Positions 1-63,261 of a DNA stretch of 63,261 nt are shown piece by piece. The stretch spans positions 1 to 63,261 of the forward strand of contig CAKZYZ010000333.1 in assembly GCA_937885075.1 (NCBI GenBank). Reading direction: 5' to 3'. Position numbers and translations under genes: made by a program. The notes below the pieces were generated by a model. It was not told the origin of the DNA and searched no databases. It saw nothing but the letters and a program-made list of their open reading frames with translations. Positions within the stretch are counted from its first letter, which is position 1. The number at the start of each line of letters is the position of its first letter. The stretch is from an uncultured bacterium (lineage in GTDB: Bacteria > Auribacterota > Erginobacteria > Erginobacterales > Erginobacteraceae).

Positions 1-49
1 CTCCCGGAACCCCGGTGTCCATTGCGAGGCTACCCCACACGCGGGTTTT

Positions 50-192
50 GGTGGGGGGATGGATCTTTGTCCCCGGGTTGAAACTCGGGGCTGAGATGTA
101 GGACCCCTTTGGGGTCCGGGGTGGTGGGGGGGACGGTCCTTGTTCCCGGGTTGAAACCCGGGGCTGATATGTGGGACCCCTTTGGGGTCCGG
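50..192. repeat. Family K: two tandem ~72-74-nt units of GC-rich 7-bp hairpins (REP-like)
   Basis: Each unit holds CCCCGGG-TTGAAA-CYCGGGG and GGACCCC-TTT-GGGGTCC. A compensatory change in the first stem between copies preserves pairing. Confidence 0.8.
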
Positions 193-198
193 CCAAAT

Positions 199-342
199 GA
201 ACCCCAACGGGGTTCAACATGTAAGCCCGGGGAGAATCCCTGGGTTCAAGGGGTGAAACCCTGGAAATATACCCGAGCATCGCACAGAAAAAAAAAGAAC
301 CCCAACGGGGTTCCACATATAAGCCCGGGGCGAATCCCCGGG
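199..342. repeat. Family K: two copies of a 46-nt double hairpin
   Basis: 199-244 and 297-342: GAACCCC-AAC-GGGGTTC .. CCCGGGG-NGAAT-CCCYGGG. The second copy ends 11 nt before the udg ATG. Confidence 0.8.
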
Positions 343-353
343 ATCCCTGAATT

Positions 354-1175
354 ATGGAAAATAACGAAGCAAAGATGAAGGAGCTGCTCTACGACTTCCG
401 TCGTTACTTCGAGCAGCTCAAAGATGATGGAGTGGAGTGGGTAGAGACATCCCACCTCCTCCCCCCGGGTGATACTGAGGTTGCTCCCGCCCGGAAGCCG
501 GAACCGGCGCGGGCTTACCCCCGGCCTGAGAAATCATCTCGGCCCCGGAAAACTACTCCGGCTTATCCGGAAGAAAAAGCCGCCCCGGCGGTTCAGAAGC
601 CGGATCTATCCTCCCCGGCCGAGAAGTTCCGGGTCCTGATAGAGAGGATCAATAACTGCCGGAACTGCGGCCTGGCCTCGACCAGAAACCGGGCTGTCCC
701 GGGAGAGGGAGGGAACGCTCTCAGGATTCTCTTTGTCGGGGAAGGGCCGGGTGCGGAAGAGGACCGCACGGGGCGCCCATTTGTCGGACGTTCCGGACAA
801 CTGCTCGACAAGATTCTGGCCGCGGTATCCTTGACCCGGAATGATATTTTTATCACCAATATCGTCAAATGCCGTCCGCCCGGCAACCGCGACCCCCACT
901 CTGAAGAAGTCATTGCCTGCTGGCCTTACCTCGATGAACAGATCAAGATCCTCCGGCCCCGGGTTATCGTAACCCTGGGTGCCCCGGCGGCGAAGACACT
1001 GCTTGATACCACTGAGGGGATCGGGAGACTCCGGGGGCGATTCCATGACTACCACGGAATTCCACTTCTTCCGACCTATCATCCGGCCTATCTGCTTCGG
1101 TCTTATACTCTGGAGAATAGGAAGAAGGTGTGGGAGGATATGAAGTTGTTACGGGAATTTATTGATAAATTATGA
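354..1175 (+). CDS. Uracil-DNA glycosylase, family 4
   Basis: ORF 354-1175. The C-terminal ~190 aa carry GEGPGAEEDRTGRPFVGRSGQLL and HPAYLLR motifs plus NNCRNC cysteines. A Pro/Lys-rich N-terminal extension precedes the domain. Confidence 0.9.
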   Translation: MENNEAKMKELLYDFRRYFEQLKDDGVEWVETSHLLPPGDTEVAPARKPEPARAYPRPEKSSRPRKTTPAYPEEKAAPAVQKPDLSSPAEKFRVLIERINNCRNCGLASTRNRAVPGEGGNALRILFVGEGPGAEEDRTGRPFVGRSGQLLDKILAAVSLTRNDIFITNIVKCRPPGNRDPHSEEVIACWPYLDEQIKILRPRVIVTLGAPAAKTLLDTTEGIGRLRGRFHDYHGIPLLPTYHPAYLLRSYTLENRKKVWEDMKLLREFIDKL

Positions 1176-1217
1176 ATGTTGGGAGAAGGAATTCGGGTTT
1201 ATTTATAAAAAAGAGTT

Positions 1218-1407
1218 AACATCGAACGTCGAACGCCGAACTTCGAACGTCGAACGACGCATTGGCTTTGAGCGGGGGCAGACAGAGGGATAAAGGCTGA
1301 ACTTCGAATGTCGAACGACGCATTGGCATAGAGCATCGGCAGACAGCGAATTAAAGGCTGAACGTCGAACGTCCAACTTCGAACTTCGAACTTCGAACGT
1401 TGAAAGG
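1218..1407 (+). repeat. Family A (TCGAAC heptamer words) with tandem M2 modules
   Basis: Arm L1 at 1218-1259, then two ~62-nt units AAAGGCTGAAC..GTCGAACGACGCATTGGC(A/T)..GAGC..GGCAGACAG, then a further word run up to the 4HB gene. Confidence 0.85.
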
Positions 1408-1420
1408 AAAAGAAGCTAAG

Positions 1421-1789
1421 ATGAATGATGATAGGAAGTATGATTTAGAAGAGAGACTTTTGGAATATGCCGCGATGATTATCCGTCTGGTCGACCGGCT
1501 GCCGAAAACCCGGGCCGGGAATCATGTCGCTGGTCAGTTGCTGCGATCGGGGACCTCGCCTCTTCCTAATCATGGAGAGGCACAGGCTGCGGAGTCAGCT
1601 CGAGATTTTGTGCATAAATTCAAAGTATGTTTGAAAGAGTTGCGCGAGTCAAAGAGATGGCTTAGATTGATAAAAAGAGTTCCCTTAATAGAGCCAGTAT
1701 CTTCTATAGATTCGCCGATCCATGAGACAGAAGAATTAATAAAAATCTTTGTGAGCAGTATCAAGACGGTACAGCGAAGGGAAGAATGA
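1421..1789 (+). CDS. Four-helix-bundle protein (23S rRNA intervening-sequence protein family)
   Basis: The ORF track gives 1400-1789 (TTG). An in-frame ATG at 1421 gives MNDDRKYDLEERLLEYA... The pattern AGNHVAGQLLRSGTS..NHGEAQAAESARDFVHKFKVCLKELRESKRWL resembles the four-helix-bundle/S23-IVS family. This is recognised from memory, not searched. Confidence 0.75.
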   Translation: MNDDRKYDLEERLLEYAAMIIRLVDRLPKTRAGNHVAGQLLRSGTSPLPNHGEAQAAESARDFVHKFKVCLKELRESKRWLRLIKRVPLIEPVSSIDSPIHETEELIKIFVSSIKTVQRREE

Positions 1790-2078
1790 ACATCGAACAT
1801 CGAACGCTCAACTTCGAACTTCGAACGAGCGGTCCCTGGCCGCCGGCTGAATCTTCGGTTTTTTTCGCCTTCAAAACTCTCCTGCCTGAGTCCATTCGCT
1901 GTTCAGTCGTTGAGCAGTTGCCAGGTTAAATACCCGCGCCACCGAGCCAGCCGAAGTTCGACGTTCGAAGTTGAGCGTTCGACGTTCGATGTTCATTTTT
2001 TAGTTTTTAGCCGCTCGGAGCCTAAAGCCAATGCGATCGTTCGACGTTCGAAGTTGAGCGTTCGATGTTCGATGTTCA
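1787..2078. repeat. Family A inverted repeats downstream of the 4HB gene
   Basis: L2 (1787-1827, starting in the TGA stop) versus R2 (2038-2078) matches 40/41 as a reverse complement. R1 (1951-1994) is the reverse complement of L1 (1218-1259) at about 38/42. Confidence 0.9.
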
Positions 2079-2090
2079 ATCTTTTAAAAC

Positions 2091-4334
2091 ATGATCCTTC
2101 CTTCTCCCCAAAACAACAGCACTCACGCCGAGGTGATCCTGAACCTCAAGGCCGATCTCTGCCTCACCTACACAGTCCCGGAAGAATTAATCCGCCGCCT
2201 GCGGGTTGGACACATGGTCCTGGTCCCTCTGGGCTCCCGCCGGGTGAATGGCTTTGTTACGCTCTTCCCCGCTCCTCCTCCCCGGCGCCCGGGCAGGTCG
2301 ATTATCCGCTTGCTTGACCCGGAACCATTCTTTGGAGATAACCTTATCTCATTGGTACGCTGGATCTCCCAGTATTACTTCTGTTCATTTTCCCGGGCGT
2401 TCAAGACCGCGCTTCCCTCTCCGATCAGGAATACCAGTAATCCATCCCCGGTTCTCCATGTCGCCCTTAATATCTCGGTGGAGGAATCCGGAGAAGAGAT
2501 AGAGAAGTTGGCCGGAAAGGCCCCGCGCCAGGCCGATATACTGAAGGTTCTCCAGGGGAGGACCGGGACCAGCCCGCTCGCGGCCGTTCTGAAGGAATCC
2601 GGGGCGTCCCGGAGTTCATTGACCGCGCTGGAGAAGAAAGGACTGGTAGTCATAAGCCAGGAGGATAGATATACCTCCGGAAGACCGGGCGAAGAGATAC
2701 TGCCTACCGGTCCTCTTGTTCTCAATGATGAACAGAAAGTCGCCTTCAAAGAGATCGTTGACGCAATCGATAATGAGGAGTTCAGGGTATTCCTCCTCCA
2801 CGGGATTACCGGGAGCGGAAAGACCGAGATATATCTCCAGGCGGTCGCCCGGGTGCTGGAGCGGGGGGAGGGAGCGATTATCATGGTCCCGGAGATATCC
2901 CTCACTCCGCAGACCGGGGAACGGTTCCGGTCCCGGTTTGGAGACCAGGTAGTTGTTATCCACAGCGCCCAGGCGGCGGGTGAGCGTTATTCCGCCTGGC
3001 GCCGGTTGGCTGATGGTCGGGCCCGGATTGTCCTCGGGCCCCGTTCCGCTGTCTTCGCTCCGGTAAAAAATCTGGGGTTGATAGTTGTCGATGAAGAGCA
3101 TGAGACTTCATATAAGCAGTCCGCGATCCATCCGTTTTATCATGGCCGCGATGTGGCGGTGATGCGGGGGAAACTGGAGAATTGCCCGGTAATTTTAGGG
3201 TCGGCCACGCCGTCAGTGGAGAGTTATAACAATCAGCGGGAGGGGAAGTATTCTCTCCTGACTCTCTCCCATCGTCCCGATGAGGCGGAACTCCCGAAGG
3301 TCAGGATTATTGATATGCGTCTCGAGCGGGAGAAGTTCCGCGGCGGGAGTTCCTTCTCTTCTATTCTTCTTCGAGAGATGAAGCTGAACCTGGAGGAGGG
3401 AAGGCAGACAATCCTCTTTTTAAACCGGAGAGGTTTCTTTACCGTCCTGGTCTGCCGGGAATGCGGATATGTCGCCCGGTGCCCGCATTGCAGTGTCTCT
3501 CTCACCTACCATAAAGGCAAACGTTTGCAGATATGCCATCTCTGCGGTTATACCGCTGCCCCGGACCGGAGCTGCCCGCTCTGCAAGTCGAAAGATATCA
3601 CCTTCTCCGGGAGGGGAACCCAGAGGATAGAAGAGCAGATAAAGAAGATATTTCCCCAGGCCCGGGTTCGGAGGATGGATACCGACTCGGTCGGCGCCAG
3701 GGATTCTCATCGGATTATACTTGATGAATTCAAAGCGGGCCGGATTGATATTCTGGTCGGTACCCAGATGATCGCTAAGGGACTGGATTTTCCCAATGTG
3801 ACCCTGGTCGGTGTGATCATGGCCGATACCGCGCTCTCCCTCGCGGATTTTCGGGCCACCGAGTACACCTTCCAGATCCTTTCCCAGGTCGGCGGTCGGG
3901 CGGGGAGGGGGGAACTGAAAGGGACGGTTATTATCCAGACCAATTCCCCCCGCCATCCCGCCCTTCTCTCCGCGGTCCGGCACGATTACGCTGCTTTCTT
4001 CGATCAGGAGATCGCTCTCCGGGCCGAACTGGGATATCCCCCTCTCAATCACTTCATCAGCCTGACGGTTCTCTCCCGCAACGAAGATAAGAGTCTCCGG
4101 ATCTGCGAGCATCTTGCCCGCCTCTTAAGGCCCGTGATGGCCCCGGAAGATGAGATCATGGGCCCGGCTCCACCCCCGATCAACCGGATCAGGGGAAGAT
4201 ACCGCTGGCAGCTCCTCTTAAAGACTCACGGGGTGGTATCCACTCTCAGGGCTCTGGGTCAGGTGCTGCCCGGACTGGGAAAAGACCGGGACGTTAAAAT
4301 TGAAGTGGATGTCGATCCCATTTCCATGCTCTGA
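2091..4334 (+). CDS. priA: Primosomal protein N' (replication restart helicase PriA)
   Basis: 747 aa. Walker A GITGSGKT, DEEH box (VVDEEHE), and the Cys-rich zinc region CRECGYVARCPHCSVSLTYH..CHLCGY..CPLC. Confidence 0.95.
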   Translation: MILPSPQNNSTHAEVILNLKADLCLTYTVPEELIRRLRVGHMVLVPLGSRRVNGFVTLFPAPPPRRPGRSIIRLLDPEPFFGDNLISLVRWISQYYFCSFSRAFKTALPSPIRNTSNPSPVLHVALNISVEESGEEIEKLAGKAPRQADILKVLQGRTGTSPLAAVLKESGASRSSLTALEKKGLVVISQEDRYTSGRPGEEILPTGPLVLNDEQKVAFKEIVDAIDNEEFRVFLLHGITGSGKTEIYLQAVARVLERGEGAIIMVPEISLTPQTGERFRSRFGDQVVVIHSAQAAGERYSAWRRLADGRARIVLGPRSAVFAPVKNLGLIVVDEEHETSYKQSAIHPFYHGRDVAVMRGKLENCPVILGSATPSVESYNNQREGKYSLLTLSHRPDEAELPKVRIIDMRLEREKFRGGSSFSSILLREMKLNLEEGRQTILFLNRRGFFTVLVCRECGYVARCPHCSVSLTYHKGKRLQICHLCGYTAAPDRSCPLCKSKDITFSGRGTQRIEEQIKKIFPQARVRRMDTDSVGARDSHRIILDEFKAGRIDILVGTQMIAKGLDFPNVTLVGVIMADTALSLADFRATEYTFQILSQVGGRAGRGELKGTVIIQTNSPRHPALLSAVRHDYAAFFDQEIALRAELGYPPLNHFISLTVLSRNEDKSLRICEHLARLLRPVMAPEDEIMGPAPPPINRIRGRYRWQLLLKTHGVVSTLRALGQVLPGLGKDRDVKIEVDVDPISML

Positions 4335-4380
4335 AGTATTCTCTGCCGGTCCGGCAGAGAATATTTCAGAGCATGGAAAT
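4320..4380 (+). terminator. ~30-bp near-perfect palindrome spanning the priA stop codon
   Basis: ATTTCCATGCTCTGAAGTATTCTCTGCCGG / CCGGCAGAGAATATTTCAGAGCATGGAAAT. The left arm includes the last 5 priA codons. There is no clean T-tract. Confidence 0.55.
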
Positions 4381-4505
4381 GATATGATTTATGGATCTAA
4401 AATCCCACTGATTCAGTTAGCAGTTGGATATCCCACAAGATAGCCTCCGTCTCTTATGTGGCCTACTTGATAAAATATTAATTGATGAAATTAATGAAAT
4501 TCGCA

Positions 4506-4535
4506 TTGACATTTATGCGTTATCTAAATTAGGAT
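4506..4535 (+). promoter_or_regulatory. Candidate sigma-70 promoter of the repeat-protein gene
   Basis: TTGACA (4506-4511), 18-nt spacer, TAGGAT (4530-4535, followed by AAT). About 45 nt upstream of ATG 4579. Confidence 0.4.
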
Positions 4536-4578
4536 AATATCATTGATATAGATATACTGGCACTGAAAAGGAGAAAGC

Positions 4579-5049
4579 ATGACTGATAGCGAGAAAGAAA
4601 GAGACGGGATCCTCCTGGAGCAAATGAACATTAAATTTGATATACTCGTAGAAGGTCACCAAGCTGGCAGAAAAGAGACAAAAAAATTTGCGGATGAAGC
4701 CCGAGAAAGACATGATAAACTAGAGAAACAATTGTCGATGGTTGCTAAGAACTTAAGTGAACAGATTACTGGCAACCGGGAAGAGATAGGAAAGAACCGG
4801 GAAGCCATCACATCGGTGGATAAGAAGGTGGACCGGAACCGGGAAGCCATCGAACAGAACCGGGAAGCCATCACATCGGTGGATAAGAAGGTGGACCGGA
4901 ACCGGGATGCCATCGAACAGAACCGGGAAGCCATCACATCGGTGGATAAGAAAGTTGACAGGAACTGGGAACGGATTGATGAGCATGACCGGAAGATGGG
5001 CTGGTTTGTCGAAAAGTCAGAAGACCACGAGCAGAGAATTCCTGTCTAA
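4579..5049 (+). CDS. Hypothetical coiled-coil protein with 21-aa tandem repeats
   Basis: AAGGAG SD 6 nt upstream of the ATG. Contains three copies of NREAITSVDKKVDRNR(E/D)AIEQ. No family recognised. Confidence 0.6.
   Translation: MTDSEKERDGILLEQMNIKFDILVEGHQAGRKETKKFADEARERHDKLEKQLSMVAKNLSEQITGNREEIGKNREAITSVDKKVDRNREAIEQNREAITSVDKKVDRNRDAIEQNREAITSVDKKVDRNWERIDEHDRKMGWFVEKSEDHEQRIPV
4795..4980 (+). repeat. 63-nt tandem repeat (~2.9 copies) inside CDS 4579-5049
   Basis: AACCGGGAAGCCATCACATCGGTGGATAAGAAGGTGGACCGG.. restarts at 4795, 4858 and 4921. Confidence 0.9.
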
Positions 5050-5250
5050 AATCAAAAATCCCCCTTATCGGTAATTGTAGACCAAAGATCTCTTCGGCTA
5101 ACTAAAGCCGGTCAACAACGGTAAGGCGCACAATTATTTATTCCGTCGTTTCATGATGGAAGGATGCTAGCACCGTTTCGGTGTTATCCGCTGTCGATTT
5201 GCAGACTCGGTTCTAATCTGTTAATCATCTGGTTGTCAAGAGAGAATGAA

Positions 5251-5400
5251 TTATAAGAGCTTATGCGGCCCGAAGATCTCCGGGTAGAGATCTGAGAGAT
5301 GGGTCTCCCGGAACTCTCCCTTAGTGTTGGCGGCCAGGATCAGCATCTCCCCCCGATCGAACTCGGCCAGACTCTGCCGGCAGATGGCGCAGGGGAAGGG
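5251..5400 (-). pseudogene. cdd: Cytidine deaminase (cdd) C-terminal remnant, 5'-truncated
   Basis: The minus-strand frame reads PFPCAICRQSLAEFDRGEMLILAANTKGEFRETHLSDLYPEIFGPHKLL*. This contains the PCxxCRQ zinc motif and a Cdd-like tail. An in-frame TAA lies 3 codons upstream, and similarity stops exactly at the family-F element boundary (5401). Confidence 0.55.
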
Positions 5401-5652
5401 AGAAAGAAGTTAAAAGTGCCTAAAGTGCGCTTCCGCCGTCACCAAGGCTATGGCGGATAAAAAAGTGCCTTCCTCCGTCGCTAAAGCTTCCGCCTTCGTC
5501 AAGACTATGGCGCACAGGATGGCGGATAGGAAAAGTTGTTCGCCTTCGCCTGGCTTTTTCAGCTCCTCGTTTGCTTCACTTTACCCCTAATGCCGCCATG
5601 TCGGGTTAGGTGATAACTTTCAACTTTAGGCACTTTAGCGCACTTAAGGCAC
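5401..5652. repeat. Family F palindromic element (CTTTAGGCA/CTTTAGCGCA words) abutting the cdd remnant
   Basis: Left end AGAAAGAAGTTAAAAGTGCCTAAAGTGCGC (5401-5430). Right arm GATAACTTTCAACTTTAGGCACTTTAGCGCACTTAAGGCAC (5612-5652). The interior holds M1-like CTATGGCGG motifs. Confidence 0.85.
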
Positions 5653-5847
5653 TACAGAACATTGCCAGAGCGAAGCGATGGCTATGTTCATATGCTTGCC
5701 ATAATGGCACATCAGGGTAATATCCCCCGGAACTGTGCCATAATTACACGGTCAGTTCAGCATTCCAGGGCATAGGTTAATTTAAGAGATCTATATTACT
5801 CCCTAACTTATAGGCAGTTGTAAATAATAATTTATTTTTCCTGATGT

Positions 5848-5856
5848 TGATATAAT
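5848..5856 (+). promoter_or_regulatory. Extended -10 element (TGATATAAT) upstream of dnaK
   Basis: Exact TGnTATAAT at 5848-5856, 88 nt upstream of the dnaK ATG. Confidence 0.45.
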
Positions 5857-5857
5857 T

Positions 5858-5873
5858 TGGCACGCTGATTGCT
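5858..5873 (+). promoter_or_regulatory. Sigma-54-type -24/-12 element upstream of dnaK
   Basis: TGGCACGCTGATTGCT matches TGGCAC-N5-TTGCW exactly. It is the only such match I found in the window and ends 71 nt before the dnaK ATG. Confidence 0.45.
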
Positions 5874-5943
5874 TTACATTTAGTGATCTACACATAATTT
5901 AAAAAACTTTTTCAGGAAAAATAAATTAGGAGGAAAAAATATA

Positions 5944-7884
5944 ATGGCTAAAGTAATCGGAATAGATTTAGGAACTACTAATTCATGTATGGCTGTAATG
6001 GAGGGGAATGACCCCAAGGTCATCCCGAATGCCGAAGGCAGTCGGGTAACCCCTTCCGTTGTCGCCTTCACCAAGACCGGGGAGCGGCTGGTCGGTCAGC
6101 CCGCCAAGCGCCAGGCGATCACCAACTCGGCCAATACCATCTTCTCCATCAAGCGTTTTATGGGAAGGAGATTCGAGGAGGTTCAGTCCGAGATTAAACT
6201 GGTCCCCTACAAAGTAATCAAAGCCGACAACGGCGACGCCCGGGTAGAGGTCGAGGGAAAGATATATTCCCCGCCTGAGATCTCCGCGATGATTCTGCGG
6301 AAGATGAAGCAAGACGCAGAATCCCACCTCGGCGATAAGGTGACTGGAGCGGTCATCACCGTACCGGCTTACTTCAATGACAGTCAGCGCCAGGCCACCA
6401 AGGACGCCGGGAAGATCGCCGGCCTCGAGGTCCCCCGTATCATCAATGAGCCGACCGCTGCCGCTCTGGCCTATGGGCTGGATAAGAAGAAAGACGAGAT
6501 GATCGCTGTCTTCGACCTCGGTGGAGGTACCTTTGACATCTCGATCCTGGAGATAGGAGAAGGCGTTTTCGAGGTCAAGTCCACCAATGGAGATACTCAC
6601 CTGGGTGGCGACGACTTCGACCAGAGGATCATCGACTGGATCGCCGAGGAGTTCAAGAAAGATCAGGGGATCGACCTGAAGCAGGATCCGATGGCGATCC
6701 AGCGGCTGAAAGAAACCGCCGAGAAGGCCAAGTGTGAGCTCTCCAGTACCATGGAGACGGAGATCAACCTCCCGTTTATCACCGCGGACGCGGCCGGACC
6801 AAAACACCTTTCGATGAAGTTGACCCGGGCCAAGCTGGACCAGCTTTGCGATGACCTGATCGAGCGGACCAAGAGCCCCTGTGAGAAAGCCCTGAAGGAT
6901 GCCGGGTTGAAGAAGGACCAGATCGATGAGGTGATTCTGGTCGGCGGGATGACCCGGATGCCCGCGGTTCAGGAGATGGTCAAGAATCTCTTCGGAAAAG
7001 ATCCCCACAAGGGGGTCAACCCGGACGAGGTAGTCGCGATCGGCGCCGCCGTCCAGGCCGGTGTGCTGGCGGGGGATGTTAAGGATGTTCTGCTTCTGGA
7101 CGTAACGCCACTCTCTCTCGGTATTGAGACATTAGGTGGAGTAATGACCCGCCTGATCGATCGTAACACTACCATCCCCACCAAGAAGAGCGAGATATTC
7201 TCCACCGCCGCCGACAGTCAGACCCAGGTAGAGATCCATGTCCTCCAGGGAGAACGGGAGATGGCCTCCGCCAATCGCACGATCGGAAAGTTTCATCTGA
7301 CCGGCCTTCCGCCCGCGCCCCGCGGTGTTCCTCAGATTGAGGTATCATTCGATATCGATGCCAACGGCATATTGAATGTCACCGCCAAGGATCTCGGCAC
7401 CGGGAAGGAGCAGAATATCACCATCACCGCTTCCAGCGGTCTCTCGGATAACGAGGTAGAGAAGATGGTGAAAGACTCCGAGCAGCATGCCGATGAAGAT
7501 AAGAAACTCCGGGAAGCGGTTGATGCCAAGAACCAGGGTGACGCGGCGGTATATCAGACCGAGAAACTTTTGAAGGAGAATGAAGAGAAGATCAGCGCGG
7601 ACTCCAAAGCTAAGATTGAAGCCGCGATCGAGCGCCTGAAAGAGGCTCTGAAGAAAGAAGACGGGGCTGAGATCAAGTCCGCCACCGATGACCTCAATCA
7701 GGCCTGGCATTCCGTCAGCGAGGAGATGTATAAGCAGGCAACCGCCGCCTCCGCTGATCCCCAGGGAGCGCCCGGAGCTGATGCCGGCCCTCAGACCCCC
7801 TCCCCGGGGACCGAAGCAGGCTCCGCTCCGGAAGGCGAAGTAATCGACGCCGAGTTCGAGGTAGAAGACGAGGAGAAGAAATAA
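5944..7884 (+). CDS. dnaK: Molecular chaperone DnaK (Hsp70)
   Basis: 646 aa. [17 protein letters not shown] and [11 protein letters not shown] motifs. AGGAGG SD. Confidence 0.98.
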
Positions 7885-7995
7885 ATCAGGATATCAGGGA
7901 ATCAGGATACCAGAATATCAGGATATCAGGGGATCAGGCCAGGCTTGGCTAACCTGATATCCTGATCCCCTGATATCCTGATTATCTGATATTCT
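7885..7995. repeat. Family C word-palindrome (RNATCAGG octamers)
   Basis: The left arm (7885-7937) starts at the base after the dnaK stop. Centre CCAGGCTTGGCTAA. Right arm of CCTGAT words at 7953-7995. Confidence 0.9.
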
Positions 7996-8076
7996 TCCTA
8001 ACAAGGAGGGAGAAGAGTTATTGGGATAACAAGAAACTTCAGCAGGGAAAAAAGAACAGTTGTAAAAAAACAAAAC

Positions 8077-8101
8077 TATTATTTTGCACAGCAAAATAAT
8101 A
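8077..8101. repeat. AT-hairpin family copy upstream of groES
   Basis: TATTATTTTGC-ACA-GCAAAATAATA, 16 nt before the groES ATG. Preceded by CAAAAC, as in the tRNA copy. Confidence 0.8.
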
Positions 8102-8117
8102 AAAGGAGAGAAAAAGT

Positions 8118-8405
8118 ATGAATATTCAACCGTTAGGCGACCGGGTTCTGGTTCAGAGACTGGAAGCGGCAGAGATCAAGAAGGGCGGAATCATTATCCC
8201 CGAGACTGCCCAGGAAAAACCGATGGAGGCGAAAGTAATCGCGATCGGTACCGGTAAGGTTCTGGAAGATGGGACCAAGGGCGGTTTCGAGGTAAAGAAG
8301 GGCGATCGGATCCTGATCGGGAAGTACTCCGGGACGGATATTAAGCTCGATGATGAAGAGTATCTGATCCTCAGTCAGGACGATATTCTGGCAATAGTAA
8401 AGTAA
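8118..8405 (+). CDS. groES: Co-chaperonin GroES
   Basis: 95 aa. [33 protein letters not shown]. Confidence 0.97.
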
Positions 8406-8417
8406 AAAAGGAGATAA

Positions 8418-10061
<1,644 letters not shown>

Positions 10062-10093
10062 TCTGAATTCCATCCAGGAAATTCCAATTTCCG

Positions 10094-10134
10094 AAAAAAA
10101 GGCGGTCCCGCCGTATGGCGGGGCCGCCTTTTTT
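10094..10134 (+). terminator. Rho-independent terminator after groEL (bidirectional A/T tracts)
   Basis: AAAAAAA-GGCGGTCCCGCC-GTAT-GGCGGGGCCGCC-TTTTTT. Confidence 0.85.
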
Positions 10135-10263
10135 ATGATATTGTCAAAACTGTTATGGAAGATTGAAATAGGGAAAGGAGAACTGAATATCCAACAAGGA
10201 ATATCCAATGAAAGGCAAGCTGATTTAAGGTTGTCACTTTTTGCTTGTTAAAACTTCTTCTTT

Positions 10264-10451
10264 CCCCTACCTCACCCCCGTTTATGGCAGGACAATTACA
10301 GGAAGGACTATTACCCCCTCCCTCATCCCCCTTTTTATGACAGGACCATTGCAGTCAGGACTATTAGCCTCGACTCGGCTTTTTTTGCTGTGCTTGTGCT
10401 TGCATCCCGATTATTTCGGAGCAATAGTCCTGTCTGTAATCGTCCTGTCTA
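10264..10451 (-). repeat. Family H composite element (CAGGACGATT words + G-rich GGGTGAGGTGGGG module), reverse copy, with an M3 hairpin in the centre
   Basis: Its reverse complement aligns with 43697-43808 (TTTAGACAGGACGATT..AATAGTCYTG.CTG.AATGGTYCTGTCATAAAAA.GGG.TGAGG). The centre carries GCTTGCATCCCGATTATTTCGGAGCAA. Confidence 0.8.
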
Positions 10452-10696
10452 AATTTCTTTTATTTTTTAATTCTTTTTTGTACTTGGATATTCAAAAAAA
10501 GAGAGTAGTACCAGGAAATGGTTCTAACCCGATTTAAAGAAAACGATAAGAGATAAAAGAAACAGAGAGTTTTGGTAGAACATTTTTTATGTTAGAGTGT
10601 GTTATAGAATAATAAAGTGATTCTCTGTTATTTTGCGATGGGTAAGTACAGGTAATAACAACATTAACATTATTGGATAACCATTAAGATGTAGAA

Positions 10697-11437
10697 ATGA
10701 ACATCCAAAGAGCATCACAGAACAGTCTCCTCGGGTCCCTCCATTTCTTCTTCCCGAAGGAGTGTGTTCATTGCGGGCGGCTTCTTGACTACCGGAACCG
10801 GGAGTATCTCTGTCCGGCCTGTGAGAAGTTAATAACCCAGGTCTGCCAACCACTCTGCGATCGCTGCGGTCGTCCTCTCTCAGGGGAGATAGAGTATTCG
10901 TTTGATTGCCCCGCCTGCCGGGAGAACCCGCCCCGTTTTCGCCGGGCCCGGTCGGCATTTCTTCTGATCGGTCCGGGTAAGAGCCTGGTATTGAAATATA
11001 AATACAGCAGTAATCCCTATCTCTCAGCCCCGGCAATCAACCGGATCTTCAAGACCGGGGGAGAGGAATATTGGTGGTCGGACTATGACCTTATCATCCC
11101 GGTCCCGCTTCATCCCCGCAAGGCCCGGGAGCGGGGCTTTAATCAGTCCGGTGTGCTGGCTCATGGTTTAAGCCGGAGGACAGGGATTAAACTCTCAAGA
11201 AAGGGATTGGTCCGTACTCGCTATACCGGGACTCAGACCCGCCTGAGCCGGAAGGATAGACGGAAGAATGTAAAAGGCGCCTTCCGGGTATCCGAAGGCG
11301 CCGACTTGAACGGGAAGTCAGTACTCCTGGTAGATGATGTTTATACTACCGGGGCAACGGTGAATGAGTGCGCTAATGTGCTTATGGAGGCGGGGGTGGT
11401 GAGGGTGGACGTGCTGACATTGGCGAGGGCGGGATAG
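10697..11437 (+). CDS. comF: ComF family protein (double zinc-ribbon + phosphoribosyltransferase domain)
   Basis: N-terminal CxxC pairs (CVHCGR..CPAC; CDRCG..CPAC) and the PRTase motif VLLVDDVYTTGATV. Confidence 0.85.
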   Translation: MNIQRASQNSLLGSLHFFFPKECVHCGRLLDYRNREYLCPACEKLITQVCQPLCDRCGRPLSGEIEYSFDCPACRENPPRFRRARSAFLLIGPGKSLVLKYKYSSNPYLSAPAINRIFKTGGEEYWWSDYDLIIPVPLHPRKARERGFNQSGVLAHGLSRRTGIKLSRKGLVRTRYTGTQTRLSRKDRRKNVKGAFRVSEGADLNGKSVLLVDDVYTTGATVNECANVLMEAGVVRVDVLTLARAG

Positions 11438-11444
11438 GAGAAAG

Positions 11445-11525
11445 AACAGTAATCTGTAATCGGTTATCAGTAATCGGTAAAACACACTGGCTCACCGTTT
11501 ACTGATCACTGCTTACCGATTACCT
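11445..11525. repeat. Hybrid B/D word-palindrome between convergent comF and the sugar transferase gene
   Basis: Left arm ACAGTAATCTGTAATCGGTTATCAGTAATCGGTAAA. Right arm CCGTTTACTGATCACTGCTTACCGATTACC, which mixes GCTTAC (B) and GATTAC (D) words. Confidence 0.85.
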
Positions 11526-11526
11526 T

Positions 11527-12927
11527 CTATTTTACTCCCTTCCCGCTAATGACCGTCCCCAGGGTTTTGATGACGATCAGGGAATCGAGGGCCAGGCACA
11601 TGTTCTCGATATAGAAGATGTCATAGAGCAGTTTCTCCCGGTGTTCTATGACATTGCTTGAATAACCGTAAGTGACCTGAGCCCACCCGGTTATTCCCGG
11701 TTTTACCTCCATCCTTTCCGCGTAAAATGGTATCTTTTTAATAAGCTGATTGACAAAATACGGGCGTTCCGGGCGCGGGCCGATGATACTCATATCATTG
11801 ATGATAACATTATAGAGCTGGGGAATTTCATCCAGCCGGAATCGGCGAAGAAACTTACCGATTCCGGTGACCCGGGGGTCATCCTCCTCTGCGAATACCG
11901 GACCATCAATTTCACTTTCGGCATACATGGTCCGGAATTTATAAAGAATGAATGAGTTCCCATGCAGCCCTGATCGTATCTGACTATATAGAATCGGTCC
12001 CCGGGAGTTTAACTTTATCGCCGCGGCTATCAGCAGTAATAGCGGACTTAGAACAATCAGCCCTATCAGGGAAGCTCCGGTATCGAGCAATCTCTTCAGA
12101 TCTTTATACCAGATCACCCGGTGTGATATCGGGCTGATTAGAGGAACCCGTTCGGCGGGACTGGTGGCCATCGTCCCGATGGTAGCTTCATAGAGGCTGG
12201 GAACTATCCGGAATACCACATCCTCCTGATTGAAGAGTGTGAAGATGGAGAGTATCATTTCTTTCGGCATCTGGCAGGCGATTACCACTTCATCGATCAC
12301 ATATCGGTCGATGATATCGGGTATGTCAATGACACTTCCGAGGGAAGGAGGCCCTATATCTTCAGAATCGGTCTTTGGAGCGATACTGATAAATCCAACC
12401 AGATGCCGGGCGATATTCGCTTCCCGCAGCAACCGTGTCGCCAACCGTTGGGATTCATGATCCGTCCCCACAATGAGCGTATTCGAAATGAAATAATCCT
12501 TCCCCAGGAACAGATTGATCAATCGTTTGGTAATCAAGCGCCAGGTGATGATCAGGGGGATAGTGATTAGCCAGGAGTAGAAGATAACCATCCGGGGGTA
12601 GGCAAAGGCCCGGAAGAGAAAGGCGACCACAATAATTATCAGCGTACTGGCAGTAGTGGCCTTGATTACATTGAGGACAATATCATAGGTGGTCTTGTAC
12701 TTGGGTTTGTTGTACAGGCCATAGATATAAAAGCAGAGCAGCCGGAGCGCGATGATCGGCAGGAGAAGTTGCAGATAAGCGGTAAAATTAGGACGAGGGA
12801 ATGGCCCGGTGGTCTTCCCGAAACGAATCAGGAATGAGATGATATCGGCTCCCAGGACCAGAAGAGCGTCCATCCCAATGGAACAGATAACAAGAAATAT
12901 CTTTGAGGGAAAAGCGCGTTTATTCAT
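11527..12927 (-). CDS. Polyprenyl-phosphate sugar phosphotransferase (WbaP/EPS priming transferase family)
   Basis: 466 aa with N-terminal TM helices. C-terminal bacterial sugar transferase motifs: KFRTM, DPRVTGIGKFLRRFRLDEIPQL, IGPRPERP, KPGITGWAQV. Confidence 0.9.
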   Translation of the reverse strand: MNKRAFPSKIFLVICSIGMDALLVLGADIISFLIRFGKTTGPFPRPNFTAYLQLLLPIIALRLLCFYIYGLYNKPKYKTTYDIVLNVIKATTASTLIIIVVAFLFRAFAYPRMVIFYSWLITIPLIITWRLITKRLINLFLGKDYFISNTLIVGTDHESQRLATRLLREANIARHLVGFISIAPKTDSEDIGPPSLGSVIDIPDIIDRYVIDEVVIACQMPKEMILSIFTLFNQEDVVFRIVPSLYEATIGTMATSPAERVPLISPISHRVIWYKDLKRLLDTGASLIGLIVLSPLLLLIAAAIKLNSRGPILYSQIRSGLHGNSFILYKFRTMYAESEIDGPVFAEEDDPRVTGIGKFLRRFRLDEIPQLYNVIINDMSIIGPRPERPYFVNQLIKKIPFYAERMEVKPGITGWAQVTYGYSSNVIEHREKLLYDIFYIENMCLALDSLIVIKTLGTVISGKGVK

Positions 12928-13894
12928 TGAGGAAGACGGAAAAGCCCTTCTTTAGCCGTCGGTGTGTCTGGCGGCGATCGATATCGGCTACCGTCATGTC
13001 CGGAAGGACTCTGGTGGCTACCACTTCTCCTATCTCTCTGTTCCGGTCCATTACCCGGAAGCGGTCCCCCTGCCTGACTCCATCGCTCTCCCCCCGGTTA
13101 AAGACTACAAAATCATACTGCTGGTTTACCTTGAGGACAGTACCGCGGAGAGATGGAATAGATGACCGGCTGTCTTTTACAACCAGTCCCGGCATATCGA
13201 CCGTACTGGCCGACGTTCCGGATTTAGCCTGGAATAGTTCGTCCTGGAGGGTCTTTTTCTCATCGAGGAGTGATTCTAACTTCTTATAAAGCTGTTTCTC
13301 ATTTTGCCGGGATTCCTTTGCTGTTGCCTGTAGTTCGGCGATGGTATCCTTCTCAGCTTTCAGCCTTTCTTCCAGGGTCTTTGAGAAGGCCAGGGAACTA
13401 TCCAGTTGTCTCTTCAGTTGAATCTGACCGGATTTGAGTGTGGCGGCTTCTGTCTGGAACTGGTCGCGCTCGGTTTGGACTGTCTTCAGGCCGTTTGCCA
13501 GTTCATTTGTCTCTTTGATCTGGGAGGATAATTGATTTTCCAGATCGTCTATCTGCGCTTCAATAGTCTGCCGGGTCTCAACCTCAGTCACCAGTTGCTG
13601 TGATTGGGAGCGGGTACGGGCGAAGAGGGCTATTAGCGCGACTACCAGCAGCCCGATGATGACCGGAGCGATAATCCGTCGGAGCGTAAAACTTTTCTGA
13701 GCGATGATGGTACCCGCGGATGCATCCGTGCCACCGGTTCCCCGCGCTTCGGGGGTATCGTTTCCGGTCGGCGCCGGGGGGGGGTGAGCTTCCGGAGTTA
13801 CCGCGGGCTCCGGTTTCGCCTCAGGGGGAGAGGTCTTCGGGGAATCTTCCGCCGCGGCGCCTTGCTCTTTTTTTATATCCTCTTCGTTGACCAT
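12920..13894 (-). CDS. Hypothetical membrane-anchored coiled-coil protein
   Basis: AAGGAG SD. Pro/Ala-rich N-terminus, one TM helix (IIAPVIIGLLVVALIALF), a long coiled coil and a small C-terminal beta-rich domain. Overlaps the downstream sugar transferase by 8 nt. No family recognised. Confidence 0.65.
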   Translation of the reverse strand: MVNEEDIKKEQGAAAEDSPKTSPPEAKPEPAVTPEAHPPPAPTGNDTPEARGTGGTDASAGTIIAQKSFTLRRIIAPVIIGLLVVALIALFARTRSQSQQLVTEVETRQTIEAQIDDLENQLSSQIKETNELANGLKTVQTERDQFQTEAATLKSGQIQLKRQLDSSLAFSKTLEERLKAEKDTIAELQATAKESRQNEKQLYKKLESLLDEKKTLQDELFQAKSGTSASTVDMPGLVVKDSRSSIPSLRGTVLKVNQQYDFVVFNRGESDGVRQGDRFRVMDRNREIGEVVATRVLPDMTVADIDRRQTHRRLKKGFSVFLNE

Positions 13895-13994
13895 AATGTA
13901 AACTCCTTTTAACTCAAATTAGTAAATCTAAGGATAGATAATTTAATTAGAAGAGTATATATATAGATATTTCAGGAGCTATCGTCAAGTGCTA

Positions 13995-14021
13995 TATTAT
14001 TTTTCCTTCGGAAAAATAATA
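13995..14021. repeat. AT-hairpin family copy in a divergent intergenic region
   Basis: TATTATTTTTCC-TTC-GGAAAAATAATA (12-bp stem). Confidence 0.85.
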
Positions 14022-14133
14022 GTTTGTAAACATTGAATCAGCATCAATGACTCTGCTCCATATTTTACTAGGCGGCTAACGGCCTTCAACGATCTTTAAC
14101 GACTTTATTTTTCAACGTTTTTATTTTTTAACG

Positions 14134-14152
14134 TTAGCGCCGGAGGCGCTAA
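14134..14152 (+). promoter_or_regulatory. Leader palindrome TTAGCGCC-GGA-GGCGCTAA, 5 nt before the GT2 ATG
   Basis: Perfect 8-bp stem. No SD between it and ATG 14158. Confidence 0.8.
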
Positions 14153-14157
14153 GTTCT

Positions 14158-15282
14158 ATGTCGTTATTTATTATATTTTCTATCTTTATCTTCTATACCT
14201 ATCTCGGTTATCCCCTGATACTGCTTTTTCTGGGGATGATGAAAAAGAGAAGAGACGCCCCATCTCCGGAAAGAGAATACCCCTCTATCAGTATCTTGAT
14301 TCCGGCATATAACGAAGAATCCGTTATAGTTAAGAAACTGGAAAATACCCTTAATCTCGATTATCCCCGGGAGAAATTAGAGATCGCGGTTGTCTCCGAC
14401 GGATCTACTGATAGTACGGTTGAGCTGGTCCGTCCCTATCTGGATAGAGGGGTTCTCCTCTTCGACTATCCGGAGAACCGGGGGAAGATGAGTGTTATTA
14501 ATAGGACGATCCCTGAACTTTCCGGTGAGCTGGTGGTTTTTACCGATGCCAGCGCGATCTTTCGTAACGACGCTCTGCGTTTCCTGACCTCCGGATTCAG
14601 CAGTGAGACAGTCGGGGCGGTTAGCGGCGCGCTGATCTTGAAAGAAGAGAAAGAGGCCAAGGGAGAGCTCTCGGTCGATCTGTACTGGCGATTGGAAAAA
14701 TTTGTTCGGGAGCAGGAGAGCCGGCTGTATTCATGTGTCAGCGCTACCGGAGCAATCTACGGACTGCGAAGGAGACTATTTTCAGCCCTGCCGGAAGATA
14801 CTATATTAGATGATATGCTTATTCCTCTGGATCCGGTCCGATCCGGATACCGGATTCTCTTTGAGAGCCGGGCCCTGGCTTTTGAAGAAGGGTATACCAA
14901 CCTGGAACTGGAATTCCGGCGGAAAGTCAGGACCCTGGTCGGCAATTACCAGGTATTCTTTCGAGCTCCCTGGGCGATACTGCCCTGGAAGTCCAGGATA
15001 TCCTATCTGATGATTTCACATAAGCTCTTCCGTCTCCTGGTTCCGTTCGCTCTCTTTGGGGTCTTCTTCTCCTGTGTATTCGGACCAGCTATCCTCCTCC
15101 CCATCCTTGTTCTTCAGATAATCTTTTATGCTCTGGCAGGATGTGGTTTCTTCGCGAATAAACGGGGTAATCGGCCGGGGAGACTGTTTGCCGTACCGAT
15201 GACATTCTGCCTTCTTAATGCCGCCGCTCTCCGGGCATTCGTGGTTTACTTTTTTCAGAAGAAGAGTCCGGTCTGGAAGTGA
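14158..15282 (+). CDS. Glycosyltransferase family 2 (membrane-integrated)
   Basis: ISILIPAYNEE..VVSDGSTDST..VFTDASAIF, with C-terminal TM helices. Confidence 0.9.
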   Translation: MSLFIIFSIFIFYTYLGYPLILLFLGMMKKRRDAPSPEREYPSISILIPAYNEESVIVKKLENTLNLDYPREKLEIAVVSDGSTDSTVELVRPYLDRGVLLFDYPENRGKMSVINRTIPELSGELVVFTDASAIFRNDALRFLTSGFSSETVGAVSGALILKEEKEAKGELSVDLYWRLEKFVREQESRLYSCVSATGAIYGLRRRLFSALPEDTILDDMLIPLDPVRSGYRILFESRALAFEEGYTNLELEFRRKVRTLVGNYQVFFRAPWAILPWKSRISYLMISHKLFRLLVPFALFGVFFSCVFGPAILLPILVLQIIFYALAGCGFFANKRGNRPGRLFAVPMTFCLLNAAALRAFVVYFFQKKSPVWK

Positions 15283-15345
15283 CCCGCCTTTTTGCCTTTA
15301 CTTTGCAAGCTAATATTAGTATCTCTTAACCCGATTTATCTTGGG

Positions 15346-15395
15346 GCGTTAGTTTTAGTGCACTTTCACTAAGTTAGCGCCGAAGGCGATAACTT
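15346..15395 (+). promoter_or_regulatory. Full ~50-nt leader cassette ending at the ATG of 15396
   Basis: GCGTTAGTTTTAGTGCACTTTCACT + AAGTTAGCGCC-GAA-GGCGATAACTT, followed directly by ATG. No SD. Confidence 0.8.
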
Positions 15396-16445
15396 ATGAA
15401 TGACGCAATTAAAAAGAAGTTATTTTTATTTATCCGGCTGGTGGTCAGCTTCGGGTTAATCGGATATATATTTTATTCCCTTTATGCCGCAGGAAAATTG
15501 AGCGAGCTGCCGGATTATTTTGCCTCGGCCAATTACTGGTGGCTGCTGGCGGCGGCATTTCTTCTGCTCGGACTTCTGGCGGCTGGTTCTTTGCGATGGG
15601 GGATGATTCTGGGAGCCCAGGGAATTCATCTGAGTCGTATCAGCGTATTTATGTACTATATGATCGGGATGTTCTTAAATAATTTTCTCCCCAGCACCGT
15701 GGGAGGGGATTTCGTCAAGGCGTACTATCTCTCCAAGGCTACTGGAAAAACCGCGGGTTCATTTATCTCCGTTCTGGTGGATAGATTGATGGGGATGGGG
15801 GGCCTCTGCGTGGTGGCGGTGGCGGCCTGCCTCCTGGGGGGAGTAAATCTCTGGCAAAATCCTGATACCCATTCCTACGCGCTCCCCATCTTTTTAATTG
15901 TGGGGGGAGTTACCTGCGGCCTCGGGCTATTTTTCCTGGTGGTATTCAATGATCGGGTCATGAATTTATTCCTGAAGCTGGCCCGCCGGGGAAAGATCGG
16001 AGAGAAGATAAAAGAGTTTCATCAGTCGATGTATATATATAAAGGGCACGGGAAAGTCCTCCTCCTGACGTTACTGATTTCGACATTGATCTGGGTGGTG
16101 ATAGTCCTGGTCTCCTGGATGGCCTATATGGCGTTTCATACCGGGGGAGAACCCGGTCTGCCCGGGCATATAGCGGCAATACCGATCCGATACTTCTATA
16201 TTTTCCTGCCGGTAATATCGGTTATTATGTCACTCCCTATCTCATTCGCCGGTCTCGGGATCCGGGAAGGGGTTTTTATCAAGTTGTTTGACACTCTCCC
16301 CGGAATAAGTGATGTCGATGCCTTGATTATATCGCTGACATTTTATTTTGTATTTTTATTCGTCTCCCTGATTGGAGGAGTAATATATATTTTCAAAGAT
16401 AAACTACGCGTGCACCGTGATATTATTTTTCCTGTGGAAAAATAA
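15396..16445 (+). CDS. Flippase-like / lysylphosphatidylglycerol-synthase TM-domain protein (UPF0104)
   Basis: Polytopic membrane protein with LRWGMIL..FLNNFLPSTVGGDFVKAYYL, typical of this family. Confidence 0.8.
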   Translation: MNDAIKKKLFLFIRLVVSFGLIGYIFYSLYAAGKLSELPDYFASANYWWLLAAAFLLLGLLAAGSLRWGMILGAQGIHLSRISVFMYYMIGMFLNNFLPSTVGGDFVKAYYLSKATGKTAGSFISVLVDRLMGMGGLCVVAVAACLLGGVNLWQNPDTHSYALPIFLIVGGVTCGLGLFFLVVFNDRVMNLFLKLARRGKIGEKIKEFHQSMYIYKGHGKVLLLTLLISTLIWVVIVLVSWMAYMAFHTGGEPGLPGHIAAIPIRYFYIFLPVISVIMSLPISFAGLGIREGVFIKLFDTLPGISDVDALIISLTFYFVFLFVSLIGGVIYIFKDKLRVHRDIIFPVEK

Positions 16446-16448
16446 TAT
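16420..16448. repeat. AT-hairpin family copy overlapping the stop codon of 15396-16445
   Basis: ATATTATTTTTCC-TGT-GGAAAAATAATAT (13-bp stem). The last 8 codons and the TAA lie inside the hairpin. Confidence 0.85.
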
Positions 16449-16522
16449 TGTGCAAGCATTGATTCAACACTACAGGCAGATTATAACTTAAATTAGTTTT
16501 TCTAAACTACAGGAGAAAAAGC

Positions 16523-17254
16523 ATGAAAGGAGTTATTTTAGCGGGTGGATTGGGGACCAGACTGGCTCCCCTTACCAATATTACCAACAAGCATCTCTTG
16601 CCGATCTATGACAAACCTATGATCTACTATCCCATGGAGACCCTGGTCAATGCCGGGATCGAGGATATCATGGTGGTAACCGGAGGGAATAACGCCGGTG
16701 ACTTTCTCCGTCTCCTGGGTAACGGCAAAGAGTTCGGCCTTAAATGGCTTAGGTACGCGTATCAGGATGGAGAAGGGGGGATTGCCGATGCCCTTGCCCT
16801 GGCGGAACACTTTGCCGAGGGAGATAAGATTCTGGTAATGCTCGGGGATAATGTAATCGAGAAGAATATCATTGAATCGGTAAGAAGATTTAAAGATCAG
16901 GAAAGCGGCGCCAGGATTCTCCTGAAAGAAGTAGATAACCCCCAGGATTATGGCGTCGCCGTGCTGGAGGGGGATCGGGTGGTAAATATTATCGAGAAGC
17001 CGAAAGATCCCCCGACCAACTTAGCGGTGATAGGTATTTATATGTATGATGCGCGGGTCTTTGATATGATCGGCAACATTTCTCCCAGCGCCCGGGGAGA
17101 GCTGGAGATCACCGATGTTAATAACATGTATATCGAAGCCGGGGATATGGCTTATGATGTCCTTGATGGTTGGTGGGCTGACTCCGGATCGTCGATCGAC
17201 GGCTGGTTCCGGGTTAATAAGATGGTAGCGGCGGGAGGAGCTAATAAGATTTAG
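16523..17254 (+). CDS. Sugar-1-phosphate nucleotidylyltransferase (short RmlA-like glucose-1-P thymidylyltransferase)
   Basis: MKGVILAGGLGTRLAPLT..KHLLPIYDKPMIYYP. Lies next to rfbB/rfbD. Confidence 0.85.
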   Translation: MKGVILAGGLGTRLAPLTNITNKHLLPIYDKPMIYYPMETLVNAGIEDIMVVTGGNNAGDFLRLLGNGKEFGLKWLRYAYQDGEGGIADALALAEHFAEGDKILVMLGDNVIEKNIIESVRRFKDQESGARILLKEVDNPQDYGVAVLEGDRVVNIIEKPKDPPTNLAVIGIYMYDARVFDMIGNISPSARGELEITDVNNMYIEAGDMAYDVLDGWWADSGSSIDGWFRVNKMVAAGGANKI

Positions 17255-17257
17255 GGA

Positions 17258-17502
17258 ATGGGGGATGAAAAAGTTAAAAGTGCCTAAAGTGCACTAAAGT
17301 GCCTAAAGTTGTTCGCCTGCGTAGTTAACATAGGCAGTGAGCAGAAATCAGAGGCAACAATTAACATAAATCCGTGGACTTAAAAGGGGGCGAGGCAGGG
17401 GGGCGGAAATACTGAACATCGAACGAGAAAGGCCGAGGTCGGGGGAATATTCAGTGAAAATCCGTGAAATCCGTGGACTTAAAAAGGGGCCGAGGTCGGG
17501 GG
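17258..17502 (+). repeat. Mosaic: family F left arm + two I/G-rich modules
   Basis: GTGCCTAAAGTGCACTAAAGTGCCTAAAGTTGTTCGCC (17279-17316). AATCCGTGGACTTAAAAGGGGGCGAGGCAGGGGGG (17369-17402). AATCCGTGAAATCCGTGGACTTAAAAAGGGGCCGAGGTCGGGGG (17459-17502). Confidence 0.8.
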
Positions 17503-17522
17503 ATCAAAGGAGAGATTTACTT

Positions 17523-18530
17523 ATGGGTAGAAAAATATTAGTTACCGGCGGAGCCGGGTTTATCGGGTCCAACTTTATTCATTATTGGATGAAGAAGTAT
17601 CCGGAAGACAGGGTTGTTAACCTGGATAAATTGACCTATGCCGGCAATCTCGATAACCTGAAAGATGTCGCGGATAATCCAGGATATAAGTTTGTTAAAG
17701 GTGATATCTCCGATCCGGAGGTGGTGGGGGAACTCTTCCGGGATAGACCGGATGTGGTGGTGCATTTTGCCGCGGAAACCCATGTAGATCGGTCGATCGG
17801 AAATCCGGATGATTTTATCCGGACCGATATTTATGGGACCTATGTGTTGCTGGAGGCGGCCCGGAATAGCGAGGTGGGTTGTTTTATCCAGATATCAACC
17901 GATGAAGTTTATGGCTCGGTGGAAGAAGGCTTCAGCCGGGAGACCGATACCCTCCTGCCCCGCAATCCATATGCCGCCAGTAAGACCGGTGCCGAGAGGT
18001 TGGCTTACTCCTATTTTGCCACCTATGGCCTTCCGGTCATTATTACCCGCGCTTCGAATAACTTTGGTCCATATCAATATCCGGAGAAGGTGATTCCGCT
18101 CTTCGTGACCAACGCCCTGGATGATATTCCTCTGCCTCTCTACGGGGACGGACTCAATATTCGTGACTGGCTTTTCGTGGATGATCACTGCAGCGGGATT
18201 GATCTTCTGATCCACCGGGGAGAGAAGGGAGAAGTCTATAATGTTGGGGGCGGCAATCTGCTCAATAACCGGGAATTAACCGGTCGGATCCTTGATTATC
18301 TCGGTCTTCCCGAAACCCTGATCCGTCGAGTGAAGGACCGGGAAGGGCACGATCGGCGCTACGCGCTTGATTCTTCCAAGCTGAAAGAGTTGGGCTGGAG
18401 TCCGGCGGCTGACTTTGAAAGTGAGATGAACGCTACCATTGATTGGTATCGTAATAACCGGTGGTGGTGGGAGAAGATCAAGAGCGGCGACTTTAAAAAA
18501 TACTACCGGGAGCAGTATGAGAATCGGTAG
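17523..18530 (+). CDS. rfbB: dTDP-glucose 4,6-dehydratase
   Basis: The ORF track starts at 17454, inside repeats. ATG 17523 follows an AAGGAG SD and gives MGRKILVTGGAGFIGSNF. YAASK catalytic motif present. Confidence 0.95.
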   Translation: MGRKILVTGGAGFIGSNFIHYWMKKYPEDRVVNLDKLTYAGNLDNLKDVADNPGYKFVKGDISDPEVVGELFRDRPDVVVHFAAETHVDRSIGNPDDFIRTDIYGTYVLLEAARNSEVGCFIQISTDEVYGSVEEGFSRETDTLLPRNPYAASKTGAERLAYSYFATYGLPVIITRASNNFGPYQYPEKVIPLFVTNALDDIPLPLYGDGLNIRDWLFVDDHCSGIDLLIHRGEKGEVYNVGGGNLLNNRELTGRILDYLGLPETLIRRVKDREGHDRRYALDSSKLKELGWSPAADFESEMNATIDWYRNNRWWWEKIKSGDFKKYYREQYENR

Positions 18531-18534
18531 GTAG

Positions 18535-18698
18535 ACAGTGAGCAGTGAATAAACGGTAAGCAGTAAGCAGTTAGCGGTGAGCAGTGAATAAACGGTAAGC
18601 AGTTAGCAGTGAGCAGTAGGCCGCCGACGGCGACCTGGCGGCCACAGCTTACTGCTTACTGCTCACTGCTTACCGTTTATTCACTGCTCACTGCTTAC
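18535..18698. repeat. Family B word-palindrome (GTAAGCR/GTGAGCR heptamers)
   Basis: Left arm 18535-18617 with an internal ~42-nt duplication. Centre AGGCCGCCGACGGCGACCTGGCGGCCACA. Right arm 18648-18698, ending 9 nt before the rfbD ATG. Confidence 0.9.
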
Positions 18699-18707
18699 TA
18701 TATCTTC

Positions 18708-19583
18708 ATGCGAAGTAGAGATATATTGAATACAGAAAGAAAAATCTTGGTAATAGGAAATAATGGATTACTCGGGCAGGAGTTGATGGTCCGATTAGGC
18801 CCTCCGGGGCAGGTTACCGGGGCGGATCTCGATACCTGTGATATTACCAGGCCGGAGCAGATTGCGGCGGTGCTTAATTCTACCCGGCCGGATTGGGTAA
18901 TTAATTCCGCGGCCTATACCGATGTAGATGGGTGTGAGTCCAATTATGAGACAGCGAGGGCGATAAATGTTGTCGGAGCGGGGAATCTGGCCCGGGCCTG
19001 TCGGGATCGTGATATTGGACTCGTCCAGCTCAGCACGGACTTCATCTTCGATGGTAAGAAGGGGCGGGAATATAATGAGGATGATCAGCCCGCGCCACTC
19101 AGTGTTTACGGTGAGACTAAGTTAGAGGGGGAGCGGGAGGTGATAAAGGTAGGGGGAAGATATATTATTGTTCGGACATCCTGGCTTTTTGGAAAGGGCG
19201 GCAGAAATTTTCCGGATACTATTCTAAAAGCAGCCCGATCAAGCGATTCATTGCGGGTGGTCTCGGATCAGACCGGATCCCCGACTTACGCGGTCGATCT
19301 GGCGGACGCGATAGGAGAGTTAATTCGAAAAGACGCCAGCGGAGTTGTTCATGTAACCAATCGGGGAAGCTGCTCCTGGGCGGAATACGCGGATTTTGTT
19401 ATCAAGCTATCAGGGTTGGAGACAAAAATTATTCCGGTATCTTCGGAGGAGATGAAACGTCCCGCTGTCCGGCCGGGCTTCTCAGTTCTTTCTCTGAAAA
19501 AGTATGAAATGATAACCGGCAGGAAGACACGCCCCTGGCAGGACGCGGTCAAATCTTATTTTTCCTCCGGAAAAATAAAATAA
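18708..19583 (+). CDS. rfbD: dTDP-4-dehydrorhamnose reductase
   Basis: The ORF track starts at 18609, inside the right arm of a family-B palindrome. ATG 18708 gives MRSRDILNTERKILVIGNNGLLG. YGETK motif present. Confidence 0.9.
   Translation: MRSRDILNTERKILVIGNNGLLGQELMVRLGPPGQVTGADLDTCDITRPEQIAAVLNSTRPDWVINSAAYTDVDGCESNYETARAINVVGAGNLARACRDRDIGLVQLSTDFIFDGKKGREYNEDDQPAPLSVYGETKLEGEREVIKVGGRYIIVRTSWLFGKGGRNFPDTILKAARSSDSLRVVSDQTGSPTYAVDLADAIGELIRKDASGVVHVTNRGSCSWAEYADFVIKLSGLETKIIPVSSEEMKRPAVRPGFSVLSLKKYEMITGRKTRPWQDAVKSYFSSGKIK
19556..19578. repeat. AT-hairpin family copy inside the rfbD 3' end
   Basis: TTATTTTTCC-TCC-GGAAAAATAA. It encodes the last residues (YFSSGKI). Followed by TTGTGCAAGCA, as in the 16449 copy. 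Confidence 0.8.
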
Positions 19584-19658
19584 AGAAATTGTGCAAGCAC
19601 TGGAATAACGCCCGGGATACACTTTGAAGTAAGGCTATTGTTCAAAACAGTTAGCGCC

Positions 19659-19680
19659 ACAGGGCTAACTTATAGGAGGA
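19659..19680 (+). promoter_or_regulatory. Degenerate leader palindrome upstream of trm112
   Basis: AGTTAGCGCC-ACA-GGGCTAACT. Here it is followed by an AGGAGG SD. Confidence 0.6.
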
Positions 19681-19685
19681 ATACA

Positions 19686-19901
19686 ATGATTGATAAGGAA
19701 CTGTTGGAGATACTGGCCTGCCCGGCCTGCAAGTCAAGCCTGAAGTACGATGAAGAGAATCAGAAACTGATCTGTCTCGATGAGAATCGGGATAGCCGTG
19801 AGTTCAAGAGGGGTGAGGTCTGCGGCCTTATCTATTCCATTAAAGACGATATCCCGATAATGCTGATCGAAGAGGCTGAGGTACCATCGGCTGTGGAGTA
19901 A
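19686..19901 (+). CDS. Trm112 family protein
   Basis: AGGAGG SD then ATG 19686: MIDKELLEILACPACKSSLKYDEE.. The ORF-track start at 19638 lies in the leader palindrome. Confidence 0.75.
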   Translation: MIDKELLEILACPACKSSLKYDEENQKLICLDENRDSREFKRGEVCGLIYSIKDDIPIMLIEEAEVPSAVE

Positions 19902-19918
19902 TATCTTTGAAAAAATAT

Positions 19919-20042
19919 GCCACAAAGGCACGAAGACACTAAGAAAACTCAGGAAATAAGAAGATACGTAGTCATTGAACCTTCAATTCTTTTCTTTGTG
20001 TCTTAGTGTCTTCGTGGCAAAAAAAAGTTGCGAAGCTAAGTT
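19919..20042 (-). mobile_element. Family G MITE-like element, copy 1
   Basis: GCCACAAAGGCACGAAGACACTAAG .. CTTTGTGTCTTAGTGTCTTCGTGGC + AAAAAAAAGTTGCGAAGCTAAGTT. Ends 2 nt before the aroQ ATG. Confidence 0.75.
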
Positions 20043-20044
20043 CT

Positions 20045-20500
20045 ATGAAGAAGGAAGTAAAACATATTCTCGTCATCCACGGTCCGAACCTGCAGTTGCT
20101 GGGGGAGAGGGAGCCGGATATCTACGGTGCGGTTACACTGGAAGAGATCAATCTGAGGCTGAGAAAAGAAGCCGAAATCCTTGGAGTTGAACTCAGGATA
20201 GTCCAGTCAAACCATGAAGGGGAGATCGTTGACCTGATCGGTGATACCGGATCGTCTATCGACGCGATTCTGATTAATCCGGCCGCGTACACTCATACCA
20301 GTGTCGCCATCCGTGACGCGCTCTCCGCGGTGGCTGTTCCATCGGTAGAAGTTCATCTCTCCAATATTTACTCTCGGGAGGAGTTCCGTCGGAGTTCCCT
20401 GATCGCCCCTGTTGTCACCGGACAGGTTTCAGGTTTCGGACCGGAGAGTTACCTCCTCGGACTGAGGGCAGTCGTCGGGTTAGTCAGTGCCGATATATAG
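20045..20500 (+). CDS. aroQ: Type II 3-dehydroquinate dehydratase
   Basis: [37 protein letters not shown]. The ORF-track start at 20006 lies inside family-G element copy 1. Confidence 0.95.
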
Positions 20501-20596
20501 CCCCGATAAAGACTTCGGGGGGGGCCAGGACGATTATGGGCAGGAATATTTTTGACAGGACGATTCTGGGACAGGACGATTTAAGGCGGGACCATT
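20501..20596 (+). repeat. Family H direct word array preceded by a CCCCGA..TCGGGG hairpin
   Basis: CCCCGATAAAGACTTCGGGG, then CAGGACGATTATGGG / CAGGAATATTTTTGA / CAGGACGATTCTGGGA / CAGGACGATTTAAGG (period 15-16). Confidence 0.8.
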
Positions 20597-20620
20597 TTGA
20601 CGGATGATCCTATTATAATT

Positions 20621-21721
20621 ATGGAATTTGATCATCAGTCTCGTTTAAGAAAAGTTCGGAAGCGTCTGTCCCGACGCGGGCTTGATGGATTTCTGGTTGC
20701 CGGCAAGAAGAATATTTATTATTTATGCGGTTTCTCCGGTGAGGATAGTTGGCTCCTGGTAACCGCCGAGAGAGCTATATTAATCACCGATTTTCGTTTC
20801 CAGGAGCAGGCGGCCGCGAGTCTGCCTCCGGAATGTGAGGTATCTTTACGAACCCGGAAATCATTAAACGCTAAAGCGGCGGAACTCTGCCGGGAGCATT
20901 CTTTAAAGAAGATCGGATTTGAAGAGCGCCATTTGAGCTATGGTGAGTTTTATCGTCTGAAAAAATCTCTTCGGTCCAGAGAATTGATGCCGGTCGGAGA
21001 GTTGGTCGAAGAACTCCGTATGATTAAATATCCGGAAGAGATCGATCTCCTGCGCCGTTCCGCCCGAATGACTACCCGGGTGTTGTCTCTGGTTATGAAG
21101 GGGTTAACTCCGTCGCTGACCGAGCTTGATGTAGCCGGAAGAATAAATATTGCTTTATTGAGAGATGGAGGCAGATCGGCTTTTTCCCCGATTGTAGCGA
21201 CCGGTCTCCGCAGTTCTCAGCCGCACGCGGTTGCTTCGCATCATTCTATTGGAGGGGGAAATGTTCTATTAATAGATATGGGGGCGGAATCGGAGGCTTA
21301 TAACTCCGATATGACCAGGACATTTATTCTGGGAGATTTTCCCCGGAAATTCAAGACGATCTACCGGGCAGTTCTGGGAGCCCAGAAAAAGGCGATCCGG
21401 TTGATTCGGCCTGGAGTTACGGCATCCTCTATCGACGGAGTAGCAAGGAGATATCTGGAGGAGAGAGGTTATGGTAGCTATTTCGGGCATAGCCTGGGAC
21501 ATGGAGTTGGGCTTGAGGTTCATGAGAGACCGGTTATAAGTTCCCGTTCCCGGGACGTTATAAAGAAGGGGATGGTCTTTACTGTTGAACCCGGGGTCTA
21601 TATCCCGGGGTGGGGAGGGATCAGGATTGAGGATACGGTTATGGTGACCGAGGATGAATGTGAGATCCTGACCGAATATCCGAAGGATCTGGAGTCAATG
21701 GTTCAAAAAATGAAAGGCTGA
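20621..21721 (+). CDS. Xaa-Pro aminopeptidase (M24 family)
   Basis: Creatinase-like N-domain plus M24 metal ligands (DMGAE..YNSDMTRT, HSLGHGVGLEVHE, EPGVY, RIED). A TTG start at 20597 is also possible. Confidence 0.88.
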   Translation: MEFDHQSRLRKVRKRLSRRGLDGFLVAGKKNIYYLCGFSGEDSWLLVTAERAILITDFRFQEQAAASLPPECEVSLRTRKSLNAKAAELCREHSLKKIGFEERHLSYGEFYRLKKSLRSRELMPVGELVEELRMIKYPEEIDLLRRSARMTTRVLSLVMKGLTPSLTELDVAGRINIALLRDGGRSAFSPIVATGLRSSQPHAVASHHSIGGGNVLLIDMGAESEAYNSDMTRTFILGDFPRKFKTIYRAVLGAQKKAIRLIRPGVTASSIDGVARRYLEERGYGSYFGHSLGHGVGLEVHERPVISSRSRDVIKKGMVFTVEPGVYIPGWGGIRIEDTVMVTEDECEILTEYPKDLESMVQKMKG

Positions 21722-22245
21722 ACGTTCAACCAGCCTCCGCCAAGGCCCCGAAACAAGTTCGGGATGCAAGCACTATGGCGGGCAGTGCGTTCAACTTTCA
21801 ACCAGCCTTCGCTAAAGCTATGGCGGGCAAGGCGTTCAACATTCAACGACAGACAGATGATACAGATGAACATCCAACGTCGAACGCCGAACTTCGAACA
21901 TCGAACGTCGCAAGACAAAGCATTCCCCGGTATAAGAAGCTTAACTTTCAAACGTCTAAAGTCCAGCTTCACGAGATATTAATAATAAAAAGCGAATAAC
22001 GAACCGCAGAACATCGAATATCGAATGTCGAAGTAAAAGAAGCCTAGGCGAGGCAACTTCGACATTCGGAGTTCGGAGTTCGATATTCGAAATTCGACTC
22101 TAATAGGGGCCGAGGTGGGGGGAGTTTCAACCAGAAAAAGTGATAACTTTAAATCAGGACTTGAGCAAGATGAAGGATGCCTGCCGGGTAAAAGCGAATA
22201 ACTTTAGGCACTTTAGCGCACTTTAGGCACTTTCAACTTTCTAAA
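21712..22245. repeat. 538-bp mosaic of modules (A words, M1 x2, M3, G-rich, F arm)
   Basis: AAAGGCTGAAC contains the pepP stop. One M1 is split by M3 (21729-21795) and one M1 is intact (21801-21835). A words at 21868-21910. A small A palindrome at 22009-22096. GGGGCCGAGGTGGGGGG at 22106-22122. F arm at 22185-22240. Confidence 0.85.
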
Positions 22246-22259
22246 AAGGAGATTAAGTA

Positions 22260-23615
22260 ATGGTAAAGAGAATAATAGTCGGAGAATCCGGGGGGCCGAC
22301 CCCGGTCATCGATTGGGAAGTTGCCGGTGTGGTTGATACCGCTCAAAAGGGCGGGATTGAGGTTTATGGAATGTTCAACGGCCTGGAGGGTCTGCTCAAT
22401 GCCAACATTGAGGGGAATATCGTAGATCTTTCTAAGATCAACGCCATGTCCTTTACTTTTACCGGCCCCGGAGCTGGTCTGAGAACAACCCGGATGAAGC
22501 CGACTGCAGATCAGTATCGAAAGATTGCCCGTAACCTGGATGTGCTGGGTATTGATGGAGTAGTTTATATCGGCGGCAATGACAGCGCCGACCAGCTTCT
22601 GGGCTTAACCTCCGAGTGCGATGTCAGGGTTATCCACGCGATTAAGACAGTCGATAATGATCTCCCGGTTACCCATCATTGTCCTGGTTATGGTTCCGCC
22701 GCCCTCTACAATGCCATAGCTTTGAAGAACGTCCATAGCGATTTCTCCTCCTATCGAGTCTGGGGTAACTTTAAGAAAGATGGTCACATAGTTCAGGCAC
22801 TGAGCATTGTCCCGATCATTATCTATCAGGTGATGGGAAGAAAAGCCGGTTGGCTTGCACAAGGAACCGCTTTTGCCAAGGTAGATCCAAAAGGCGACAT
22901 CCGCCCGAACTACCCGCCCCATATCATCCTCAGCAAGGAGATCCTCTTTGACAAAGATGAATTCCTGGCCGAACTTGAAAGAGTCATAATCAGTCAGGGG
23001 GAAGCGGTAATTGTAGTCCAGGAAGATCTAACCGATAAAAAAACGGGGAAGGCAATCGCCGAGATATATTCCGATGAGATCGTAACTGACGCACACGGAA
23101 ATATCCAGCATGGTCGGGCGGGATCGTTTTCGCCCTCCATCTTTTTAGCCCAGATAATCAAGGAGGAATTGAAGATTAATAGTCTGCTGGGCCAGATTAA
23201 GGAAGCCGTTCTTACGCCTCAGCACATACAGAGGAGCAATATGGTCTCCAAACAGGATGCTTCTGAAGCTTACCTGGTTGGTTCCTCCAGTGTACGGGCG
23301 ATACTGGATGGAGAGGACCGGAAATCGGTTATCCTGGAAAAGAAAAAAACTAAGGTCTCCACCGGCCTGACCGATCTCTCCAATATCGCGGCCCGGGAGA
23401 AGGTGGTGCCGGATTATTACATAAACGGGTTGAACGGCCCGACCCAGGATTTTATTGACGAGTATATTTATCTGATCGGCGGTGCCGGTGCCATTCCTCA
23501 TTATTCTTATCGGAAGTTTGTGAGTGTGCCCATCCCGGACGAGATCAAGAAAGATCCCTATTTAAAGGGGAGCGATGAATATAAATGGCCGTTGAAAAAT
23601 GACATTATTCAATAA
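22260..23615 (+). CDS. Phosphofructokinase family enzyme with PPi-type signature residues
   Basis: IGGNDSA (Asp where ATP-PFKs have Gly in GGDGS) and IKTVDNDL (Lys before TxDND). These are residues classically linked to PPi dependence. AAGGAG SD. Confidence 0.82.
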   Translation: MVKRIIVGESGGPTPVIDWEVAGVVDTAQKGGIEVYGMFNGLEGLLNANIEGNIVDLSKINAMSFTFTGPGAGLRTTRMKPTADQYRKIARNLDVLGIDGVVYIGGNDSADQLLGLTSECDVRVIHAIKTVDNDLPVTHHCPGYGSAALYNAIALKNVHSDFSSYRVWGNFKKDGHIVQALSIVPIIIYQVMGRKAGWLAQGTAFAKVDPKGDIRPNYPPHIILSKEILFDKDEFLAELERVIISQGEAVIVVQEDLTDKKTGKAIAEIYSDEIVTDAHGNIQHGRAGSFSPSIFLAQIIKEELKINSLLGQIKEAVLTPQHIQRSNMVSKQDASEAYLVGSSSVRAILDGEDRKSVILEKKKTKVSTGLTDLSNIAAREKVVPDYYINGLNGPTQDFIDEYIYLIGGAGAIPHYSYRKFVSVPIPDEIKKDPYLKGSDEYKWPLKNDIIQ

Positions 23616-24241
23616 TGGACCACTCCTCTTTACCGGGAGAATTAGATAGGGGAATGAAGATGGAAAAACAGATTATTTTAGCTCTGGAAGAAGGCGCGCG
23701 GCTCGGGGAAAAGTTGAAGGAGTTGGCCCCTGAGATTGCTAAAGCGTCCCGGATGATTATTGACTGTCTCAGTTCCGGGGGGAAGGTGATGATCTGCGGC
23801 AATGGCGGGTCCGCCGCTGACTCCCAGCACATCGCCGCCGAGCTGGTGGGGCGTTTCAAGAGAGAGAGAAGAGCTCTGGCGGCAATAGCGCTCACTACCG
23901 ACAGTTCGATACTGACCTCACTGGCGAATGATTACTCCTTTGATCGAGTATTCAGCCGTCAGGTGGAAGCGCTGGGATCTTCGGGTGATATGTTGATCCT
24001 GATCTCCACCAGCGGGAACTCGGTTAATCTGGTTGAAGCCGCCCGGGTAGCTAAAGGGAGAGGGATAGTGACAATGGCTCTCTTAGGAAGAGATGGAGGC
24101 AAAGTTGTCGGAGAGGTGGATTTCTCAATTGTTGTCCCTTCGTCCGATACCGCTCGGATTCAGGAAGGGCATATGCTTATATATCATATTATCTGTGATC
24201 TGGTGGAGGAAGAGATGGCGGGGAAAGATAGTAATCAGTAA
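23615..24241 (+). CDS. gmhA: D-sedoheptulose-7-phosphate isomerase (SIS domain)
   Basis: ICGNGGSAADSQHIAAEL..ISTSGNS. The ATG overlaps the pfk stop (TAATG). Internal ATGs at 23654/23660 are alternative starts. Confidence 0.9.
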   Translation: MDHSSLPGELDRGMKMEKQIILALEEGARLGEKLKELAPEIAKASRMIIDCLSSGGKVMICGNGGSAADSQHIAAELVGRFKRERRALAAIALTTDSSILTSLANDYSFDRVFSRQVEALGSSGDMLILISTSGNSVNLVEAARVAKGRGIVTMALLGRDGGKVVGEVDFSIVVPSSDTARIQEGHMLIYHIICDLVEEEMAGKDSNQ

Positions 24242-24301
24242 ACAGTGATCAGTAATCAGTATGGCTATGCCTGTCCAACCGATTACTGCTTACTGATTAC
24301 C
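24229..24301. repeat. Family D word-palindrome (GTAATCA/GTGATCA/GTAAACA heptamers)
   Basis: The left arm ATAGTAATCAGTAAACAGTGATCAGTAATCAGT contains the gmhA stop. Centre ATGGCTATGCCTGTCCAA. Right arm CCGATTACTGCTTACTGATTACC. Confidence 0.9.
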
Positions 24302-24324
24302 ATATTTATTAATCGGGATACGAC

Positions 24325-24822
24325 ATGATAAGTCAAAAAATAATTGATCATGAAAATCTGACACCTATCCTTGACGATTTAAGGAAGGAAGGGAAGAAGA
24401 TCGTATTCACTAACGGTTGTTTTGATCTTCTTCATGTCGGGCATCTTCGTTATCTCAAGCAAGCTCGGGAGGAGGGAGATCTTCTGGTCCTGGGATTGAA
24501 CAGCGATCGTTCGGTTCGGGAGTTGAAGGGCGAGACCCGTCCGCTCTTACCCCAGGAGGAACGGGCCGAGATGATGGCGGCGCTCTCAATGATTGATTAT
24601 ATTGTAATCTTTGACGAGCGGACACCGCTTAATCTTATTAAAGAACTTCGCCCGGATATCCTGGTCAAGGGCGGTGATTGGAAGAGAGAGGATATAGTGG
24701 GAGGGAAAGAAGTGGAAGCCTCCGGCGGCAGGGTAGTCGTGGTCCCGGAGATCCCCGGAAGATCCACCAGCAATCTGATCGATGAGATTGTCCGGAGGTC
24801 AAAGAGCAAGGTAGAGATATAA
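24325..24822 (+). CDS. D-glycero-beta-D-manno-heptose-1-phosphate adenylyltransferase (RfaE domain II type)
   Basis: Cytidylyltransferase fold motif FTNGCFDLLHVGHLRYLKQAR, then ..DILVKGGDW. Confidence 0.88.
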   Translation: MISQKIIDHENLTPILDDLRKEGKKIVFTNGCFDLLHVGHLRYLKQAREEGDLLVLGLNSDRSVRELKGETRPLLPQEERAEMMAALSMIDYIVIFDERTPLNLIKELRPDILVKGGDWKREDIVGGKEVEASGGRVVVVPEIPGRSTSNLIDEIVRRSKSKVEI

Positions 24823-24837
24823 TCAGCGCCAACAACC

Positions 24838-24873
24838 GTCCGACAAGTCTGACTCGTCCGACCTGTCCGACAA
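24838..24873 (+). repeat. Family E-like nonamer array GTCCGACNN x4
   Basis: GTCCGACAA GTCTGACTC GTCCGACCT GTCCGACAA, between the heptose adenylyltransferase gene and thiC. Confidence 0.8.
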
Positions 24874-24890
24874 CCAAAAAAACAAAACTT

Positions 24891-26183
24891 ATGACTATAA
24901 TATCAGAAGCAAAGAAAGGAAACGTACCGGAACCGGTAGCAATAGTAGCCCGTGAGGAGGGTGTTCCTCCGGAAGATATTCTCAAAGGTCTGGTGGATGG
25001 AACAATTGTGGTTCCTTCTAACCGCGTACGCCCTATCGATCAGCCCTGTGGAATCGGTCAGGGGCTCAGGGTCAAGATCAACGCTAATCTGGGAACTTCA
25101 CAGCAGGAGATCGATTATGACGGAGAGATAGAGAAGCTGAAAGTCGCTATCTCCGCCGGAGCGGATACCGTAATGGACCTCTCGACCGGCGGCGATATCA
25201 ATTTGCTCCGGGAAAAAGTCCTGCTTACCTCCAGCGTGCCGGTCGGAACTGTTCCGATCTATGAAGCCGCGGTGAAAGCCAGCGAGGAGAAGGGAAAGAT
25301 AGTGGCAATGACCGGAGACGATATGCTGGCGGCGGTAGAGAATCAAGCCCGACAGGGGGTTGATTACATGACCATTCACGCCGGAGTTACTCTCCGGACC
25401 ATGGAGGTTCTGAAAAATTCTCCCAGGTTGCTCGGGGCGGTCAGCCGGGGAGGTTCATTTCTGCTGGAATGGATGATTGTCAACGGGAAGGAGAATCCGT
25501 TCTTTGAACGTTTTGATGAACTGCTCGATATAGTCCGGCGTTACGAGATTACTCTCAGTCTCGGCGATGGGATGCGTCCGGGATGTCTGGCCGATGCCAC
25601 GGATCGTCCCCAGATTCAGGAACTTATTTTTCTGGGAGAACTGGCGGCCCGCTGCCGGGAAGCTGAGGTCCAGGTGATGATCGAGGGGCCGGGGCATATC
25701 CCCCTCAACCAGATCGCCGAGAATATTCGGCTGGAGAAATCTCTCTGCCAGGGCGCTCCCTTCTATGTCCTGGGACCGCTGGTAACCGATGTCGCCCCGG
25801 GATATGACCATATCACCTGCGCCATCGGGGGAACTCTGGCCGCCTACCTGGGCGCGGATTTTCTCTGCTATGTTACTCCGTCCGAGCACCTGGGCCTGCC
25901 GTCAGTAGATGACGTAAAAGCCGGCGTGATAGCCACGCGGATCGCGGCTCATGCCGCTGATGTCGCCCGAGGCTTACCCGGTGCCCGTGATTGGGATGAC
26001 AGGATGTCGCGATTCCGCCAGGCCAGGGATTGGAAGGGGCAGGTGGCGACCGCGATTGATCCGGAGAAGGCAAGGTCGTATCTGGGAGAACTGGAAGATA
26101 AGGAAGATTACTGTTCGATGTGCAGTGAGTACTGCGCGATTAAAATTTTGGATGAGTACCTGGGTGGGGGCGGGAAGCAGTGA
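24891..26183 (+). CDS. thiC: Phosphomethylpyrimidine synthase ThiC
   Basis: 430 aa. ..MDLSTGGD..TIHAGV..GIVSRGG-like..C-terminal CSMCSEYC cluster. The last codons and stop lie in a family-B arm. Confidence 0.95.
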   Translation: MTIISEAKKGNVPEPVAIVAREEGVPPEDILKGLVDGTIVVPSNRVRPIDQPCGIGQGLRVKINANLGTSQQEIDYDGEIEKLKVAISAGADTVMDLSTGGDINLLREKVLLTSSVPVGTVPIYEAAVKASEEKGKIVAMTGDDMLAAVENQARQGVDYMTIHAGVTLRTMEVLKNSPRLLGAVSRGGSFLLEWMIVNGKENPFFERFDELLDIVRRYEITLSLGDGMRPGCLADATDRPQIQELIFLGELAARCREAEVQVMIEGPGHIPLNQIAENIRLEKSLCQGAPFYVLGPLVTDVAPGYDHITCAIGGTLAAYLGADFLCYVTPSEHLGLPSVDDVKAGVIATRIAAHAADVARGLPGARDWDDRMSRFRQARDWKGQVATAIDPEKARSYLGELEDKEDYCSMCSEYCAIKILDEYLGGGGKQ

Positions 26184-26301
26184 GCAGTTAGCAGTGAGCA
26201 GTAAGCAGTAAGCTGTGCCCCGGTCGGCGACCGCTTACCGCTTACTGTTTACCGCTTACAGTTTTACAGCTTACAGCTTACCGCTCACTGCTTACCGTTA
26301 C
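26175..26301. repeat. Family B word-palindrome
   Basis: The left arm AAGCAGTGAGCAGTTAGCAGTGAGCAGTAAGCAGTAAGC begins in the last two thiC codons. Centre TGTGCCCCGGTCGGCGAC. The right arm (26232-26301) is longer than the left. Confidence 0.9.
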
Positions 26302-26352
26302 TCCCATGGATATAATTTTAGATCATTGGATAAATATAATAGTAAGGAGGGT

Positions 26353-27258
26353 ATGAACATGTCAGTCCTCGTAGTAGGCTCGGTAGCATTTGATACGGTT
26401 AGGACTCCGTTTGGACATAAAGAAAAAATCCTGGGCGGTTCTGCCACATATTTTTCTTATTCGTGCAGTTTCTTCTCTCGGGTAAATCTGGTGGCGGTGG
26501 TGGGGGAGGACTTCCCCTCCGAGTACCGGGAACTCCTGATGGAGAGAGATATAAATCTTGATGGACTCCAGGTACGGGATGGAAAAACTTTTCACTGGGG
26601 AGGATCCTATCATTACGATATGAATGAGGCGGAGACTGAGTTTACTGATCTCAATGTTTTTGAAGATTTTCATCCCGAACTTCCGTACCACTATCGTTCC
26701 AGCGAATATGTCCTTCTGGCCAATATCGATCCTGATCTCCAATTGGAAGTATTGGATCAGATTGATAATCCCCGGCTGGTGGTAGGTGATACGATGAATC
26801 TCTGGATTGAGCTGAAGAAAGATGTGGTAGAGGATGTTATCAGAAAGCTGGATATTCTGATTGTCAATGATGCCGAGGCTCGGCAATTGACCTCTGAGGT
26901 CAGCCTGAAGAAAGCCGCCGACCAGCTCCTGGGACTGGGGTGTAAGTATGTGGTTATTAAAAAGGGTGAGCATGGGGCGCTCTTGTTTTCCCGGGATTAT
27001 ATATTCTCCGCCCCCGGCCTTCCCCTGGAGACGGTGGTTGATCCGACCGGAGCCGGAGACACATTCGCCGGAGGATTTATGGGCTATCTGGCTCGATCCG
27101 GGGATCTCACTCCGGAAGTATTACGGAGAGCCATGATCTACGGCAGTGTCATGGCATCGTTCAACGTAGAAGATTTTAGTTTAGAACGCTTGAAGAAATT
27201 ACAGAAAGATGATATAAAGACTCGTTTCCAAGAGTTTAAGGCACTTACTAATTTTTAA
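26353..27258 (+). CDS. PfkB family carbohydrate kinase
   Basis: AAGGAGG SD then ATG 26353 (MNMSVLVVGSVAFD). C-terminal DPTGAGDTFAGGF motif. The ORF-track start at 26215 lies in a palindrome arm. Confidence 0.85.
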   Translation: MNMSVLVVGSVAFDTVRTPFGHKEKILGGSATYFSYSCSFFSRVNLVAVVGEDFPSEYRELLMERDINLDGLQVRDGKTFHWGGSYHYDMNEAETEFTDLNVFEDFHPELPYHYRSSEYVLLANIDPDLQLEVLDQIDNPRLVVGDTMNLWIELKKDVVEDVIRKLDILIVNDAEARQLTSEVSLKKAADQLLGLGCKYVVIKKGEHGALLFSRDYIFSAPGLPLETVVDPTGAGDTFAGGFMGYLARSGDLTPEVLRRAMIYGSVMASFNVEDFSLERLKKLQKDDIKTRFQEFKALTNF

Positions 27259-27357
27259 AATTCCAGTAGATTCACTGAATGAAAATGATCAATAGTTGAC
27301 TTATGCATTGCAAGTTATAGTGCATATTGGTAATAATCACTGAAATATTTTCAAAAC

Positions 27358-27384
27358 TATTATTTTTTCGCAGAAAAAATAATA
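27358..27384. repeat. AT-hairpin family copy ending 1 nt before tRNA-Gly
   Basis: TATTATTTTTTC-GCA-GAAAAAATAATA. Confidence 0.85.
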
Positions 27385-27385
27385 T

Positions 27386-27456
27386 GCGGGTGTTGCTCAA
27401 TGGTAGAGCTCCAGCTTCCCAAGCTGGCCACGAGGGTTCGATTCCCTTCACCCGCT
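27386..27456 (+). tRNA. tRNA-Gly (anticodon CCC)
   Basis: 71-nt cloverleaf: acceptor GCGGGTG/CACCCGC, D stem GCTC/GAGC, anticodon arm CCAGC-TTCCCAA-GCTGG, T arm GAGGG-TTCGATT-CCCTT. No encoded CCA. Confidence 0.9.
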
Positions 27457-27580
27457 CTAAGAGAGCAAAAGGGTTTGAAAATTCTTTAGCCTTTACCATG
27501 GAGGGTTCTCAGTCACCCCGTGAACCGGGGTGCCTGATCCGGCACCCTCCGGGTGACGGAGATTCCCTTCACCCGCTCTA
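27440..27580 (+). repeat. 20-bp direct repeat of the tRNA-Gly 3' end (att-like)
   Basis: GATTCCCTTCACCCGCTCTA occurs at 27440-27459 (tRNA 3' end + 3 nt) and again at 27561-27580. The 101 nt between them contain GC hairpins (CACCCCG-TGAAC-CGGGGTG, or alternatively GGGTGCC-TGATCC-GGCACCC). Confidence 0.8.
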
Positions 27581-27715
27581 TATTTTCCTTCGGAAAATCT
27601 AGAGGTTTAAATTTTGGTTCTCAGGTTTTAGAATAAGGCTTCAGCTGTAGGTTGTTCCGAATCTAGAGGAGATGCATTTCTGGCGCACAATGAAAGTTTG
27701 TGGTCAGAGAAGCTC

Positions 27716-27850
27716 GGTGAAAGCGAACAACTTTAGGCACTTTAGCGCACTTTAGGCACTTATAACTTCTTTCTACTTTAGGCACTTTTCCGCCAGAGGC
27801 GGATCAGCCTCTGGCTGAAGCGCATTTCAAACTTTAGGCACTTATAACTT
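27716..27850. repeat. Family F array (right-arm orientation only) with an internal 9-bp perfect hairpin
   Basis: GGTGAAAGCGAACAACTTTAGGCACTTTAGCGCACTTTAGGCACTTATAACTTCTTTCT.. GCCAGAGGC-GGATCA-GCCTCTGGC .. AACTTTAGGCACTTATAACTT. Confidence 0.85.
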
Positions 27851-27866
27851 ATTTCTCCCCCCCCTC

Positions 27867-28379
27867 GTGACTAAGAATCAGAAAACATCGCGAAACAAAA
27901 TTCTCTGGGCGCCGTGGCGGATTAGATACATCCTTGATGAGAAGGAAGACGGATGTCTATTCTGTAATAAAGCCCAGAGTGATGATGATCTGAATAACCA
28001 TGTCATCGCCCGTAGTGAACATAGCTACGCTCTCCTCAATATATATCCGTATAATAGCGGCCATATGATGGTTGCCCCATATCGCCATACGGCGGAACTG
28101 GAGAATTTGCCGGCGGAGGAAGTTTCCGACCTGATGCTGCTGGTGCAACGCTCGATCAAAGCCCTGAAAGAGACAATGGAGCCGGAGGGGTTCAATGTCG
28201 GGCTTAATCTGGGACGTTCCGCCGGGGCGGGGGTGGTGGATCATCTGCATATTCATATTGTACCGCGCTGGCAGGGGGATACGAACTTCATGCCGGTTAT
28301 TTCTGATACAGATGTTGTGCCTCAATCCCTTGATGCTGCCTGTAGCCTCCTGCGGGAAGCTATGGATAAAAGAACTTAG
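27867..28379 (+). CDS. HIT family protein
   Basis: GTG start. Histidine triad HLHIHIVPRW. N-terminal WAPWRIRYI. The TAG stop lies inside family-G element copy 2. Confidence 0.85.
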   Translation: MTKNQKTSRNKILWAPWRIRYILDEKEDGCLFCNKAQSDDDLNNHVIARSEHSYALLNIYPYNSGHMMVAPYRHTAELENLPAEEVSDLMLLVQRSIKALKETMEPEGFNVGLNLGRSAGAGVVDHLHIHIVPRWQGDTNFMPVISDTDVVPQSLDAACSLLREAMDKRT

Positions 28380-28523
28380 CTTCGCAAGTTTTTTTGCCAC
28401 TAAGACACAAAGACACAAAGAAAATATTTCAAGATGCAATAACAACGTTTTTTATTCTTTCCTAAGGTTTTCTTAGTGTCTTTGTGCCTTTGTGGCAGAT
28501 TTATTGGAATTTCGGAGCAGGGA
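28373..28523 (+). mobile_element. Family G MITE-like element, copy 2
   Basis: AACTTAGCTTCGCAAGTTTTTTT + GCCACTAAGACACAAAGACACAAAG .. CTTAGTGTCTTTGTGCCTTTGTGGC + AGATTTATTGGAATTTCGGAGCAG. The interior is about 80% identical to copy 5. Confidence 0.8.
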
Positions 28524-28571
28524 GTTAGCTTAGCAATATTGTAGTTTGATCGCGGGAAAATCCATCAAACA

Positions 28572-28620
28572 GCGATAATTTCAGTGTACTTCCAATAAGT
28601 TAGCGCAAAGCGCTAACTTA
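28572..28620 (+). promoter_or_regulatory. Leader cassette copy upstream of the LysM promoter
   Basis: GCGATAATTTCAGTGTACTTCCAA + TAAGTTAGCGC-AAA-GCGCTAACTTA (perfect 11-bp stem). This is the only copy not adjacent to a start codon. Confidence 0.75.
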
Positions 28621-28624
28621 CAGC

Positions 28625-28653
28625 TTGACAGCGATTGTTTAGAACAATATCAT
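28625..28653 (+). promoter_or_regulatory. Candidate sigma-70 promoter of the LysM gene
   Basis: TTGACA (28625-28630), 17-nt spacer, TATCAT (28648-28653). Confidence 0.5.
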
Positions 28654-28697
28654 AACCACAAAATATGGAATTTGGATGTTTGATGAGGAGATTATTG

Positions 28698-29270
28698 ATG
28701 AAAGCTAATAAAAATAAATCATATTTTCAGGTTTTATTGTCTCTGGTTATGCTGAGTGCAATAATGCTTTGTTCGGTCTCTCCCGATCTGTACGCGAGAG
28801 ACCATTCAGCACCGGCGGTTGACCCGATCGTAAAAACTCGCGCGGTTGGAGAGGGGGGGAATGTCGATATGTTTCTTAACGATGTGGTTCCCGGTTGGCC
28901 CGGTTGGAGTCGTCGTTATTGGACGGATAAGGAGCTCTGGGGGAATCAGGGATATATTATCGGCGGACCTATGTCTCGTCTGACTGGCGAAGGGGCTATG
29001 GAAGCCGGCATCTCGGAGGAGATTACCGCTATCATCGAGACTCCGGAACTTCCGGAAGCCCCCCTGGAGAAGGTAGATCTGGATATCTCCGGGGAGAAGC
29101 CATCCACTCACCGGGTGGTTAAAGGAGAATGCCTCTGGTTCATAGCCGGATATGATGATGTCTATGCTAATCCCCTTCAATGGCCGTTGATATATAAAGC
29201 CAATAGAGAAAGAATAAAAAACCCGGATCTGATCTATCCCGGTCAGGTCTTTATCATTCCCCGTGACTGA
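28698..29270 (+). CDS. LysM domain-containing secreted protein
   Basis: GAGGAG SD 7 nt before ATG 28698. Signal-like MKANKNKSYFQVLLSLVMLSAIMLCS. C-terminal LysM (HRVVKGECLWFIAG..IYPGQVFIIP). The ORF-track start is 28665. Confidence 0.75.
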   Translation: MKANKNKSYFQVLLSLVMLSAIMLCSVSPDLYARDHSAPAVDPIVKTRAVGEGGNVDMFLNDVVPGWPGWSRRYWTDKELWGNQGYIIGGPMSRLTGEGAMEAGISEEITAIIETPELPEAPLEKVDLDISGEKPSTHRVVKGECLWFIAGYDDVYANPLQWPLIYKANRERIKNPDLIYPGQVFIIPRD

Positions 29271-29283
29271 GGCTCTGTTAAAA

Positions 29284-29580
29284 AGGAAAGTAATCAGTAA
29301 ACAGTGATCAGTAATCAGTAGAAAAGCAAATAAACAGTAATCAGTACCGAAGGAAAGTAATCAGTAAACAGTGGTCAGTAATCAGTACCGAAGGAAAGTG
29401 ATCAGTAATCAGTACAGCTACGCTTGGCCAACTGATCACCGATTACCGATTACCGATCACCGATTACCGATCACCGATCACCGATCACCAATCACCGAGT
29501 ACTGATTACTGATCACCGATTACTGATCACCAGTTACAGGTTACCTTTCAAATCGTCCTGTCCCAAAATCGTCTTGTCAG
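29284..29580. repeat. Largest family D word-palindrome (arms ~130 and ~115 nt) followed by reverse H words
   Basis: Left arm 29284-29414 (units GGAAAGTAATCAGTAAACAGTGRTCAGTAATCAGTACCGAA). Centre AGCTACGCTTGGCCAA. Right arm 29432-29546 (CCGATCACCGATTACC..). Then AAATCGTCCTGTCCCAAAATCGTCTTGTCAG. Confidence 0.9.
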
Positions 29581-29598
29581 AAATAACAAGCCCTCCAC

Positions 29599-30546
29599 GT
29601 GAAGACTACACTCAATTTTCGAAATCCCCAGCTGGTACGATCTCTCTTTGTCCGGGAAGAGAAAAACCTTCTCTTTCTGGGCGAGTCCCTCGGAGTTCAG
29701 GTCGTAGCAAGAGATAACTTTATCCGACTATCCGGTCCGGATGATGCCGTGGAACGGGCCGGGAGACTGCTCCGAGAACTGGGCGGGATCGTGGAATCCG
29801 GCCATACCCTGACCGGCCCCGAATATCACAGGATTATCAAAACTTACGCCGCGGATGAAAATTATTCAGTCGGCGAGGTCTATAGTGATAGGATTGAGGT
29901 TGCTTCGGAACGGGGGTATGTTCGTCCCCAGACCGTTAACCAGAAAAGATATGTGGATGCCCTCTGGAAGCATGAGTTGGTATTCTCTATCGGCCCGGCC
30001 GGAACCGGGAAGACCTATCTGGCAATGGCAATGGCGGTATCACATCTTCTGCAGGGTAAAGTGAAGCGACTGATTCTTACCCGTCCCGCTCTGGAGGCAG
30101 GGGAGAAATTGGGATTCTTACCGGGAGATCTCTATCAGAAGATATTTCCATACCTCCGTCCGCTCTATGACGCTCTCTATGATCTGATTGAAGGGGAACG
30201 GGTCAGGAGGTATGAGGAGGAGGGGATTATTGAAGTGGCGCCACTTGCCTTTATGAGAGGTCGAACTCTCAATAACGCGTTTATTATCCTGGATGAGGCT
30301 CAAAACACTACCCCGGAACAGATGAAGATGTTCCTGACCCGGATCGGGTTTAATTCCCGGGTTGTCATTACCGGGGATATTACCCAGGCCGACCTGCCTT
30401 CGAATCAGCGTTCGGGTTTGAATACGGCCCGTGAAGTTCTGAAGGATATTCCCGAGATACAATTTATATATCTTACCCGGGAAGACGTGCTTCGCCACCC
30501 CCTGGTGCAGAAAATTGTAACAGCTTATGAGAAGGCGGAGCAATAG
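29599..30546 (+). CDS. phoH: PhoH family ATPase
   Basis: GTG start. Walker A GPAGTGKTYLA, then ILDEAQN. Confidence 0.93.
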   Translation: MKTTLNFRNPQLVRSLFVREEKNLLFLGESLGVQVVARDNFIRLSGPDDAVERAGRLLRELGGIVESGHTLTGPEYHRIIKTYAADENYSVGEVYSDRIEVASERGYVRPQTVNQKRYVDALWKHELVFSIGPAGTGKTYLAMAMAVSHLLQGKVKRLILTRPALEAGEKLGFLPGDLYQKIFPYLRPLYDALYDLIEGERVRRYEEEGIIEVAPLAFMRGRTLNNAFIILDEAQNTTPEQMKMFLTRIGFNSRVVITGDITQADLPSNQRSGLNTAREVLKDIPEIQFIYLTREDVLRHPLVQKIVTAYEKAEQ

Positions 30547-30554
30547 TAAGAAAT

Positions 30555-30700
30555 ATCTGCATCAAAATGTGAATAAAATTGCCACAAAGGCACTAAGACA
30601 CTAAGGAATAAACAGGAAATAAGAAAAACGTAGTTATTACATCGGTAATTCTTTTATTTGTGTCTTTGTGACTTAGTGGCAAAAAATTGCGAAGCTAAAT
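30555..30700 (-). mobile_element. Family G MITE-like element, copy 3
   Basis: GCCACAAAGGCACTAAGACACTAAGG .. TTTGTGTCTTTGTGACTTAGTGGC + AAAAAATTGCGAAGCTAAAT. Ends 5 nt before the pgpH ATG. Confidence 0.75.
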
Positions 30701-30705
30701 GCAGA

Positions 30706-32958
30706 ATGATCAAGATATCATTTAAAAAGAAAGGGGAAGATGGCCGCCCCCGGAGCAAGAAGAGGAAGGTAGCCGAGGGGGGGAAGATCGCCCGGGCATT
30801 GGAGAGCGGTATCTCCGGGAGATGGGCATTGGGGGCGGGTATCTTCATCGCAAGCGTTTTAATCATCTCCTGGCGGGGTATGCCACTGGATATTCCAATT
30901 ATCGGCCAAATCTCCGAGCGTGATGTTGCGGCAACCTGTTCCTTTTCATTCCCTGACCGGATTAAGACCGAGCAGGCCCGGGATATAGCCGAGGACCATC
31001 AGCCGGTTGCCTATCTGGTTGTTCAGACCGTTTTAGAGGAGAAGGGAAATGCCTTGCGGCATTTCTTCCGCCGGTTATCGGGAGAATCAATACCCGTTAA
31101 GGCTCCTCCGCTGGATCTGGTATTAATCCCCCCGGATCGGCTTCTGCGAGATTATTTAAATACTGTTATTCCCCGGCCGTGGGAAGAAAAATTCCTTCAC
31201 ATCCTGGAAGACGCGTATCGCAATGGCATCCTTACCTCTGATATTAAGCGGACGCTCTCTAATACTCGCCAGGATGAGATCATGCTGGTTAATCCAGGAA
31301 CGAACGAAGATCGGATAATCTCGATCTCCGAAATCCCCGAACTCTCATCCTGCCGGGCTGCCGTGGCAAAGCAGGTGGAAGATAATATTGTGATGGGAGG
31401 GAGTGCTGTAGACGGACTGGGAGAAGTTATCCGGTGGTTCATCGAGCCCGACCTTGAATTTGATCTGGAGAAGACGGAAGCACTGAGATCGTCCGCCCGG
31501 AGCGATATCCCGGTTATTATGACTGAGGTAAGGAAAGGCGAGAAGATTATCCGCCAGGGGGAGGAGGTCCGGTCGATTCATATCCAGAAATTTCGTTCCT
31601 ATCAGGAGCAGCTCTTCCGGCTTGAACCGCCGATCTCATTACTGTATTATGCGCTTGGAAATGGTCTTCTGGTCGCTCTTTTATTTATAATTGCTATCTA
31701 CTATCTGGATCATTATCATCGGGAGATCAGCCGGAGTAATTCCCGGTTGCTTCTTATCTCAACAGTGATAGTTCTGGTTCTTCTCCTGACCCGTCTGCTC
31801 CGCCAGGCCTTCTGGCATCTTCCCCCCGGGATGATGGAGTTTACCCGCTATATATCGCCGGTGACAATTGGAACGATGCTGCTCTGCTTGCTGGTCAGTG
31901 TGCGGGTAGCGATATTTTTTACGCTGATTCTCTCTCTTCTCATCGGCCTTATTCTTGGGGGCGGACCAGGGTACATAGTTGTGGTGATTATCGGGTCAAT
32001 TGCCGGGATCTTCGGGCTGAGCGGTGCCCGGAGGAGGATTGACCTCTTTCGGGCCGGACTGATCTCGGCCGCGGCTGGTTTTCTGGCGGTGGCCGGACTG
32101 GGAGTTGCCGGAGGGTTAGGACTGACCGTATTTATTGTTCAGGGGATTGGTGCTGCTTCCGCCGGAATCCTCTCGGCATTTTTTACGCTGATTGCTCTGG
32201 GATTATTTGAGTCTCTCTTCCGGATCTCTTCGGATATTGGTCTTCTGGAACTCTCCGATCTCAATCATCCGCTTCTGCGCCGGTTGATGATCCGGGCGCC
32301 CGGGACATATCATCACGGCCTGATGGTGGCAACTCTGGCGGAAGGTGCCGCCGAAGAGATCGGTGCCAACGCGTTGCTGGCCAGGATCGGGGCATATTTT
32401 CATGATATCGGCAAGATCACGAAGCCGGAATATTTCTCTGAGAACGAGACCTCAGGATTTAGCCGGCATGATGCCCTGATCCCGAGCATGAGTAGTCTGA
32501 TTCTGATCGCCCATGTGAAGGAAGGGGTGGATCTGGCCCGCCAGTACAAACTGGATCGCCGGATTGTCGCTATTATCCAGCAGCATCACGGGACCAGTCT
32601 GATTTCCTGTTTTTATGACCGGGCCGGGAGGAATCACCAGCTGAAGTTTGATGTTATGGAAAAAGATTACCGGTATCCCGGTCCCCGGCCGAAGAGCCGG
32701 GAAGCGGCAATTGTCATGATGGCCGATGCCGTGGAAGCAGCCTCGACCTCCCTGGATCGGCGTACTCCCAGCCGGTTGGAATCTCTGGTTGAAAATATTA
32801 TTCGGGAGCGTTTTTCCGATGGACAGTTGGATGAATGCAGATTGACCATGGTGGATCTGAGAAAGATCGGAGAGAGCTTTGTCCGACTGCTATCGGCGAG
32901 ATATCATACCAGGGTTAAGTATCCGGAGGTGGGGAATGGGGGGGGGGGTAAGCAGTGA
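30706..32958 (+). CDS. pgpH: 7TM-HD membrane phosphohydrolase (PgpH/YqfF family)
   Basis: Extracellular N-domain, 7 TM helices, and a C-terminal HD domain (HHGLMVA..FHDIGK..HH). The ORF-track start at 30658 lies inside family-G copy 3. The last codons and stop lie in a family-B arm. Confidence 0.9.
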   Translation: MIKISFKKKGEDGRPRSKKRKVAEGGKIARALESGISGRWALGAGIFIASVLIISWRGMPLDIPIIGQISERDVAATCSFSFPDRIKTEQARDIAEDHQPVAYLVVQTVLEEKGNALRHFFRRLSGESIPVKAPPLDLVLIPPDRLLRDYLNTVIPRPWEEKFLHILEDAYRNGILTSDIKRTLSNTRQDEIMLVNPGTNEDRIISISEIPELSSCRAAVAKQVEDNIVMGGSAVDGLGEVIRWFIEPDLEFDLEKTEALRSSARSDIPVIMTEVRKGEKIIRQGEEVRSIHIQKFRSYQEQLFRLEPPISLLYYALGNGLLVALLFIIAIYYLDHYHREISRSNSRLLLISTVIVLVLLLTRLLRQAFWHLPPGMMEFTRYISPVTIGTMLLCLLVSVRVAIFFTLILSLLIGLILGGGPGYIVVVIIGSIAGIFGLSGARRRIDLFRAGLISAAAGFLAVAGLGVAGGLGLTVFIVQGIGAASAGILSAFFTLIALGLFESLFRISSDIGLLELSDLNHPLLRRLMIRAPGTYHHGLMVATLAEGAAEEIGANALLARIGAYFHDIGKITKPEYFSENETSGFSRHDALIPSMSSLILIAHVKEGVDLARQYKLDRRIVAIIQQHHGTSLISCFYDRAGRNHQLKFDVMEKDYRYPGPRPKSREAAIVMMADAVEAASTSLDRRTPSRLESLVENIIRERFSDGQLDECRLTMVDLRKIGESFVRLLSARYHTRVKYPEVGNGGGGKQ

Positions 32959-33085
32959 GCGGTGAGCAGTAAGCGGTAAGCAGTGAGCAGTAAGCGGTAA
33001 GCAGTTAGCGGGGAGCATTCGGCGTAGCCTCGCCAGCGACACCGCTTACCGCTTACTGTTTACTGCTTACCACTTACCACTTACT
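32947..33085. repeat. Family B word-palindrome
   Basis: The left arm GGTAAGCAGTGAGCGGTGAGCAGTAAGCGG.. starts in the last pgpH codons. Centre GGGGAGCATTCGGCGTAGCCTCGCCAGCGACA. Right arm 33042-33085. Confidence 0.9.
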
Positions 33086-33117
33086 CCCTGTCCATACTTT
33101 CAACTATATACTATCCA

Positions 33118-33585
33118 ATGTCATATAAGGTAATAATCACAAACCGCCAGCGCCGTCTCCGTTTCAATCGGGGGGGGATAGAAAAACTGGTGGGGTATGT
33201 TCTGGGCAGTGAGGGGGTCAGGGAAGGGGAGGTAAGTCTTCTTCTTCTCAATAACGCTCAAATCCGTCTTCTTAACCAGCAGTATCTGGCTCGGGATTAT
33301 CCCACGGATGTCCTTTCTTTCCCCCAGAATGAGGGGCCGGAAAGGAATCTCCAGACCTGGTTTCTTGGTGATGTCGTACTATCAACCGAACAGATTGTTC
33401 GGCAGGCCCCCGAGCATGGTCAGAATGTGGAGGATGAGTTCACGCTCTGTCTGATCCATGGGGTTCTTCATCTCCTTGGATATAGCGATCATCCGGATGA
33501 ATATCGGGAGATAATGCGAAAGAGAGAGGAAGCCATCCTGAGGTTTTGGAAGGAGAAGAAGAGATGCTCCCTCATAAAGTCATAG
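33118..33585 (+). CDS. ybeY: rRNA maturation endoribonuclease YbeY
   Basis: HGVLHLLGYSDH zinc motif. 155 aa. Confidence 0.93.
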   Translation: MSYKVIITNRQRRLRFNRGGIEKLVGYVLGSEGVREGEVSLLLLNNAQIRLLNQQYLARDYPTDVLSFPQNEGPERNLQTWFLGDVVLSTEQIVRQAPEHGQNVEDEFTLCLIHGVLHLLGYSDHPDEYREIMRKREEAILRFWKEKKRCSLIKS

Positions 33586-33620
33586 ATAGTTTTAATGCCG
33601 CCGTCGCGGGTATTGTCTAA
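33564..33620 (+). pseudogene. Possible 18-codon stub of a diacylglycerol/undecaprenol kinase gene (dgkA)
   Basis: AAGGAG SD and an ATG overlapping the ybeY 3' end give MLPHKVIDSFNAAVAGIV*. This resembles DgkA N-termini (..SF.YA..GI) and sits where dgkA follows ybeY in Firmicutes-type clusters. It could instead be a chance mini-ORF. Confidence 0.3.
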
Positions 33621-33629
33621 ATTATTTAT

Positions 33630-33666
33630 TTGTATTTTGGGATTTGTGATTTGGAATTTTGGAATG
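33630..33666 (+). repeat. Family L: short ATTTKGR word array
   Basis: TTGTATTTTGGGATTTGTGATTTGGAATTTTGGAATG, between the dgkA stub and recO. Confidence 0.6.
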
Positions 33667-33736
33667 TAAATACGTTAGCATTAATAATTATAGTAAAACC
33701 ACATAGTAAGACTGAGAACCGATAAAGGTAAAATAA

Positions 33737-34495
33737 TTGGCTCCGCAAAAAACCACAGGAATTATTATCCAGGTTCGTGATTATTCGGAGACCAGCATGC
33801 TGGTCAATATTCTCACATCAGACTCCGGGCTCCTGAAGACCATAGCCAAAGGATCTCGCCGGTTGAAGAGTCCGCTTCGCGGGAAACTGGAACTCCTTAA
33901 CTATGGCGCGCTGGTCTATTACCCGAGCCGGACGAGTGACCTTCATATCCTCTCTCAATTTGATATTATCAATTCTTTTCCGGAGGCATTAAACACATTG
34001 GAGAGATCGGCCTTCTTTCATTATCTGGCGGAACTCTCGTCTTTAGCCGCCTATGGGGAGGAAGGTAGCGGAGCATTATTTAATCTCTTGCTGCAAATGC
34101 TTGGAGACGCCCCCGATATAGATGCTATTATTCCGGCTCGATTATGGTTTGAAATCCGCTATCTCCATCTGCTGGGAGTATTCCCATCGTTTGACCGCTG
34201 TAGCCATTGCGGCGGGCCGTTGGGGGATGGTGTTAAATTCGCGCTTAAGAAACCGGGCTGGATCTGCGCGCGCTGCCGTGGTCAGGTGAGTGATACAATA
34301 GATATCGAACCGGGAGTAATGGCTATTATCAGTTATATTCTTAGAAATAGTCTGAATCAGGTAATGAAACTCAAGCTCTCCCGCCGGCAATCGGCTCTTC
34401 TGGATCGTTTATTATCTTATCTCGTTGACACCGCCGCGCATAAAAAGATAAAGTCGAAACGCTTCTTAAACCATATTTTAGGAGGGGGAATTTAA
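33737..34495 (+). CDS. recO: DNA repair protein RecO
   Basis: TTG start. OB-fold N-domain and Cys4 zinc motif CSHCG..CARC. The TAA stop lies inside family-G copy 4. Confidence 0.88.
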   Translation: MAPQKTTGIIIQVRDYSETSMLVNILTSDSGLLKTIAKGSRRLKSPLRGKLELLNYGALVYYPSRTSDLHILSQFDIINSFPEALNTLERSAFFHYLAELSSLAAYGEEGSGALFNLLLQMLGDAPDIDAIIPARLWFEIRYLHLLGVFPSFDRCSHCGGPLGDGVKFALKKPGWICARCRGQVSDTIDIEPGVMAIISYILRNSLNQVMKLKLSRRQSALLDRLLSYLVDTAAHKKIKSKRFLNHILGGGI

Positions 34496-34630
34496 CTTCG
34501 CAACTTTTTTGCCACTAAGACACTAAGACACAAAGAAAATAAGAGATGTAATATCTCCATTATTCTTTTTATTATTATTTCTTAGTGCCTTTGTGTCTTT
34601 GTGGCAGAGTTATTAAAATTCCGAAGACGA
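34493..34630 (+). mobile_element. Family G MITE-like element, copy 4
   Basis: TTTAACTTCGCAACTTTTTT (contains the recO TAA) + GCCACTAAGACACTAAGACACAAAG .. CTTAGTGCCTTTGTGTCTTTGTGGC + AGAGTTATTAAAATTCCGAAGACG. Ends 5 nt before the glyQ ATG. Confidence 0.8.
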
Positions 34631-34635
34631 CGGTT

Positions 34636-35487
34636 ATGATTGATTTTCAGACTTTAATATTAACTTTGCAGGAATATTGGAAAGATCAGGGCTGTGTTCT
34701 GGTTCAGCCGTATGATCTTGAAGTAGGCGCCGGTACTTTCGCACCGCCGACTTTTTTCGGTGTTCTGGGTCCGGATCCCTGGAAGGTAGGGTATGTCCAA
34801 CCTTCCCGCCGCCCTTCGGACGGACGTTATGGGGAAAATCCCAATCGCCTCTACCAGCACCATCAATATCAGGTTATCCTGAAGCCTGCCCCGGAGAAGA
34901 TTCAGGATATCTATCTAGACAGTCTGAAAATACTGGGGATTAATTTTCAGAGGCATGACATCCGTTTTGTTGAGGATGATTGGGAGTCGCCTACTCTGGG
35001 AGCTTCCGGCCTGGGCTGGGAGGTGTGGTGTGACGGACTGGAGATAACCCAGTTTACCTACTTTCAGCAGATGGGCGGTTTTGAATTGGACCCGGTTCCG
35101 GTTGAGCTGACTTACGGGTTAGAGCGAATCGCTATCTTCCTGCAGGGAGTTGATAACGTCTTCGATCTTGAGTGGGCTCCCGGCGTAAGCTATAGACAGA
35201 TGCGGAAGAGGCAGGAATACGAATTCTCCCGTTACAGTTTTGAGGAAGTACCGGTTGAGGAGTACCGCGATCTCTTTACCCGATTTGAAAAGGAGTCCAC
35301 TGATATTCTCCAGTCCGGCCTGGTATATCCCGCCTATGAGTTGGTTCTTAAGTGTTCCCATATATTCAATCTCCTCGACGCCCGCGGGGCGATCAGTGTA
35401 AGTGAGAGAGCGAATTATATCGGTCGGATCCGGAAGCTGGCCAAGGGATGCGCTGAACTGTATACTCAAAAAAGACAGGACGATTAG
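34636..35487 (+). CDS. glyQ: Glycine--tRNA ligase alpha subunit
   Basis: [38 protein letters not shown]. The ORF-track start at 34585 lies in family-G copy 4. Confidence 0.96.
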
Positions 35488-35800
35488 GGGCAGGATTATT
35501 TGGGCAGGACTATTACAGGCAGGACGATTACAGACTGAACGTCGAACCAGCCTTCGCTAAAGCTATGGCAGGCAGGCTGTCCAACATCGAATGACGGAGA
35601 ACACAGATAAAGACTGAACATTTGCTTGCATCCCGAATATTTCGGGGCAACGTTCAACGTTCAACGCTCAACTTTCAACATTCAACCACACGAAACAATC
35701 AGTGTAAATTAGTGTAATTAGTGGACAGAAAAGCCGCCAATCCGAGGCGAAATAATCAGAGTAATCTGTGTAATCCGTGGACAAAAAAGGGGGGGAGGCA
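35475..35800 (+). repeat. Mosaic separating glyQ from glyS (H words, A words, M1, M3, module I, G-rich module)
   Basis: CAGGACGATTAGGGGCAGGATTATTTGGGCAGGACTATTACAGGCAGGACGATT starts inside glyQ. M1 at 35546-35575. M3 GCTTGCATCCCGAATATTTCGGGGCAA at 35615-35649. TTCAAC words follow. Module I at 35688-35790. GGGGGGGAGGCAGGGGG follows. Confidence 0.85.
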
Positions 35801-35825
35801 GGGGGAAATCGTCTGGTGAAAAGTT

Positions 35826-37922
35826 ATGAATCAAGAGAAAGAAAATATATTGCTGGAGATCGGGACGGAAGAGATCCCCGCGTCGTATATCCAGCCGGCT
35901 ATTAACCAGATGTTAATATGGGGGGAGAAGTGGGCCTCCCGATCACAGCTGACCGCCTGGGGTAATCCTCGTCGACTGGTACTTTTTATCCGGGGAGTTG
36001 AAAGGTATAAGACCGAGACGGTCTGGGGGCCTCCTCTGGAACGGGCAAAAGATAAAGATGGCAACTGGAATAAGAGTGCTGTCGGTTTTGCCCGGAGTAA
36101 GGAGATGACGGTTGATGATCTCCGTCTGGGTGAGAAGAATAAAAAGAAGTACATCAATCTGGATGTCAGGACTGATCTGACCCAGGAGATGAGCGACCAA
36201 CTTATTGTTCTTCTTCGCTCTTTTAGCTTCCCCAAATCGATGCGCTGGATATCAGGGGACCCATTCAAATTTGCTCGCCCGATCCGCTGGTTGGTCTTCC
36301 TCCGGGGAGAATCGGTTATTAAAGTTCAGATTGCCGGAATTACGGCGGATCGATATACCCGGGGTCATCGTTTTTTTGGGGTAGATCGAATCATACTGAA
36401 CTCGGCGGACCGGAAAGAGTATGAACAGGTTTTGCTGGATCAACATGTGATAGTCGATCAGAGCCGGAGGAGAAAGAAACTGCTGGGAGATATCCTTTCT
36501 GAGCAGAAAAAATATCGACCCGATATCTCGGAAGTAGATCTCGATAGTGCTCTATTGGATGAGGTCTGCAACCTGGTGGAATATCCCCGGATAATTGTTG
36601 GCGATTTTGACACGTCCTATCTCGAGATCCCCTCTCCGGTATTAATTACCGTGATGAAATCCCATCAACGTTATTTCCCGGTCTTTGATCCGTCCGGGCA
36701 ATTATTATCAAAATTCATTGTTGTTGCCAATGGCCCGTACCAGGATTCAGAGGAGATAAAAACCAATAATGAAAGAGTACTTCGGGCTCGGCTGGATGAC
36801 GCGAAATTTTTCTGGGAGGACGACATTCGCCGGACACTGGAAGATAGGGTATCCGATCTTAAAGGGATTATATTTCATAGACGTCTTGGAACTTATCGGG
36901 AGAAGGTTCAGAGATTGGAGAGACTGGCTCCGTTTATTGCTGAGCAGTTGGGATTGTCTGAGAGTCAAATAGATAAGACAAAGAGGGCGGCACTCCTCTG
37001 CAAAAGTGATCTGACCACATCCCTGGTAAAAGAATTCACCGAACTCCAGGGGGTGATGGGGAGAGAGTACGCCCTAAAAGCTGGTGAAGATCCGGAGGTC
37101 GCCGGGGCAATTTATGAACACTATCTTCCGGTTTCGGCTGGAGGTTCTCTTCCGGAGACAGTGGTGGGGCAGGTTTTGGCGTTGGCCGACAAGTTGGATT
37201 CCGTTGCCGGATTTCTCAGCGCCGGGATTAAACCTTCCGGCTCTCAAGACCCCTATGCGCTGAGGAGGCAGACCCAGGGAATTATCAGATTGGTAGCGGA
37301 GAAGAAGCTTCCGTTTCGTTTCGATTTATTGGTGGAAGAGGCGATTGCCGGACTTGGCCTGGATGATTCACTGATTCAGGATGTGACCCGGCAGGTTCTG
37401 GACTTCTTTCGCCTTCGGTTGGAGGCATATCTGGTGGCACGCGATGTTTCTCCACCGGTTGTTGATTCGGTCTTATCGGCTGGATGGCAGGATTTTCAGG
37501 ATGTTTCATCCCGGATAGAGGTTCTCCAGTCTCTGGAAGGTTCAGATATATTATTGGCGGCTGCTACAATCGTGGAGCGGACCCATAATATTGTACGTTC
37601 AGAGAATCTGACCGGGGAAGATGAAGTGAGGGATGATCTCCTGGTAGAAAAGGCGGAGCAGGGTCTATTCCAGGCGCTGAAATCGTCGGGAATAGTCGGA
37701 AAACTGATTGATGGGAAGGACTATCGAAAGGCGACCGAAGAGTATGCCCGGATCTTTTCCCGGCCACTGAGCGTATTTTTCGACGAGGTAATGGTCAATG
37801 TCGATGATAAAGATCAGCGAAAAAACCGGATGGTTCTTTTAAACCTGATCAATCGGGTATATAGTGAAAAAGTAGCTGATCTTTCATTGCTGCAGTTTGA
37901 GAGAGGGGAACATGTTGTATAG
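35826..37922 (+). CDS. glyS: Glycine--tRNA ligase beta subunit
   Basis: 698 aa. LLEIGTEEIPA N-terminus and ..DPYALRR.. motif. Confidence 0.95.
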   Translation: MNQEKENILLEIGTEEIPASYIQPAINQMLIWGEKWASRSQLTAWGNPRRLVLFIRGVERYKTETVWGPPLERAKDKDGNWNKSAVGFARSKEMTVDDLRLGEKNKKKYINLDVRTDLTQEMSDQLIVLLRSFSFPKSMRWISGDPFKFARPIRWLVFLRGESVIKVQIAGITADRYTRGHRFFGVDRIILNSADRKEYEQVLLDQHVIVDQSRRRKKLLGDILSEQKKYRPDISEVDLDSALLDEVCNLVEYPRIIVGDFDTSYLEIPSPVLITVMKSHQRYFPVFDPSGQLLSKFIVVANGPYQDSEEIKTNNERVLRARLDDAKFFWEDDIRRTLEDRVSDLKGIIFHRRLGTYREKVQRLERLAPFIAEQLGLSESQIDKTKRAALLCKSDLTTSLVKEFTELQGVMGREYALKAGEDPEVAGAIYEHYLPVSAGGSLPETVVGQVLALADKLDSVAGFLSAGIKPSGSQDPYALRRQTQGIIRLVAEKKLPFRFDLLVEEAIAGLGLDDSLIQDVTRQVLDFFRLRLEAYLVARDVSPPVVDSVLSAGWQDFQDVSSRIEVLQSLEGSDILLAAATIVERTHNIVRSENLTGEDEVRDDLLVEKAEQGLFQALKSSGIVGKLIDGKDYRKATEEYARIFSRPLSVFFDEVMVNVDDKDQRKNRMVLLNLINRVYSEKVADLSLLQFERGEHVV

Positions 37923-37982
37923 TTACCCAATCTTGATACCGATATTAAGATAAAATTGAAAAATATACGGGGATAGAGGGGA

Positions 37983-38119
37983 GGTAAGCAGTAAGCGGTG
38001 AGCGGTAAGCAGTAGGCTGCGCATTGGCAGTGACTGCTTACTGCTTACCGCTTACCGCTTACTGTTTACTGCTTACCGCTTACCGCTCACTGTTCACCGC
38101 TTACCGCTTACTGCTTACC
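37983..38119. repeat. Family B word-palindrome, strongly asymmetric
   Basis: Left arm 37983-38013 (31 nt). Centre AGGCTGCGCATTGGCAGTGA. Right arm 38034-38119 (86 nt). Confidence 0.9.
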
Positions 38120-38191
38120 ATTTTCCACTTATCGGGGAAATACGAATTATTAGAATTTTAGTAAACAATCACCATTCATAGGAGGAAAACC

Positions 38192-40924
38192 ATGACCAAG
38201 TATGTTTATTTTTTCGGCGGGGGGAAAGCGGAAGGGAAGACCGAGATGAAGGAGCTGCTGGGCGGGAAGGGAGCCAATCTGGCTGAGATGGCGAATATCG
38301 GGATCCCGGTTCCTCCCGGTTTTACCGTAAGTACCGATGCCTGTGCCTATTATTCTGAACATGGACATAAATATCCGAGCGGAATGAACTCCCAGGTTAA
38401 GAAGAACCTGGCCCGCCTGGAAAAACTAATCGGCAAGAAATTGGGAGCGGCTCACGATCCTCTGCTGGTTTCGGTCCGCTCCGGCGCGGCGGTCTCAATG
38501 CCGGGGATGATGGATACTGTCCTGAATCTCGGGATGAATGATAGGTCGGTCCTGGGATTTATCGAGAAGACCGGCAATGAGCGGGCGGGATGGGACTCTT
38601 ACCGGAGATTTGTCGATATGTTTGGTGATGTTGTGATGGGGCCGTCCACCGGGCTGACCCATCACGATTTCGAGATCGAACTCACCCGGATCAAGAAGAA
38701 GTATAAGGCGGCAGATGATACCGATCTTACTGCCGATCAGCTCAAGGAATTGGTCGAGAAATATAAAGAGGTCTACAAAAAACATGTTAAGAAGCCCTTC
38801 CCCCAGAATCCGATGGAACAGCTCAGACTGTCGATCAACGCGGTCTTCGGTTCCTGGGATTCCGATCGCGCGGTTAAATACCGGAAGATCAACCAGATCA
38901 CGGGCCTGAAGGGGACCGCGGTCAATGTTCAGGCGATGGTCTTCGGCAATATGGGTGAGTCTTCCGGGACCGGGGTCGGATTTACCCGTAACCCGGCCAA
39001 CGGGGACCGTCAGCCGATGGGTGAATATCTGATCAATGCCCAGGGGGAGGATGTGGTGGCCGGTATCCGCACCCCCGCGCCGATCTCCGAGATGCCGCGG
39101 GAGAAGAGTCCGGTCTGGAAGCGGGTTTACCGTGAACTTCGGGCGATCATGAAGAAACTGGAAGAGCATTACCGGGATATGCAGGATGTTGAGTTTACCA
39201 TCCAGGAGGGAAAGCTATTCATGCTTCAGACCCGGACCGGGAAACGGACCGGATTGGCCGCGGTCAAGATAGCCTGTGATATGGTGAGGGAGAAATTGAT
39301 CACTCCCCGTCAGGCTATCTCCCGGATCGAGGGGGATCATCTTGCCCAGTTGCTCTTCCCGATCTTCGACCCGAAAGAGGAAGCTGCGGCTGCCAGGAAG
39401 GGATTGAATAAGGCATATGGCCTTCCGGCCGGCCCCGGAGCGGCCTGCGGACGGGTGGTCTTTACCGCCGAAGAGGCCGAGCGCGTCTTGGAGAAGGACA
39501 AGTCCGCCCGTTTGATCCTGGTTCGCCGGGAGACCAGTCCGGAGGATGTCGGAGGAATGTGGGCCGCCCAGGGAGTTCTCACCAGTACCGGCGGGATGAC
39601 CAGTCACGCGGCGGTCGTTGCCCGCGGCTGGGGAAAATGCTGTGTGGCCGGCGCGGGAGTGGTTAATATCGATTATACAAAGAATCAGTTTACTATCGGC
39701 AAAACGGTGGTCAAGGCGGGGCAGTTCATAAGTCTGAACGGATCCACCGGCGCCATCTACTGCGATAATCGAAAGGGCGTTGATATCCCCACAACTTCGT
39801 CACCGGTGGTCGCGGCGGTGGTGGATGGAGCGGCCTGGGCCAGGAAACACCCGATCTACAAGTTATATCGGAAGGTCAGTGCCTGGGCGGATGAGTTCCG
39901 TAAGATGGGGGTCAGGACCAACGCCGATACTCCCGCCGATGCCGCGGCGGCCCGGGCATTCGGGGCCGAGGGAATCGGTCTCTGCCGGACCGAGCATATG
40001 TTCTTCGCGCCTGAACGGATCCTGGCGGTACGGGAGTTTATCCTGGCCGATGACGAGAAGAGCCGTAAGAAGGCGATCAAAAAACTTCTGCCCTATCAGC
40101 GCAAAGATTTTGAGGGGATCTTCAAGGCAATGCGTGGCCTTCCGGTTACCATACGTCTCCTCGATCCCCCGCTCCATGAATTCGTCCCTCATGAGGCAAA
40201 GGAGCAGAAGGAACTGGCCAGGGTTCTGGGGATCTCTCCCCGGAAAGTCGCGGATCGTGTCAAGGCTCTCCATGAGATGAACCCGATGCTGGGGCATCGC
40301 GGCTGTCGGCTCTCAATCTCTTACCCGGAACTCTGCGTGATGCAGACCCGGGCGATCATTGAGGCCGCCTGCCGGGTGGCTAAAAAGAAGATCAAGGTTC
40401 TCCCTGAGATTATGGTCCCCTTGATCGGGACCAGCGCCGAGTTTGACTACCTGGAGGAGATTATCCGGACAACCGCCGATGAGATAATCGAGCAAAAAGG
40501 CGTAAAGATTAAGTATCTGGTCGGAACGATGATCGAGATCCCGCGGGCCTGTCTGGTCGCGGATAAGGTTGCCCGTCTGGCTGAGTTCTTTAGCTTCGGG
40601 ACCAACGATCTGACCCAGATGACCTTCGGATACAGCCGGGATGACGCCGGAGTCTTCCTGCCGGATTATCTGGAGAAGAAGATTCTTCCCGGTGACCCTT
40701 TCGAGGCGCTGGACCAGGAAGGGGTGGGCGTGCTGGTCGAGATCGCTATCGAGCGGGGTCGGTCTGTCCGTCCCGATCTTAAAGTCGGGATATGCGGCGA
40801 GCATGGCGGTGAGCCTAGTTCGGTGAAGTTCTGTTACCGGGTGGGGATGAACTATGTCAGCTGCTCTCCCTTCCGGGTCCCGATAGCGAGATTGGCCGCG
40901 GCACAGGCAGCGATTGAGGAATAG
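38192..40924 (+). CDS. ppdK: Pyruvate, phosphate dikinase
   Basis: 910 aa. GGKGANLAEM, phospho-His region GGMTSHAAVVARG, C-terminal CGEHGG. Confidence 0.97.
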   Translation: MTKYVYFFGGGKAEGKTEMKELLGGKGANLAEMANIGIPVPPGFTVSTDACAYYSEHGHKYPSGMNSQVKKNLARLEKLIGKKLGAAHDPLLVSVRSGAAVSMPGMMDTVLNLGMNDRSVLGFIEKTGNERAGWDSYRRFVDMFGDVVMGPSTGLTHHDFEIELTRIKKKYKAADDTDLTADQLKELVEKYKEVYKKHVKKPFPQNPMEQLRLSINAVFGSWDSDRAVKYRKINQITGLKGTAVNVQAMVFGNMGESSGTGVGFTRNPANGDRQPMGEYLINAQGEDVVAGIRTPAPISEMPREKSPVWKRVYRELRAIMKKLEEHYRDMQDVEFTIQEGKLFMLQTRTGKRTGLAAVKIACDMVREKLITPRQAISRIEGDHLAQLLFPIFDPKEEAAAARKGLNKAYGLPAGPGAACGRVVFTAEEAERVLEKDKSARLILVRRETSPEDVGGMWAAQGVLTSTGGMTSHAAVVARGWGKCCVAGAGVVNIDYTKNQFTIGKTVVKAGQFISLNGSTGAIYCDNRKGVDIPTTSSPVVAAVVDGAAWARKHPIYKLYRKVSAWADEFRKMGVRTNADTPADAAAARAFGAEGIGLCRTEHMFFAPERILAVREFILADDEKSRKKAIKKLLPYQRKDFEGIFKAMRGLPVTIRLLDPPLHEFVPHEAKEQKELARVLGISPRKVADRVKALHEMNPMLGHRGCRLSISYPELCVMQTRAIIEAACRVAKKKIKVLPEIMVPLIGTSAEFDYLEEIIRTTADEIIEQKGVKIKYLVGTMIEIPRACLVADKVARLAEFFSFGTNDLTQMTFGYSRDDAGVFLPDYLEKKILPGDPFEALDQEGVGVLVEIAIERGRSVRPDLKVGICGEHGGEPSSVKFCYRVGMNYVSCSPFRVPIARLAAAQAAIEE

Positions 40925-41005
40925 CCTGGGATAATCTATTTTGGTTCTAAGTTATTCTGCGTGGGTATATGCTGGTAATATTATTTATGAAGAAACTATT
41001 GATTA

Positions 41006-41205
41006 AATGACGAAACCAGAATGAGGAATGACGAAAGAATGATGAAACCAGAATGTCGAAGAGTCTTCGCTAAGCATCTTTTGCCATTCGCGTCCATCCG
41101 CCGCCAGCAAGCGATAGAATACCAGGTAGGCCCATTTGGACATTGGGATTTGGAGATTCTTTCGTCATTCCTCATTCGGATTTCGTCATTCTTGCGTCAT
41201 CATTT
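41006..41205. repeat. Family J palindromic element (AATGACGAAA words) upstream of the sigma factor gene
   Basis: Left arm AATGACGAAACCAGAATGAGGAATGACGAAAGAATGATGAAACCAGAATGTCGAAG. About 93-nt centre. Right arm AGATTCTTTCGTCATTCCTCATTCGGATTTCGTCATTCTTGCGTCATCATTT. Confidence 0.85.
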
Positions 41206-41263
41206 ATTATCACCATCTGCCTCCGCAAAATGACAGCGAACCATAATAATTAATTATTATATT

Positions 41264-42136
41264 ATGCCTTCCCCTCCCTCCAACGGAAGTTCTAATTTGA
41301 CTCCGGACCGGAAAGTCCGGGCTATCAGGATCTACCTTCGGGAGATCGGGGCGATCCCTCTCTTAAGCAGAGAAGAAGAGATTAAGCTGGCTGAGAAGTT
41401 CGCCCGGGGTGATGAAGAGGCCCGCCGTCAGCTGATCCGTGCCAATCTTCGGCTGGTAGTCAAGATATCCAAGAAGTATGAGCATCTGGGACTCCCCTTA
41501 CTGGATCTGATTGAAGAGGGGAATCTTGGCCTGGTCAAGGGAGTGGAGAGGTATGATTTAAGTAGGGGGACCAAGGTGAGTACTTATGCCGCCTGGTGGA
41601 TAAAACAGTCGATAATGCGGGCCCTGGCCAACAAAGGCAAGATAATCCGCATCCCTGTCTATATGCAGGAGAGGGTCAACTCATTCAGGCGGAAAGTTGG
41701 TGAGTTGAGTCAGAAACTGGGGCGCCAACCATCCCACCAGCAGATCTCAAAAGAGTTGGATATGACCCTTGAAGAAATAGATTATCTGAATGAAGTTGCC
41801 CGTGTCCCCAGTTCATTGGATGCCGCCATTGACCATGATGGGTTCAGCAAGCTGGCTGATATGATTCAGGATACCAACTCTCCCGCCCCGGATGAGATAG
41901 TGGATACAGCCGACCTTCACCGGGATCTGCTTGGATTGATCCAGTTACTCCCTCCGCGGGAGATTAAAATTCTTCAGATGAGATTCGGGTTGGATGGGGA
42001 GGAATCCCGGACGCTCTCCTACATAGGCAATGAGTTCGGTATCAGCCGGGAACGGGTGCGGCAGATCATCAATAAGTCCAACCGCAGACTCAGGAATACT
42101 CTCCGGGAACGGGATGAGGGGGACGGAAGGAAGTAA
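41264..42136 (+). CDS. RNA polymerase sigma-70 family factor (regions 1.2-4)
   Basis: IYLREIG..LLSREEE, NLRLVVKISKKY, DLIEEGNLGLVKGVERYD, STYAAWWIKQSI, C-terminal HTH GISRERVRQI. Confidence 0.9.
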   Translation: MPSPPSNGSSNLTPDRKVRAIRIYLREIGAIPLLSREEEIKLAEKFARGDEEARRQLIRANLRLVVKISKKYEHLGLPLLDLIEEGNLGLVKGVERYDLSRGTKVSTYAAWWIKQSIMRALANKGKIIRIPVYMQERVNSFRRKVGELSQKLGRQPSHQQISKELDMTLEEIDYLNEVARVPSSLDAAIDHDGFSKLADMIQDTNSPAPDEIVDTADLHRDLLGLIQLLPPREIKILQMRFGLDGEESRTLSYIGNEFGISRERVRQIINKSNRRLRNTLRERDEGDGRK

Positions 42137-42217
42137 TCAGTAATCGGTTATCGGTAATCAGTACGCCTCACTTTGGTAACCAGGCCAACTGATTACCGAT
42201 TACCGTTTACTGATTAC
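42131..42217. repeat. Family D word-palindrome
   Basis: The left arm AAGTAATCAGTAATCGGTTATCGGTAATCAGT contains the sigma-factor stop. Centre ACGCCTCACTTTGGTAACCAGGCCAA. Right arm CTGATTACCGATTACCGTTTACTGATTAC. Confidence 0.9.
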
Positions 42218-42274
42218 TTTCTCCTTTAAATTGTCTTGTCAAATAAGTTATAAAGTTAAGCTAAGGAGGCCAGA

Positions 42275-42796
42275 GTGAGTATAGAAGAATTATCGCGATC
42301 AATCCGTGATGTTCCGGATTTTCCGGAAGAAGGTGTTGTCTTTAAGGATATCACTACCTTAATCAGTAATCCCCAGCTATTTAAGGAGGCGATTGACCTG
42401 ATGGCGGGAGAATTCATCAATAGCAATATTGATCTTGTGGTTGGTGTGGATGCTCGTGGTTTTATCTTCAGCTCGGTCCTGGCCTATATACTGGACGCCG
42501 GTTTGATTCTGGTCCGGAAGGAAGGAAAATTACCTTCTAAGACGAAAAAAGTCAGTTACGATCTGGAATATGGAAATGCCACGGTAGAGGTTCATGAGGA
42601 TGCTGTCAAGCCCGGTAGCCGGGTTCTGATAGTTGATGACCTGCTGGCGACCGGCGGGACCCTGGGGGCTACAGTTGATCTGGTCAAGCAGCAGGGTGGG
42701 GATATTGTCGCGGTCGCGGTCTTGATCGAGTTGGATTTCTTAAAAGGCCGGGAGAAACTGAAAGGTACGCAGATCTTTTCGCTGATTCATTATTAA
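42275..42796 (+). CDS. apt: Adenine phosphoribosyltransferase
   Basis: GTG start after an AAGGAGG SD. FKDITTL, VLIVDDLLATGGT. Confidence 0.94.
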   Translation: MSIEELSRSIRDVPDFPEEGVVFKDITTLISNPQLFKEAIDLMAGEFINSNIDLVVGVDARGFIFSSVLAYILDAGLILVRKEGKLPSKTKKVSYDLEYGNATVEVHEDAVKPGSRVLIVDDLLATGGTLGATVDLVKQQGGDIVAVAVLIELDFLKGREKLKGTQIFSLIHY

Positions 42797-42800
42797 CTAT

Positions 42801-43610
42801 ATGAATATTATAGAAGCCATTATATTGGGTATCGTCCAGGGATTGACCGAGTTTCTTCCGGTCTCCAGTTCGGGACATCTGGTTTTGACTGAAAAACTCC
42901 TGGGTCTGACCACGCATAATATCCGCTTTGTGGTGGTGGTCCATCTTGGCTCTCTTCTGGCGGTATTGGCGATCTATCGGGTACAGCTCGGAAAAATTAT
43001 CCTGGGATTATACAAGGGTAGGGTCCGCTATCGGAAGGGGAAATGGAAATTTAATGATCCCAATACCCGCCTCTCCTGGCTTTTGGTTCTGGCTACTATC
43101 CCGGCCGGTCTGGTTGGGTTTTTCTTTGGAGGAATGATCGAGAGAGTATTCTTCCAGCCGTTCTGGGTTGGGATTTTCCTGGCGGTAACCGGTCTGATTC
43201 TCTTCTGTATCCGTTTTGTTAAAACCGATGACGGTGGGTTGAACTGGCGGCGCGCGGGTATCATCGGTCTGGCTCAGGCGGTCGCGATTCTGCCCGGGAT
43301 GTCGCGCTCCGGATCCACGATCGCGGCCGGGATCTATTCCGGCGTGGAGAAGAGCCGGGCAGCCGAGTTCTCTTTTCTCCTTTCGGTTCCGGTTATTCTG
43401 GGAGCCGGGGTGATGGAGTTAGGGAAGATGATGGATACGGTGCCTTCCGCGATGGAGATTGTTACTCTTCTGGCGGGAGCCGCCGCTTCGGCGATCTCCG
43501 GTTATCTGGCGATCCGGTTCCTGCTCAATGTGATCAATAAAGGAAAACTGCATTACTTCGCCTACTACTGCTGGCTGGTTGCTCTGATTGTAATCATCAT
43601 TAGTGCTTAA
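42801..43610 (+). CDS. uppP: Undecaprenyl-diphosphate phosphatase
   Basis: QGLTEFLPVSSSGHL and PGMSRSGSTI motifs. Polytopic membrane protein. Confidence 0.94.
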   Translation: MNIIEAIILGIVQGLTEFLPVSSSGHLVLTEKLLGLTTHNIRFVVVVHLGSLLAVLAIYRVQLGKIILGLYKGRVRYRKGKWKFNDPNTRLSWLLVLATIPAGLVGFFFGGMIERVFFQPFWVGIFLAVTGLILFCIRFVKTDDGGLNWRRAGIIGLAQAVAILPGMSRSGSTIAAGIYSGVEKSRAAEFSFLLSVPVILGAGVMELGKMMDTVPSAMEIVTLLAGAAASAISGYLAIRFLLNVINKGKLHYFAYYCWLVALIVIIISA

Positions 43611-43657
43611 AGTTTGCTTCTCCTAATAGGAGTTAACCGGCTATTTCAGAATATTTG

Positions 43658-43856
43658 CAGGACGATTGCAGATAGGACGATTAAAAGCAAAAGAATTTAG
43701 ACAGGACGATTGCAGTCAGGACGATTAAAGGAAAAATGCTTCGAGGTGAGGCAAATAGTCTTGTCTGTAATGGTTCTGTCATAAAAAAGAGGGTGAGGTG
43801 GGGGGGGAATTGTTTTATCCCAAAATCGTCTTGTCAAAAAAGTTGCAAAGCTAAAT
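43658..43856 (+). repeat. Family H composite element, forward copy
   Basis: CAGGACGATT words at 43658-43728. Reverse words AATAGTCTTGTCTGTAATGGTTCTGTCAT. Then AAAAAAGAGGGTGAGGTGGGGGGG, then CCCAAAATCGTCTTGTCAAAAAAGTTGCAAAGCTAAATT. Confidence 0.85.
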
Positions 43857-43878
43857 TCATAAAATCTATTATCTAATA

Positions 43879-44754
43879 ATGAAGCAAGAACCATTACTGG
43901 AAGTTACTATTTCCGGAATATCCCGACGCAATCGGGGTAAGATCCGGGATGTCTTTAAAGTCGGCGACAATATCCTGGTGGTAACCACCGACCGGGTCTA
44001 TCTCTTTGATCAGGTCTATCCGGAGGGATTGGTGGGGAAGGGGAGGACACTGACCGCTCTTACCCTCCGTACCTTCGAGCTGACCGGCGATATACTCCCT
44101 AACTTTCTCATATCTTCCCGGGTGGAAGAATTCCCGTCGCCGTTTAATGATTACCCGGAGATGCTTGCCGGACGGAGCCTTCTCACCGAGGAGATCACCC
44201 CGATCCGACTGGAGTGTGTGGCGAGGGGATACCTCTACGGTCAAGCCGAGCAGGCTTATCGTGACGGGGACCGGTCCTGGATGCCTTCTCTTCCGGCTGG
44301 TCTAGAATTAGCCGGAGAGCTCCCCCATCCCATATTTACCCCCGCCCGAAAGGATCTGGGTAATAATGATGAAAATCTGAGCTGGGATGATCTGATTGAG
44401 CTGGTAGGGGAGAGGAGAGCGGAAGAGGTCCGGGATCTGACTCTGAAGATATATGAAAGAATGCGCCCAATTTTTGCCAGTGCCGGCTTCATCCTGGCCG
44501 ATACCAAGTTCGAGTTCGGCGAGAAGGACGGGCGGATCATGTTGATAAATGAGGCCTGTACCCCCGATTGCTCCCGGATCTGGAAAGAGTCCGAGTACCA
44601 CCCCGGTCAATTACAGGATACCTGGGACAAAGAGATTATGGAGGACTATCTGAAAGCCGCCGGCTGGTCCCCCGGCGATCCCCCGATTCCCCTCCCTGCC
44701 GAGGTGCTGGAGAAGACCCGAGAGCGGTTTGCGGAACTTGTCACCATGATTTAG
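43879..44754 (+). CDS. purC: Phosphoribosylaminoimidazole-succinocarboxamide synthase
   Basis: GKIRDVF..LVVTTDRV..LADTKFEFG SAICAR synthase pattern (long form). Confidence 0.9.
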   Translation: MKQEPLLEVTISGISRRNRGKIRDVFKVGDNILVVTTDRVYLFDQVYPEGLVGKGRTLTALTLRTFELTGDILPNFLISSRVEEFPSPFNDYPEMLAGRSLLTEEITPIRLECVARGYLYGQAEQAYRDGDRSWMPSLPAGLELAGELPHPIFTPARKDLGNNDENLSWDDLIELVGERRAEEVRDLTLKIYERMRPIFASAGFILADTKFEFGEKDGRIMLINEACTPDCSRIWKESEYHPGQLQDTWDKEIMEDYLKAAGWSPGDPPIPLPAEVLEKTRERFAELVTMI

Positions 44755-44775
44755 CCGCGAACCAGTCGTCACTCT

Positions 44776-44798
44776 TTAAAATTCCATCGGAATTTTAA
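44776..44798. terminator. Small AT hairpin between convergent purC and the GNAT gene
   Basis: TTAAAATTCC-ATC-GGAATTTTAA. It overlaps the stop of the minus-strand gene. Confidence 0.45.
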
Positions 44799-45916
44799 AT
44801 AGATTTTTGATAAATACGATATTTCTTGGAAAGCGTCCCCCCCATCATCTCGGTGGCCCGGATGACCAGGAGGTTATCCTCTAAAAGCCAGGAGATCTCA
44901 GAGTCTTTATAGCCCAGATCCCGGGCGGCCCGGGCCGACTCCAGATAGAGAAGACCATCCAGACCTTTCTTCCGGTACTCCTCCTCGATCCCGGCCATCA
45001 TCAGACGGATATCGGTAATCTTTCTCCTCCCTAAAAGAAATGTAATAATCTGGAGTGGCCCCATCTTCCCGTTCATCTTCTTTATCACCTGATTGTAGTC
45101 GGGGAGGACCAGATAAAACCCCACCGGTTTCCCCTTATACTCGGCGAAGAAGACCAGTTCGGGGACAACGATTGGTTTAAGTTCTTTTGCCATATGCTCG
45201 ATCTCCGCCTCGGTAATCGGGACAAACCCCCAATTCTTGCTCCAGGCGGAATTGTATATCTCCCGGACCAATTTTAGTTCCTGATGGAACTCCTTCATCC
45301 GGATATTCCGGACATTCAAGCCCCGTTTCTTGAGAACTACCGCGATCTTCTCCAACCGTGGATTCATCTTCTCGGGTACCGGTATCCGGAAGGCCAGGAG
45401 GTCTTTGGCCTTGGTCAGGCCGCACCCTTCCAGAAGGGGATGGTAGTAGGGGAGGGTATAGGGCATCATGAGCTTGGGGGAAGAGTCGTAGCCTTCCAGG
45501 AGCAGTCCGCAGGTGGCGTTGGTCGAGGGGTTGAGCGGCCCGATCATCTTTTTTATACCACGGTTCTTCAGCCATGCTTCGGCCGATAAGAAGAGAGCCC
45601 GGGCGGCTTCCCTATCATCGAGACACTCGAAGAATCCGAAGTAACCGGTCTGATCGTTGTGGTAGGAGATGAAGTCCCGGTCCACGATCGCCGCTATCCT
45701 CCCCACCGCCTGGTCACCCCGAAAAGCTATGAAGAGTTCCCGTCCGGCATGATCCCAGAAAGGATTACGGCCGGGAGAGAGCAGCTTCTTCTCTTCCGAG
45801 ATTAAAGGCGGGACCCAATAAGGATTCCCCCGGTAGATACTCCAGGGAAGAGTAATGAACTGCTTCAGTTCACTCTTAGAAGAGACTTTCTTTATCCTGA
45901 TTGTGGGAGCTTCCAT
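44795..45916 (-). CDS. GNAT-like N-acyltransferase of unknown specificity (candidate bacterial ceramide synthase)
   Basis: 373 aa. C-terminal acyl-CoA N-acyltransferase-like segment (VFFAEYKGKPVGFYLVLPD..MMAGIEEEYRKKGLDGLLYLES). The call rests on resemblance and on context next to an Spt-like gene. Confidence 0.65.
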   Translation of the reverse strand: MEAPTIRIKKVSSKSELKQFITLPWSIYRGNPYWVPPLISEEKKLLSPGRNPFWDHAGRELFIAFRGDQAVGRIAAIVDRDFISYHNDQTGYFGFFECLDDREAARALFLSAEAWLKNRGIKKMIGPLNPSTNATCGLLLEGYDSSPKLMMPYTLPYYHPLLEGCGLTKAKDLLAFRIPVPEKMNPRLEKIAVVLKKRGLNVRNIRMKEFHQELKLVREIYNSAWSKNWGFVPITEAEIEHMAKELKPIVVPELVFFAEYKGKPVGFYLVLPDYNQVIKKMNGKMGPLQIITFLLGRRKITDIRLMMAGIEEEYRKKGLDGLLYLESARAARDLGYKDSEISWLLEDNLLVIRATEMMGGTLSKKYRIYQKSI

Positions 45917-45974
45917 TTTTTAGCCGCCAAAATGCGCAAAATAATTCAAAAATTTACCTCAGCTCGGGCTTTTA

Positions 45975-46125
45975 TTGATCGGTCGGATCCGACCGATCCG
46001 ACTGATGCTCAGCTCTTAACGCCGGTCCACTCCCCACCGCCTGTTGCTCTTTGCCAATGCGTCGTTCGACGCCGTGCCCGCCATAGCTTTAGCGACGGCT
46101 GGTTCGAAGTTCGACGTTGAAAGTT
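45975..46125 (-). repeat. Mosaic between the Spt-like and GNAT genes (E, M2, M1, A modules)
   Basis: Perfect 22-bp palindrome GATCGGTCGGATCCGACCGATC (45977-45998). GCCAATGCGTCGTTCGACG is the reverse complement of M2. CCCGCCATAGCTTTAGCG is the reverse complement of M1. TTCGAAGTTCGACGTTGAAAG are A words. Confidence 0.85.
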
Positions 46126-46131
46126 CAGATT

Positions 46132-47313
46132 TTAAATCACTCCCAGTTCTTTCCCCGCCTTCTCAAAGATCTCCAGAGCGAAATCAAGCTGAGAGTCGGT
46201 ATGGGTGGCCATGAAACTGGTCCGGATCAGGGTCTGGTCCGGGGGGACAGCCGGGGGGACAACCGGATTGACGAAGATCCCGGCGTCATAAAGGATCTTC
46301 CTCATCATGAAAGCTTTCTCCATGTCTCCGATAATCAGGGGGATAATCGGAGTTTCGCTGGTACAGGTGTCATACCCCATCGCCTGGAAACCATCCCGCA
46401 TCTTCTGGGTTATCTCCCAGAGCCGTTCCCGACGTTCCGGCTCATCCTCAATAATATCCAGACAAGCCATTACCGTTGCTACTGCCGAGGGAGGGAGACT
46501 GGCGCTGAAGATCAGGGGACGGGCATGATGTTTCAGATAATGAATTACCGATTCATCTCCCGCGATGCATCCCCCGATTGAGGCAAGAGATTTGCTGAAT
46601 GTGATCATAGTAAGATCGGTCTCATCCTCCAGGCCGAAGTGCTCGGCAGTTCCCCGTCCGTTCTTTCCCAGTACTCCCACCGAATGAGCGTCATCAACCA
46701 TGACGCGGGCGCCGTATTTATGAGCCAGTTTGATGATCTCAGGAAGTTGGGCTATATCACCTTCCATGCTGAAGACCCCGTCGATCACGATCAACTTCCC
46801 ATTGTCATTACAGAGACCGAGTACCCTCTCCAGGTCAGCCATGTCATTATGGAGAAACTTTTTAATCTTGCCGAAAGCCAGCCTGGTTCCATCTATAATA
46901 CTGGCATGGTCGAGGCGGTCGATCAGGACGGAGTCACCTTTTCCGACCAGGGCGGCTATGGTCCCCAGGTTGGTCTGAAATCCGGTTGAGAAGACCAGAG
47001 CATCTTCCTTGCGATAGAAGGCCGCCAGTCGTTCTTCAAGTTCGCGGTGGATATCCAGAGTGCCGTTTAAAAATCGTGATCCGGCACAGCCGGTCCCGTA
47101 TTTCTCAAGAGCTGCCGCCGCCGCGGCTTTTACCTTTGGATGGCAGGTCAGACCCAGGTAACTGTTGGAGCCAAGCATCAATATCTTACGCCCATCGATA
47201 GTAACCTCAGTCTCTTGGGCGGAAGATATCTCGGTGAAGTATGGGTAGATACCCATATCCATAATCTCTCTGGCCTTGGTAAAATTTTTGCATTTGTCAA
47301 ATAGATCAGCCAT
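46132..47313 (-). CDS. Alpha-oxoamine synthase family PLP enzyme (serine palmitoyltransferase-like; KBL/BioF are alternatives)
   Basis: 393 aa. [28 protein letters not shown], DxxxHASIIDG, VDDAHSVG, and FSKSL with the PLP lysine. Confidence 0.88.
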
Positions 47314-47339
47314 ATATTTTTACTCCGTAAAAATATTAA

Positions 47340-48329
47340 TTACAACCATCCTTCAGTTTGATACCAGCGGATAGTATCGTGTAATCCTTGTTTTAGGTCA
47401 TAGTGAGGTTTGAATCCCAGCTCATCCTGAGCCCGATTAATGTTACAGACCCAATAGTTATGGTTCATTTCATTGATTTTGTCCAGATAAAATCCTGCCT
47501 TTGACCTGGGAAATATCCGGGCCAGCATCTTAATCGTTGCCAGGGCCGGTCCCCAGGGGAGAGTTATCGTGAAAGAACTTTTCTCCAGAATCTTCCTGAT
47601 AATAGAGAATGCCTCCATCCAGTTGTACTCTCTTCCGTCGCCGATGAAGTAAACCCGTAATCCGGGGTCTCTCCTCCGACTGGCCAGCAGAAGCGCGTCA
47701 ACCATGTCCGCGACATGAAGCGCGCTGAAGATATTTTTATCCCCACCGGGGATACAGCGCAGTCTGGAACCTGCCAGTTTGATCAGTCGTAGAGTCTCGG
47801 CATCTCTGGGGCCGTAGACTGCCGGCGGTCGGAGAATAGAGATAGGGATATCATCACTGAAATGTTCCGCCTCCCGCTCCGCCGCCAGTTTGCTTTCTCC
47901 ATAAAAGCTCACCGGCCGGGGTGATTCCTCCTCATTTAAGAGATGGCCGTCCGGACTGGGCCCGGCCGCGGCGAGGCTGCTGACCAGGATAAACTGATCC
48001 AGCTTGACCTTGCTCTCCCGCACGGCTTCCAGGAGATTCCTGGTCCCCTCCTGATTGGTTTTGAAGAAATCTTTCCGGGTTTTCCCTTTGATTCTTCCCG
48101 CCAGGTGGAAGACGGTTTTTACTCCTTTAAGCGGTTTTATCAGGGAGTCTTTGTCGTCAAGTGTACCGATGGAGAATTCGATTCCATCATGATCGAGAAA
48201 CCGGCGGGAACTGGTCTCTCTGATCAGACATCGAACTCTCCAACCATCTTGAAGCAGTGATTCTACCAGGTGACTACCTATAAATCCGGTTCCACCGGTT
48301 ACCAGGGCTGTTCTAGAATTATTTTTCAT
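47340..48329 (-). CDS. NAD-dependent epimerase/dehydratase family SDR (candidate ceramide reductase-like)
   Basis: N-terminal Rossmann VTGGTGFIGSHL. YGESK catalytic motif. Confidence 0.85.
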   Translation of the reverse strand: MKNNSRTALVTGGTGFIGSHLVESLLQDGWRVRCLIRETSSRRFLDHDGIEFSIGTLDDKDSLIKPLKGVKTVFHLAGRIKGKTRKDFFKTNQEGTRNLLEAVRESKVKLDQFILVSSLAAAGPSPDGHLLNEEESPRPVSFYGESKLAAEREAEHFSDDIPISILRPPAVYGPRDAETLRLIKLAGSRLRCIPGGDKNIFSALHVADMVDALLLASRRRDPGLRVYFIGDGREYNWMEAFSIIRKILEKSSFTITLPWGPALATIKMLARIFPRSKAGFYLDKINEMNHNYWVCNINRAQDELGFKPHYDLKQGLHDTIRWYQTEGWL

Positions 48330-48461
48330 AGAAATATGGAAAGAAATTAATATAATGGTCCCATATATTCAAGTGATATATATTGTTATTGCTGTAGGTC
48401 TGAAAATATAGTAGTAAGATAGATAATTATTATAGATCAATAGGATATATTTTTGTAAAAT

Positions 48462-48512
48462 GCGTTAACTTCAATGTACTTCCAATTAGTTAGCGCCGAA
48501 GGCGATAACTAA
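48462..48512 (+). promoter_or_regulatory. Leader cassette ending in the ATG of 48512
   Basis: GCGTTAACTTCAATGTACTTCCAA + TTAGTTAGCGCC-GAA-GGCGATAACTAA. The last A of the stem is the A of the ATG. No SD. Confidence 0.8.
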
Positions 48513-49147
48513 TGAAGATAATTTTCATCTGCTTATTTCTCTCCCTAATCGGACAGACGGATTATATCACCGTCTCCCCGGAACGTCTGGGGTCAGAACC
48601 GGAGGAATATATCGGGGTCCCGATAAAACTCAAATGCCGGTTCCTTAAGGAGGATTCCACCTGGCTCAATGATGCCGATGTTCCTCGTTCGGATAAGAAA
48701 TGGGTCAGCTTTGTGGTAGAGGCAAAAGGCCGCATCTTTGCCCAGCTGTTTTATCCCCGTGAGAAGGCGGAGTATCTGGATCGTTTCGAGAATAAGGATC
48801 GTCTTATTGTCTACGGCAAGGTATTCAGTGCCCGGTTTAACTTTCCCTGGATCGATGTAGATAAAATCTCCGAGGGCTGGGTTGTGGGAGAGGAGCCGAC
48901 AGCCTTAAAGGATGAGAGGATCAAGATGGCCCGGGAGTATGAGGATTTTTTAAAAGCCCGGAGCCGGATCCTGGAGGAGCTCAAACTGGATGATGTCCAG
49001 GATATTTATATCCAGCAGAAAGCCTTGATTAAACTCCTGATCGACAGAAAAATCATCACCCGGAAGGAGTTTGACCGAGAATTATCTCATCAGAAAGTCA
49101 AGCCCACCCCGGTGCCGGATTGGGAGTTGATCCTTCAGCGAAAATAA
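48512..49147 (+). CDS. Hypothetical exported protein
   Basis: 211-aa ORF with a hydrophobic N-terminus MKIIFICLFLSLIG. Preceded by the conserved leader palindrome and followed by a terminator hairpin. No family recognised. Confidence 0.6.
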   Translation: MKIIFICLFLSLIGQTDYITVSPERLGSEPEEYIGVPIKLKCRFLKEDSTWLNDADVPRSDKKWVSFVVEAKGRIFAQLFYPREKAEYLDRFENKDRLIVYGKVFSARFNFPWIDVDKISEGWVVGEEPTALKDERIKMAREYEDFLKARSRILEELKLDDVQDIYIQQKALIKLLIDRKIITRKEFDRELSHQKVKPTPVPDWELILQRK

Positions 49148-49179
49148 ACGTTGCGGCTTCGCCACAACGTTTATGTTTT
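49146..49179 (+). terminator. Terminator hairpin after the hypothetical gene 48512-49147
   Basis: AAACGTTGCGGC-TTC-GCCACAACGTTT followed by ATGTTTT. Confidence 0.65.
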
Positions 49180-49254
49180 GAATAATGACCATAATAGCAG
49201 ACAAGTATTTGATAGAAAATTTAGGCATGTTATAGGCATCTGGCATAATTGAGA

Positions 49255-49330
49255 TTACAACTCCCGGAAAGCCGGGTGAAAGCGAATAACTTTAGGCACT
49301 TCAAACTTCAGGCATTTTAGGCACTTCAGA
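49255..49330 (+). repeat. Family F-like array upstream of the molybdoenzyme genes
   Basis: CCCGG-AAAG-CCGGG hairpin, then GTGAAAGCGAATAACTTTAGGCACTTCAAACTTCAGGCATTTTAGGCACTTCAG. This shares the GGGTRAAAGCGAAYAACTTTAGGCAC lead-in with 22180 and 27716. Confidence 0.8.
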
Positions 49331-49362
49331 AGTTGCCCGAACGAAGTGAAGGGTAAGTTCTT

Positions 49363-51636
49363 ATGAAATATAAGTATGTCGAAAAAAGGATCCCCAGGAT
49401 TGACGCGAGGGATAAGGTGACCGGGAAGACTCTCTATTCCACCGATCGTTATCCGGAGGGGATGCTTCGGGCCCGGGTACTGAGGAGCGCGCTTCCTCAC
49501 GCGAAGATAATTAAGCTTGATGTCTCTAAAGCCCGGGAACTGGCGGGAGTGGAAGCGGTGCTTACCCATGAAGATGTTCCCGGCCATAATGGATTTGGAA
49601 TAGTAACCCCCAACTGGCCGGTTCTCTGCGTCGACCGGGTTAAATACCGGGGCGACGCGATCGCCCTGGTGGCGGCGGTGGATGAAGAGACGGCGGAGGA
49701 GGCCCTCTCCCTGATCGAAGTGGAGTATGAACCACTTCCGATTATTGACAGCCCGGAAGAGTCTCTCAGTCCGGATGCTCCCCTGATCCACGAAGATGGT
49801 AATATCCTCCATACAATGGATATTCCTCCCAAGGGGGACGTGGAGAAGGGATTGGCGGAGTCGGAGATTGTTCTCGAGCAGACCTATAAGACCCAGTTCA
49901 TGGAGCATGCCTATATAGAGACAGAAGGCGGCGTGGGCGTCTACAATGAAGATGATGGTGTGGTCACGATCTGGTGCGGAAGTCAGTACGCCTTCCGCGA
50001 TCAGCTCCAGATCGCCCGTTCGCTGGACTGGGAACCGGAGAAGATCAGGGTGATCGGATCTCCGACCGGCGGAGCTTTTGGAGGGAAAGACGAGATCAGT
50101 GTTCAGATTCATCTGGCAATGTTGGCGATATACACGAAAAAACCGGTCCGTCTTCACTGGAGTCGGGAAGAGTCTATTGTGGCCGGTCCCAAGCGGCATG
50201 CCATGACCGCCAGCTTCCGGATCGGAGCTGGCCATGACGGGGTATTCCGGGCGATCGATGTAAAAGTTGTCGCCAATGGAGGCGCCTACGATACCATCTC
50301 CGGCCCGGTTCTCAACCTGGCCCTGGAATCATCCCCTGGTCCCTATAAATACGCTGATTCCCGTTTTAAAGGTATCACTGCCTATACAAATAACGCGATG
50401 GGGGGTGAGTTCCGTGGTTTTGGCGCCCCCCAGGTTGTCTTCGGGGTGGAACAGGAACTTGACAAGCTGGCCCGGAAGCTTCAAATGGACCCGATTGAAC
50501 TCCGCCTCTTAAATGCCGTGGAAGAAGGCGATATCTCCGCCATCGGGCACAGACTTAATACCAGTGCCGGGATTAAGGAGACCCTCGTCGCCGCGGCCGC
50601 TACTTCTCTCTGGAAGGACCGTGATGAAATTAAACATAAGCTCTCCGGCGAAAATAGATACCGGGAGTACGGGATAGGAGTTGCCTCCGAATGGCATGCT
50701 GTTGGAATGGGGGTGGGTATTCCCGACTTCTCCAATATTATCATTGAGATCGGAGAAGGGGGGGCGATAACCCTCCGGACCGGCGCGATTGAGATGGGGC
50801 AGGGGAACCTGACAGCCTATGCCCAGATGCTGGCCGAGGTACTGGAATGCGATATCTCGGCGATCGATGTTATCCACGGAGATACCACGGCCTGTCCTGA
50901 CTCCGGATCAGTTACCGCTTCCCGATCTATCCTGGTTAACGGCAACGCGATCATTGATGGCGTGAGTATCCTGAAACCCATACTGATAAAGATAGCGTCG
51001 GAGAAGCTTGGCATCCCGGAAGATGAACTTGAATATGGCGACGGACGGGTATTCTCCCGGAATGATTCAGGTATCGCGCTGACCCTGGCGGATATCGCGG
51101 ATCAGGCAATTTCCTCATCCCGGTCGCTCAAGGTTACAGGGCACGCGGTTATTGCTATTTCGGATAAGGACTTCGGGGACGGACTGCCTCACAATTATTA
51201 TACCTATATCACCCAGATAGCATTGGTCGGAGTAGATACCGGGACCGGGGAAGTGGAAGTTATCAAGGTGATATCAATCCCCGAGATGGGAAGGGCCATT
51301 AACATAGACGGGGTGGAAGGCCAGTGCGAAGGTTCGGTGGTTATGGGTCAGGGCTACACTCTATATGAAAATATAATAGTGGAAAAGGGTGAGTTCAAGA
51401 CCACCAGTTTTTCTACTTATATTCTGCCCACCGCTCTTGATGTCCCGGAACATGAGACGATCATAGTGGAGAAACCGGAGAAGACCGGTCCTTTTGGAGC
51501 CAAAGGAGTAGGTGAAGCTCCCACGGTCCCGATTATCCCGGCGATCGCCAACGCTATCTATGACGCCGTAGGTATCCGTCTGGAAAAACTCCCCATCACC
51601 CCGGAGTATGTGATGGAGAAGCTAAGGGAGGGATAA
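49363..51636 (+). CDS. Molybdopterin-dependent oxidoreductase, large subunit (xanthine dehydrogenase/aldehyde oxidoreductase family)
   Basis: 757 aa. a/b-hammerhead N-domain (VTGKTLYSTD), GGAFGGK, and a C-terminal GVGE..P motif. Confidence 0.9.
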   Translation: MKYKYVEKRIPRIDARDKVTGKTLYSTDRYPEGMLRARVLRSALPHAKIIKLDVSKARELAGVEAVLTHEDVPGHNGFGIVTPNWPVLCVDRVKYRGDAIALVAAVDEETAEEALSLIEVEYEPLPIIDSPEESLSPDAPLIHEDGNILHTMDIPPKGDVEKGLAESEIVLEQTYKTQFMEHAYIETEGGVGVYNEDDGVVTIWCGSQYAFRDQLQIARSLDWEPEKIRVIGSPTGGAFGGKDEISVQIHLAMLAIYTKKPVRLHWSREESIVAGPKRHAMTASFRIGAGHDGVFRAIDVKVVANGGAYDTISGPVLNLALESSPGPYKYADSRFKGITAYTNNAMGGEFRGFGAPQVVFGVEQELDKLARKLQMDPIELRLLNAVEEGDISAIGHRLNTSAGIKETLVAAAATSLWKDRDEIKHKLSGENRYREYGIGVASEWHAVGMGVGIPDFSNIIIEIGEGGAITLRTGAIEMGQGNLTAYAQMLAEVLECDISAIDVIHGDTTACPDSGSVTASRSILVNGNAIIDGVSILKPILIKIASEKLGIPEDELEYGDGRVFSRNDSGIALTLADIADQAISSSRSLKVTGHAVIAISDKDFGDGLPHNYYTYITQIALVGVDTGTGEVEVIKVISIPEMGRAINIDGVEGQCEGSVVMGQGYTLYENIIVEKGEFKTTSFSTYILPTALDVPEHETIIVEKPEKTGPFGAKGVGEAPTVPIIPAIANAIYDAVGIRLEKLPITPEYVMEKLREG

Positions 51637-51637
51637 A

Positions 51638-51787
51638 GGGGATCAGGTTATCAGGAGATCAGGTTATCAGGAGATCAGGTTATCAGGAGATCAGGGGATC
51701 AGGTTATCAGGAGATCAGGGGATCAGGGTATCAGGAGATCAGGCGAGGCATTCTACCTGATAACCTGATCCCCTGATATCCTGATTA
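51638..51787. repeat. Family C word-palindrome between the molybdoenzyme L and S genes; 13 versus 4 octamers
   Basis: Left arm 51638-51743 = 13 tandem (G/T/A)(G/T/A)ATCAGG octamers. Centre CGAGGCATTCTA. Right arm 51756-51787 = 4 CCTGAT words. Confidence 0.9.
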
Positions 51788-51867
51788 ATCTATCTTTTAA
51801 AAGTTCTTCGAACGAAAAGACAGCTGATATATTTACAAAAGATATCAATTTTTACGGAGTAAAAATT

Positions 51868-52350
51868 ATGAATGAGATAACAGTAAAATTTACCTTAAAC
51901 GGGGAAGAGGTAAGTATTTCAGCTCCTCCCTATTTTACCCTGCTCCGGCTTTTACGGGAACGGCTTGGACTGACAGGGGCCAAACCCGGATGCGAGCGGG
52001 GAGAGTGCGGCGCCTGTACGGTGCTGTTGGATGGGGAACCGGTGACCTCCTGCCTGGTTCTGGTCCCCCAGGTGGAAGGGCGCAGGGTAGATACCATTGA
52101 AGGGTTGTCTGATGGAGATCACCTCCACCCGCTGCAGCAGGCTTTCATAGATGAGAGCGCGGTCCAGTGCGGGTACTGTATCCCGGGGATGATCATATCG
52201 GCCAAATCACTTCTGGATAATAATGATTCACCAACCCGCGATGAGATCAAGCGGGCCATCTCCGGGAATATCTGCCGTTGTACCGGATACGTCAAGATTA
52301 TTCGCGCGGTAGAAGTGGCCGCGGAAAGGATGAGAGAAGATGAAATTTAA
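51868..52350 (+). CDS. (2Fe-2S)-binding small subunit of the molybdo-oxidoreductase
   Basis: CERGECGACTV and QCGYCIPG..CRCTGY cysteine clusters. Confidence 0.94.
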   Translation: MNEITVKFTLNGEEVSISAPPYFTLLRLLRERLGLTGAKPGCERGECGACTVLLDGEPVTSCLVLVPQVEGRRVDTIEGLSDGDHLHPLQQAFIDESAVQCGYCIPGMIISAKSLLDNNDSPTRDEIKRAISGNICRCTGYVKIIRAVEVAAERMREDEI

Positions 52351-53194
52351 TTATCAGAGAGTTAATACCGTATCCGAGGCACTGGAAGCACTGAGCGGGA
52401 ATAATGAGACCCGAAAGATACTGGCCGGCGGAACCGATCTTCTGGTTATGATTCAGGAGCATCTCATATCTCCCGGTGAGCTGCTGGATATCAGCGGGAT
52501 TGAAGAATTAAAAGAGATCGGAGAAGATGATGGGATGATCCGTCTGGGGGCTCTGGTGACCCACGGCCGGATTGCCGATAGTCCCCTCTTGCGGGAGAAG
52601 GCACTGCCCCTGGTGGAGAGCTGCGGTGAAGTTGGTTCTCCCCAGATCCGTAATCTGGGGACAATCGGGGGTAATCTGGTAATGGCCTCCCCCTCCGGTG
52701 ATTCGATTCCGGCGCTCTATGTACTGGGCGCGGAAGTGATTCTGGCAAGCAATGAGGGGGAGCGCTCGATCCCGATTGAGGAATTTTTAATCGGGGTAAA
52801 GAAGAGTGCTATCCGCTCCGATGAACTTCTGGTCGCGGTTATCTTTCCCGGGATGGGCGCCGATGACCGGGGATTCTTCAGGAAACTGGGGCAGCGCAAG
52901 GCCCTGGCTATCTCCAAGGTCTCAACCGCCGCGATTGTCTCTCTCCGGGATGGAGTTATAGCATCAGCCCGGATTGCCCTGGGAGCGGTCGCGACCACGG
53001 TTATCAGGACCCCCCGCACCGAATCTTTTCTGGTTGGTCAACCGCTTACTCCCGAAGTAATCTCTGAGGCGGCCCGTCTCTGTTCGGAAGAGTCCCGGGC
53101 CATCACCGATATCCGCTCCAATGCCGCTTACCGGGACGAGATGGCGGGGTTGCTGCTCTCCCGGGGCCTGGCAGAGATCGCGGAAGAGAACTAA
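52340..53194 (+). CDS. FAD-binding medium subunit of the molybdo-oxidoreductase
   Basis: ILAGGTDLLV and TIGGNL motifs. Overlaps the small-subunit gene by 11 nt. Confidence 0.9.
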   Translation: MKFNYQRVNTVSEALEALSGNNETRKILAGGTDLLVMIQEHLISPGELLDISGIEELKEIGEDDGMIRLGALVTHGRIADSPLLREKALPLVESCGEVGSPQIRNLGTIGGNLVMASPSGDSIPALYVLGAEVILASNEGERSIPIEEFLIGVKKSAIRSDELLVAVIFPGMGADDRGFFRKLGQRKALAISKVSTAAIVSLRDGVIASARIALGAVATTVIRTPRTESFLVGQPLTPEVISEAARLCSEESRAITDIRSNAAYRDEMAGLLLSRGLAEIAEEN

Positions 53195-53203
53195 ACCGGG
53201 GAT

Positions 53204-53269
53204 TGATCCGACCGATCCGACCGATCATAGATCCGACCGATCAGTCCGATCCGACTGATCCGTCCGATT
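53204..53269 (+). repeat. Family E nonamer array (TCCGACCGA variants), direct only
   Basis: GATCCGACC GATCCGACC GATCATAGA TCCGACCGA TCAGTCCGA TCCGACTGA TCCGTCCGA. Ends 10 nt before the mocA ATG. Confidence 0.85.
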
Positions 53270-53279
53270 AAATACCGCA

Positions 53280-53897
53280 ATGACAAACCCCAGAGCAGAG
53301 CGCCCTGTCTACGCCATCATCCTGGCCGCCGGCGAGTCCCGCCGGTTTGGCCGGAAAAATAAACTCTTCCTCCGCTATGGCAGTGAAACAATCCTGGAAG
53401 CATCAGTTAAGCACATCCTCGATTCCCGGGTGGACGGAACCGTCGTGGTGGTGGGGCATCAGGCGGATCGGGTAAAGGACATCCTGAAAAAATATTCCTG
53501 CCCCACGGTCATCAACCCAAACTATCGGGAGGGGATGGGAAGCTCGGTTGTCGTAGGAATTGATTATTGGCTGGAAAGGATCGGGCGGAGCCCTACGGCG
53601 GGGTTCCTCTTCACGCTCAGCGATCAGCCCTCCATCCCGACAGCGGTAATAGATAAACTGATCGATAAATACCGTGATACCGGGGCGGGTATCGTGGTCC
53701 CGGTCTTCAATGGCCGCCGGGGCCATCCCTCGATTCTTAACCAAAAGTACGCTGATGAGATCCGGCAAGCCGCCGGCCGGTGGGGCGCCCGGGAGGTCAT
53801 CCTTAGTCATCCTGATAAGATCTTAAGCGTCCCGGTTGATGAGGAAGGGGTCATCCGGGATATTGATACTCCGGAGGATTATAAGAATTCGGAGTAA
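53280..53897 (+). CDS. mocA: Molybdenum cofactor cytidylyltransferase-like nucleotidyltransferase (MocA family)
   Basis: AIILAAGESRRFG N-terminal motif. Lies next to the molybdoenzyme subunits. Confidence 0.82.
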   Translation: MTNPRAERPVYAIILAAGESRRFGRKNKLFLRYGSETILEASVKHILDSRVDGTVVVVGHQADRVKDILKKYSCPTVINPNYREGMGSSVVVGIDYWLERIGRSPTAGFLFTLSDQPSIPTAVIDKLIDKYRDTGAGIVVPVFNGRRGHPSILNQKYADEIRQAAGRWGAREVILSHPDKILSVPVDEEGVIRDIDTPEDYKNSE

Positions 53898-54088
53898 TCT
53901 TCCGAACAAACTATATTATTTTGTCATCTTTTCTGGTTGACGCGGCAATCCGATGATGATAGCTTCCCCCCTTCATAGATCAAAAAACAAAAAAAATTAC
54001 CAGCGGTGTTAATTTTAGTGCATCAAGCGATTGTTAGTAGTTTTAATGGCATTGCCACAATAAACTCACGATAATCGTTTTTCAAAAC

Positions 54089-54117
54089 TAAATTAGCGAC
54101 CAAAGGGAGCTAATTTA
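54089..54117 (+). promoter_or_regulatory. Variant leader palindrome immediately 5' of rplM
   Basis: TAAATTAGC-GACCAAAGGGA-GCTAATTTA, followed directly by ATG 54118. The loop holds a weak AAGGGA SD-like sequence. Confidence 0.65.
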
Positions 54118-54540
54118 ATGAAGACATATTCAGCAAAACCAAAAGATATCGAGAGGAAGTGGTATCTGATCGACGCGAAAGATCAGGTACTGGGGCGGAT
54201 GTCGACCCGGATCGCCGATCTGTTACGGGGAAAGAATAAACCTATATATACCCCCCACATGGATACCGGTGATTTCGTGGTAGTGATCAATGCCGAGAAA
54301 GTAATAGTTACGGGCAAGAAGGCGGAGCAGAAGGAGTATCAGAGATATAGTGGATATCCCGGGGGCTTGAAAAAAATTCCATATAAACGGATGATGGAGA
54401 CTCATCCGGAGAGGATAATCGAGCACGCCGTCCGGGGGATGATCCCGCATAACCGTCTGGGGCGGGCCATGATTAAAAAATTAAAGGTATATGCCGGAAC
54501 CAATCACCCGCACGAGGCTCAGCAACCGGAAGTATTGTAA
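54118..54540 (+). CDS. rplM: 50S ribosomal protein L13
   Basis: [35 protein letters not shown]. Confidence 0.97.
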
Positions 54541-54575
54541 ATAGATATTATAGATAGAGAAAAAATTAACAGAAG

Positions 54576-54628
54576 GCGTCAATCTTAGTGTATCTCCACT
54601 AAGTTAGCGCCGGAGGCGCTAACTTAAG
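54576..54628 (+). promoter_or_regulatory. Leader cassette immediately 5' of rpsI
   Basis: GCGTCAATCTTAGTGTATCTCCACT + AAGTTAGCGCC-GGA-GGCGCTAACTT, then AAG-ATG. No SD. Confidence 0.8.
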
Positions 54629-55027
54629 ATGAGTGACAAGATAAAATATTACGCGACCGGGAGACGGAAGACAGCTGTAGCTAAGGTCTGGATCCGTCCC
54701 GGGGTAGGAAAATTCAGTATCAATCATCGGCATGACCTGGAGGACTATTTCCATCGGGAACTGCTGGTAAAGATAATAAAGGCGCCCTTGCAGGTGACAG
54801 ATAACATGGGACAGTTTGATGTCATTGCCCAGGTCTCCGGCGGTGGCAAAGCGGGCCAGGCCGGCGCTCTTTCGCATGGGATCGCCCGGGCTCTGGTTGA
54901 GTCTAACGCTGATCTCCGTTCCCCCCTTAAATCAGCCGGTCTTCTGACCCGTGATCCTCGGAAGAAAGAGAGAAAAAAATACGGCCAGGCCGGCGCCCGA
55001 AAGAAATTCCAGTTCTCGAAGAGATAA
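54629..55027 (+). CDS. rpsI: 30S ribosomal protein S9
   Basis: [45 protein letters not shown]. Confidence 0.97.
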
Positions 55028-55058
55028 AATCGGATTATCCGATTCTGTCTTTTTGATG

Positions 55059-55089
55059 AAAAAGTCCCGCAGTTTGCGGGGCTTTTTTT
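55059..55089 (+). terminator. Rho-independent terminator after rpsI
   Basis: AGTCCCGCA-GTT-TGCGGGGCT followed by a T7 run. Confidence 0.85.
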
Positions 55090-55128
55090 ATGTTAAAACC
55101 AGATTGTTTTTGATATAAATAGTACAAG

Positions 55129-55283
55129 AACTTAGCTTCGCAACTTTTTTGCCACTAAGACACTAAGACACAAAGAAAAGATTTAAAGATGCAATAACAA
55201 CGTTTTTTTATATTTCTTGAGTTTTTCTTAGTGTCTTTGTGCCTTTGTGGCGGATTTATTTATATTCCGAAGCAGTAAAGTAT
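55129..55283 (+). mobile_element. Family G MITE-like element, copy 5
   Basis: GAACTTAGCTTCGCAACTTTTTT + GCCACTAAGACACTAAGACACAAAGAAAAG .. TTTTTCTTAGTGTCTTTGTGCCTTTGTGGC + GGATTTATTTATATTCCGAAGCAG. Confidence 0.8.
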
Positions 55284-55311
55284 GACTAACGTATTATAAA
55301 GGAGTACGATC

Positions 55312-56334
55312 ATGTTGAAGGTAGCGGTAGTCGGAGCGACCGGATATACCGGGTTGGAGTTGCTGAAAAGATTGATATCTCATCCCCGGGTTGAAATTAC
55401 ATCCCTCACGGCTAAAGTCGATAGTACAATCGGGATTCATGAGGTCTTTCCGGAATTGACCGGTCGGCTGGAGATGGACTGTACCAACCTCGATGTGGAG
55501 GAGGTATGCGCTAAAGCCGATTTTATCTTTCTGGCGCTTCCCCATACCGTCTCATTGATCTTCGCTCCGATCTTTATCAAAGCCGGCAAGAAGGTGGTGG
55601 ATCTCAGCGCGGATTACCGGTTTTCCGACACGAAAGTCTATGAAGAGTGGTATGGAGGTAAACATAGCGATCCGGAGGGAGTAGCTCAAGCGGTCTACGG
55701 CCTCTGTGAACTCTTTCGGGATCAGATCAAGAAAGCTTCTCTTCTGGCCAATCCTGGCTGCTATCCCACCGGTACGATCCTGGGGAGCTGGCCGGCGCTG
55801 AAGGCCGGACTGAGTCCGCGGGGTGAGATAATCGTCGATGCCAAGACCGGAGTAACCGGCGCCGGGCGGAAAGCCAGTCTGGCTCTCCTCTTCCCGGAAG
55901 TGAACGAGAATTTCAAGGCCTACAGCCTGGTATCACACAAGCACACTCCTGAGATGGAGGAGGTTCTGACCCGTCTGACCGGCCGACCGATAGGGGTAGA
56001 GTTCGCCCCTCATCTTCTCCCGGTCAACCGCGGTATCCTCAGTACAATATATATCCCTTTAGCGGAAGAGACATCCGAGGATGAGATTCTCGATATTTAT
56101 CGCCGGGAGTATGCCGCGGAGCCGTTTATAACCGTCTATCCGAGAGGAACTCTTCCCCAGCTCCGGGAAGCGGTTGGCACCAATAACTGTCTGATCGGTA
56201 TCCGGGTTAACCCCCGGACCAGAAACCTGATTGTGGTGAGCGCGATCGACAATCTCTTGAAAGGCGCCGCCGGCCAGGCAGTTCAGAATATGAATATAAT
56301 GGAAGGTTTTGCGGAGACGGAAGGACTGATTTAG
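55312..56334 (+). CDS. argC: N-acetyl-gamma-glutamyl-phosphate reductase
   Basis: VGATGYTG, and ANPGCYPT with the active-site Cys. Confidence 0.95.
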   Translation: MLKVAVVGATGYTGLELLKRLISHPRVEITSLTAKVDSTIGIHEVFPELTGRLEMDCTNLDVEEVCAKADFIFLALPHTVSLIFAPIFIKAGKKVVDLSADYRFSDTKVYEEWYGGKHSDPEGVAQAVYGLCELFRDQIKKASLLANPGCYPTGTILGSWPALKAGLSPRGEIIVDAKTGVTGAGRKASLALLFPEVNENFKAYSLVSHKHTPEMEEVLTRLTGRPIGVEFAPHLLPVNRGILSTIYIPLAEETSEDEILDIYRREYAAEPFITVYPRGTLPQLREAVGTNNCLIGIRVNPRTRNLIVVSAIDNLLKGAAGQAVQNMNIMEGFAETEGLI

Positions 56335-56346
56335 ACAGAACGATCT

Positions 56347-56440
56347 GTGAAAAGGTAAGCAGTAAACAGTAAGCGGTAAGCGGTTGGCCAGTTGCTTTTA
56401 CCGCTTACTGCTAACCGCTTACCGCTCACTAGCTTTTCAC
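56347..56440. repeat. Family B word-palindrome between argC and argJ
   Basis: GTGAAAAG + GTAAGCAGTAAACAGTAAGCGGTAAGCGG, centre TTGGCCAGTTGCTT, then TTACCGCTTACTGCTAACCGCTTACCGCTCAC + CTTTTCAC. Confidence 0.9.
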
Positions 56441-56466
56441 TATCTTTACCAGGACGATTATTATTT

Positions 56467-57687
56467 ATGCGAAAAAACATAAGACAAATTAAGACGCCAG
56501 ATTTGCCATTAGGCTTCAGAGCGGCCGGGATTGCCTCGGGAATTAAGAAGGACGGCAAGCCGGATATGGCCCTGATCTTCTCCGAAGTAGAGGCGACGGC
56601 GGCCGGAGCATTTACCACCAACCGGGTCGCGGCGGCGCCGGTCTGGCTGGATAAGAAAGTTATGGCCGGCGGTAGCTGCCGGGCGGTTATCGTGAACAGC
56701 GGCTGCGCCAATGCCTGTACGGGGGTTCAGGGAGAGGCTGACGCTGAAAGAATGGCGCGGTTGACCGCCGAGGGACTGGAGATAGATCCGGGAGAGGTCG
56801 TGGTCTGCTCGACCGGGCGGATCGGGAAACTGCTGCCGATGGAAAAGATCGCGGCGGGGATTACCGGGCTGACCGGGATCATCAAGGCTGGCGGCAATGA
56901 TTCAGCCAGTGATGCTATTATGACCACTGATACTCATCCCAAGCGGTTGTCGGTTGAGTTTGAAATTGGAGGCGTAGTCTGCCGGATCTGGGGGATCGCT
57001 AAGGGAGCTGGAATGATCTATCCCCGGATGGAAGTCGCTGCTATGCCCCATGCCACGATGCTGGCTTTCCTGGCTACCGATCTTGGAGTTGGTGCCGAGC
57101 TGCTGAGGGGTATGCTCTCGATCAGTCTTTCCCAGTCTTTCAATCGGATCACGGTTGACGGTGATACCAGCACCAATGATTCTGTTATCCTGATGGCTAA
57201 CGGAGAGTCGAAAGCTGCAATTGAGCCTGGAAGTAACGGCATGGAAGTATTTCAGGCCGCGCTCGATATGGTTACCGGAGAACTGGCCCGAATGATTGCC
57301 CGTGACGGAGAAGGCGCGACCAGGCTGATCAGGATTGAAGTCCGGTCCGCCCGAACCGGGGATGATGCGCGGCGGGCCGCCGCCGCGGTTGCCAACTCAC
57401 TACTCTTCAAGTGCGCCCTATACGGCGCTTCCCCTAATTGGGGGCGTCTTCTCGCCGCCCTGGGTTACTCCGGCGTTTTGATCGAAGAAAAAAAGATCGA
57501 AGTTTCTCTAAATGGAATAGCAATTGTTGAAAATGGATTGTTGCTGCAAGTACAGGCTGATATTATTGGAGCAAAGTTACATGAAAAAGAATTGGATTTT
57601 GTTATCGAACTTGGATTAGGAGAAGAAAGTGATTTGTATTATACTTGTGACATTTCTCCGGAATACGTGGAGATCAATAAGGAATAA
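56467..57687 (+). CDS. argJ: Bifunctional ornithine acetyltransferase / N-acetylglutamate synthase
   Basis: ATG 56467 gives MRKNIRQIKTPDLPLGFRAAG. The autoprocessing site region ..HATMLAFLATD is present. The ORF-track start at 56392 lies in a palindrome arm. Confidence 0.94.
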   Translation: MRKNIRQIKTPDLPLGFRAAGIASGIKKDGKPDMALIFSEVEATAAGAFTTNRVAAAPVWLDKKVMAGGSCRAVIVNSGCANACTGVQGEADAERMARLTAEGLEIDPGEVVVCSTGRIGKLLPMEKIAAGITGLTGIIKAGGNDSASDAIMTTDTHPKRLSVEFEIGGVVCRIWGIAKGAGMIYPRMEVAAMPHATMLAFLATDLGVGAELLRGMLSISLSQSFNRITVDGDTSTNDSVILMANGESKAAIEPGSNGMEVFQAALDMVTGELARMIARDGEGATRLIRIEVRSARTGDDARRAAAAVANSLLFKCALYGASPNWGRLLAALGYSGVLIEEKKIEVSLNGIAIVENGLLLQVQADIIGAKLHEKELDFVIELGLGEESDLYYTCDISPEYVEINKE

Positions 57688-57688
57688 T

Positions 57689-57715
57689 TTATTTTTTTCC
57701 GGAGGAAAAAAATAA
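57689..57715. repeat. AT-hairpin family copy between argJ and argB
   Basis: TTATTTTTTTCC-GGA-GGAAAAAAATAA. A GGAGG SD sits at the loop/stem junction, and the last stem A is the A of the argB ATG. Confidence 0.85.
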
Positions 57716-58596
57716 TGAAAAAAGTGATTCAGAAAGCCGCGGTATTGGTTGAGGCGCTTCCATATATCCAGTCATTCCAGAAAAAGGTGGTGGTAGTAAA
57801 ACTGGGGGGGAGCGCGATGATCTCTCCGGAATGTATCGAGGGAGTTCTGCGGGATGTGGTCTTTATGGAGGCGGTTAAGATGAAGCCGGTATTGGTTCAC
57901 GGCGGGGGTAACGCGATCAGCCTCCGGATGAAGGAAGCCGGAATTCAGCCCCAATTTATTGATGGACTGCGGGTAACCGATTTGGATGCAATCGGTATTG
58001 TGCGGGAGGTGCTCTCCGAGATTAATGGTACTTTAAGCGCGCAGATCCGCGATATGGGCGGAAGGGCGGTGGGGTTAGTTGATAAGTCGGAGTTGGTTAT
58101 TGAGGCTGGGAAACTTCTTCCCATGTTAGCCGGCAAGTCGGGGGAATCAAAACCGACTGACATCGGGTTTGTCGGAGAAGTCAGACGGATTGATGTGGAG
58201 GCTATCCGGAAGATTATCCGACGCGACCGGGTTCCGGTGATTGCTCCTCTAGGTAAAGATGAGAAAGGAAATGTATATAATATCAATGGTGATATGGCCG
58301 CCGGGGCGCTCGCGGCGGAACTGAAGGCGGAGAAGCTGGTCTTCCTCACCGATGTGGAAGGGATTATGACCAAATCGGATCACAGACAGATTCTTTCATC
58401 ATTGAAGAGAGAAGATATTGTCCGCTTGATGGACGAAGGGACGATTGCCGGGGGGATGATCCCCAAGGTGATGGCTGGTCTTCATGCTCTGGAGAACGGG
58501 GTCAAAAAGATTCATATCATCGATGGAAGGATCAAGCACTCGCTTCTATTGGAGATATTTACCGACAAAGGAATCGGGACCGAGATTGTTAATTAG
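57715..58596 (+). CDS. argB: Acetylglutamate kinase
   Basis: VVVKLGGSA..VLVHGGG..NINGDMAAG. Confidence 0.95.
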   Translation: MKKVIQKAAVLVEALPYIQSFQKKVVVVKLGGSAMISPECIEGVLRDVVFMEAVKMKPVLVHGGGNAISLRMKEAGIQPQFIDGLRVTDLDAIGIVREVLSEINGTLSAQIRDMGGRAVGLVDKSELVIEAGKLLPMLAGKSGESKPTDIGFVGEVRRIDVEAIRKIIRRDRVPVIAPLGKDEKGNVYNINGDMAAGALAAELKAEKLVFLTDVEGIMTKSDHRQILSSLKREDIVRLMDEGTIAGGMIPKVMAGLHALENGVKKIHIIDGRIKHSLLLEIFTDKGIGTEIVN

Positions 58597-58860
58597 GGAA
58601 TGGGGAGTGGGGAGTAGGGAGTGGGAGGCAAAGCACCGTGCTCGGCAAAAAATGAAATATTCAACCAGTCGCTGCCAAGGTCATGGCGGCCCAGGCGTCG
58701 AACTTTCAACATCGAACTTCGAACATCGAATGTCGAATGAGAAAAGCGACTAAGTCTAGGCGAAACAATTAGTGTGAATTAGTGTAATTAGTGGACAGCA
58801 AAGCCGCCCCGCCGAGGCGAAGCAATCAGAGTAATCTGTGTAATCCGTGGACAAAAAAAG
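58596..58860 (+). repeat. Mosaic between argB and argD (AGTGGGG words, degenerate M1, A words, module I copy 2)
   Basis: AATGGGGAGTGGGGAGTAGGGAGTGGGAGG. ACCAGTCGCTGCCAAGGTCATGGCGGCCCAGGCG. TCGAAC words at 58697-58739. Module I at 58759-58860 is about 88% identical by eye to 35688-35790. Confidence 0.85.
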
Positions 58861-58875
58861 GTAAGGAATAAAACG

Positions 58876-60066
58876 ATGAGCAAGACGGCAGACTACATTA
58901 AAGAATATGATAAATATGTCTTGGGGACCTATACCCGCAATCCCATAGTGATTGAACGGGGAGAAGGGTCGTGGGTCTGGGACGCGGAAGGGAAGAAGTA
59001 CCTGGATTTCTTTCCCGGCTGGGGGGTAAGCAGTCTGGGGCATTGTCATCCGGCCGTGGTTAAGGCGGTAAAAGAACAGGTTGGCCGTATTCTTCACATG
59101 CCGAATAATTTCTATAATGAATGGCAGGGACGCCTCGCCCGTAAGATCGTGGAGAAGGCATTTTCCGGGAAAGTATTTTTTGGCAACTCCGGAGCGGAAG
59201 CCAATGAGGGAGCGCTCAAATTGGCCCGGAGATTCGGCGAACCCGAAGGCCGGTTCGAGATCATCACAATGAATGCCTCCTTTCACGGACGATCTCTGGC
59301 TACCATTACCGCCACCGGTCAGGAGAAATACCACTCCGGGTTTGGTCCTCTCATCCCCGGCTTTAAGTATGTTCCGTTCAACGATCTCTCCGGTTTGAAG
59401 AATGCGATCACCGACAAGACAACGGCAATTATGCTGGAGCTGGTCCAGGGGGAGGGCGGCGTAAATGTGGCCCGGCCGGATTATGTTCAGGCTATCCGGG
59501 AGATCTGCGATGAGAAACGGATCCTGATGATTGTCGATGAAGTGCAGACCGGTATGGGAAGAACCGGAGAGTACTTTGTTTTTCAGACCTATGGGATTGA
59601 ACCGGATGTTATGACCCTGGCCAAAGCGCTGGGAGGCGGCCTGCCGATCGGCGCGTTTGTAGTTAAAGATGAATTTGCCGGATATCTTCCTCCCGGAACT
59701 CATGCCTCGACCTTCGGGGGGAGTCCGATAGTCTGTGCGGCTTCTCTGGCGGTATTCCAGGTGATGGAAGAGGGAAAGATTCTGGATAATGTTGGAGAGA
59801 TGGGTGATTATCTTCTGGAAGAGCTTCTCCGCCTTAAAGCGGAGTTTCCGATAATAAAGGAAGTCCGCGGGATTGGTTTGATGCTGGGTATAGAACTGGA
59901 CCGGGAAGGAAAACCGATTGTGGATAGCTGCCTGGATAAAGGGCTGATGGTTAACTGTACCGCCGGAAACATCCTGAGAGTAATGCCGGCCTGTAATATT
60001 AATAGAGATGAAATAAAGCATGCTATTATGATTCTGCGCGGGGTTTTGCGTGAGAATGGAGACTGA
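58876..60066 (+). CDS. argD: Acetylornithine aminotransferase
   Basis: Class-III aminotransferase: NSGAEANEGALKLAR, DEVQTGMGRTG, TLAKALGGG. Confidence 0.93.
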   Translation: MSKTADYIKEYDKYVLGTYTRNPIVIERGEGSWVWDAEGKKYLDFFPGWGVSSLGHCHPAVVKAVKEQVGRILHMPNNFYNEWQGRLARKIVEKAFSGKVFFGNSGAEANEGALKLARRFGEPEGRFEIITMNASFHGRSLATITATGQEKYHSGFGPLIPGFKYVPFNDLSGLKNAITDKTTAIMLELVQGEGGVNVARPDYVQAIREICDEKRILMIVDEVQTGMGRTGEYFVFQTYGIEPDVMTLAKALGGGLPIGAFVVKDEFAGYLPPGTHASTFGGSPIVCAASLAVFQVMEEGKILDNVGEMGDYLLEELLRLKAEFPIIKEVRGIGLMLGIELDREGKPIVDSCLDKGLMVNCTAGNILRVMPACNINRDEIKHAIMILRGVLRENGD

Positions 60067-60070
60067 AGGG

Positions 60071-60183
60071 AAATCAGTAATCAGTGATCGGTAATCAGTT
60101 GGCCCGGTGCCCGGTTGCCTGGTTAGGTTACTGATAACTGATTACCGTTTACTGATTACTTTTTTTAAATTACCGATTACTGT
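60071..60183. repeat. Family D word-palindrome between argD and argG
   Basis: Left arm AAATCAGTAATCAGTGATCGGTAATCAGT. Centre TGGCCCGGTGCCCGGTTGCCTGGTTAGG. Right arm TTACTGATAACTGATTACCGTTTACTGATTAC, with an extra TTACCGATTACTG. Confidence 0.9.
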
Positions 60184-60201
60184 TCAAGAAGGAGTAAACT
60201 G

Positions 60202-61398
60202 ATGAGCAAAGTAGTACTGGCGTATTCCGGGGGTCTTGATACCTCCATCATTTTGAAATGGCTCCAGACCGAGAAAGGGCTGGATGTAGTGGCTTTCATT
60301 GCCGACGTGGGGCAGGCGGAAGAAGTTGAGGAAGCCGCCCTGAAAGCGGAGAAGACCGGAGCGGTCGCGGTTTATGTGGAGGATCTTCAGGAAGAATTTG
60401 TCCGTGATTTTGTCTTCCCGGCCATCCAGGCCAACGCGGTCTATGAGGGGACCTATCTGCTGGGGACCGCCCTGGCCCGGCCCCTGATCGCGAAAAAGAT
60501 GATTGAGATCGCGGCAAAAGAGGGGGCGGAATATGTCTCCCACGGCGCGACCGGGAAGGGGAATGACCAGGTGCGATTTGAGATCAGCGCGATCGCGCTC
60601 AATCCCGATATCAAGATCATCGCCCCCTGGCGGGAGTGGAGTTACAGATCACGGAGCGATCTGATGGCTTATGCCCGGGAACATGGGATTGAGATCCCGG
60701 TAACCAAAGAGAAGCCGTACAGCAGCGACCGCAATCTCCTCCATATCAGTTTTGAGGGCGGTATCCTGGAAGATCCCTGGACCGCGCCGCCCGACGATAT
60801 GTTTCTTCTCAGTCTATCTCCTCAGGCGGCTCCGGATCGGACCACCACTATCGAGATTGAATTTAAGGGGGGGATCCCGATCGCGGTGGATGGAGAAGAG
60901 CTTTCTCCCGCCGCTCTGCTGGCCCGTGTGAACAAGCTGGGTGGGGAGAATGGAATTGGACGCCTTGATATCGTTGAGAACCGATATGTGGGGATGAAGA
61001 GCCGGGGTGTCTATGAGACACCGGGCGGGACCATTCTCCATGTCGCTCACCGGGCACTGGAGACGATCACCCTTGACCGGGAAGTCCTTCACTTCAAGGA
61101 TTCATTGATTACCAAGTACTCGGAGCTGGTCTATAACGGTTTCTGGTTCTCCCCGGAGATGGATCTCCTGAAAAAGACCATCTCAGAGAGCCAGAAATAT
61201 GTGAACGGTACGGTTCGGTTGGAACTCTATAAAGGCAACTGCATGGTAACCGGAAGAAAGTCCCCGAACTCCCTCTACGATCCGGAGATGGTGACCTTCG
61301 AGGAAGACGATGTCTACCAGCAGAGCGATGCCACCGGATTTATCCGGTTGAATGCTCTACGATTAAAGATTGGAGCTAAACTAAGAAAGAAGTTATAA
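60202..61398 (+). CDS. argG: Argininosuccinate synthase
   Basis: [23 protein letters not shown]. The last 5 codons and the stop coincide with a family-F element terminus. Confidence 0.96.
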
Positions 61399-61618
61399 GT
61401 GCCTGATGGGGAAAAGTTGTAAGTGCCTAAAGTGCGCTAAAGTGCCTAAAGTTGTTGCCTTCGCATAGGTGCATTGGTGAGCTTTCAGTGAACCAGCTAC
61501 TCCGTGTTCATAGCGGGGTGCTGTAGCCGCGGTCGCTGACCGCGGGAGGCAATGCCGAGAGCACCGAGGCGAAGGCGACAACTTTAGGCACTTAAGCGCA
61601 CTTTAGGCACTTATTACA
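61384..61618. repeat. Family F palindromic element between argG and argH, with a ~100-nt structured centre
   Basis: The left end AGAAAGAAGTTATAAGTGCC equals the argG 3' end. Left arm GTGCCTAAAGTGCGCTAAAGTGCCTAAAGTTGTTGCCTTCGC. Right arm GCGAAGGCGACAACTTTAGGCACTTAAGCGCACTTTAGGCAC. The centre has nested stems (GGTGCATTGG../..GGCAATGCC..GCACC; GCGGTC-GCTG-ACCGC). Confidence 0.9.
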
Positions 61619-61628
61619 TAGGAGGAAT

Positions 61629-63011
61629 ATGATGGCTGGCAAGCTCTGGGGAGGAAGGTTCCGGAAGAAGACCGATGAACTGATGGAAGATTTCAGCTCT
61701 TCTCTACCTTTCGATTGGCGTCTCTACCGGGCGGATATTAAAGCCGGTATCGCCCATGCCAGGATCCTGCGTGAAGGAGGATATCTTACCGCCGGAGAGA
61801 GGGACCGGATCATCCGGGCGTTGCAAGAGATCGAGAAGGAGATCGCGGCGGGGAAGCTTGATCTCAACTCCGGATATGAGGATATCCATAGTCTAATCCT
61901 GGCGATGCTCTCAGAGAAGACCGGAGTTCTGGGTGAAAAACTCCATGCCGGGCGATCCCGCAACGATCTGGTGGTTCTGGATACCCGGATCTATCTCAAA
62001 GAAGAGATCAATGGTCTGATTGAGCTAATCCGGGGATTACAGTCCGCCCTGGTGGAGAAGGGGATAGAGTACCGGGATCTGATCATGCCGGGATATACTC
62101 ATCTCCAGCACGCCCAATCGGTTCTGGTGCCGCACCATCTCCTGGCTTATGTCGAGATGCTGGCTCGCGACCGGTCCAGATTGGAAGATGCCCGGAAGCG
62201 GATGGATATTCTCCCGGCCGGCTCCGCGGCGATGGGCGGGAGTAACTTGAAGCTCGACCAGAAGCTATTGGCGAAACTGCTCGAATTCAAGGGTCTTGCC
62301 TCCAATAGTCTGGACGCGGTAGGAGATCGGGATTTCATCGTGGAGACCATCTCCGCCCTGGCGCTGATCGGGATGCACATCTCCCGGTTGGCCGGGGAAC
62401 TGGTCCTCTGGTCTACTTTCGAGTTCAATTTTGTCGAGTTTGACGAGGCATATTCGACCGGGAGCAGCTTCCTCCCGCAGAAAAAGAACCCCGATCCGGC
62501 TGAACTGGTCCGGGGTAAGGCCGGCCGGCTCTATGGGAACCTGCTCTCCGTCCTGGTTGCTTTGAAAGGATTGCCTCTGGCCTACAACCGTGATCTCCAG
62601 GAAGATAAGGAACCGCTCTTTGATTCACTCGATACCGTCCGGGATTCTCTGGCAATTATGGCCGGAGTTATCGGAACAATAAAATTTAATGCCGGCCCTC
62701 TCCAAGCCTCCGCCGAGAAGGGTTTTTCCTCCGCCCCGGATCTGGCGGAATATCTAGTAGATAAGGGGGTTCCCTTCCATCAGGCTCATCGGCGGGTGGG
62801 AGAGCTGGTTGCCTGGGCGATAAAAAATGGAAAGAGCCCGGAGGATATTACTCTGGATGATCTGAGGAAGTTTTCGCCCGCCTTTGACGGGCCGGCCCTG
62901 AAGCTGATGACCCCTCTGGCGTCGATCAAAGCAAAAAAGACCATAGGAAGCACCGCCCCGGCTCTGGTGAGACACCAGTTGAACCGGTGGAGGAAGAAGC
63001 TGGGGGGATAA
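61629..63011 (+). CDS. argH: Argininosuccinate lyase
   Basis: LWGGRF, GYTHLQHAQ, GSSFLPQKKNPD signature. Confidence 0.96.
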   Translation: MMAGKLWGGRFRKKTDELMEDFSSSLPFDWRLYRADIKAGIAHARILREGGYLTAGERDRIIRALQEIEKEIAAGKLDLNSGYEDIHSLILAMLSEKTGVLGEKLHAGRSRNDLVVLDTRIYLKEEINGLIELIRGLQSALVEKGIEYRDLIMPGYTHLQHAQSVLVPHHLLAYVEMLARDRSRLEDARKRMDILPAGSAAMGGSNLKLDQKLLAKLLEFKGLASNSLDAVGDRDFIVETISALALIGMHISRLAGELVLWSTFEFNFVEFDEAYSTGSSFLPQKKNPDPAELVRGKAGRLYGNLLSVLVALKGLPLAYNRDLQEDKEPLFDSLDTVRDSLAIMAGVIGTIKFNAGPLQASAEKGFSSAPDLAEYLVDKGVPFHQAHRRVGELVAWAIKNGKSPEDITLDDLRKFSPAFDGPALKLMTPLASIKAKKTIGSTAPALVRHQLNRWRKKLGG

Positions 63012-63100
63012 AGACCGAACGTTCAACTCTCAACTTTCAACTTTCAAAGGCACAGGCTGGCATAGAGCAACAGTCCGATCAGTCGGGTCCGACCGATCCG
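63008..63100 (+). repeat. Mosaic after argH (A' TTCAAC words + M2-like centre + E words)
   Basis: GATAAAGACCGAACGTTCAACTCTCAACTTTCAACTTTCAA contains the argH stop. Then GGCTGGCATAGAGCAACAG, then TCCGATCAGTCGGGTCCGACCGATCCGTCCGAT. The two arms are not complementary. Confidence 0.8.
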
Positions 63101-63193
63101 TCCGATTAATTCTTAGCTCAAGCTGAGATAATATTTCATGACTATTCGGTTAACTCAGTAAATATCTTATGCTATAGTAAGGAGATATGAAAA

Positions 63194-63261
63194 ATGGATC
63201 TCCGTAATGCCTCAAAAACAACACTTACCATATATACAAATGGGTTTACTGGAATTCCACG
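63194..63261 (+). CDS. 5' end of an unidentified ORF running off the window
   Basis: AAGGAG (63179-63184) lies 9 nt before ATG 63194. The frame MDLRNASKTTLTIYTNGFTGIP.. is open to the window end. The earlier ATG at 63187 stops after 6 codons. Confidence 0.3.
   Translation, partial: MDLRNASKTTLTIYTNGFTGIP

Follow-up and report, generated by a model that had tools for sequence, protein, structure and literature searches.

The 63,261-nt stretch of DNA from an uncultured bacterium analysed here, called the window in the following, offers a dense example, with many families, of a repeat type known from other bacteria, in which tandem arrays of short words and their reverse complements are present in most of the gaps between genes. 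We lean towards interpreting these elements as co-transcribed, slippage-prone, copy-spreading and mostly hairpin-forming repeats at gene 3' ends, which punctuate operon mRNAs and are not intrinsic terminators.

Abundance and architecture

Tandem Repeats Finder (TRF), applied to the whole window, detected about 60 intergenic arrays with periods of 7–10 nt. After filtering, 61 short tandem arrays of this period and 17 strict pairs of a left array with a reverse-complement array were counted in the window, as compared to 0–2 arrays and no pairs in 20 dinucleotide shuffles. Four consecutive GTRAGCR words with at most two mismatches matched 32 times against 0 expected, family words had a 4–60-fold higher density in intergenic DNA than in coding DNA, and a separate inverted-repeat search returned 68 pairs with arms of up to 56 nt and a complementarity of 73–97 %. 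Elements occupy 35 of the 49 intergenic gaps and, as the sum of manually drawn spans, total approximately 5.5 kb, which is 8.7 % of the window and around half of its 10.3 kb of intergenic DNA, so that the share of about 10 % given in the original prediction was a fair estimate. Its motif positions were borne out as well, with GCATTGGC at 1259, 1320 and 38021, GCCAATGC at 2027 and 46053 plus a further copy at 56707, TTGGCCA at 29424 and 56384, and exact M1, M2 and M3 modules at 21802, 1312 and 35624, respectively. The same families are present on 40 further contigs, and 6.5 arrays per 10 kb across 314 kb of other contigs confirm their genome-wide occurrence in the lineage.

The claim that one architecture recurs at 35 or more sites stands for about 25 true hairpins. 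Twenty clean word-hairpins fold with z-scores of −3.7 to −16.4 relative to shuffles and four composite palindromes with −5.6 to −10, while about 11 sites, roughly a third, are one-armed arrays or module mosaics that fold no better than shuffles (z about 0) and to which the claim does not extend. Words and centre motif are specific to each family, and direct reading of the B and D centres reveals conserved motifs adjoining the right arm. The predicted modular, nested, BIME-like mosaic was recovered, as was its non-coding nature: word periods of 7–8 disrupt reading frames, and the ORFs entering elements are either artefacts or short tails encoded by the elements themselves. Overall, the sense and antisense folds match in stability (71 vs 66 G·U pairs), hence the classic signature of selection on RNA structure is absent.

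Hairpins and palindromes

Five hairpins belong to the B family (GTRAGCR words). The one at 18536–18710, built on a 39-nt higher-order unit (arms 56 nt, 88 %; dG −103, z −12.1), overlaps the start of an over-extended rmlD ORF, rmlD homology beginning at residue 45. Those at 26172–26304 after ThiC (z −6.7) and at 32944–33090 with its G-run junction (z −8.4) provide the stop codons of ThiC and of an HD protein, respectively, together with a C-terminal tail GGGGKQ* that has no counterpart in the orthologues. The remaining two lie at 37970–38125 (4.4 and 12 words, GCATTGGC in the centre; z −7.8) and in the argC–argJ gap at 56352–56430 (z −5.3). A D/B-family hairpin at 11447–11522 (z −5.1) is flanked by convergent genes.

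Among the D-family hairpins, the one at 24228–24303 (AGTRATC; z −6.3) carries the gmhA stop codon within its second word, the array starting at −12 relative to the stop, and the one at 42130–42220 (z −12.5) provides the stop codon of a sigma factor. The largest, at 29284–29540 (z −7.7), has an interrupted left arm of about 130 nt and a right arm of 14 GATYACC words, which were homogenised separately (CAGT left vs CGGT right); here the antisense fold is more stable by 42 kcal/mol. A further one with exact TAACTGA words occupies the argD–argG gap (60070–60162, z −7.5), argD being encoded on the plus strand. The G family contributes hairpins at 19926–20020 (CACWAAGR octamers, AT-rich centre; z −3.7), 28380–28500 (z −6.2; preceded 5' by the small hairpin AACTTAGCTTCGCAAGTT and then a T-run), 30576–30684 in the phoH/HD gap (z −5.2), 34496–34608 3' of recO (z −6.7) and 55125–55256 (z −5.9), the latter 3' of the canonical terminator after rpsI.

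C-family hairpins extend from the dnaK stop codon at 7883–7994 (RNATCAGG x6.8 / CCTGATNY x5; dG −59, z −7.5) and from the stop codon in the xdhA–xdhC gap at 51630–51787 (13.4 and 3.9 words; z −5.8). F-family hairpins are found at 5405–5660 (AAAGTGCCT / CTTTAGGCA, M1-like modules in the centre; z −5.6) and, with a GC-rich centre, in the argG–argH gap at 61400–61616 (arms 53 nt, 92 %; dG −134, z −16.4), and a J-family hairpin built from AATGACGAAA words around a centre of about 75 nt at 41003–41202 (arms 55 nt, 82 %; z −5.7). H-family palindromes lie at 10264–10452 (CAGGACNATT words, C-rich left end, central M3 module at 10398; z −5.8) and 43655–43850 (terminal K module at 43785; z −6.9). The A-family giant palindrome at 1782–2083 (arms 50 nt, 94 % complementarity; dG −134, z −10) comprises a left array (1788–1826), a 125-nt centre, reverse-complement arrays (1952–1994 and 2038–2077) and a reverse M2. 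A four-helix-bundle gene (1421–1789) is located just upstream of it, between this palindrome and the arrays at 1208–1404. At 22005–22240 (z −5.9), an A'-family hairpin (GAATRTC, 22009–22097) is joined by a K module at 22102 and a solitary F right-arm array (22201–22233) 26 nt before pfp.

One-armed arrays and mosaics

The latter array (22195–22240) is one of the listed non-folding sites. The others, all read on the plus strand, start with three blocks of A-family direct arrays (GAACRTC; TRF) at 1208–1404, with two M2 modules between them at 1251 and 1312, a 61-nt higher-order period and an own fold of z −0.1. The element at 17255–17445 (TRF; z −0.9) consists of a G-rich junction, a solitary F left-arm array (17277–17309) and two K modules (AAAAGGGGCCGAGGYRGGGGG), and 20515–20596 is a one-armed H-family direct array (CAGGACGATT, period about 15; TRF, z +1.6). 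F right-arm arrays surround a small GC hairpin at 27725–27850 (TRF), and a solitary one lies about 30 nt before xdhA at 49265–49335 (sequence and fold test). In the glyQ/glyS mosaic at 35476–35812 (z +0.5), an H array occurs together with A words bearing M1, an M3 module, a CAACGTT array, arrays of the 10-mer AATTAGTGTA and a G-rich, K-like end. In the argB–argD mosaic at 58596–58875 (TRF; z −0.8), a GGGGAGT array lies at the stop codon and is accompanied by an M1-like module, an A-family array and arrays of 10-mers. The element 3' of argH at 63012–63106 (TRF) combines a G-rich junction with E words and an A' array (CAACTTT).

Further plus-strand elements are A words with two M1 modules, the first interrupted by an inverted M3-like insert, followed by an A array (21868–21910) at 21722–22000 (z −2.4), and E-family direct arrays at 24836–24875 (GTCCGACNN x4; TRF) and 53200–53270 (GATCCGACC x7; TRF, z −3.3). 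A short ATTTGKR array at 33620–33670 shows weak self-complementarity (TRF; z −2.1). The minus-strand element at 45975–46131 combines an E mini-hairpin with M2 (46045), M1 (46075) and A words, all reversed; it sits in the window's only minus-strand gene cluster, and both modules are flipped.

Relation to known repeats

The original prediction held that the elements differ from every known family, which proved incorrect. Word-array palindromes are published for Xanthomonas, with 70–75 convergent inverted GGGAATC heptamer arrays per genome near the end of the upstream ORF (Rehm et al. 2015, PMC4692102), and for Geobacter metallireducens, with paired tandem octa- and heptanucleotide sites on opposite strands (Aklujkar et al. 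2009, PMC2700814), and heptamer arrays have long been known from cyanobacteria and Beggiatoaceae (PMC4679880). The window elements are of the same kind. A scan furthermore found (GTRAGCR)n hairpins in more than 10 phyla, the carriers including Acidobacteriota, Gemmatimonadota, Chloroflexota, Desulfobacca, Nitrospirae, Verrucomicrobia and Cyanobacteria. A described repeat family is thus matched in kind but not as a curated database entry, an Rfam search having returned no match.

Evolution among relatives

As predicted, orthologous sites are not static. Orthologous gaps differ in several ways: arms vary in length at a conserved site, one family takes the place of another, elements are present in some genomes and absent from others, and a nested insert of about 430 nt interrupts the L122 orthologue of the hairpin at 37970–38125. 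Copies are thereby also found nested in each other's centres. The L122 orthologue of the largest D-family hairpin has arms of only 2–3 and 6 words, and the sigma-factor hairpin is missing from L122, L125 and L126. Between related genomes, arm lengths change in whole-word steps, pointing to slippage. In L126, the most distant relative, elements are lacking at many sites, where its genes overlap. The ThiC/PfkB hairpin, by contrast, whose site is conserved in L125 and L126, is retained at the same position in genomes with a GlyS identity of only 81 % and 62 %, and its centres are more alike between the window and L125 orthologues than are copies within one genome. Contigs sharing 99.7 % identity are distinguished by two 66-nt composite units, a difference that could partly reflect metagenome assembly errors at repeats.

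Position relative to genes and possible function

The first array begins at a median of 18 nt 3' of the upstream stop codon and touches or overlaps this stop in 8 gaps. Hairpins of other phyla (n=94) lie at a median of 2 nt from a gene 3' end, and for 73 of 91 this separation does not exceed 30 nt. Copies occur within ancestral operons: elements fill 338 nt between glyQ and glyS, genes that overlap in L126; they lie between phoH, the HD gene and ybeY, which likewise overlap in L126 and are translationally coupled in relatives (in L122, a distance of 5 nt separates phoH from HD); they separate xdhA from xdhC; and in the arg cluster, four of the five gaps between argC and argH carry elements, as does the region after argH. 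The asymmetric modules point in the direction of transcription, M1 being co-oriented with the upstream gene in 58 vs 9 cases, or 35 vs 3 if only co-directional gaps are considered.

The elements probably act as mRNA stem-loops rather than as terminators. They would spread by copying into gene-end and hairpin-centre sites, driven by host replication or repair functions or by an unlinked enzyme, and would grow by replication slippage inside each arm. Transcribed as part of the upstream mRNA, the long stems may serve as 3'-end barriers or as processing sites for a double-strand RNase (RNase III) that punctuate operon transcripts. Insertion at gene ends might be rendered harmless by stop-codon-rich 5' arms. 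As an explanation of the purine-rich 5' arm this carries little weight: the comparison stands at 25 vs 14 (p = 0.11) once query-like words are excluded, families A, E and H are devoid of stop codons, and in family C these lie in the 3' arm.

A possible though less probable interpretation is that of purely selfish or neutral DNA, in which spreading, slipping hairpins have no role for the cell and their position and orientation merely mark tolerated insertion sites. The fast turnover of elements at orthologous sites by gain, loss and replacement, the dispensability of elements in L126, the folding without sense/antisense asymmetry and the element-coded protein tails, which resemble tolerated damage, all fit this interpretation, and the authors of PMC4679880 likewise found no mechanism for repeat transfer between lineages and only suggested a role. 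It accounts less well for the retained ThiC/PfkB hairpin, and the strong M1 bias of 35 vs 3 shows that, after transcription, at least one of the orientations is of consequence.

We consider it unlikely that the elements are non-canonical terminators or attenuators, i.e. hairpins lacking a U-tract at the ends of transcription units, even though they abut stop codons with very stable stems, are underrepresented in divergent gaps of other phyla (6 divergent, 16 convergent, 49 co-directional) and include the hairpin at 60070–60162, which alone among the word hairpins precedes a T-run (TTTTTT). Most hairpins are followed by merely 2–4 T in the next 8 nt, none of the terminator-like sites in the 24–44 kb region coincides with an element, and ordinary hairpin-plus-T-run terminators exist in the window after groEL, rpsI and hyp2. 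Moreover, glyQ–glyS and phoH–HD–ybeY, which the elements split, are translationally coupled in relatives, no recognisable promoter lies downstream of these elements, and the third of sites without a fold is not accommodated.

Somewhat less credible still is a role as arrays that are bound, at the level of DNA, by a nucleoid-associated protein or by another protein recognising the repeats. Every word is a potential repeated site, strand-symmetric folding suits a role of duplex DNA, IHF/HU binding was proposed for the paired opposite-strand arrays of G. metallireducens (PMC2700814), and a protein partner has been postulated for Nostoc heptamer repeats. At least nine unrelated word sets in this one genome would, however, call for many proteins or a very loose reader, neither the stop-codon position nor the transcription-linked module orientation is predicted, and no candidate protein gene is linked to the elements. 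Equally doubtful is a REPIN-like nature with mobilisation in trans by a Y1 transposase (RAYT / IS200-IS605-type) whose single-copy gene lies elsewhere in the genome. The elements are indeed hairpin-forming, extragenic, multi-family and dispersed and share the inverted doublet logic of REPINs (PMC3116915), but REPINs have a fixed 20–40-nt palindrome, whereas the arms here are variable tandem arrays of up to 130 nt whose whole-word changes indicate slippage. In agreement with the original prediction, no transposase, RAYT or integrase was found among the window's ORFs. Neither a target-site duplication nor a mobility enzyme was observed, and neither the window nor the sampled lineage contigs contain a Y1 gene or a mobility gene near elements; since RAYTs are single-copy, their lack in about 380 kb does not settle the matter. 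Metagenome assembly artefacts at low-complexity sequence are a negligible explanation, despite frequent contig breaks and mis-joins at repeats and a loss of synteny inside an element complex in L124, as the same sites bear elements in independent JGI and ENA sample assemblies, the same families recur on the 40 further contigs and the same architecture is found in isolate and complete genomes of other phyla.

Results

Tandem Repeats Finder reported about 60 intergenic arrays of period 7–10 in the window, and a fixed filter retained 61 arrays, most commonly of period 7 (33 of 61), together with 17 strict pairs, in which an array is followed after a short gap by an array of reverse-complement words. 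Twenty dinucleotide shuffles yielded 0–2 arrays and not a single pair. The four-word pattern of family B (GTRAGCR) matches 32 times against 0 expected, an independent search returned 68 inverted-repeat pairs with arms of up to 56 nt, and the family words are 4–60 times denser outside genes. Elements were found in 35 of the 49 gaps and amount to about 5.5 kb by manually drawn spans, equal to 8.7 % of the window and to roughly half of its 10.3 kb of intergenic DNA. On re-check, all coordinates and module sequences quoted in the original prediction were exact. Its 'one architecture' at 35 or more sites holds for 20 clean word-hairpins, which fold with ΔG values of −25 to −134 kcal/mol and z scores against shuffled sequence of −3.7 to −16.4, and for four composite palindromes (z of −5.6 to −10), but is too strong a description because some 11 sites, being one-armed arrays or mosaics, have folds no more stable than those of shuffled sequence.

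A typical element has four parts, in which a G-run leads into n words and a family-specific centre separates these from m reverse-complement words; its end is often a short C-rich stretch pairing with the G-run. By direct reading, the centres of family D (AGTRATC-type words) carry a conserved GGCCAAC beside the right arm, even in L126, the syntenic contig of a distant relative, and those of family B a conserved GGCRGCGAC in the same position. These conserved motifs identify true repeat families rather than independent slippage products.

The first array begins at a median of 18 nt past the upstream stop codon, with a median of 56 nt from the array end to the next start, and in eight gaps the array touches or overlaps the stop codon. 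As in LSSR/STRR-type repeats, head-to-tail arrays of at least three 7-nt (or 8–9-nt) copies lie between genes, closer to the end of the upstream ORF than to the start of the following one, and a nearby reverse-complement array is able to form a stem-loop with them. ThiC (26166–26183) and a 7TM-HD protein (32941–32958) share the C-terminus GGGGKQ, for which the G-run and the first words code, and the ends of the sigma factor (GDGRK, 42119–42136) and RecO (LGGGI, 34478–34495) are element-derived as well. All four proteins have their stop or last codons inside the G-run or first words, and the ends of their orthologues differ. Elements also create false ORF starts, namely for rmlB, rmlD, pfkB and argJ. 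Several of the annotated starts are artefacts that reach into right arms, and homology sets in only at residue 45 for rmlD and at residue 73 for the PfkB kinase.

Solitary arms of family F obey a positional rule. Left arms (17277–17309, 61421–61452) and right arms (22195–22240, 27725–27850, 49265–49335, 61581–61612) were both detected; the AAAGTGCCT form lies about 22 nt after stop codons and the CTTTAGGCA form 16–105 nt upstream of start codons, the latter recalling the start-proximal TAACTGA repeats of Beggiatoaceae.

The window encodes about 52 housekeeping genes, nearly all on the plus strand, among them udg, priA, dnaK, groES/EL, rml genes, pfp, gmhA, thiC, phoH, ybeY, recO, glyQS, ppdK, a sigma factor, apt, purC, xdhACB, rplM-rpsI and argCJBDGH. 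The nearest named relatives of its GlyS are those of Candidatus Aureabacteria (54 % identity) and Ca. Erginobacter occultus (48 %), both members of Ca. Auribacterota within the PVC group, which places the organism in or next to that phylum as an uncultured representative; the paper describing Auribacterota makes no mention of repeats. An exact look-up of the GroEL product of the window gave no record, and the lineage is present in the JGI metagenomes 3300025661, 3300025698 and related samples. The longest ORF at 58756–60066 lies on the minus strand (421 aa, without Pfam hit). The real gene there is argD, a class-III aminotransferase on the plus strand (58876–60066), so that the argC-J-B-D-G-H cluster is co-directional.

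Elements occur in four of the five internal gaps of this cluster and after argH, the 27-nt argJ|argB gap being free of them. They are likewise found in the xdhA|xdhC gap and between glyQ and glyS as well as phoH, HD and ybeY, genes which overlap in L126. Because elements lie inside such gene series, we infer that the genes downstream of them are expressed by read-through. Intrinsic terminators, defined by a GC-rich stem-loop with an immediate U-tract, were considered and rejected: in the 8 nt after the stem most hairpins have 2–4 T and 19 of 20 have 0–5 T, a TTTTTT run follows only the one at 60070–60162, and none of the terminator-like sites detected in the 24–44 kb region coincides with a word hairpin. 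Classical terminators with GC stem and T-run are present after groEL, after rpsI and after the gene at 48512–49147.

Six syntenic contigs of relatives allowed us to follow individual gaps, with GlyS identities to the window of 88 % (L121–L124), 81 % (L125) and 62 % (L126). The ThiC|PfkB gap, which is not covered in L122, holds a B hairpin in the window, a B hairpin with other arm lengths in L125 and a hairpin with D/B-like words in L126; here the centres of the window and L125 orthologues are more alike than copies within one genome. Between HD and YbeY, a B hairpin of 8.9/6.3 words in the window corresponds to one of 12.9/7.1 words in L125, to a 1.2-kb complex of family A (GAACRTC) in L122, and to overlapping genes without any element in L126. 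The GlyQ|GlyS gap contains 338 nt of elements in the window and 357 nt in L122, but measures 80 nt without arrays in L125, and the genes overlap in L126. At GlyS|PPDK, the B hairpin of the window recurs in L125, is split by a nested A-family insert of about 430 nt in L122 and is missing in L126. The LysM|PhoH gap has a D hairpin with arms of about 130 nt in the window, a D hairpin of 2–3 and 6 words in L122 and no word hairpin in L126, while in L125 it is not comparable (phoH not called). Finally, the D hairpin at Sig|Apt is absent from L122, L125 and L126. Orthologous gaps in these three contigs therefore differ by presence or absence, family replacement and arm length; elements are not kept at the same genes, and copy number shifts by whole words.

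Two composite A-family units of 66 nt distinguish contigs that are 99.7 % identical and come from different samples, and one contig leaves synteny inside an element complex. The differences concerned (L121 6742–6906 versus L122; L124 7796–8300 versus L122 12382–12710) reflect either real repeat-mediated rearrangement or assembly mis-joins. The two arms of the big D hairpin have been homogenised separately, with CAGT in the left and CGGT in the right arm. This makes the antisense fold the more stable one by 42 kcal/mol and is a sign of slippage inside each arm. Target-site duplications, which together with IS-matching terminal inverted repeats characterise MITEs, were not clearly seen at filled and empty orthologous sites, where G-runs and word slippage blur the edges of the elements.

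Using the exact 28-nt M1, one of the modules shared by elements of different families, as a query, we retrieved 40 further metagenome loci comprising 314 kb at 49 % GC. They contain 204 arrays, or 6.5 per 10 kb, of families F, A, D, G-like and others, so the same families extend beyond the window. M1 is co-oriented with the gene on its 5′ side in 58 versus 9 cases, and in co-directional gaps in 35 versus 3, and M1 and M2 of the window are flipped only in its single minus-strand gene cluster. Orientation relative to transcription consequently matters. RNA-level selection, sought as an asymmetry of G⋅U versus A⋅C, found no support, with 71 sense against 66 antisense G⋅U pairs and similar energies.

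The ORF annotation bore out that transposase, integrase and RAYT genes are lacking in the window. Together with a search for multicopy ORFs, annotation likewise revealed no RAYT (Y1) transposase there or in the lineage contigs (314 kb), and no IS element occurred in the sampled DNA. A multicopy mobility gene near the elements was dismissed, as all-against-all clustering of ORFs from 377 kb returned only FG-GAP surface proteins and ordinary paralogues. A four-helix-bundle gene (1421–1789; TIGR02436, a family found in 23S rRNA intervening sequences) is flanked by A-family arrays where a giant palindrome of the same family (1208–2083) has its left edge. Considered as a partner or 'master' of the repeats, it gave no phmmer homologue in 120 loci of other phyla or 46 lineage loci, and is thus not a general partner.

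Scanned against one genome per species, (GTRAGCR)x4 gave at least 120 loci. Among the matches listed, the (GTRAGCR)n arrangement is present in more than 10 phyla, with Acidobacteriota (many Pyrinomonadaceae), Gemmatimonadota, Chloroflexota, Desulfobacca, Nitrospirae, Verrucomicrobia, Planctomycetes, Bacteroidota, Cyanobacteria, Proteobacteria and others represented. Many of the listed loci show a left array, a centre and a reverse-complement array with several different words per genome, and their centres are unlike those of the window. Still among the matches listed, 86 of 94 such hairpins are intergenic and only six lie between divergent genes, while the distance to the gene 3′ end has a median of 2 nt and does not exceed 30 nt in 73 of 91 cases.

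The purine-richer arm is the 5′ arm in 16 of 17 window pairs, and in 85 versus 13 pairs of other phyla among the matches listed. Since a palindrome reads alike on both strands, this bias is a real constraint on arm order. Hypothetically, purine-rich words with TAA or TGA every 7 nt might close all frames from either side. Among the matches listed, the 5′ arm is the stop-rich one in 68 versus 17 of all pairs; once query-like words are removed, this support drops to 25 versus 14 (p = 0.11), and families A, E, H and C (the latter RNATCAGG) do not fit the rule; the stop-codon explanation of the purine bias is retained as no more than a hypothesis.

Discussion

The finding is real and striking, yet the elements are not the new kind that they had been taken for, as paired heptamer and octamer arrays have already been published for Xanthomonas and Geobacter metallireducens. 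Rehm et al. 2015 described 183–186 GGGAATC arrays per Xanthomonas genome, typically of about four copies (range 2–26 units), of which 70–75 convergent pairs per genome are capable of forming stem-loops (PMC4692102). These arrays are 89–93 % intergenic, lie at a mean of 28 nt from the upstream ORF end and much farther from the next start, and differ in their gene sites between sister species; the authors stated that no detailed literature on heptamer repeats existed at that time (PMC4692102). While Xanthomonas uses one G-rich word with quadruplex potential, no fewer than nine unrelated word sets occur in the window, their periods ranging from 7 to about 10–15, and these are accompanied, unlike the Xanthomonas arrays, by nested modules of 24–28 nt; a G-rich heptamer array at 58596–58625 represents a minor family. 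In G. metallireducens, Aklujkar et al. 2009 reported families of 4–5 tandem 7–8-nt words (GTTGCTYN, MTYCTGA, GGACCGG), mostly in opposite-strand pairs, multicopy, mainly intergenic and absent from the sister species, which were listed as 'global regulator binding sites' and read as IHF/HU sites by way of a guess (PMC2700814). Their word count is fixed at 4–5, whereas arms in the window comprise 3–14 words and up to 130 nt.

MacGregor 2015 found TAACTGA repeats in Beggiatoaceae, Cyanobacteria and Bacteroidetes without an evident transfer mechanism, as direct repeats of 2–6 copies a few nt upstream of start codons; in the Beggiatoaceae genome nearly all are direct and just upstream of starts, with one indirect repeat in 170 sets (PMC4679880). 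As relayed in the same article, Mrazek et al. 2007 saw heptamers more often than any other long simple repeat in many bacteria and suggested polymerase slippage as their origin (PMC4679880). A Nostoc preprint postulated a binding partner for heptamer repeats, along with effects on regulation. Family D holds exact TAACTGA words at 60128–60160, and a Microcystis locus from our cross-phylum scan pairs CAGTRAN arrays with (CTGATAA)n. The dominant form in the window is, however, an inverted pair at the stop codon of the upstream gene, unlike the start-proximal Beggiatoaceae repeats, and the related D words TGATTAC and TGATAAC are 3′ hairpin arms at gene ends, for which reason the assignment was rejected. 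Cyanobacterial STRR heptamers, reportedly described by Mazel et al. in 1990, and the TAACTGA repeats share with the window intergenic tandem heptamers, a patchy distribution across phyla and copy-number steps of 7 nt.

REP, BIME and REPIN sequences are extragenic, hairpin-forming, transcribed with the upstream gene and built as mosaics with multiple families per genome, and REPs inside operons protect upstream mRNA. The window elements resemble them in being extragenic, hairpin-forming, mosaic, multi-family and located inside operons. A REP is, however, a fixed imperfect palindrome of 20–40 nt linked to a RAYT transposase, and we dismissed such a fixed unit as the arms here are variable tandem word arrays of 20–130 nt. 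The modules M1, M2 and M3 (24–28 nt), of which an M3-like sequence inserted into M1 at 21722–21780 is an example, nest in a manner that seems analogous to the small dispersed repeats (SDR) of Nostoc punctiforme, a different phylum with unrelated sequences; according to Elhai et al. 2008, the latter are said to be modules of about 21–27 nt inside tandem heptamer arrays and hairpins that nest into each other. At the gathering thresholds of Rfam 15 only a tRNA passes and none of the elements; with the cut-off relaxed to E≤1, the word hairpins drew microRNA-precursor models alone, and these stayed below threshold (e.g. 42 bits versus a threshold of 168), and other weak hits fall outside them. A CRISPR array, with identical direct repeats of 24–48 nt and unique spacers of similar length, is ruled out because the higher-order units of 61 and 66 nt repeat 'repeat' and 'spacer' parts alike.

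The elements are hence a very dense, multi-family and modular instance of intergenic tandem-heptamer hairpin repeats in a candidate phylum of the PVC group. As the best explanation, we propose that they are copy-spreading, slippage-prone hairpin repeats that are tolerated and in part retained at gene 3′ ends; they would be co-transcribed and would act, if at all, as mRNA stem-loops, either as a 3′ barrier or as an RNase III site, and not as terminators. The descriptive part of this explanation is well supported, whereas we infer RNA function and mode of spread.

A more far-reaching reading would regard word hairpins as a single cross-phylum class of stop-codon-abutting tandem-heptamer palindromes, whose 5′ arm is purine- and stop-rich on both strands and closes all frames from either side, which spread without a dedicated transposase (e.g. 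by template switching or hairpin-primed copying at gene ends) and which cells reuse as operon punctuation. It is compatible with the data because, among the matches listed, (GTRAGCR)n spans more than 10 phyla, the 5′-arm purine bias is 85:13 and the hairpins lie a median of 2 nt from gene ends, but we regard it as improbable. The architecture exists in many phyla and abuts stop codons there too, and the literature consists of scattered descriptions (2009, 2015) without mechanism or function; stop-codon position, arm order and module orientation are regularities that may serve as leads for a systematic survey.

Making up about half of the intergenic DNA of the organism, the elements interrupt operons, alter the C-termini of proteins and are found where contigs break; together with the false ORF starts, these effects bear on how uncultured genomes are annotated and assembled. 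Being dense and multi-family and having syntenic relatives at 88 %, 81 % and 62 % GlyS identity, this case is a good system for studying birth, movement and decay of such repeats, and also whether they set the stability of mRNA inside operons.

Further Sequence Motifs

Apart from the word hairpins, a conserved palindrome of the form AAGTTAGCGCC-N4-GGCGCTAACTT, in front of which TTAGTGYACTTYCAMTAAG is often seen, occurs in the window at 14133–14157, 15373–15395, 19653–19675, 28598–28620, 48489–48511, 54092–54117 and 54603–54628, and in L126 at 3747–3771. At least 21 non-redundant copies were counted in about 450 kb of the lineage, some of them extended to TTCAAAACTAAATTAGCGCC...GGCGCTAATTTAGTTTTGAA. 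Upstream of five window genes, rplM and rpsI among them, its end lies 2–5 nt before the ATG, and the genes concerned are usually devoid of a Shine-Dalgarno sequence. The palindrome could be an operator, a 5′-UTR hairpin or a bidirectional terminator.

At 27386–27581, some 100 nt of inserted sequence separate a tRNA-Gly(CCC) from a second copy of its 3′ end; the duplicated end, GATTCCCTTCACCCGCTCTA, is located at about 27441 and 27562. L122 shares this arrangement but L125 and L126 do not, and it resembles what an element integrated at the tRNA 3′ end would leave behind. The motif GGTTCTCAGTC of the insert recurs in other gaps.

Upstream of udg (1–353), the GC-rich hairpin modules CCCCGGGTTGAAACCCGGGG and GGACCCCTTTGGGGTCC lie in a tandem duplication of 73 nt and recur in further copies; their weak Rfam match to Acido-Lenti-1 RNA stays below threshold (25 bits versus 37). 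A 31-bp palindrome, 97 % complementary with a 1-nt loop and not built of tandem words, extends across the priA stop codon at 4319–4381.

Follow-up and report, generated by a model that had tools for sequence, protein, structure and literature searches.

A four-helix-bundle gene enclosed by inverted heptamer arrays: a candidate copy of a bacteria-wide IVS-type cassette

To our knowledge, the S23p-type four-helix-bundle (4HB) proteins, known since the 1990s and represented by two crystal structures, still have no assigned function. In REP/RAYT systems ('REPtrons'), the gene for a REP-associated tyrosine transposase (RAYT) lies between inverted copies of a short repeat whose gene-free copies are scattered through the intergenic regions of the genome, and paralogues pair with different repeat families. 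TRAP is a ring oligomer that binds (G/U)AG repeats on single-stranded RNA, one short repeat per subunit, and competes with hairpins.

ORF-bearing intervening sequences (IVSs) of 23S rRNA occur in Leptospira, Coxiella burnetii and Brucella. The IVS of Coxiella is closed by a 28-bp terminal stem, with 3–4 tandem GACAGAT heptamers before the S23p ORF; RNase III cleaves it at the first heptamer repeat, and the ORF is decaying and probably untranslated (PMC4990558). Avd, the accessory protein of diversity-generating retroelements (DGRs), is placed in the same CDD superfamily (PMC10053308). Separately, intergenic tandem heptamers (the cyanobacterial STRR, TAACTGA and GGGAATC / GGGGA(T/C)T) have been described as transcription-oriented arrays of few copies at many loci, TAACTGA in Beggiatoaceae, Cyanobacteria and Bacteroidetes, and GGGAATC / GGGGA(T/C)T in Xanthomonas and Nostoc; neither an associated protein nor an inverted-array cassette was reported there (PMC4679880, PMC4692102). 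Apart from the Coxiella heptamers, no literature tying the PF05635/TIGR02436/S23p family to tandem arrays generally was found in full-text searches of mainly open-access papers.

The window analysed here is a stretch of 63,261 nucleotides from an uncultured Auribacterota bacterium. One 4HB gene lies in it, between UDG and priA, and all three genes are on the + strand. The locus consists of the following features:

1217–1259, + strand: outer left array L1, about six heptamers, TAACATC GAACGTC GAACGCC GAACTTC GAACGTC GAACGAC (TRF, period 7, 5.6 copies)
1232–1353, + strand: 61-nt module, present twice, made of a short heptamer run and a GCATTGGC.TAGAGC..GGCAGACAG spacer (direct repeat, 80%; TRF, period 61)
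1359–1404, + strand: inner left array of 6.4 heptamers, its end 16 nt upstream of the start codon (TRF)
1421–1789, + strand: intact 4HB protein gene, ATG..TGA ORF of 122 aa (TIGR02436 / PF05635)
1782–1831, + strand: L2, a forward array that runs over the TGA stop and forms the 5' arm of the inner hairpin (inverted repeats, fold)
1842–1866, + strand: small GC hairpin followed by T7 within the loop of the inner hairpin; intrinsic-terminator-like (pattern match only)
1951–2001, − strand: R1, a reverse-complement array with TTTTTT after it, forming the 3' arm of the inner hairpin (inverted repeats, TRF, fold)
2034–2085, − strand: reverse-complement array R2; 3' arm of the outer stem, ending 5 nt before the priA start at 2091 (inverted repeats, TRF, fold)

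An earlier note on this DNA had described the ORF as enclosed by two pairs of inverted arms, L1/R1 and L2/R2, built from words that it called family A. Both pairs were recovered: 1210–1255 is 89% complementary to 1956–2001 over 46 nt, and 1782–1831 is 94% complementary to 2034–2083 over 50 nt. The mutual similarity of the four arms, with nested and crossing pairings possible, was borne out as well. L1 has inverted-repeat partners at both 1956–2001 and 2037–2085, crossing pairs were detected at 90% (1209–1257 with 2037–2085) and 93% (1782–1826 with 1956–2000), and R1 and R2 are 93% identical as direct repeats. The arms pair as inverted repeats, as the note had proposed, but they are not simple palindromes: each is a tandem array of 5.6–6.4 GAACNTC heptamers according to TRF. 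A short forward heptamer array is also present at 1299–1319, and an A-run (1206–1211) precedes L1. The predicted RNA fold of 1190–2100 (z = −11.2) contains an outer stem of 1209–1279 with approximately 2012–2085 and an inner hairpin of 1782–1831 with 1951–2001. The spacer of the first 61-nt module pairs with 2010–2037 in the predicted outer stem, and the module recurs at the orthologous locus L082.

Profile searches place the product of ORF 1421–1789 in the 4HB / 23S-IVS family, in agreement with the earlier note, which would have been refuted by a failure to match it. PF05635 (23S_rRNA_IVP) matched with an E-value of 1.9e-9 and 38.1 bits (cut-off 33.8), and TIGR02436 ('four helix bundle protein') with 4.5e-21 and 75.1 bits (cut-off 24); no other family, HUH/Y1 transposases included, matched the ORF. 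The AF2 model (pLDDT 93.2; helices 9–25, 31–55, 60–86 and 93–121) has the up-and-down four-helix-bundle fold of PDB entries 2RLD and 2GSC, with Foldseek TM-scores of 0.80/0.90 and 0.82/0.85 and sequence-profile E-values of 2.3e-42 and 2.4e-20, respectively. The conserved family motif is GxxRxxxSxxxNxxE (PMC3936711), and the window protein carries R42-x3-S46-x3-N50-x2-E53 with the glycine one residue farther off (G38); R, S, N and Q are invariant or nearly so in the alignment of homologues. Both 2RLD and 2GSC contain five chains, and Xcc0516 is described as a homopentameric toroid (PMC4990558); by analogy with these proteins, the window protein is predicted to form a homopentameric ring. The kinship with Avd suggested by the earlier note stands at the level of fold (Foldseek, 4DWL and 8UBE, TM 0.61–0.68, probability 0.99, E 0.17–0.38) but not at that of the sequence profile. 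The two proteins share the four-helix bundle and, if the prediction is right, the pentameric ring; unlike the setting of Avd, no reverse transcriptase and no template or variable repeats are present near the window ORF, which is flanked by tandem arrays instead.

The gene is under purifying selection, with dN/dS of about 0.07. Compared with its 94%-identical orthologue at L082, the window ORF gave dN = 0.025, dS = 0.38 and dN/dS 0.066, and a value of 0.08 was obtained for a Desulfobacterota group. Only a weak promoter-consensus match was found, overlapping the start codon. The PADLOC defence-system and PHROGs phage libraries yielded no match to the protein. A single-sequence search put the family at 6816 clusters at 50% identity, and only five relatives were found on viral contigs.

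The association of gene and arrays was assessed in the same protein subfamily (subfamily 1) at 80 genome loci with 63–78% identical homologues, and the inverted arms at 78 evaluable loci with a 63–94% identical homologue, mostly one genome per species. The hosts, as given by record titles, belong to at least five phyla, among them Verrucomicrobiota, Desulfobacterota, Lentisphaerota, Kiritimatiellota and Chlamydiota. Nearly all of these loci have about five GAACRTC-type heptamers upstream of the gene and the reverse complement downstream; in most homologous cassettes the left array occupies the position equivalent to 1359–1404, and in the 80 related loci it lies 40–110 nt upstream. Inverted arms of at least 20 nt enclosed the gene at 69 of 78 loci compared with 1–5 of about 70 at shifted control positions, and in a second subfamily at 52 of 64 loci compared with 0–4 in controls. 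The layout of an ORF in a long stem, noted earlier for the window alone, therefore recurs across homologues against about 3% in controls, and a lack of arms at other 4HB genes, which the note had named as a possible refutation, was not what we observed.

Array density beside the gene was 4.8 and 3.8 per kb in the two sets versus 0.54 and 0.35 per kb elsewhere. The period was 7 in 165 of 191 and 130 of 141 arrays, and copy number was narrow, about 4.4–5.4 units (medians 4.9 and 4.4). Evolution is slower in the arms than at synonymous sites (JC distance 0.08 and 0.17 versus dS 0.445). Tandem heptamer arrays together with a 4HB gene are thus the rule for this protein family.

The repeat word differs between subfamilies. 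Subfamily 1 is accompanied by GAACRTC and subfamily 2 by AGTNNNN heptamers, and subfamily 3 by the 9-mer CTAAAGTGN in six of six loci, a Scalinduaceae genome included, in arrays of 3.3–5.5 units. Cyanobacterial plasmid copies have other units alongside, and at each of three loci with two paralogues, each paralogue has its own unit. A Mantel test of unit against protein gave r = −0.76 for all loci and −0.40 inside each of the sets (p ≤ 0.0005). Turnover inside one protein subfamily is quick, with 42 units in 74 loci. As judged from these comparisons, the unit sequence follows the protein subfamily rather than the host. This co-variation, which co-inheritance alone could produce, points to the 4HB protein as a candidate partner of the arrays. 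The correspondence between a pentamer and about five units is numerology for now. Two of the words found beside 4HB genes, CAACTGA at locus L010 and AATCCCC (the reverse complement of GGGGATT) in Planktothrix, are the same or nearly the same as the heptamers reported previously.

Within the window, the three-unit word GAACNTCGAACNTCGAACNTC with up to three mismatches had 37 matches versus 0.06 expected from shuffles, and these were confined to the 4HB locus, 21868–22096, 46098–46125 and 58697–58739. The degenerate arrays at 35645–35688 and 63012–63049 were found by a separate search and not by this word. The resulting ORF-less arrays are:

21867–21912 (+ strand), 22008–22034 (+ strand) and 22058–22097 (− strand): family-A arrays between co-directional + strand genes (array/word matches)
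35645–35688, + strand: array of the degenerate family-A word CAACGTT (TRF and array search)
46098–46127, − strand: family-A array between two − strand genes (word matches)
58697–58741, + strand: family-A array between amino-acid kinase and class-III aminotransferase genes, both on the + strand (word matches)
63012–63049, + strand: degenerate family-A array directly after the argininosuccinate lyase gene, which is on the + strand (array search)

All five solo family-A arrays of the window are in sense orientation; since the array at 46098–46127 is on the − strand between − strand genes, it is also sense. The earlier note had listed these sites as ORF-less occurrences of the family-A words and had spoken of palindromes. 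They do hold ORF-less copies of the word, but mostly as single forward arrays. No 4HB gene or remnant beyond 1421–1789 was detected in the window by hmmsearch of six-frame ORFs or by tblastn with 53 diverse 4HB proteins. The suggestion that the enclosed copy is a cargo-bearing or 'master' copy fits these data, as ORF and arms form a conserved unit and the ORF is the only one of its kind in the window.

We also considered the ORF-less sites as decayed cassettes; this was unsupported, as no 4HB remnant adjoins any of them. At least four other ORF-less word families of the window likewise have neither a 4HB gene of their own nor a remnant of one. The window abounds in short-period arrays of different words, among them AGTAAGC, AGTAATC, CTAAAGTGC, AAGTGCCTA and 8-mer words; of these, AGTAATC and AGTAAGC agree with the AGTNNNN pattern of subfamily 2. 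Distant arrays matched the local 4HB unit in 43% of cases versus 23% by chance and in 11% versus 6%, a modest excess.

At the UDG–priA site the cassette is old. The orthologous spacers of relatives hold it as well, intact at L082, frameshifted at L178 and L179 and C-terminally deleted at L180, so that it is ancestral at this position among Auribacterota relatives, some of which have only a decayed copy. The 4HB gene is broken or lost in close relatives while the neighbour genes are unaltered. Because the S23p ORF also decays in Coxiella, these broken ORFs indicate that the protein is dispensable.

Comparison with the 23S IVSs revealed both common and distinct features. The window cassette shares with them the PF05635/TIGR02436 protein and an ORF in the loop of a long stem, inside terminal inverted repeats and in the sense of the host transcript, and with the Coxiella IVS also the tandem heptamers in the 5' part of the stem. 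The IVS-like architecture proposed in the earlier note is therefore a real analogy, because the Coxiella stem likewise holds tandem heptamers, the first of which is cut by RNase III (PMC4990558). In contrast to an IVS, which is inserted in helix 25 or 45 of the 23S rRNA gene, the window cassette lies in the mRNA spacer between UDG and priA, and no rRNA is present in the window. Its arms are longer and multiplied, with three forward and two reverse arrays plus the 61-nt modules, and its ORF, unlike the Coxiella S23p gene, is intact and shows purifying selection. Of about 175 family loci sampled, none matched E. coli 23S rRNA; the spread from rRNA into mRNA spacers that the note had envisaged was therefore probably in the reverse direction. 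Arm mismatches on the sense strand showed no excess of G:U over A:C (97 versus 111 and 31 versus 58), a weak comparison given the numerous mismatches from variable unit positions, and selection for an RNA stem is thus not visible. Conservation of an arm may reflect a role as a binding array in its own right or as a terminal repeat at the level of DNA.

On balance, we lean towards reading the locus as an intact copy of a compact, bacteria-wide IVS-type cassette, in which a gene for a 4HB protein of about 120 aa lies between inverted arrays of about five short tandem units, here the heptamer GAACNTC. The cassette could work as follows. Read-through from the upstream gene would account for most of its transcription, in the sense direction. 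Within this RNA, the inverted arrays could pair into a duplex of 40–70 bp enclosing the ORF, as in the topology of an IVS, and host RNase III, by analogy with the rRNA case, might cut in the arms and release the ORF-containing RNA from the rest of the host mRNA. The protein would be made and needed; its ring oligomer would most likely read the repeated units of single-stranded nucleic acid, its targets being both the arms around its gene and the ORF-less copies of that word elsewhere in the genome. Over evolutionary time, the cassette would insert at new intergenic sites and cross phyla, a mobility suggested by its boundaries and distribution.

The relationship between protein and repeats could then resemble that of RAYT and REP, with a non-enzymatic binder. 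Like a RAYT gene, the window gene lies inside inverted repeats that are also scattered without it. Unlike RAYT, the 4HB protein is small, has no recognisable catalytic fold and is not an HUH/Y1 transposase, and unlike REP, the repeats are tandem arrays of 7–9 nt units rather than single imperfect palindromes. TRAP would be a mechanistic analogue only, as its fold, a beta-sandwich 11-mer, is unrelated and repeat binding by the 4HB protein is a proposal by analogy.

The boundaries were resolved in 14 Desulfobacterota genomes, where homology (85–92% at the nucleotide level) begins at AAAAGATGAACATCGAAC..., ends at its reverse complement and is flanked by unrelated sequence. A terminal inverted repeat (TIR) of about 39 nt thus bounds the cassette in this one aligned group, and the discrete boundary pertains to it, the window copy being shared with relatives by descent. 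Identical copies on three plasmids of Nostoc flagelliforme were uninformative on cassette edges because they are part of larger duplicated segments. Several diverged copies occur per genome. Some cassettes occupy spacers of 30–60 nt within operons; copies were also found in operons of CRISPR, BREX and DISARM loci, and on plasmids between genes of defence and cas operons.

These observations give some weight to an alternative that we nevertheless hold to be unlikely, a DNA-level element in which the arrays are the TIRs of a non-autonomous cassette moved in trans by an unlinked enzyme, the 4HB protein serves as a DNA factor that binds the ends or has an architectural role, or is simply cargo, and neither the RNA stem nor RNase III matters outside rRNA. 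The sharp TIR-like edges in unrelated flanks, the multiple diverged copies, arm mismatches without G:U bias and the location of copies between defence and cas genes on plasmids fit it, and 4HB-family genes in cas loci have been reported before (PMC3936711). However, of the features of insertion sequences and MITEs, the 14 genomes show the TIRs with a discrete boundary but neither a transposase nor a target-site duplication. The cassette lacks a gene for a transposase, reverse transcriptase or nuclease, no transposase adjoins the sampled copies, and no target-site duplication was seen at the aligned Desulfobacterota junctions, all of them at occupied sites. The window cassette is vertically inherited and decaying rather than hopping, and rRNA copies are demonstrably processed as RNA (PMC4990558). 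Orientation also speaks against a purely DNA-level element: the upstream neighbour is co-oriented at 48 of 60 and 33 of 40 loci (about 80%), and neighbour pairs around cassettes are (+,+) in 36 cases versus (−,−) in 7. This sense bias, together with the sense solo arrays, points to a constraint at the transcript level.

A second alternative, which we regard as improbable, is a host regulator. Here the 4HB ring would be a TRAP-like attenuation or antitermination factor that binds the upstream array in nascent RNA, so that the hairpins with their adjoining A- and T-runs would neither end operon transcripts early nor make them unstable; its regulon would consist of the dispersed arrays, with autoregulation through the flanking ones. 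Sense arrays in operon spacers, T-runs after the hairpins and the narrow copy number of about 4.4–5.4 units beside a pentameric ring are consistent with this, and a post-transcriptional regulator was proposed for TAACTGA arrays (MacGregor 2015, PMC4679880). Against it, the sharp edges amid unrelated sequence and the spread across phyla look like those of a selfish element rather than a regulator, the gene is broken or lost in close relatives with neighbour genes unchanged, and units turn over fast (42 in 74 loci).

Replication slippage could generate heptamer arrays anywhere, with the ORF merely between some of them; the window is rich in short-period arrays of many words, and heptamer repeats are over-represented in bacteria (PMC4692102). 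This reading is already contradicted by the cross-genome data and keeps only a very slight chance: one word accompanies one protein subfamily across about 70 species from several phyla, shifted controls reach only about 3%, arm sequences change more slowly than synonymous sites, and paralogues of one genome keep different units. We give practically no credence to a DGR remnant, with the ORF an Avd accessory gene after loss of the reverse transcriptase, for which the Avd-like fold (4DWL and 8UBE chain D) and the rank of PF05635 as the commonest Pfam near DGRs (PMC10053308) could be cited, but against which stand UDG and PriA as neighbours, best matches to the non-DGR proteins 2RLD and 2GSC with Avd unmatched by the sequence profile, and an RT-less context repeated at the fully sampled loci, no reverse transcriptase being seen among the called neighbours of related loci.

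Beyond the IVS-type cassette at this locus, we tentatively propose, with less than even confidence, a generalisation to the family. S23p/TIGR02436 4HB proteins may be sequence-specific ring binders of short tandem repeats, each subfamily forming with its cognate 7–9 nt arrays a self-propagating system. Such systems could be the source of unexplained heptamers, such as STRR, TAACTGA, GGGAATC and the words of the window, and the ORF copies in 23S IVSs would be those that landed in rRNA.

The finding merges three puzzles, the role of the S23p 4HB proteins, the abundance of intergenic heptamers and the origin of ORF-bearing rRNA IVSs. Protein and arrays travel jointly across phyla, with word and period following the subfamily, and this link between repeat and protein gives long-unexplained bacterial heptamers a candidate protein partner. 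Copies located in operons may affect expression, and they may mislead programs that detect repeats or CRISPR arrays. A set of small proteins, every one with a 7–9 nt repeat of its own, would also be of interest in the search for programmable nucleic-acid binders.

The 915-bp spacer between the uracil-DNA glycosylase (UDG) gene and priA contained a single ORF, encoding 122 aa.

Features of the UDG-priA region
354-1175, + strand, uracil-DNA glycosylase gene
1299-1319 and 1359-1404, + strand, two forward arrays beyond the four arms described earlier
1421-1789, + strand, ORF of the four-helix-bundle (4HB) family
2091-4334, + strand, priA

The four arms reported around this ORF in the earlier note were present (1782-1831 with 2034-2083, 50 nt, 94% complementary; 1210-1255 with 1956-2001, 46 nt, 89%), and both nested and crossing pairings are possible, crossing pairs being as good as nested ones. 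Every arm was a tandem array of about six GAACNTC heptamers (family A). The three-unit family-A word had 37 matches in the window versus 0.06 expected, and a 61-nt module was duplicated at the locus. The RNA fold was far more stable than shuffles (z = -11.2), with a predicted outer stem between 1209-1279 and ~2012-2085, a predicted inner hairpin between 1782-1831 and 1951-2001, and the ORF inside the large loop. T-runs followed the reverse-complement arm at 1951-2001 and a small hairpin at 1842-1866. Non-heptamer modules (GGCATAGAGCA.CGGCAGACAG and a CCAGCC..GCTATGG..GGCTGG hairpin) lay beside family-A arrays at 1260-1292, 1321-1353 and 63050-63075; 35550-35583 and 46080-46105; and 4479-4960 of L082, a related locus where modules and arrays together formed a tandemly expanded repeat-spacer pattern, open to being misread as an array by a CRISPR finder.

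The ORF scored 38.1 bits against PF05635 ('23S rRNA-intervening sequence protein'), above the cut-off of 33.8, and matched TIGR02436 ('four helix bundle protein') at E 4.5e-21, in agreement with the 23S-IVS family assignment made earlier. An AlphaFold2 model from 38 homologues was confident (pLDDT 93.2), with four long helices, and its top structural matches were the two solved family members, 2RLD (TM 0.80/0.90) and 2GSC (Xcc0516 of Xanthomonas campestris, PMC4990558 and PDB title; 0.82/0.85). The suggested kinship with Avd held at the level of fold (4DWL and 8UBE, TM 0.61-0.68, far below 2RLD and 2GSC) but not of sequence: the profile of the window protein detected 2RLD and 2GSC and did not find Avd. 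By analogy with 2RLD, 2GSC and Avd, a ring oligomer is the favoured assembly.

Close relatives numbered in the thousands in a protein search, and many of them lay on very short contigs. Scanning one genome per species gave 80 loci (set 1; proteins 63-78% identical) assigned by genome records to Verrucomicrobiota, Desulfobacterota/Thermodesulfobacteriota, Lentisphaerota, Kiritimatiellota, Chlamydiota, Gammaproteobacteria and others. According to TRF, nearly all 80 carried about five GAACRTC-type heptamers 40-110 nt upstream of the gene and the reverse complement of that heptamer 20-100 nt past it. The period was 7 in 165 of 191 arrays (median copy number 4.9), and array density beside the gene (4.8 per kb) was about nine times that in the rest of the same loci (0.54 per kb). 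The layout of an ORF within inverted arms, noted earlier for the window, recurred around homologues: by a word-independent measure, arms of at least 20 nt (median 37 nt) enclosed the gene in 69/78 loci, versus 1-5 of ~70 when the gene position was slid by 0.9 or 1.4 kb. The array-bracketed layout thus belongs to the protein family, not to the window's genome.

Other subfamilies used other units. Set 2, a second subfamily, comprised 80 metagenome loci with the SVPSNIAEG motif, 45-81% identical to the protein of locus L058. Upstream period-7 arrays were found in 54 of 66 complete loci and inverted arms of at least 20 nt in 52/64 (controls 0-4); the 42 different units were mostly AGTNNNN. The reading frame may extend into the downstream array, as in L058 (4996-5415), where CACTNNN heptamers code for the C-terminal tail NYPLPTNHYPLITT. 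In subfamily 3, 9-mers CTAAAGTG(C/A)N lay beside the gene in all six loci examined, one of them from a Scalinduaceae genome. Distant homologues (30-43% identity) on annotated plasmids had upstream and downstream arrays that were reverse complements of each other in Planktothrix (AATCCCC/AATCGTA), Nostoc flagelliforme (ATTCAAA), Chlorohelix (ATGAAGG), Nostoc ATCC 53789 (CAAGTCG, >30 copies downstream) and Gloeocapsa (TTTTAGA, touching the start and stop codons). The Treponema copy (GAAAGNG/TCCGCTC) had a downstream array direct relative to the adjacent upstream one, and the arrangement was less clear-cut in Bernardetia and Pseudanabaena. Three loci held two paralogues from different subfamilies a few kb apart, each keeping its own unit; the word therefore goes with the protein rather than with the host. 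Unit distance was strongly correlated with protein identity (Mantel r = -0.76 overall and -0.40 for each set taken alone, p <= 0.0005), which shows unit-protein linkage and does not alone prove recognition. The general rule is that the 4HB family travels with subfamily-specific tandem arrays.

The window DnaK shared 89% identity with its counterpart in Candidatus Euphemobacter frigidus, a member of Candidatus Auribacterota in the PVC group. Relatives located via DnaK and the 4HB protein shared the UDG-cassette-priA order, so the cassette is ancestral at this site. L082 had an intact ORF and still larger arrays than the window; L178 and L179 had frameshifted ORFs and arms of TCAACGT units; in L180 (5429-5743) the last helix was lost through a deletion, so that helix 3 is followed in frame by the right array. 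The window's lineage maintains the cassette, other lineages show it decaying, and the arms on its two sides change in concert.

The ORF was under purifying constraint, with dN/dS of 0.08 across 14 Desulfobacterota genomes and dN = 0.025, dS = 0.38 between the window ORF and a 94%-identical orthologue; internal stops occurred in 1/82 matches in set 1 and 2/80 in set 2. The arms (JC 0.08 and 0.17) diverged less rapidly than synonymous sites (0.445), and the outside flanks were unalignable. These patterns point to function in ORF and arms alike. Aligned Desulfobacterota copies were 85-92% identical in nucleotides from AAAAGATGAACATCGAACATCGAACGTCCAACATCGAAT to its exact reverse complement, with unrelated DNA beyond both ends, which delimits a cassette of ~560 bp with ~39-nt terminal inverted repeats of heptamers. 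No target-site duplication was seen in these copies. Several Desulfobacterota cassettes (L060, L067, L068, L076, L079) were nested within a second shared inverted repeat just outside their ends (GGCATAAGCGCTAAGTTGTTTTTGCCCAGG upstream, CCTGTGAA.GTTTACAAAATAACTTAGCGCTTAT downstream), a sign of either a further repeat family or a target preference.

Many further arrays and repeats occurred in the window.

Other arrays and repeats in the window
49-192, 73-nt unit repeated twice, a different repeat family (within 1-350) upstream of the UDG gene
~196-215 and ~297-316, GC-rich hairpins GAACCCCAACGGGGTTC upstream of the UDG gene
4774-4971, 63-nt unit, 3.1 copies (91% matches), within ORF 4579-5049, whose Pfam matches were weak and coiled-coil-type only
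5623-5653, 17277-17309, 22201-22233, 27730-27761, 61421-61452, 61581-61612, ORF-less 9-mer arrays, AAGTGCCTA forward, ACTTTAGGC reverse
11449-11480, 18556-18699, 24230-24300, 26176-26301, 29289-29531, 32948-33084, 37984-38119, 42132-42218, 56354-56426, 60072-60160, other intergenic heptamer arrays, mostly tight palindromes (AGTAAGC/GCTTACT, AGTAATC/GATTACT, GATCACC)
7885-7992, 51637-51785, 28398-28494, 30583-30678, 34513-34603, 55153-55249, intergenic period-8 palindromic arrays, ATCAGGNN/CCTGATNN (up to 13 copies) and CACTAAGA/CTTTGTGC
35476-35780 and 58596-58850, composite spacers with several words and periods side by side in the same order: 15-mer CAGGACGATTACAGG, family-A heptamers, 9-10-mers AATTAGTGTA and TAATCAGTG
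57715-63049, arginine-biosynthesis gene string (amino-acid kinase, class-III aminotransferase, ..., argininosuccinate lyase) with arrays in every spacer examined

The composite block appears to be repeated as a whole unit. Forward 9-mer arrays lay ~23 nt past gene ends and reverse ones 17-290 nt ahead of gene starts; in Desulfobacteraceae, Scalinduaceae and other genomes (L059 136-489, L185, L186, L189, L191) this 9-mer is the flanking unit of another 4HB subfamily. All AGTAAGC, AGTAATC and GATCACC arrays fitted the AGTNNNN/GGTNNNN class found elsewhere around the second subfamily. The window had neither a 4HB gene cognate to this class nor a remnant of one.

Where both neighbours were callable, the upstream gene was co-directional with the 4HB gene in 48/60 and 33/40 loci, and insertions between co-directional genes were sense in 36 cases versus antisense in 7. 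In several subfamily-3 loci the cassette filled the spacer, leaving 30-60 nt per side and no space for its own promoter. The GAAC strand of the ORF-less family-A arrays in the window was the mRNA sense in 5/5, even in the one among - strand genes. Co-orientation, tight spacers and sense solo arrays point to a transcript-level constraint. Arm mismatches had no G:U excess (G:U 97 versus A:C 111, and 31 versus 58), which speaks against a simple model of an RNA stem under selection.

Our favoured reading of this anatomy, family-wide conservation, unit-protein linkage, selection, orientation bias and boundaries is an IVS-type cassette. It would be expressed through read-through; its arms can pair within the transcript and, by analogy with rRNA, would probably be cut by RNase III. 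The 4HB protein would bind and act on the arrays, possibly also in trans on ORF-less ones, and the cassette would have moved among sites and phyla over long periods. The observation in the earlier note was confirmed; the architecture and family it proposed were largely right, and the biochemistry it put forward is putative. Against the IVS-type reading stand the lack of any catalytic gene in the cassette, the missing G:U signal, the many window array families without a cognate 4HB gene in 63 kb, and the modest match of distant arrays to the local unit. Two main rivals compete with it. One is a terminal-repeat element that works at the DNA level and is mobilised by an unlinked enzyme; its sharp inverted termini speak for it, the unseen target-site duplication and the sense bias against it. 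The other is a TRAP-like host regulator of array hairpins, against which the cassette boundaries stand. Slippage or coincidence can effectively be dismissed, as can a DGR remnant.

In the Coxiella 23S IVS the terminal stem is 28 bp long, and a tandem run of three or four GACAGAT units stands right before the S23p ORF; the first of these units is where RNase III cuts, and the heptamers were treated as a strain-variable detail (PMC4990558). Both systems combine tandem heptamers with an S23p-family ORF, but the Coxiella element lies in 23S rRNA and the window's is intergenic. None of ~175 sampled family loci was located in 23S rRNA; the rRNA IVS looks like a special case and the intergenic cassette the norm. 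Unexplained heptamer arrays are described as TAACTGA in Beggiatoaceae, Cyanobacteria and Bacteroidetes (PMC4679880) and as GGGAATC or GGGGA(T/C)T in Xanthomonas and Nostoc (PMC4692102), in papers from which the 4HB protein is absent. The Planktothrix unit AATCCCC is the complement of GGGGATT, and one Verrucomicrobia 4HB paralogue carries CAACTGA, resembling TAACTGA. 23S_rRNA_IVP genes have been described inside cas loci (PMC3936711). Plasmid cassettes of Planktothrix (L083), Pseudanabaena (L086), Chlorohelix (L087) and Gloeocapsa (L089) lay between co-directional genes of defence operons (drmD-pglX, csx2-cas1, helicase-N6 methylase and DUF1156-HEPN), a placement that may explain the reported 'CRISPR association'. 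Our full-text literature search, of incomplete coverage, returned no paper tying the 4HB family to tandem arrays in general. The window locus represents a known type of element in a new form outside rRNA, and the family-wide array rule, which we did not find described, would open several old repeat puzzles to study through a protein.

Follow-up and report, generated by a model that had tools for sequence, protein, structure and literature searches.

A dispersed hairpin cassette at the 5′ ends of unrelated genes, a candidate portable translation-initiation element of Ca. Auribacterota

In this analysis of a 63,261-nucleotide stretch of bacterial DNA (hereafter called the "window") and of related metagenome and MAG contigs, we found that a small hairpin cassette makes up a genuine family whose occurrence is not random. 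Its copies are linked to the 5′ ends of genes without functional relation, often with the stem flush with the start codon. An earlier note on this DNA had offered several explanations for the cassette; among these, an RNA-level translational element fits best, and the cassette is no terminator. We propose that it is a dispersed, modular 5′-leader element of Ca. Auribacterota, which acts as RNA and provides a portable signal for translation initiation, and we rate the chances of this reading as about even.

The cassette family and its copies in the window

The window contains seven hairpin copies within 63 kb, all on the + strand; by chance, no copy is expected. With the filters off, a search with a covariance model built on the hairpin retrieved exactly seven window sites (54595, 15365, 48481, 28591, 19642, 54084, and 14126), each scoring higher on the + strand. 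In the window, the hairpin core (23 nt) and the left half (also 23 nt) have three to four matches each, as compared to 0.00 matches expected in shuffles. The related contigs hold at least 172 cassette sites; all copy numbers are minimum values, and arms that fit the search pattern are overrepresented in the sample. The full cassette is referred to as type I, and the type I counts given below were made, where no other total is named, on the non-redundant copies listed (75 or 76). GroEL assigns the window to Ca. Auribacterota. The GroEL and S9 relatives of the window carry the names Ca. Euphemobacter, Ca. Erginobacter, and Auribacterota, on which ground an origin in Cloacimonadota was rejected. 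In a scan of a genome collection the matches listed were mostly unrelated GTTAGCGC palindromes from other phyla. In Rfam searches over the whole window only a tRNA reaches the gathering score, and permissive scans of the cassettes gave chance-level matches only (E ≥0.8, with bit scores far under gathering). A literature search found no description of these Auribacterota repeats. The genome is also crowded with other intergenic repeat families.

The constant hairpin consists of AAGUUAGCGCC, a 3-base loop that is mostly GNA, and GGCGMUAACUU (M = A or C), and its upper stem is GC-rich. In type I, the box A consensus GGCGUUARYUU is a near copy of the hairpin 3′ arm. The cassette core measures ~50–65 nt, and its inverted repeat comprises just one hairpin, of 11 bp with a loop of 3 nt. 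Conservation upstream of box A fades at ~9 nt in the 75 aligned type I copies listed, which were compared with 95-nt flanks.

Four full cassettes lie on the + strand at the places claimed for them, 15345–15395, 28571–28619, 48461–48511, and 54575–54625. The first comprises box A GGCGTTAGTTT (15345–15355), a 15-nt connector (15356–15370), the 5′ arm AAGTTAGCGCC (15371–15381), the loop GAA (15382–15384), and the 3′ arm GGCGATAACTT (15385–15395), which carries a G·A mismatch. The ATG follows at 15396, at a distance (d) of 0 nt from the stem end. It opens an LPG_synthase_TM ("flippase-like") gene, whose ortholog in the related locus L144 retains the cassette. The cassette at 48461–48511 occupies a divergent intergenic region and runs from box A (48461–48471) to the 5′ arm TAGTTAGCGCC (48487–48497), the loop GAA (48498–48500), and the 3′ arm GGCGATAACTA (48501–48511). 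Its outermost pair has changed in a compensated manner from A-U to U-A, and the ATG at 48512 starts a 211-aa secreted hypothetical protein. Orthologs of this gene have the same hairpin behind left modules of type Ia (L183), type Ib (L133 and L139), and type III (L082). The cassette at 54575–54625 fills the rplM–rpsI spacer with box A (54575–54586), the 5′ arm (54601–54611), the loop GGA (54612–54614), and the 3′ arm GGCGCTAACTT (54615–54625). GGAGG spans its apex, and the rpsI ATG is at 54629 (d = 3).

The fourth full cassette, at 28571–28619 (+ strand), is a type I copy with a shorter stem, AAGTTAGCGC-AAA-GCGCTAACTT (28597–28619), and without RAGG. This copy does not adjoin a start codon: the ATG of the LysM gene, at 28665, is 45 nt away, and a promoter, TTGACA (28625–28630) followed after 17 nt by TATCAT (28648–28653), begins 5 nt downstream of the cassette. 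This layout is repeated in the ortholog in L174. The conserved promoter-upstream copy thus lies outside the leader of that gene and counts against the leader model.

The hairpin-only copies are likewise present. A variant hairpin, AAATTAGCGACC-AAA-GGGAGCTAATTT, with the type II-like left flank TTTTTCAAAACTA, precedes rplM at 54090–54116 (+ strand). It shows a compensated change from G-C to A-U, AAGGGAG lies across its apex, and the rplM ATG is at 54118. An orphan box A-like piece, GGTGTTAATTTTAGTGCAT, is found at ~54006–54024, and the rplM leader of the window combines a left half of type I with a module of type II; decayed orthologous hairpins precede rplM in L193 and L194. The rplM ATG is preceded, at a distance of 152 nt, by a promoter-like TTGACG-17-TAGCTT site (53937–53965, + strand), which is conserved in L120 as well as L138 and has a similar counterpart in L192; this site would place the rplM cassette inside the 5′ leader. 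At 14134–14152 (+ strand), the core TTAGCGCC-GGA-GGCGCTAA, with GGAGG across the apex, is followed by GCTAAGTTCT and the ATG of the GT2 gene at 14158. Its left side is made of tandem 16–17-nt TTCAACG repeats (the "type IV" left module), which also occur in L107, L125, and L048. The remaining hairpin, CAGTTAGCGCC-ACA-GGGCTAACTT, with the type II-like left flank TTGTTCAAAAC, had been assigned to 19659–19680 and actually occupies 19648–19671 on the + strand. It is followed by the canonical Shine-Dalgarno (SD) sequence AGGAGG (19674–19679) and the ATG of a Trm112-like gene at 19686.

Placement at start codons and dispersal of the copies

The closeness to start codons seen in the window persists outside it: the stem ends 0–4 nt before an ORF start in 47 of the 76 type I copies listed (62%). 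The distance is 0 nt in 19 of these 76, in which the conserved right end AACTTA runs into the ATG. As controls, the same placement was found in 0/76 copies in the reverse orientation and at 3.5% of random positions. In 16 further type I copies the ORF starts 7–21 nt after the stem, mostly behind AAAGGAG-type SDs, and a co-oriented ORF start lies within 120 nt downstream in 68 of the 76 copies listed. The start codons themselves are sound. The Pfam domains of L13 and S9 begin at residues 13 and 11, respectively, as usual for these proteins, and the domains of downstream proteins in related loci begin at residues 2–8. About one gene in eight of the window is affected, including ribosomal protein genes.

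The abutting starts had been described as devoid of an SD. All five abutting copies in the window nevertheless have an SD-like motif within the apex and the 3′ arm, 8–12 nt before the ATG, which reads GGAGG at the GT2 gene and rpsI, GAAGG at the flippase-like and 48512 genes, and GGGAG at rplM. Across the family, the apex and 3′ arm usually read GAAGG, GGAGG, or AAAGG, 9–13 nt before the ATG, while GGAGG in this lineage peaks 5–8 nt from the start. Among the copies listed, hairpins with RAGG divide into 34 abutting and 6 SD-led, as compared to 17 and 17 for hairpins without it (odds ratio 5.7, p = 0.002, a p-value that overstates independence because the copies are related by descent), and RAGG is absent from 28% of the abutting copies listed. 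For a check against the anti-SD, the fetched loci contained no 16S 3′ end. Nor does the cassette mark one distinct class of initiation regions, as had been supposed, since the same hairpin also occurs 3–6 nt upstream of canonical SDs (AAAGGAG and the like), 2 nt before a tRNA-Arg gene (the single case among the 10 tRNAs examined), and once upstream of a promoter.

How did the cassettes reach these positions? The rplM–rpsI spacer is 4–27 nt long and contains a normal SD in L192, L193, and L195, whereas it is 88–190 nt long and contains the hairpin in the window, L120, and L194. The compact junctions with ordinary SDs in relatives therefore indicate that the cassette was inserted there. It is absent from L192, L195, and L196, and the compact junctions appear to be ancestral. 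Copies have been gained and lost between genera, and some have decayed, such as the rpsI stem in L120 and a deletion remnant before argC in the window. At least five different modules occur on the left side of the hairpin, which therefore is not the end of one mobile element. Thus, of the earlier mobile-element idea, the terminus of a single element falls, and the insertion stands.

These observations bear on the alternative that the cassette is a selfish or neutral dispersed repeat (MITE, REP, or PATE-like), which is merely tolerated near starts. Such a repeat would have spread by a trans-acting transposase or by recombination between copies, and its hairpin would be a recognition structure in DNA or single-stranded DNA. 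We consider this alternative unlikely. It would account for the high copy number (7 per 63 kb in the window and at least 172 sites in the fetched loci), for the swapped and composite modules, with three left modules among the 48512-gene orthologs alone, and for the gain, loss, and decay of copies around apparently ancestral compact junctions. The wealth of other intergenic repeat families in the genome is also in its favor, and GNA loops strongly stabilize DNA hairpins too, as in d(GCGAAGC). However, random or replication-guided insertion leaves unexplained why 62% of the type I copies listed lie 0–4 nt from an ATG and most others 3–6 nt from an SD, why the orientation follows the gene in 94% of the copies listed, and why RAGG is enriched at abutting starts. 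Inspection by eye of the 75 aligned type I copies listed, with their 95-nt flanks, showed no terminal inverted repeats or target-site duplications, and orthologous cassettes are better conserved than the adjacent coding start (window compared with L144). Mobility and function of the cassette can coexist.

Folding, transcription, and the proposed mode of action

The hairpin is asymmetric, and its asymmetry follows the gene. With the orientation set only by the downstream ORF, the loop ends in A in 91 of the 97 copies listed. Among the type I copies listed, 57/75 have a GNA loop and 37/75 a G·A mismatch in the 3′ arm, which is never mirrored. The mismatch is found in 29/47 abutting, 5/13 SD-led, and 0/8 no-ORF copies among those listed. 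In L183, two cassettes point in opposite directions, each toward its own gene.

The pairing of the stem has been kept, with 96% of cells paired and double changes in 6 cells as compared to 0.7 in shuffles, a covariation signal that is slight, as most of the arm sequence was already fixed by the collection scans. The ratio of G·U to A·C in the stem (10 to 6) is not decisive as a test for RNA. Complementarity between box A and the 5′ arm holds in 88.5% of cells, as compared to 30–50% in shifted registers, and the three most variable positions of box A switch only between Watson-Crick and G·U pairs. In the copies with the G·A mismatch, the predicted alternative fold with box A can compete with the closed hairpin or surpasses it. 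The SD-like GG and the AUG are predicted to be paired. When the coding flank was included, folding at equilibrium predicted that the closed form dominates; the 3′ arm is mostly paired, with an unpaired probability of 0.12 for a perfect stem and 0.30 for G·A copies. With a predicted energy of −10 to −16 kcal/mol, the hairpin beside the AUG would, by E. coli rules, be inhibitory; for rpsI and rplM this is odd.

Two further features of the left half were considered. An inner stem of the connector, ARUG/CAYU, was rejected: it covaries in some copies (G-C and A-U), yet the commonest combination in type Ib is A·G, and the pattern is therefore one of subfamily structure rather than pairing. A leader mini-ORF ending at the UAA of the hairpin 5′ base occurs in 56/75 type I and ~18/41 type II copies listed, in the form RTG, three codons, and TAA in type I and ATG, six codons, and TAA in type II. 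Its conservation is a weak idea, because several copies have premature stops, or ATA or ATT for the start.

Does the cassette act as DNA or as RNA? The lineage has canonical promoters, as TTGAC-N17–19-TAnnnT is enriched ~4-fold (22 observed as compared to 5.4 expected), and its true promoters carry strong TTGAC −35 boxes. Such promoters lie upstream of the whole cassette at rplM in three genomes, and also in L085, L091, and L117. A consensus scan for sigma-70-type promoters called none inside any cassette. TAAGTT is a possible −10 hexamer, and in type I the best −35-like hexamer, TTAACT, is only 15 bp away; types II–V have nothing comparable to TTAACT. The conserved part of the cassette thus offers no −35/−10 pair at a workable spacing. 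A promoter giving leaderless mRNAs, one of the earlier suggestions, thus is unlikely on both counts.

We consider it very unlikely that the cassette is a DNA-level element, either a promoter or a palindromic operator for a global dimeric regulator. As a promoter, TAAGTT would be the −10, AGCGCC a GC-rich discriminator, and the loop purine the +1 position, producing 12–17-nt leaders. TAAGTT indeed retains T1, A2, and T6 of the −10 consensus, and the first loop base, which is exactly 7 nt past the hexamer and follows C, is a purine in 72/75 (96%) of the type I copies listed. Transcription beginning in the loop would produce a short leader with GRAGG at its 5′ end, and would give the tRNA-Arg copy a leader of ~14 nt, near the 10–17-nt leaders of other tRNAs here; moreover, leaderless and short-leader promoters exist in the lineage. 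Against this, no left-module class offers a −35 or an extended −10 at a workable spacing, canonical promoters sit upstream, and the 3′ arm would be superfluous, yet its pairing is kept by compensated changes. As for an operator, the spacing of the half-sites varies by 2 bp (GCGC-N3-GCGC versus GCGCC-N3-GGCGC), which is bad for a dimer, and the one-sided G·A mismatch and the loop asymmetry are unexpected at a symmetric protein site.

Other sequence classes were rejected as well. The Bacteroidota-type motif TAnnTTTG (at −7, with TTTG at −33) is not enriched (54 as compared to 42.5 expected, and 1 as compared to 0.6 for the dyad with TTTG 19–21 bp upstream, in 407 upstream regions), and the lineage belongs to the PVC group, not FCB, which speaks against a Bacteroidota-like promoter logic. 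Readings of box A and the 3′ arm as sigma-54, sigma-28, or ECF promoters fail on spacing, as judged from sequence: the sigma-54 GG-N10-GC does not occur, and for sigma-28 the spacing in TAAG-N11-GGCGATAA falls short by 4 nt. An intrinsic terminator is rejected, as the 3′ flank reads AACTTA and then ATG or SD, with no T-run or U-tract. Divergent intergenic regions house 23/67 type I and 23/40 type II copies listed. True terminators with U-tracts occur elsewhere in the lineage, and the argC cassette of L120 lies behind a terminator and a TGTTATAAT element. An integron attC site is rejected because the arm order and the core sequences are wrong: the arms GTTAGCG...CGCTAAC place GTT first and AAC last, and neither fits RYYYAAC or GTTRRRY.

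The cassette most likely acts as RNA in 5′ leaders, because the asymmetries of the loop and the mismatch follow the direction of the gene and canonical promoters lie upstream. From these consensus promoter matches, we infer that it is transcribed. The RNA could also serve as punctuation or as a stabilizer, with a cut at the 3′ base of the hairpin or a block to 5′-to-3′ or 5′-end-dependent decay. Mature RNAs would then begin at or just after the hairpin, as leaderless or minimal-leader mRNAs and tRNA precursors. The hairpin always stands at the 5′ boundary of a minimal unit (AUG after 0–4 nt, SD after 3–6 nt, or tRNA-Arg after 2 nt), leaderless-type promoters with the ATG 5–6 nt after the −10 point to leaderless translation in the lineage, and a stable, self-contained GNA-loop fold suits a nuclease barrier. 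However, the tRNA case is a single one among 10 tRNAs examined, and the start distances spread over 0–4 nt instead of being fixed at 0, while leaderless initiation prefers a 5′-terminal AUG. This alternative also leaves the RAGG enrichment at abutting starts and box A unexplained, and we regard it as rather improbable.

Returning to the translation-initiation element, we place the hairpin at the 5′ edge of the translation initiation region, in two layouts. First, the hairpin is located 3–6 nt upstream of an ordinary SD. Second, in most type I copies, the stem ends 0–4 nt before the AUG, and the only SD-like purines are those of the apex and 3′ arm (G[G/A]AGG or AAAGG), 9–13 nt upstream. The portable module would thereby replace the native SD region of a gene, as at the rplM–rpsI junction. 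We hypothesize that ribosome access or the stability of the mRNA depends on the hairpin, which would set or regulate it, with box A competing for the 5′ arm. In the alternative pairing, box A would occupy the 5′ arm and thereby release the SD-like purines as well as the AUG, and the G·A mismatch, being confined to the 3′ arm, would weaken the closed hairpin and leave the box A pairing untouched.

A more specific proposal, which we regard as unlikely, sees in the type I cassette a translational leader with two states, acting genome-wide and under shared control. Box A, made first, would pair with the 5′ arm on the nascent transcript, so that GRAGG and the AUG are briefly free. The RNA would then refold into the stabler hairpin, which would shut the initiation site and protect the idle mRNA. 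Alternatively, one trans-acting factor or condition (a protein, a small RNA, or temperature) may shift the balance between the folds. If so, about a tenth of the genes, ribosomal protein genes included, would be under one post-transcriptional control.

If the translation-initiation reading is correct, an uncultured candidate phylum starts many housekeeping genes via a repeated, exchangeable leader module, in which SD-like purines are shown in, or hidden by, a conserved hairpin contacting the start codon. The cassette would then provide a natural test of ribosome initiation beside a stable helix. Gene calling and SD-usage statistics in MAGs would be affected, as such genes look SD-less to standard tools, and the cassette is a compact lineage marker for Auribacterota contigs in metagenomes.

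Comparison with known systems

The small, abundant intergenic repeats Correia (CREE), ERIC, RUP, and BOX resemble the cassette in that they often lie 5′ of genes. Correia elements and other MITEs are co-transcribed and fold as RNA; they are able to change expression, and their insertions are polymorphic among relatives. They differ in their terminal inverted repeats and target-site duplications (TA for Correia), neither of which was seen by eye in the cassette, and the cassette is placed far more tightly relative to the start codon. REP/BIME sequences are similar as 20–40-nt, GC-rich, imperfect palindromes with hundreds of copies and strand-specific features. However, most REPs are located 3′ of genes or in the space between two convergent ones, frequently as inverted pairs and with an orientation independent of the neighbouring gene, whereas the cassette is single, 5′ of genes, and oriented as the downstream gene.

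Leaders that sequester the SD or the AUG (the RNA thermometers ROSE and fourU, riboswitch expression platforms, and translational operators of ribosomal proteins) share with the cassette the SD-like purines and the start codon in a predicted hairpin, and box A is predicted to pair with the sequestering arm like the anti-sequestrator of such leaders. In contrast, these leaders are gene- or regulon-specific and single-copy, whereas the cassette serves unrelated housekeeping genes.

By analogy, our best reading is that the cassette is closest to the REP2 type of Neisseria. Terminal inverted repeats are lacking from REP2 (CREN) of Neisseria meningitidis and from the Borrelia plasmid IR, two kinds of dispersed repeat located directly upstream of unrelated ORFs; they carry a ribosome-binding site as well as an ATG, and their internal inverted repeats are predicted to form RNA stem-loops (Delihas 2011, PMC3184786). 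The cassette, too, has an SD-like motif and terminates at, or within, the start codon. It differs from REP2 in phylum, sequence, and size, and its left halves are modular. REP2 has its own promoter, which the conserved part of the cassette lacks, and a conventional, unstructured ribosome-binding site, whereas the SD-like purines of the cassette lie in the apex of a GC-rich hairpin meeting the AUG. While REP2 is associated with a 14-gene contact regulon, the cassette precedes about one in eight window genes, those for ribosomal proteins among them. If the proposed reading holds, the cassette would widen a very small class of translation-signal repeats, which so far has consisted essentially of Neisseria REP2 and the Borrelia IR.

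Cassette copies in the window and in related genomes

The reading that the sequence best supports, and to which we give about an even chance, is that the cassette is a dispersed, portable 5′-leader and translation-initiation module that would act as RNA. Four full cassettes, each consisting of a left half and a hairpin, and three hairpin-only copies were confirmed in the window, all on the + strand. In the window, 3-4 matches were found for the hairpin core and likewise for the left half, as compared with 0.00 expected from shuffled sequences. The covariance model R1, which describes the hairpin, was built from alignment A1 and run with the filters off; it detected exactly seven sites over the window, each with the better score on the + strand. 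No Rfam family matches the cassette. Two copies differ from their earlier description. The hairpin-only copy placed at 19659-19680 actually lies at 19648-19671, followed by AGGAGG and then by the ATG at 19686, and a TTGACA-17-TATCAT promoter separates the copy at 28571-28619 from its ATG, 45 nt away. L13 and S9 have canonical N-termini, indicating that the start codons beside the stems are sound. This is supported by the Pfam domains in 20 downstream proteins of related loci, which start within the first few residues.

The GroEL and S9 proteins of the window are closest to those of Ca. Euphemobacter frigidus, Ca. Erginobacter occultus, Auribacterota and a “PVC group bacterium”, and the lineage is therefore assigned, from these sequences, to Candidatus Auribacterota, in the family Erginobacteraceae or near it. 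Neither repeats nor hairpins are mentioned in the paper describing these MAGs. The marine-metagenome MAG GCA_011041085.1 also matches the window. Among the matches listed in a GTDB pattern scan, DRR093004_bin.59 and MFD02416.bin.2.262 carry the complete cassette, followed 0-3 nt past the stem by a start codon, Ca. Erginobacter occultus carries the hairpin with a type II-like left flank, and the remainder are mostly unrelated palindromes.

For the census, at least 120 metagenome contigs (0.9 Mb) were pooled with the window, and the listed contigs and the window together hold at least 172 hairpin sites. The left half is that of the window, beginning with box A (type I), in at least 86 sites (75-76 non-redundant), and of the TTCAAAACT type (types II and III) in at least 48; the left flanks of at least 38 are of other kinds, among them the tandem TTCAACG repeats also seen at the window GT2 gene. 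The hairpin is thus the constant module, since at least five different kinds of left modules are joined to it. The scan patterns fixed most of the arm sequence, so that the matches listed are a biased sample with a thinned covariation signal, and the p-values are only indicative because the copies and loci share phylogeny.

The hairpin as a probable folded structure beside start codons

Several features of the matches listed are evidence that the sense strand of the cassette works as a folded nucleic acid. When the downstream ORF alone sets the orientation, 91 of 97 loops end in A. GNA, a stable triloop type, forms the loop in 57 of 75 type I copies, and 37 of the 75 have a G·A mismatch, with the A in the 3′ arm facing the G in the 5′ arm; its mirror image was never found, although the scan could equally have found it. 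The stem cells are 96% paired, with compensated double changes in six cells versus 0.7 in shuffles; two compensated variants are found in the window (48487/48511 and 54092/54114). The excess of G·U over A·C in the stems is only 10 to 6, which makes this test weak. In the related locus L183, cassettes on opposite strands each face their own gene. A hairpin for processing or stabilisation is a rival reading, which such a stable fold would suit but which we regard as quite unlikely. One copy lies 2 nt before a tRNA-Arg gene.

Distances run from the stem end (..AACTT) to an ORF start, counting ORFs of 60 aa or more. Among the matches listed, 47 of 76 type I copies have the start 0-4 nt past the stem (19 at 0 nt, 7 at 1, 3 at 2, 14 at 3 and 4 at 4), and another 16 have it at 7-21 nt, mostly behind AAAGGAG-type Shine-Dalgarno (SD) sequences. 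In the reverse orientation no type I copy has a start within 4 nt, and random positions gave 3.5% for 0-4 nt. The type II stems mostly lie 13-25 nt 5′ of the ATG, with a normal SD intervening. The downstream genes are unrelated: they encode L13, S9, L9, ArgC, IlvC, PanD, aspartokinase, PBP2, CdsA, a PlsC-like protein, TruA, TrkH, PhoH, a XerC-like recombinase, a sigma-54 response regulator and others.

The earlier note called these starts SD-less, but all five start-abutting copies in the window carry GGAGG, GAAGG or GGGAG 8-12 nt before the ATG. The apex and the 3′ arm read G-R-A-GG in most copies. Among the matches listed, hairpins with RAGG are abutting in 34 cases and led by an ordinary SD in 6, versus 17 and 17 for those without it (OR 5.7, p=0.002, indicative only in related copies). 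GG is absent from the type II stems (GCGC-GAA-GCGC), and these usually have a true SD after them. The embedded motif lies 9-13 nt from the ATG, which is rather long as compared with the GGAGG peak of the lineage at 5-8 nt, and 28% of the listed abutting copies lack RAGG; it is therefore plausible, but not proven, that the motif serves as an SD.

Promoters, probable leaders and a possible box A switch

A terminator was rejected, as there is no U-tract and many of the copies listed (a third of type I, over half of type II) lie in divergent intergenic regions. Apart from the cassette, the lineage has ordinary terminators with U-tracts.

TTGAC-N17-19-TAnnnT is enriched about 4-fold in the lineage (22 observed, 5.4 expected), indicating sigma-70-type promoters; the Bacteroidota promoter motif is not enriched there, and the tRNA genes have textbook TTGACA-17-TAtnTT promoters. 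Such promoters lie 5′ of the entire cassette at rplM, where TTGACG-17-TAGCTT (window 53937-53965) is conserved in the loci L120 and L138, 136-152 nt before the ATG, and also at L085, L091 and L117; upstream of the argC cassette in L120 lie a terminator and an extended -10 (TGTTATAAT). A promoter or operator acting at the DNA level would find some support in the internal TAAGTT, which, followed by AGCGCC and the purine loop, has promoter-like geometry. However, no module class has a -35 or TG extension for it, and both 10-bp and 11-bp stems exist, a 2-bp difference in half-site spacing that does no harm to a hairpin but is awkward for a dimeric operator. We consider this reading very unlikely. 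The cassette is probably not a promoter, and from the upstream consensus sites we infer that it is transcribed within 5′ leaders. Separately, leaderless or near-leaderless layouts occur in at least two loci of the lineage (TTGACA-17-TAnnnT, with the ATG 5-6 nt later), and the ATG of the window LysM gene (28625-28667) lies 11 nt after such a promoter.

Box A (GGCGTTARYTT) repeats the hairpin 3′ arm almost exactly, and among the matches listed 88.5% of its cells are complementary to the 5′ arm, versus 30-50% when the register is shifted; at the three box A positions that vary most, the pairing is always either Watson-Crick or G·U. In an alternative fold, box A and an inner stem would pair with the 5′ arm, and thereby free the 3′ arm and the AUG. 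In predicted folds of the G·A-mismatch copies, this form equals or beats the closed hairpin, and 29 of 47 abutting, 5 of 13 SD-led and none of 8 no-ORF copies listed have the mismatch. When the coding flank is included, the closed form is predicted to dominate at equilibrium; the 3′ arm then has an unpaired probability of 0.12 where the stem is perfect and 0.30 where it has the mismatch. The conserved CA.T immediately 5′ of the stem is predicted to be able to lengthen the helix over the AUG. A switch involving box A is our hypothesis.

The type I connector (e.g. 15358-15372 and 54588-54602) contains a four-codon mini-ORF (RTG, three codons, TAA) in 56 of 75 copies, with its stop codon forming the first base pairs of the hairpin. 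About 18 of the 41 type II copies listed have ATG, six codons and TAA. In the window copy at 48474 the frame crosses the hairpin to a TAA overlapping the main ATG (TAATG); in several copies the mini-ORF stops prematurely or lacks a start codon.

Gain, exchange and loss among other repeats

The rplM-rpsI junction spans 4-27 nt with an ordinary SD (AAAGGA, AGGAGG) in L192 (Ca. Euphemobacter), L193 and L195, and 88-190 nt, filled with repeats including the hairpin, in the window, L120 and L194; the R1 search of L192, L195 and L196 found no hairpin copy. The rplM leader is ~35-40 nt and cassette-free in L192, and 125-145 nt behind the same promoter in the window and L120. Orthologs of the gene at 48512 have three different left modules with the same hairpin, and at argC the window retains only a deletion remnant of the cassette that is complete in L120 and L138. 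These comparisons therefore indicate that the cassette is acquired, exchanged and lost, and that it can take the place of a native SD region. A selfish repeat merely tolerated at start sites would turn over similarly; weighed against the one-sided placement at starts, this is an unlikely account.

Two L120 copies are atypical. In the rpsI cassette (4327-4361, - strand), GCACC..GGCAC replaces GCGCC..GGCGC: both CpG became CpA on the same strand, which could reflect deamination at methylated GCGC sites, and two pairs are broken without compensation, while GGAGG and the ATG three bases past the stem are kept. At 4497-4556 (- strand), the rplM frame extends three codons beyond its end in the window, to a TAG that falls in a hairpin copy (AGTTAGTGCC-TAT-GGCGCTAACT), in its 5′ arm. 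This copy overlaps the gene 3′ end and has the loop TAT, not NNA.

Nearly all intergenic regions of the window contain 7-9-nt tandem arrays followed by an inverted array, potentially forming very long hairpins. The several distinct unit families comprise GTAAGCA/GCTTACT (18538-18708, 26175-26302, 32948-33084, 37984-38119, 56354-56426), AGTAATC (24230, 29289-29413, 42132-42218, 60072-60160), GAACGTC (1218-2077, 21868, 58698), ATCAGGAT (7884-7992, 51637-51785), GATCACC x14 (29434-29531) and GATCCGACC (53205-53268). Similar arrays fill the expanded rplM-rpsI spacers of L194 and L196. The “G element” tail, AAAAAAGTTGCGAAGCTAAGTT, includes GCGAAGC, which is known to form a DNA mini-hairpin of very high stability, and has TAAGTT at its end. 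Copies on the + strand lie at 20021-20042, 30683-30701 and 43838-43857, and those on the - strand at 55129-55150, 34489-34508 and 28373-28393, none of the latter beside a start. One tail adjoins the aroQ ATG (20045), and the first ATGs near 30703 and 30709 follow another after 2-8 nt. A relative, GAAGGG-TAAGTTCTT-ATG, lies 5′ of the molybdopterin dehydrogenase gene at 49363, and GCTAAGTTCT lies upstream of the L192 argC SD. Near-identical initiation regions occur at two unrelated genes (46117-46131 and 51853-51867), with TTTTACGGAGTAAAAATATATG at the aminotransferase at 47313 (- strand) and TTTTACGGAGTAAAAATTATG at the Fer2 subunit at 51868 (+ strand), and suggest that other short start-region modules are repeated as well.

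As compared with the Neisseria REP2 and Borrelia IR repeats, the Auribacterota cassette has no promoter in its conserved part, holds its SD-like purines within a hairpin whose GC-rich upper stem touches the AUG, and has modular left halves.
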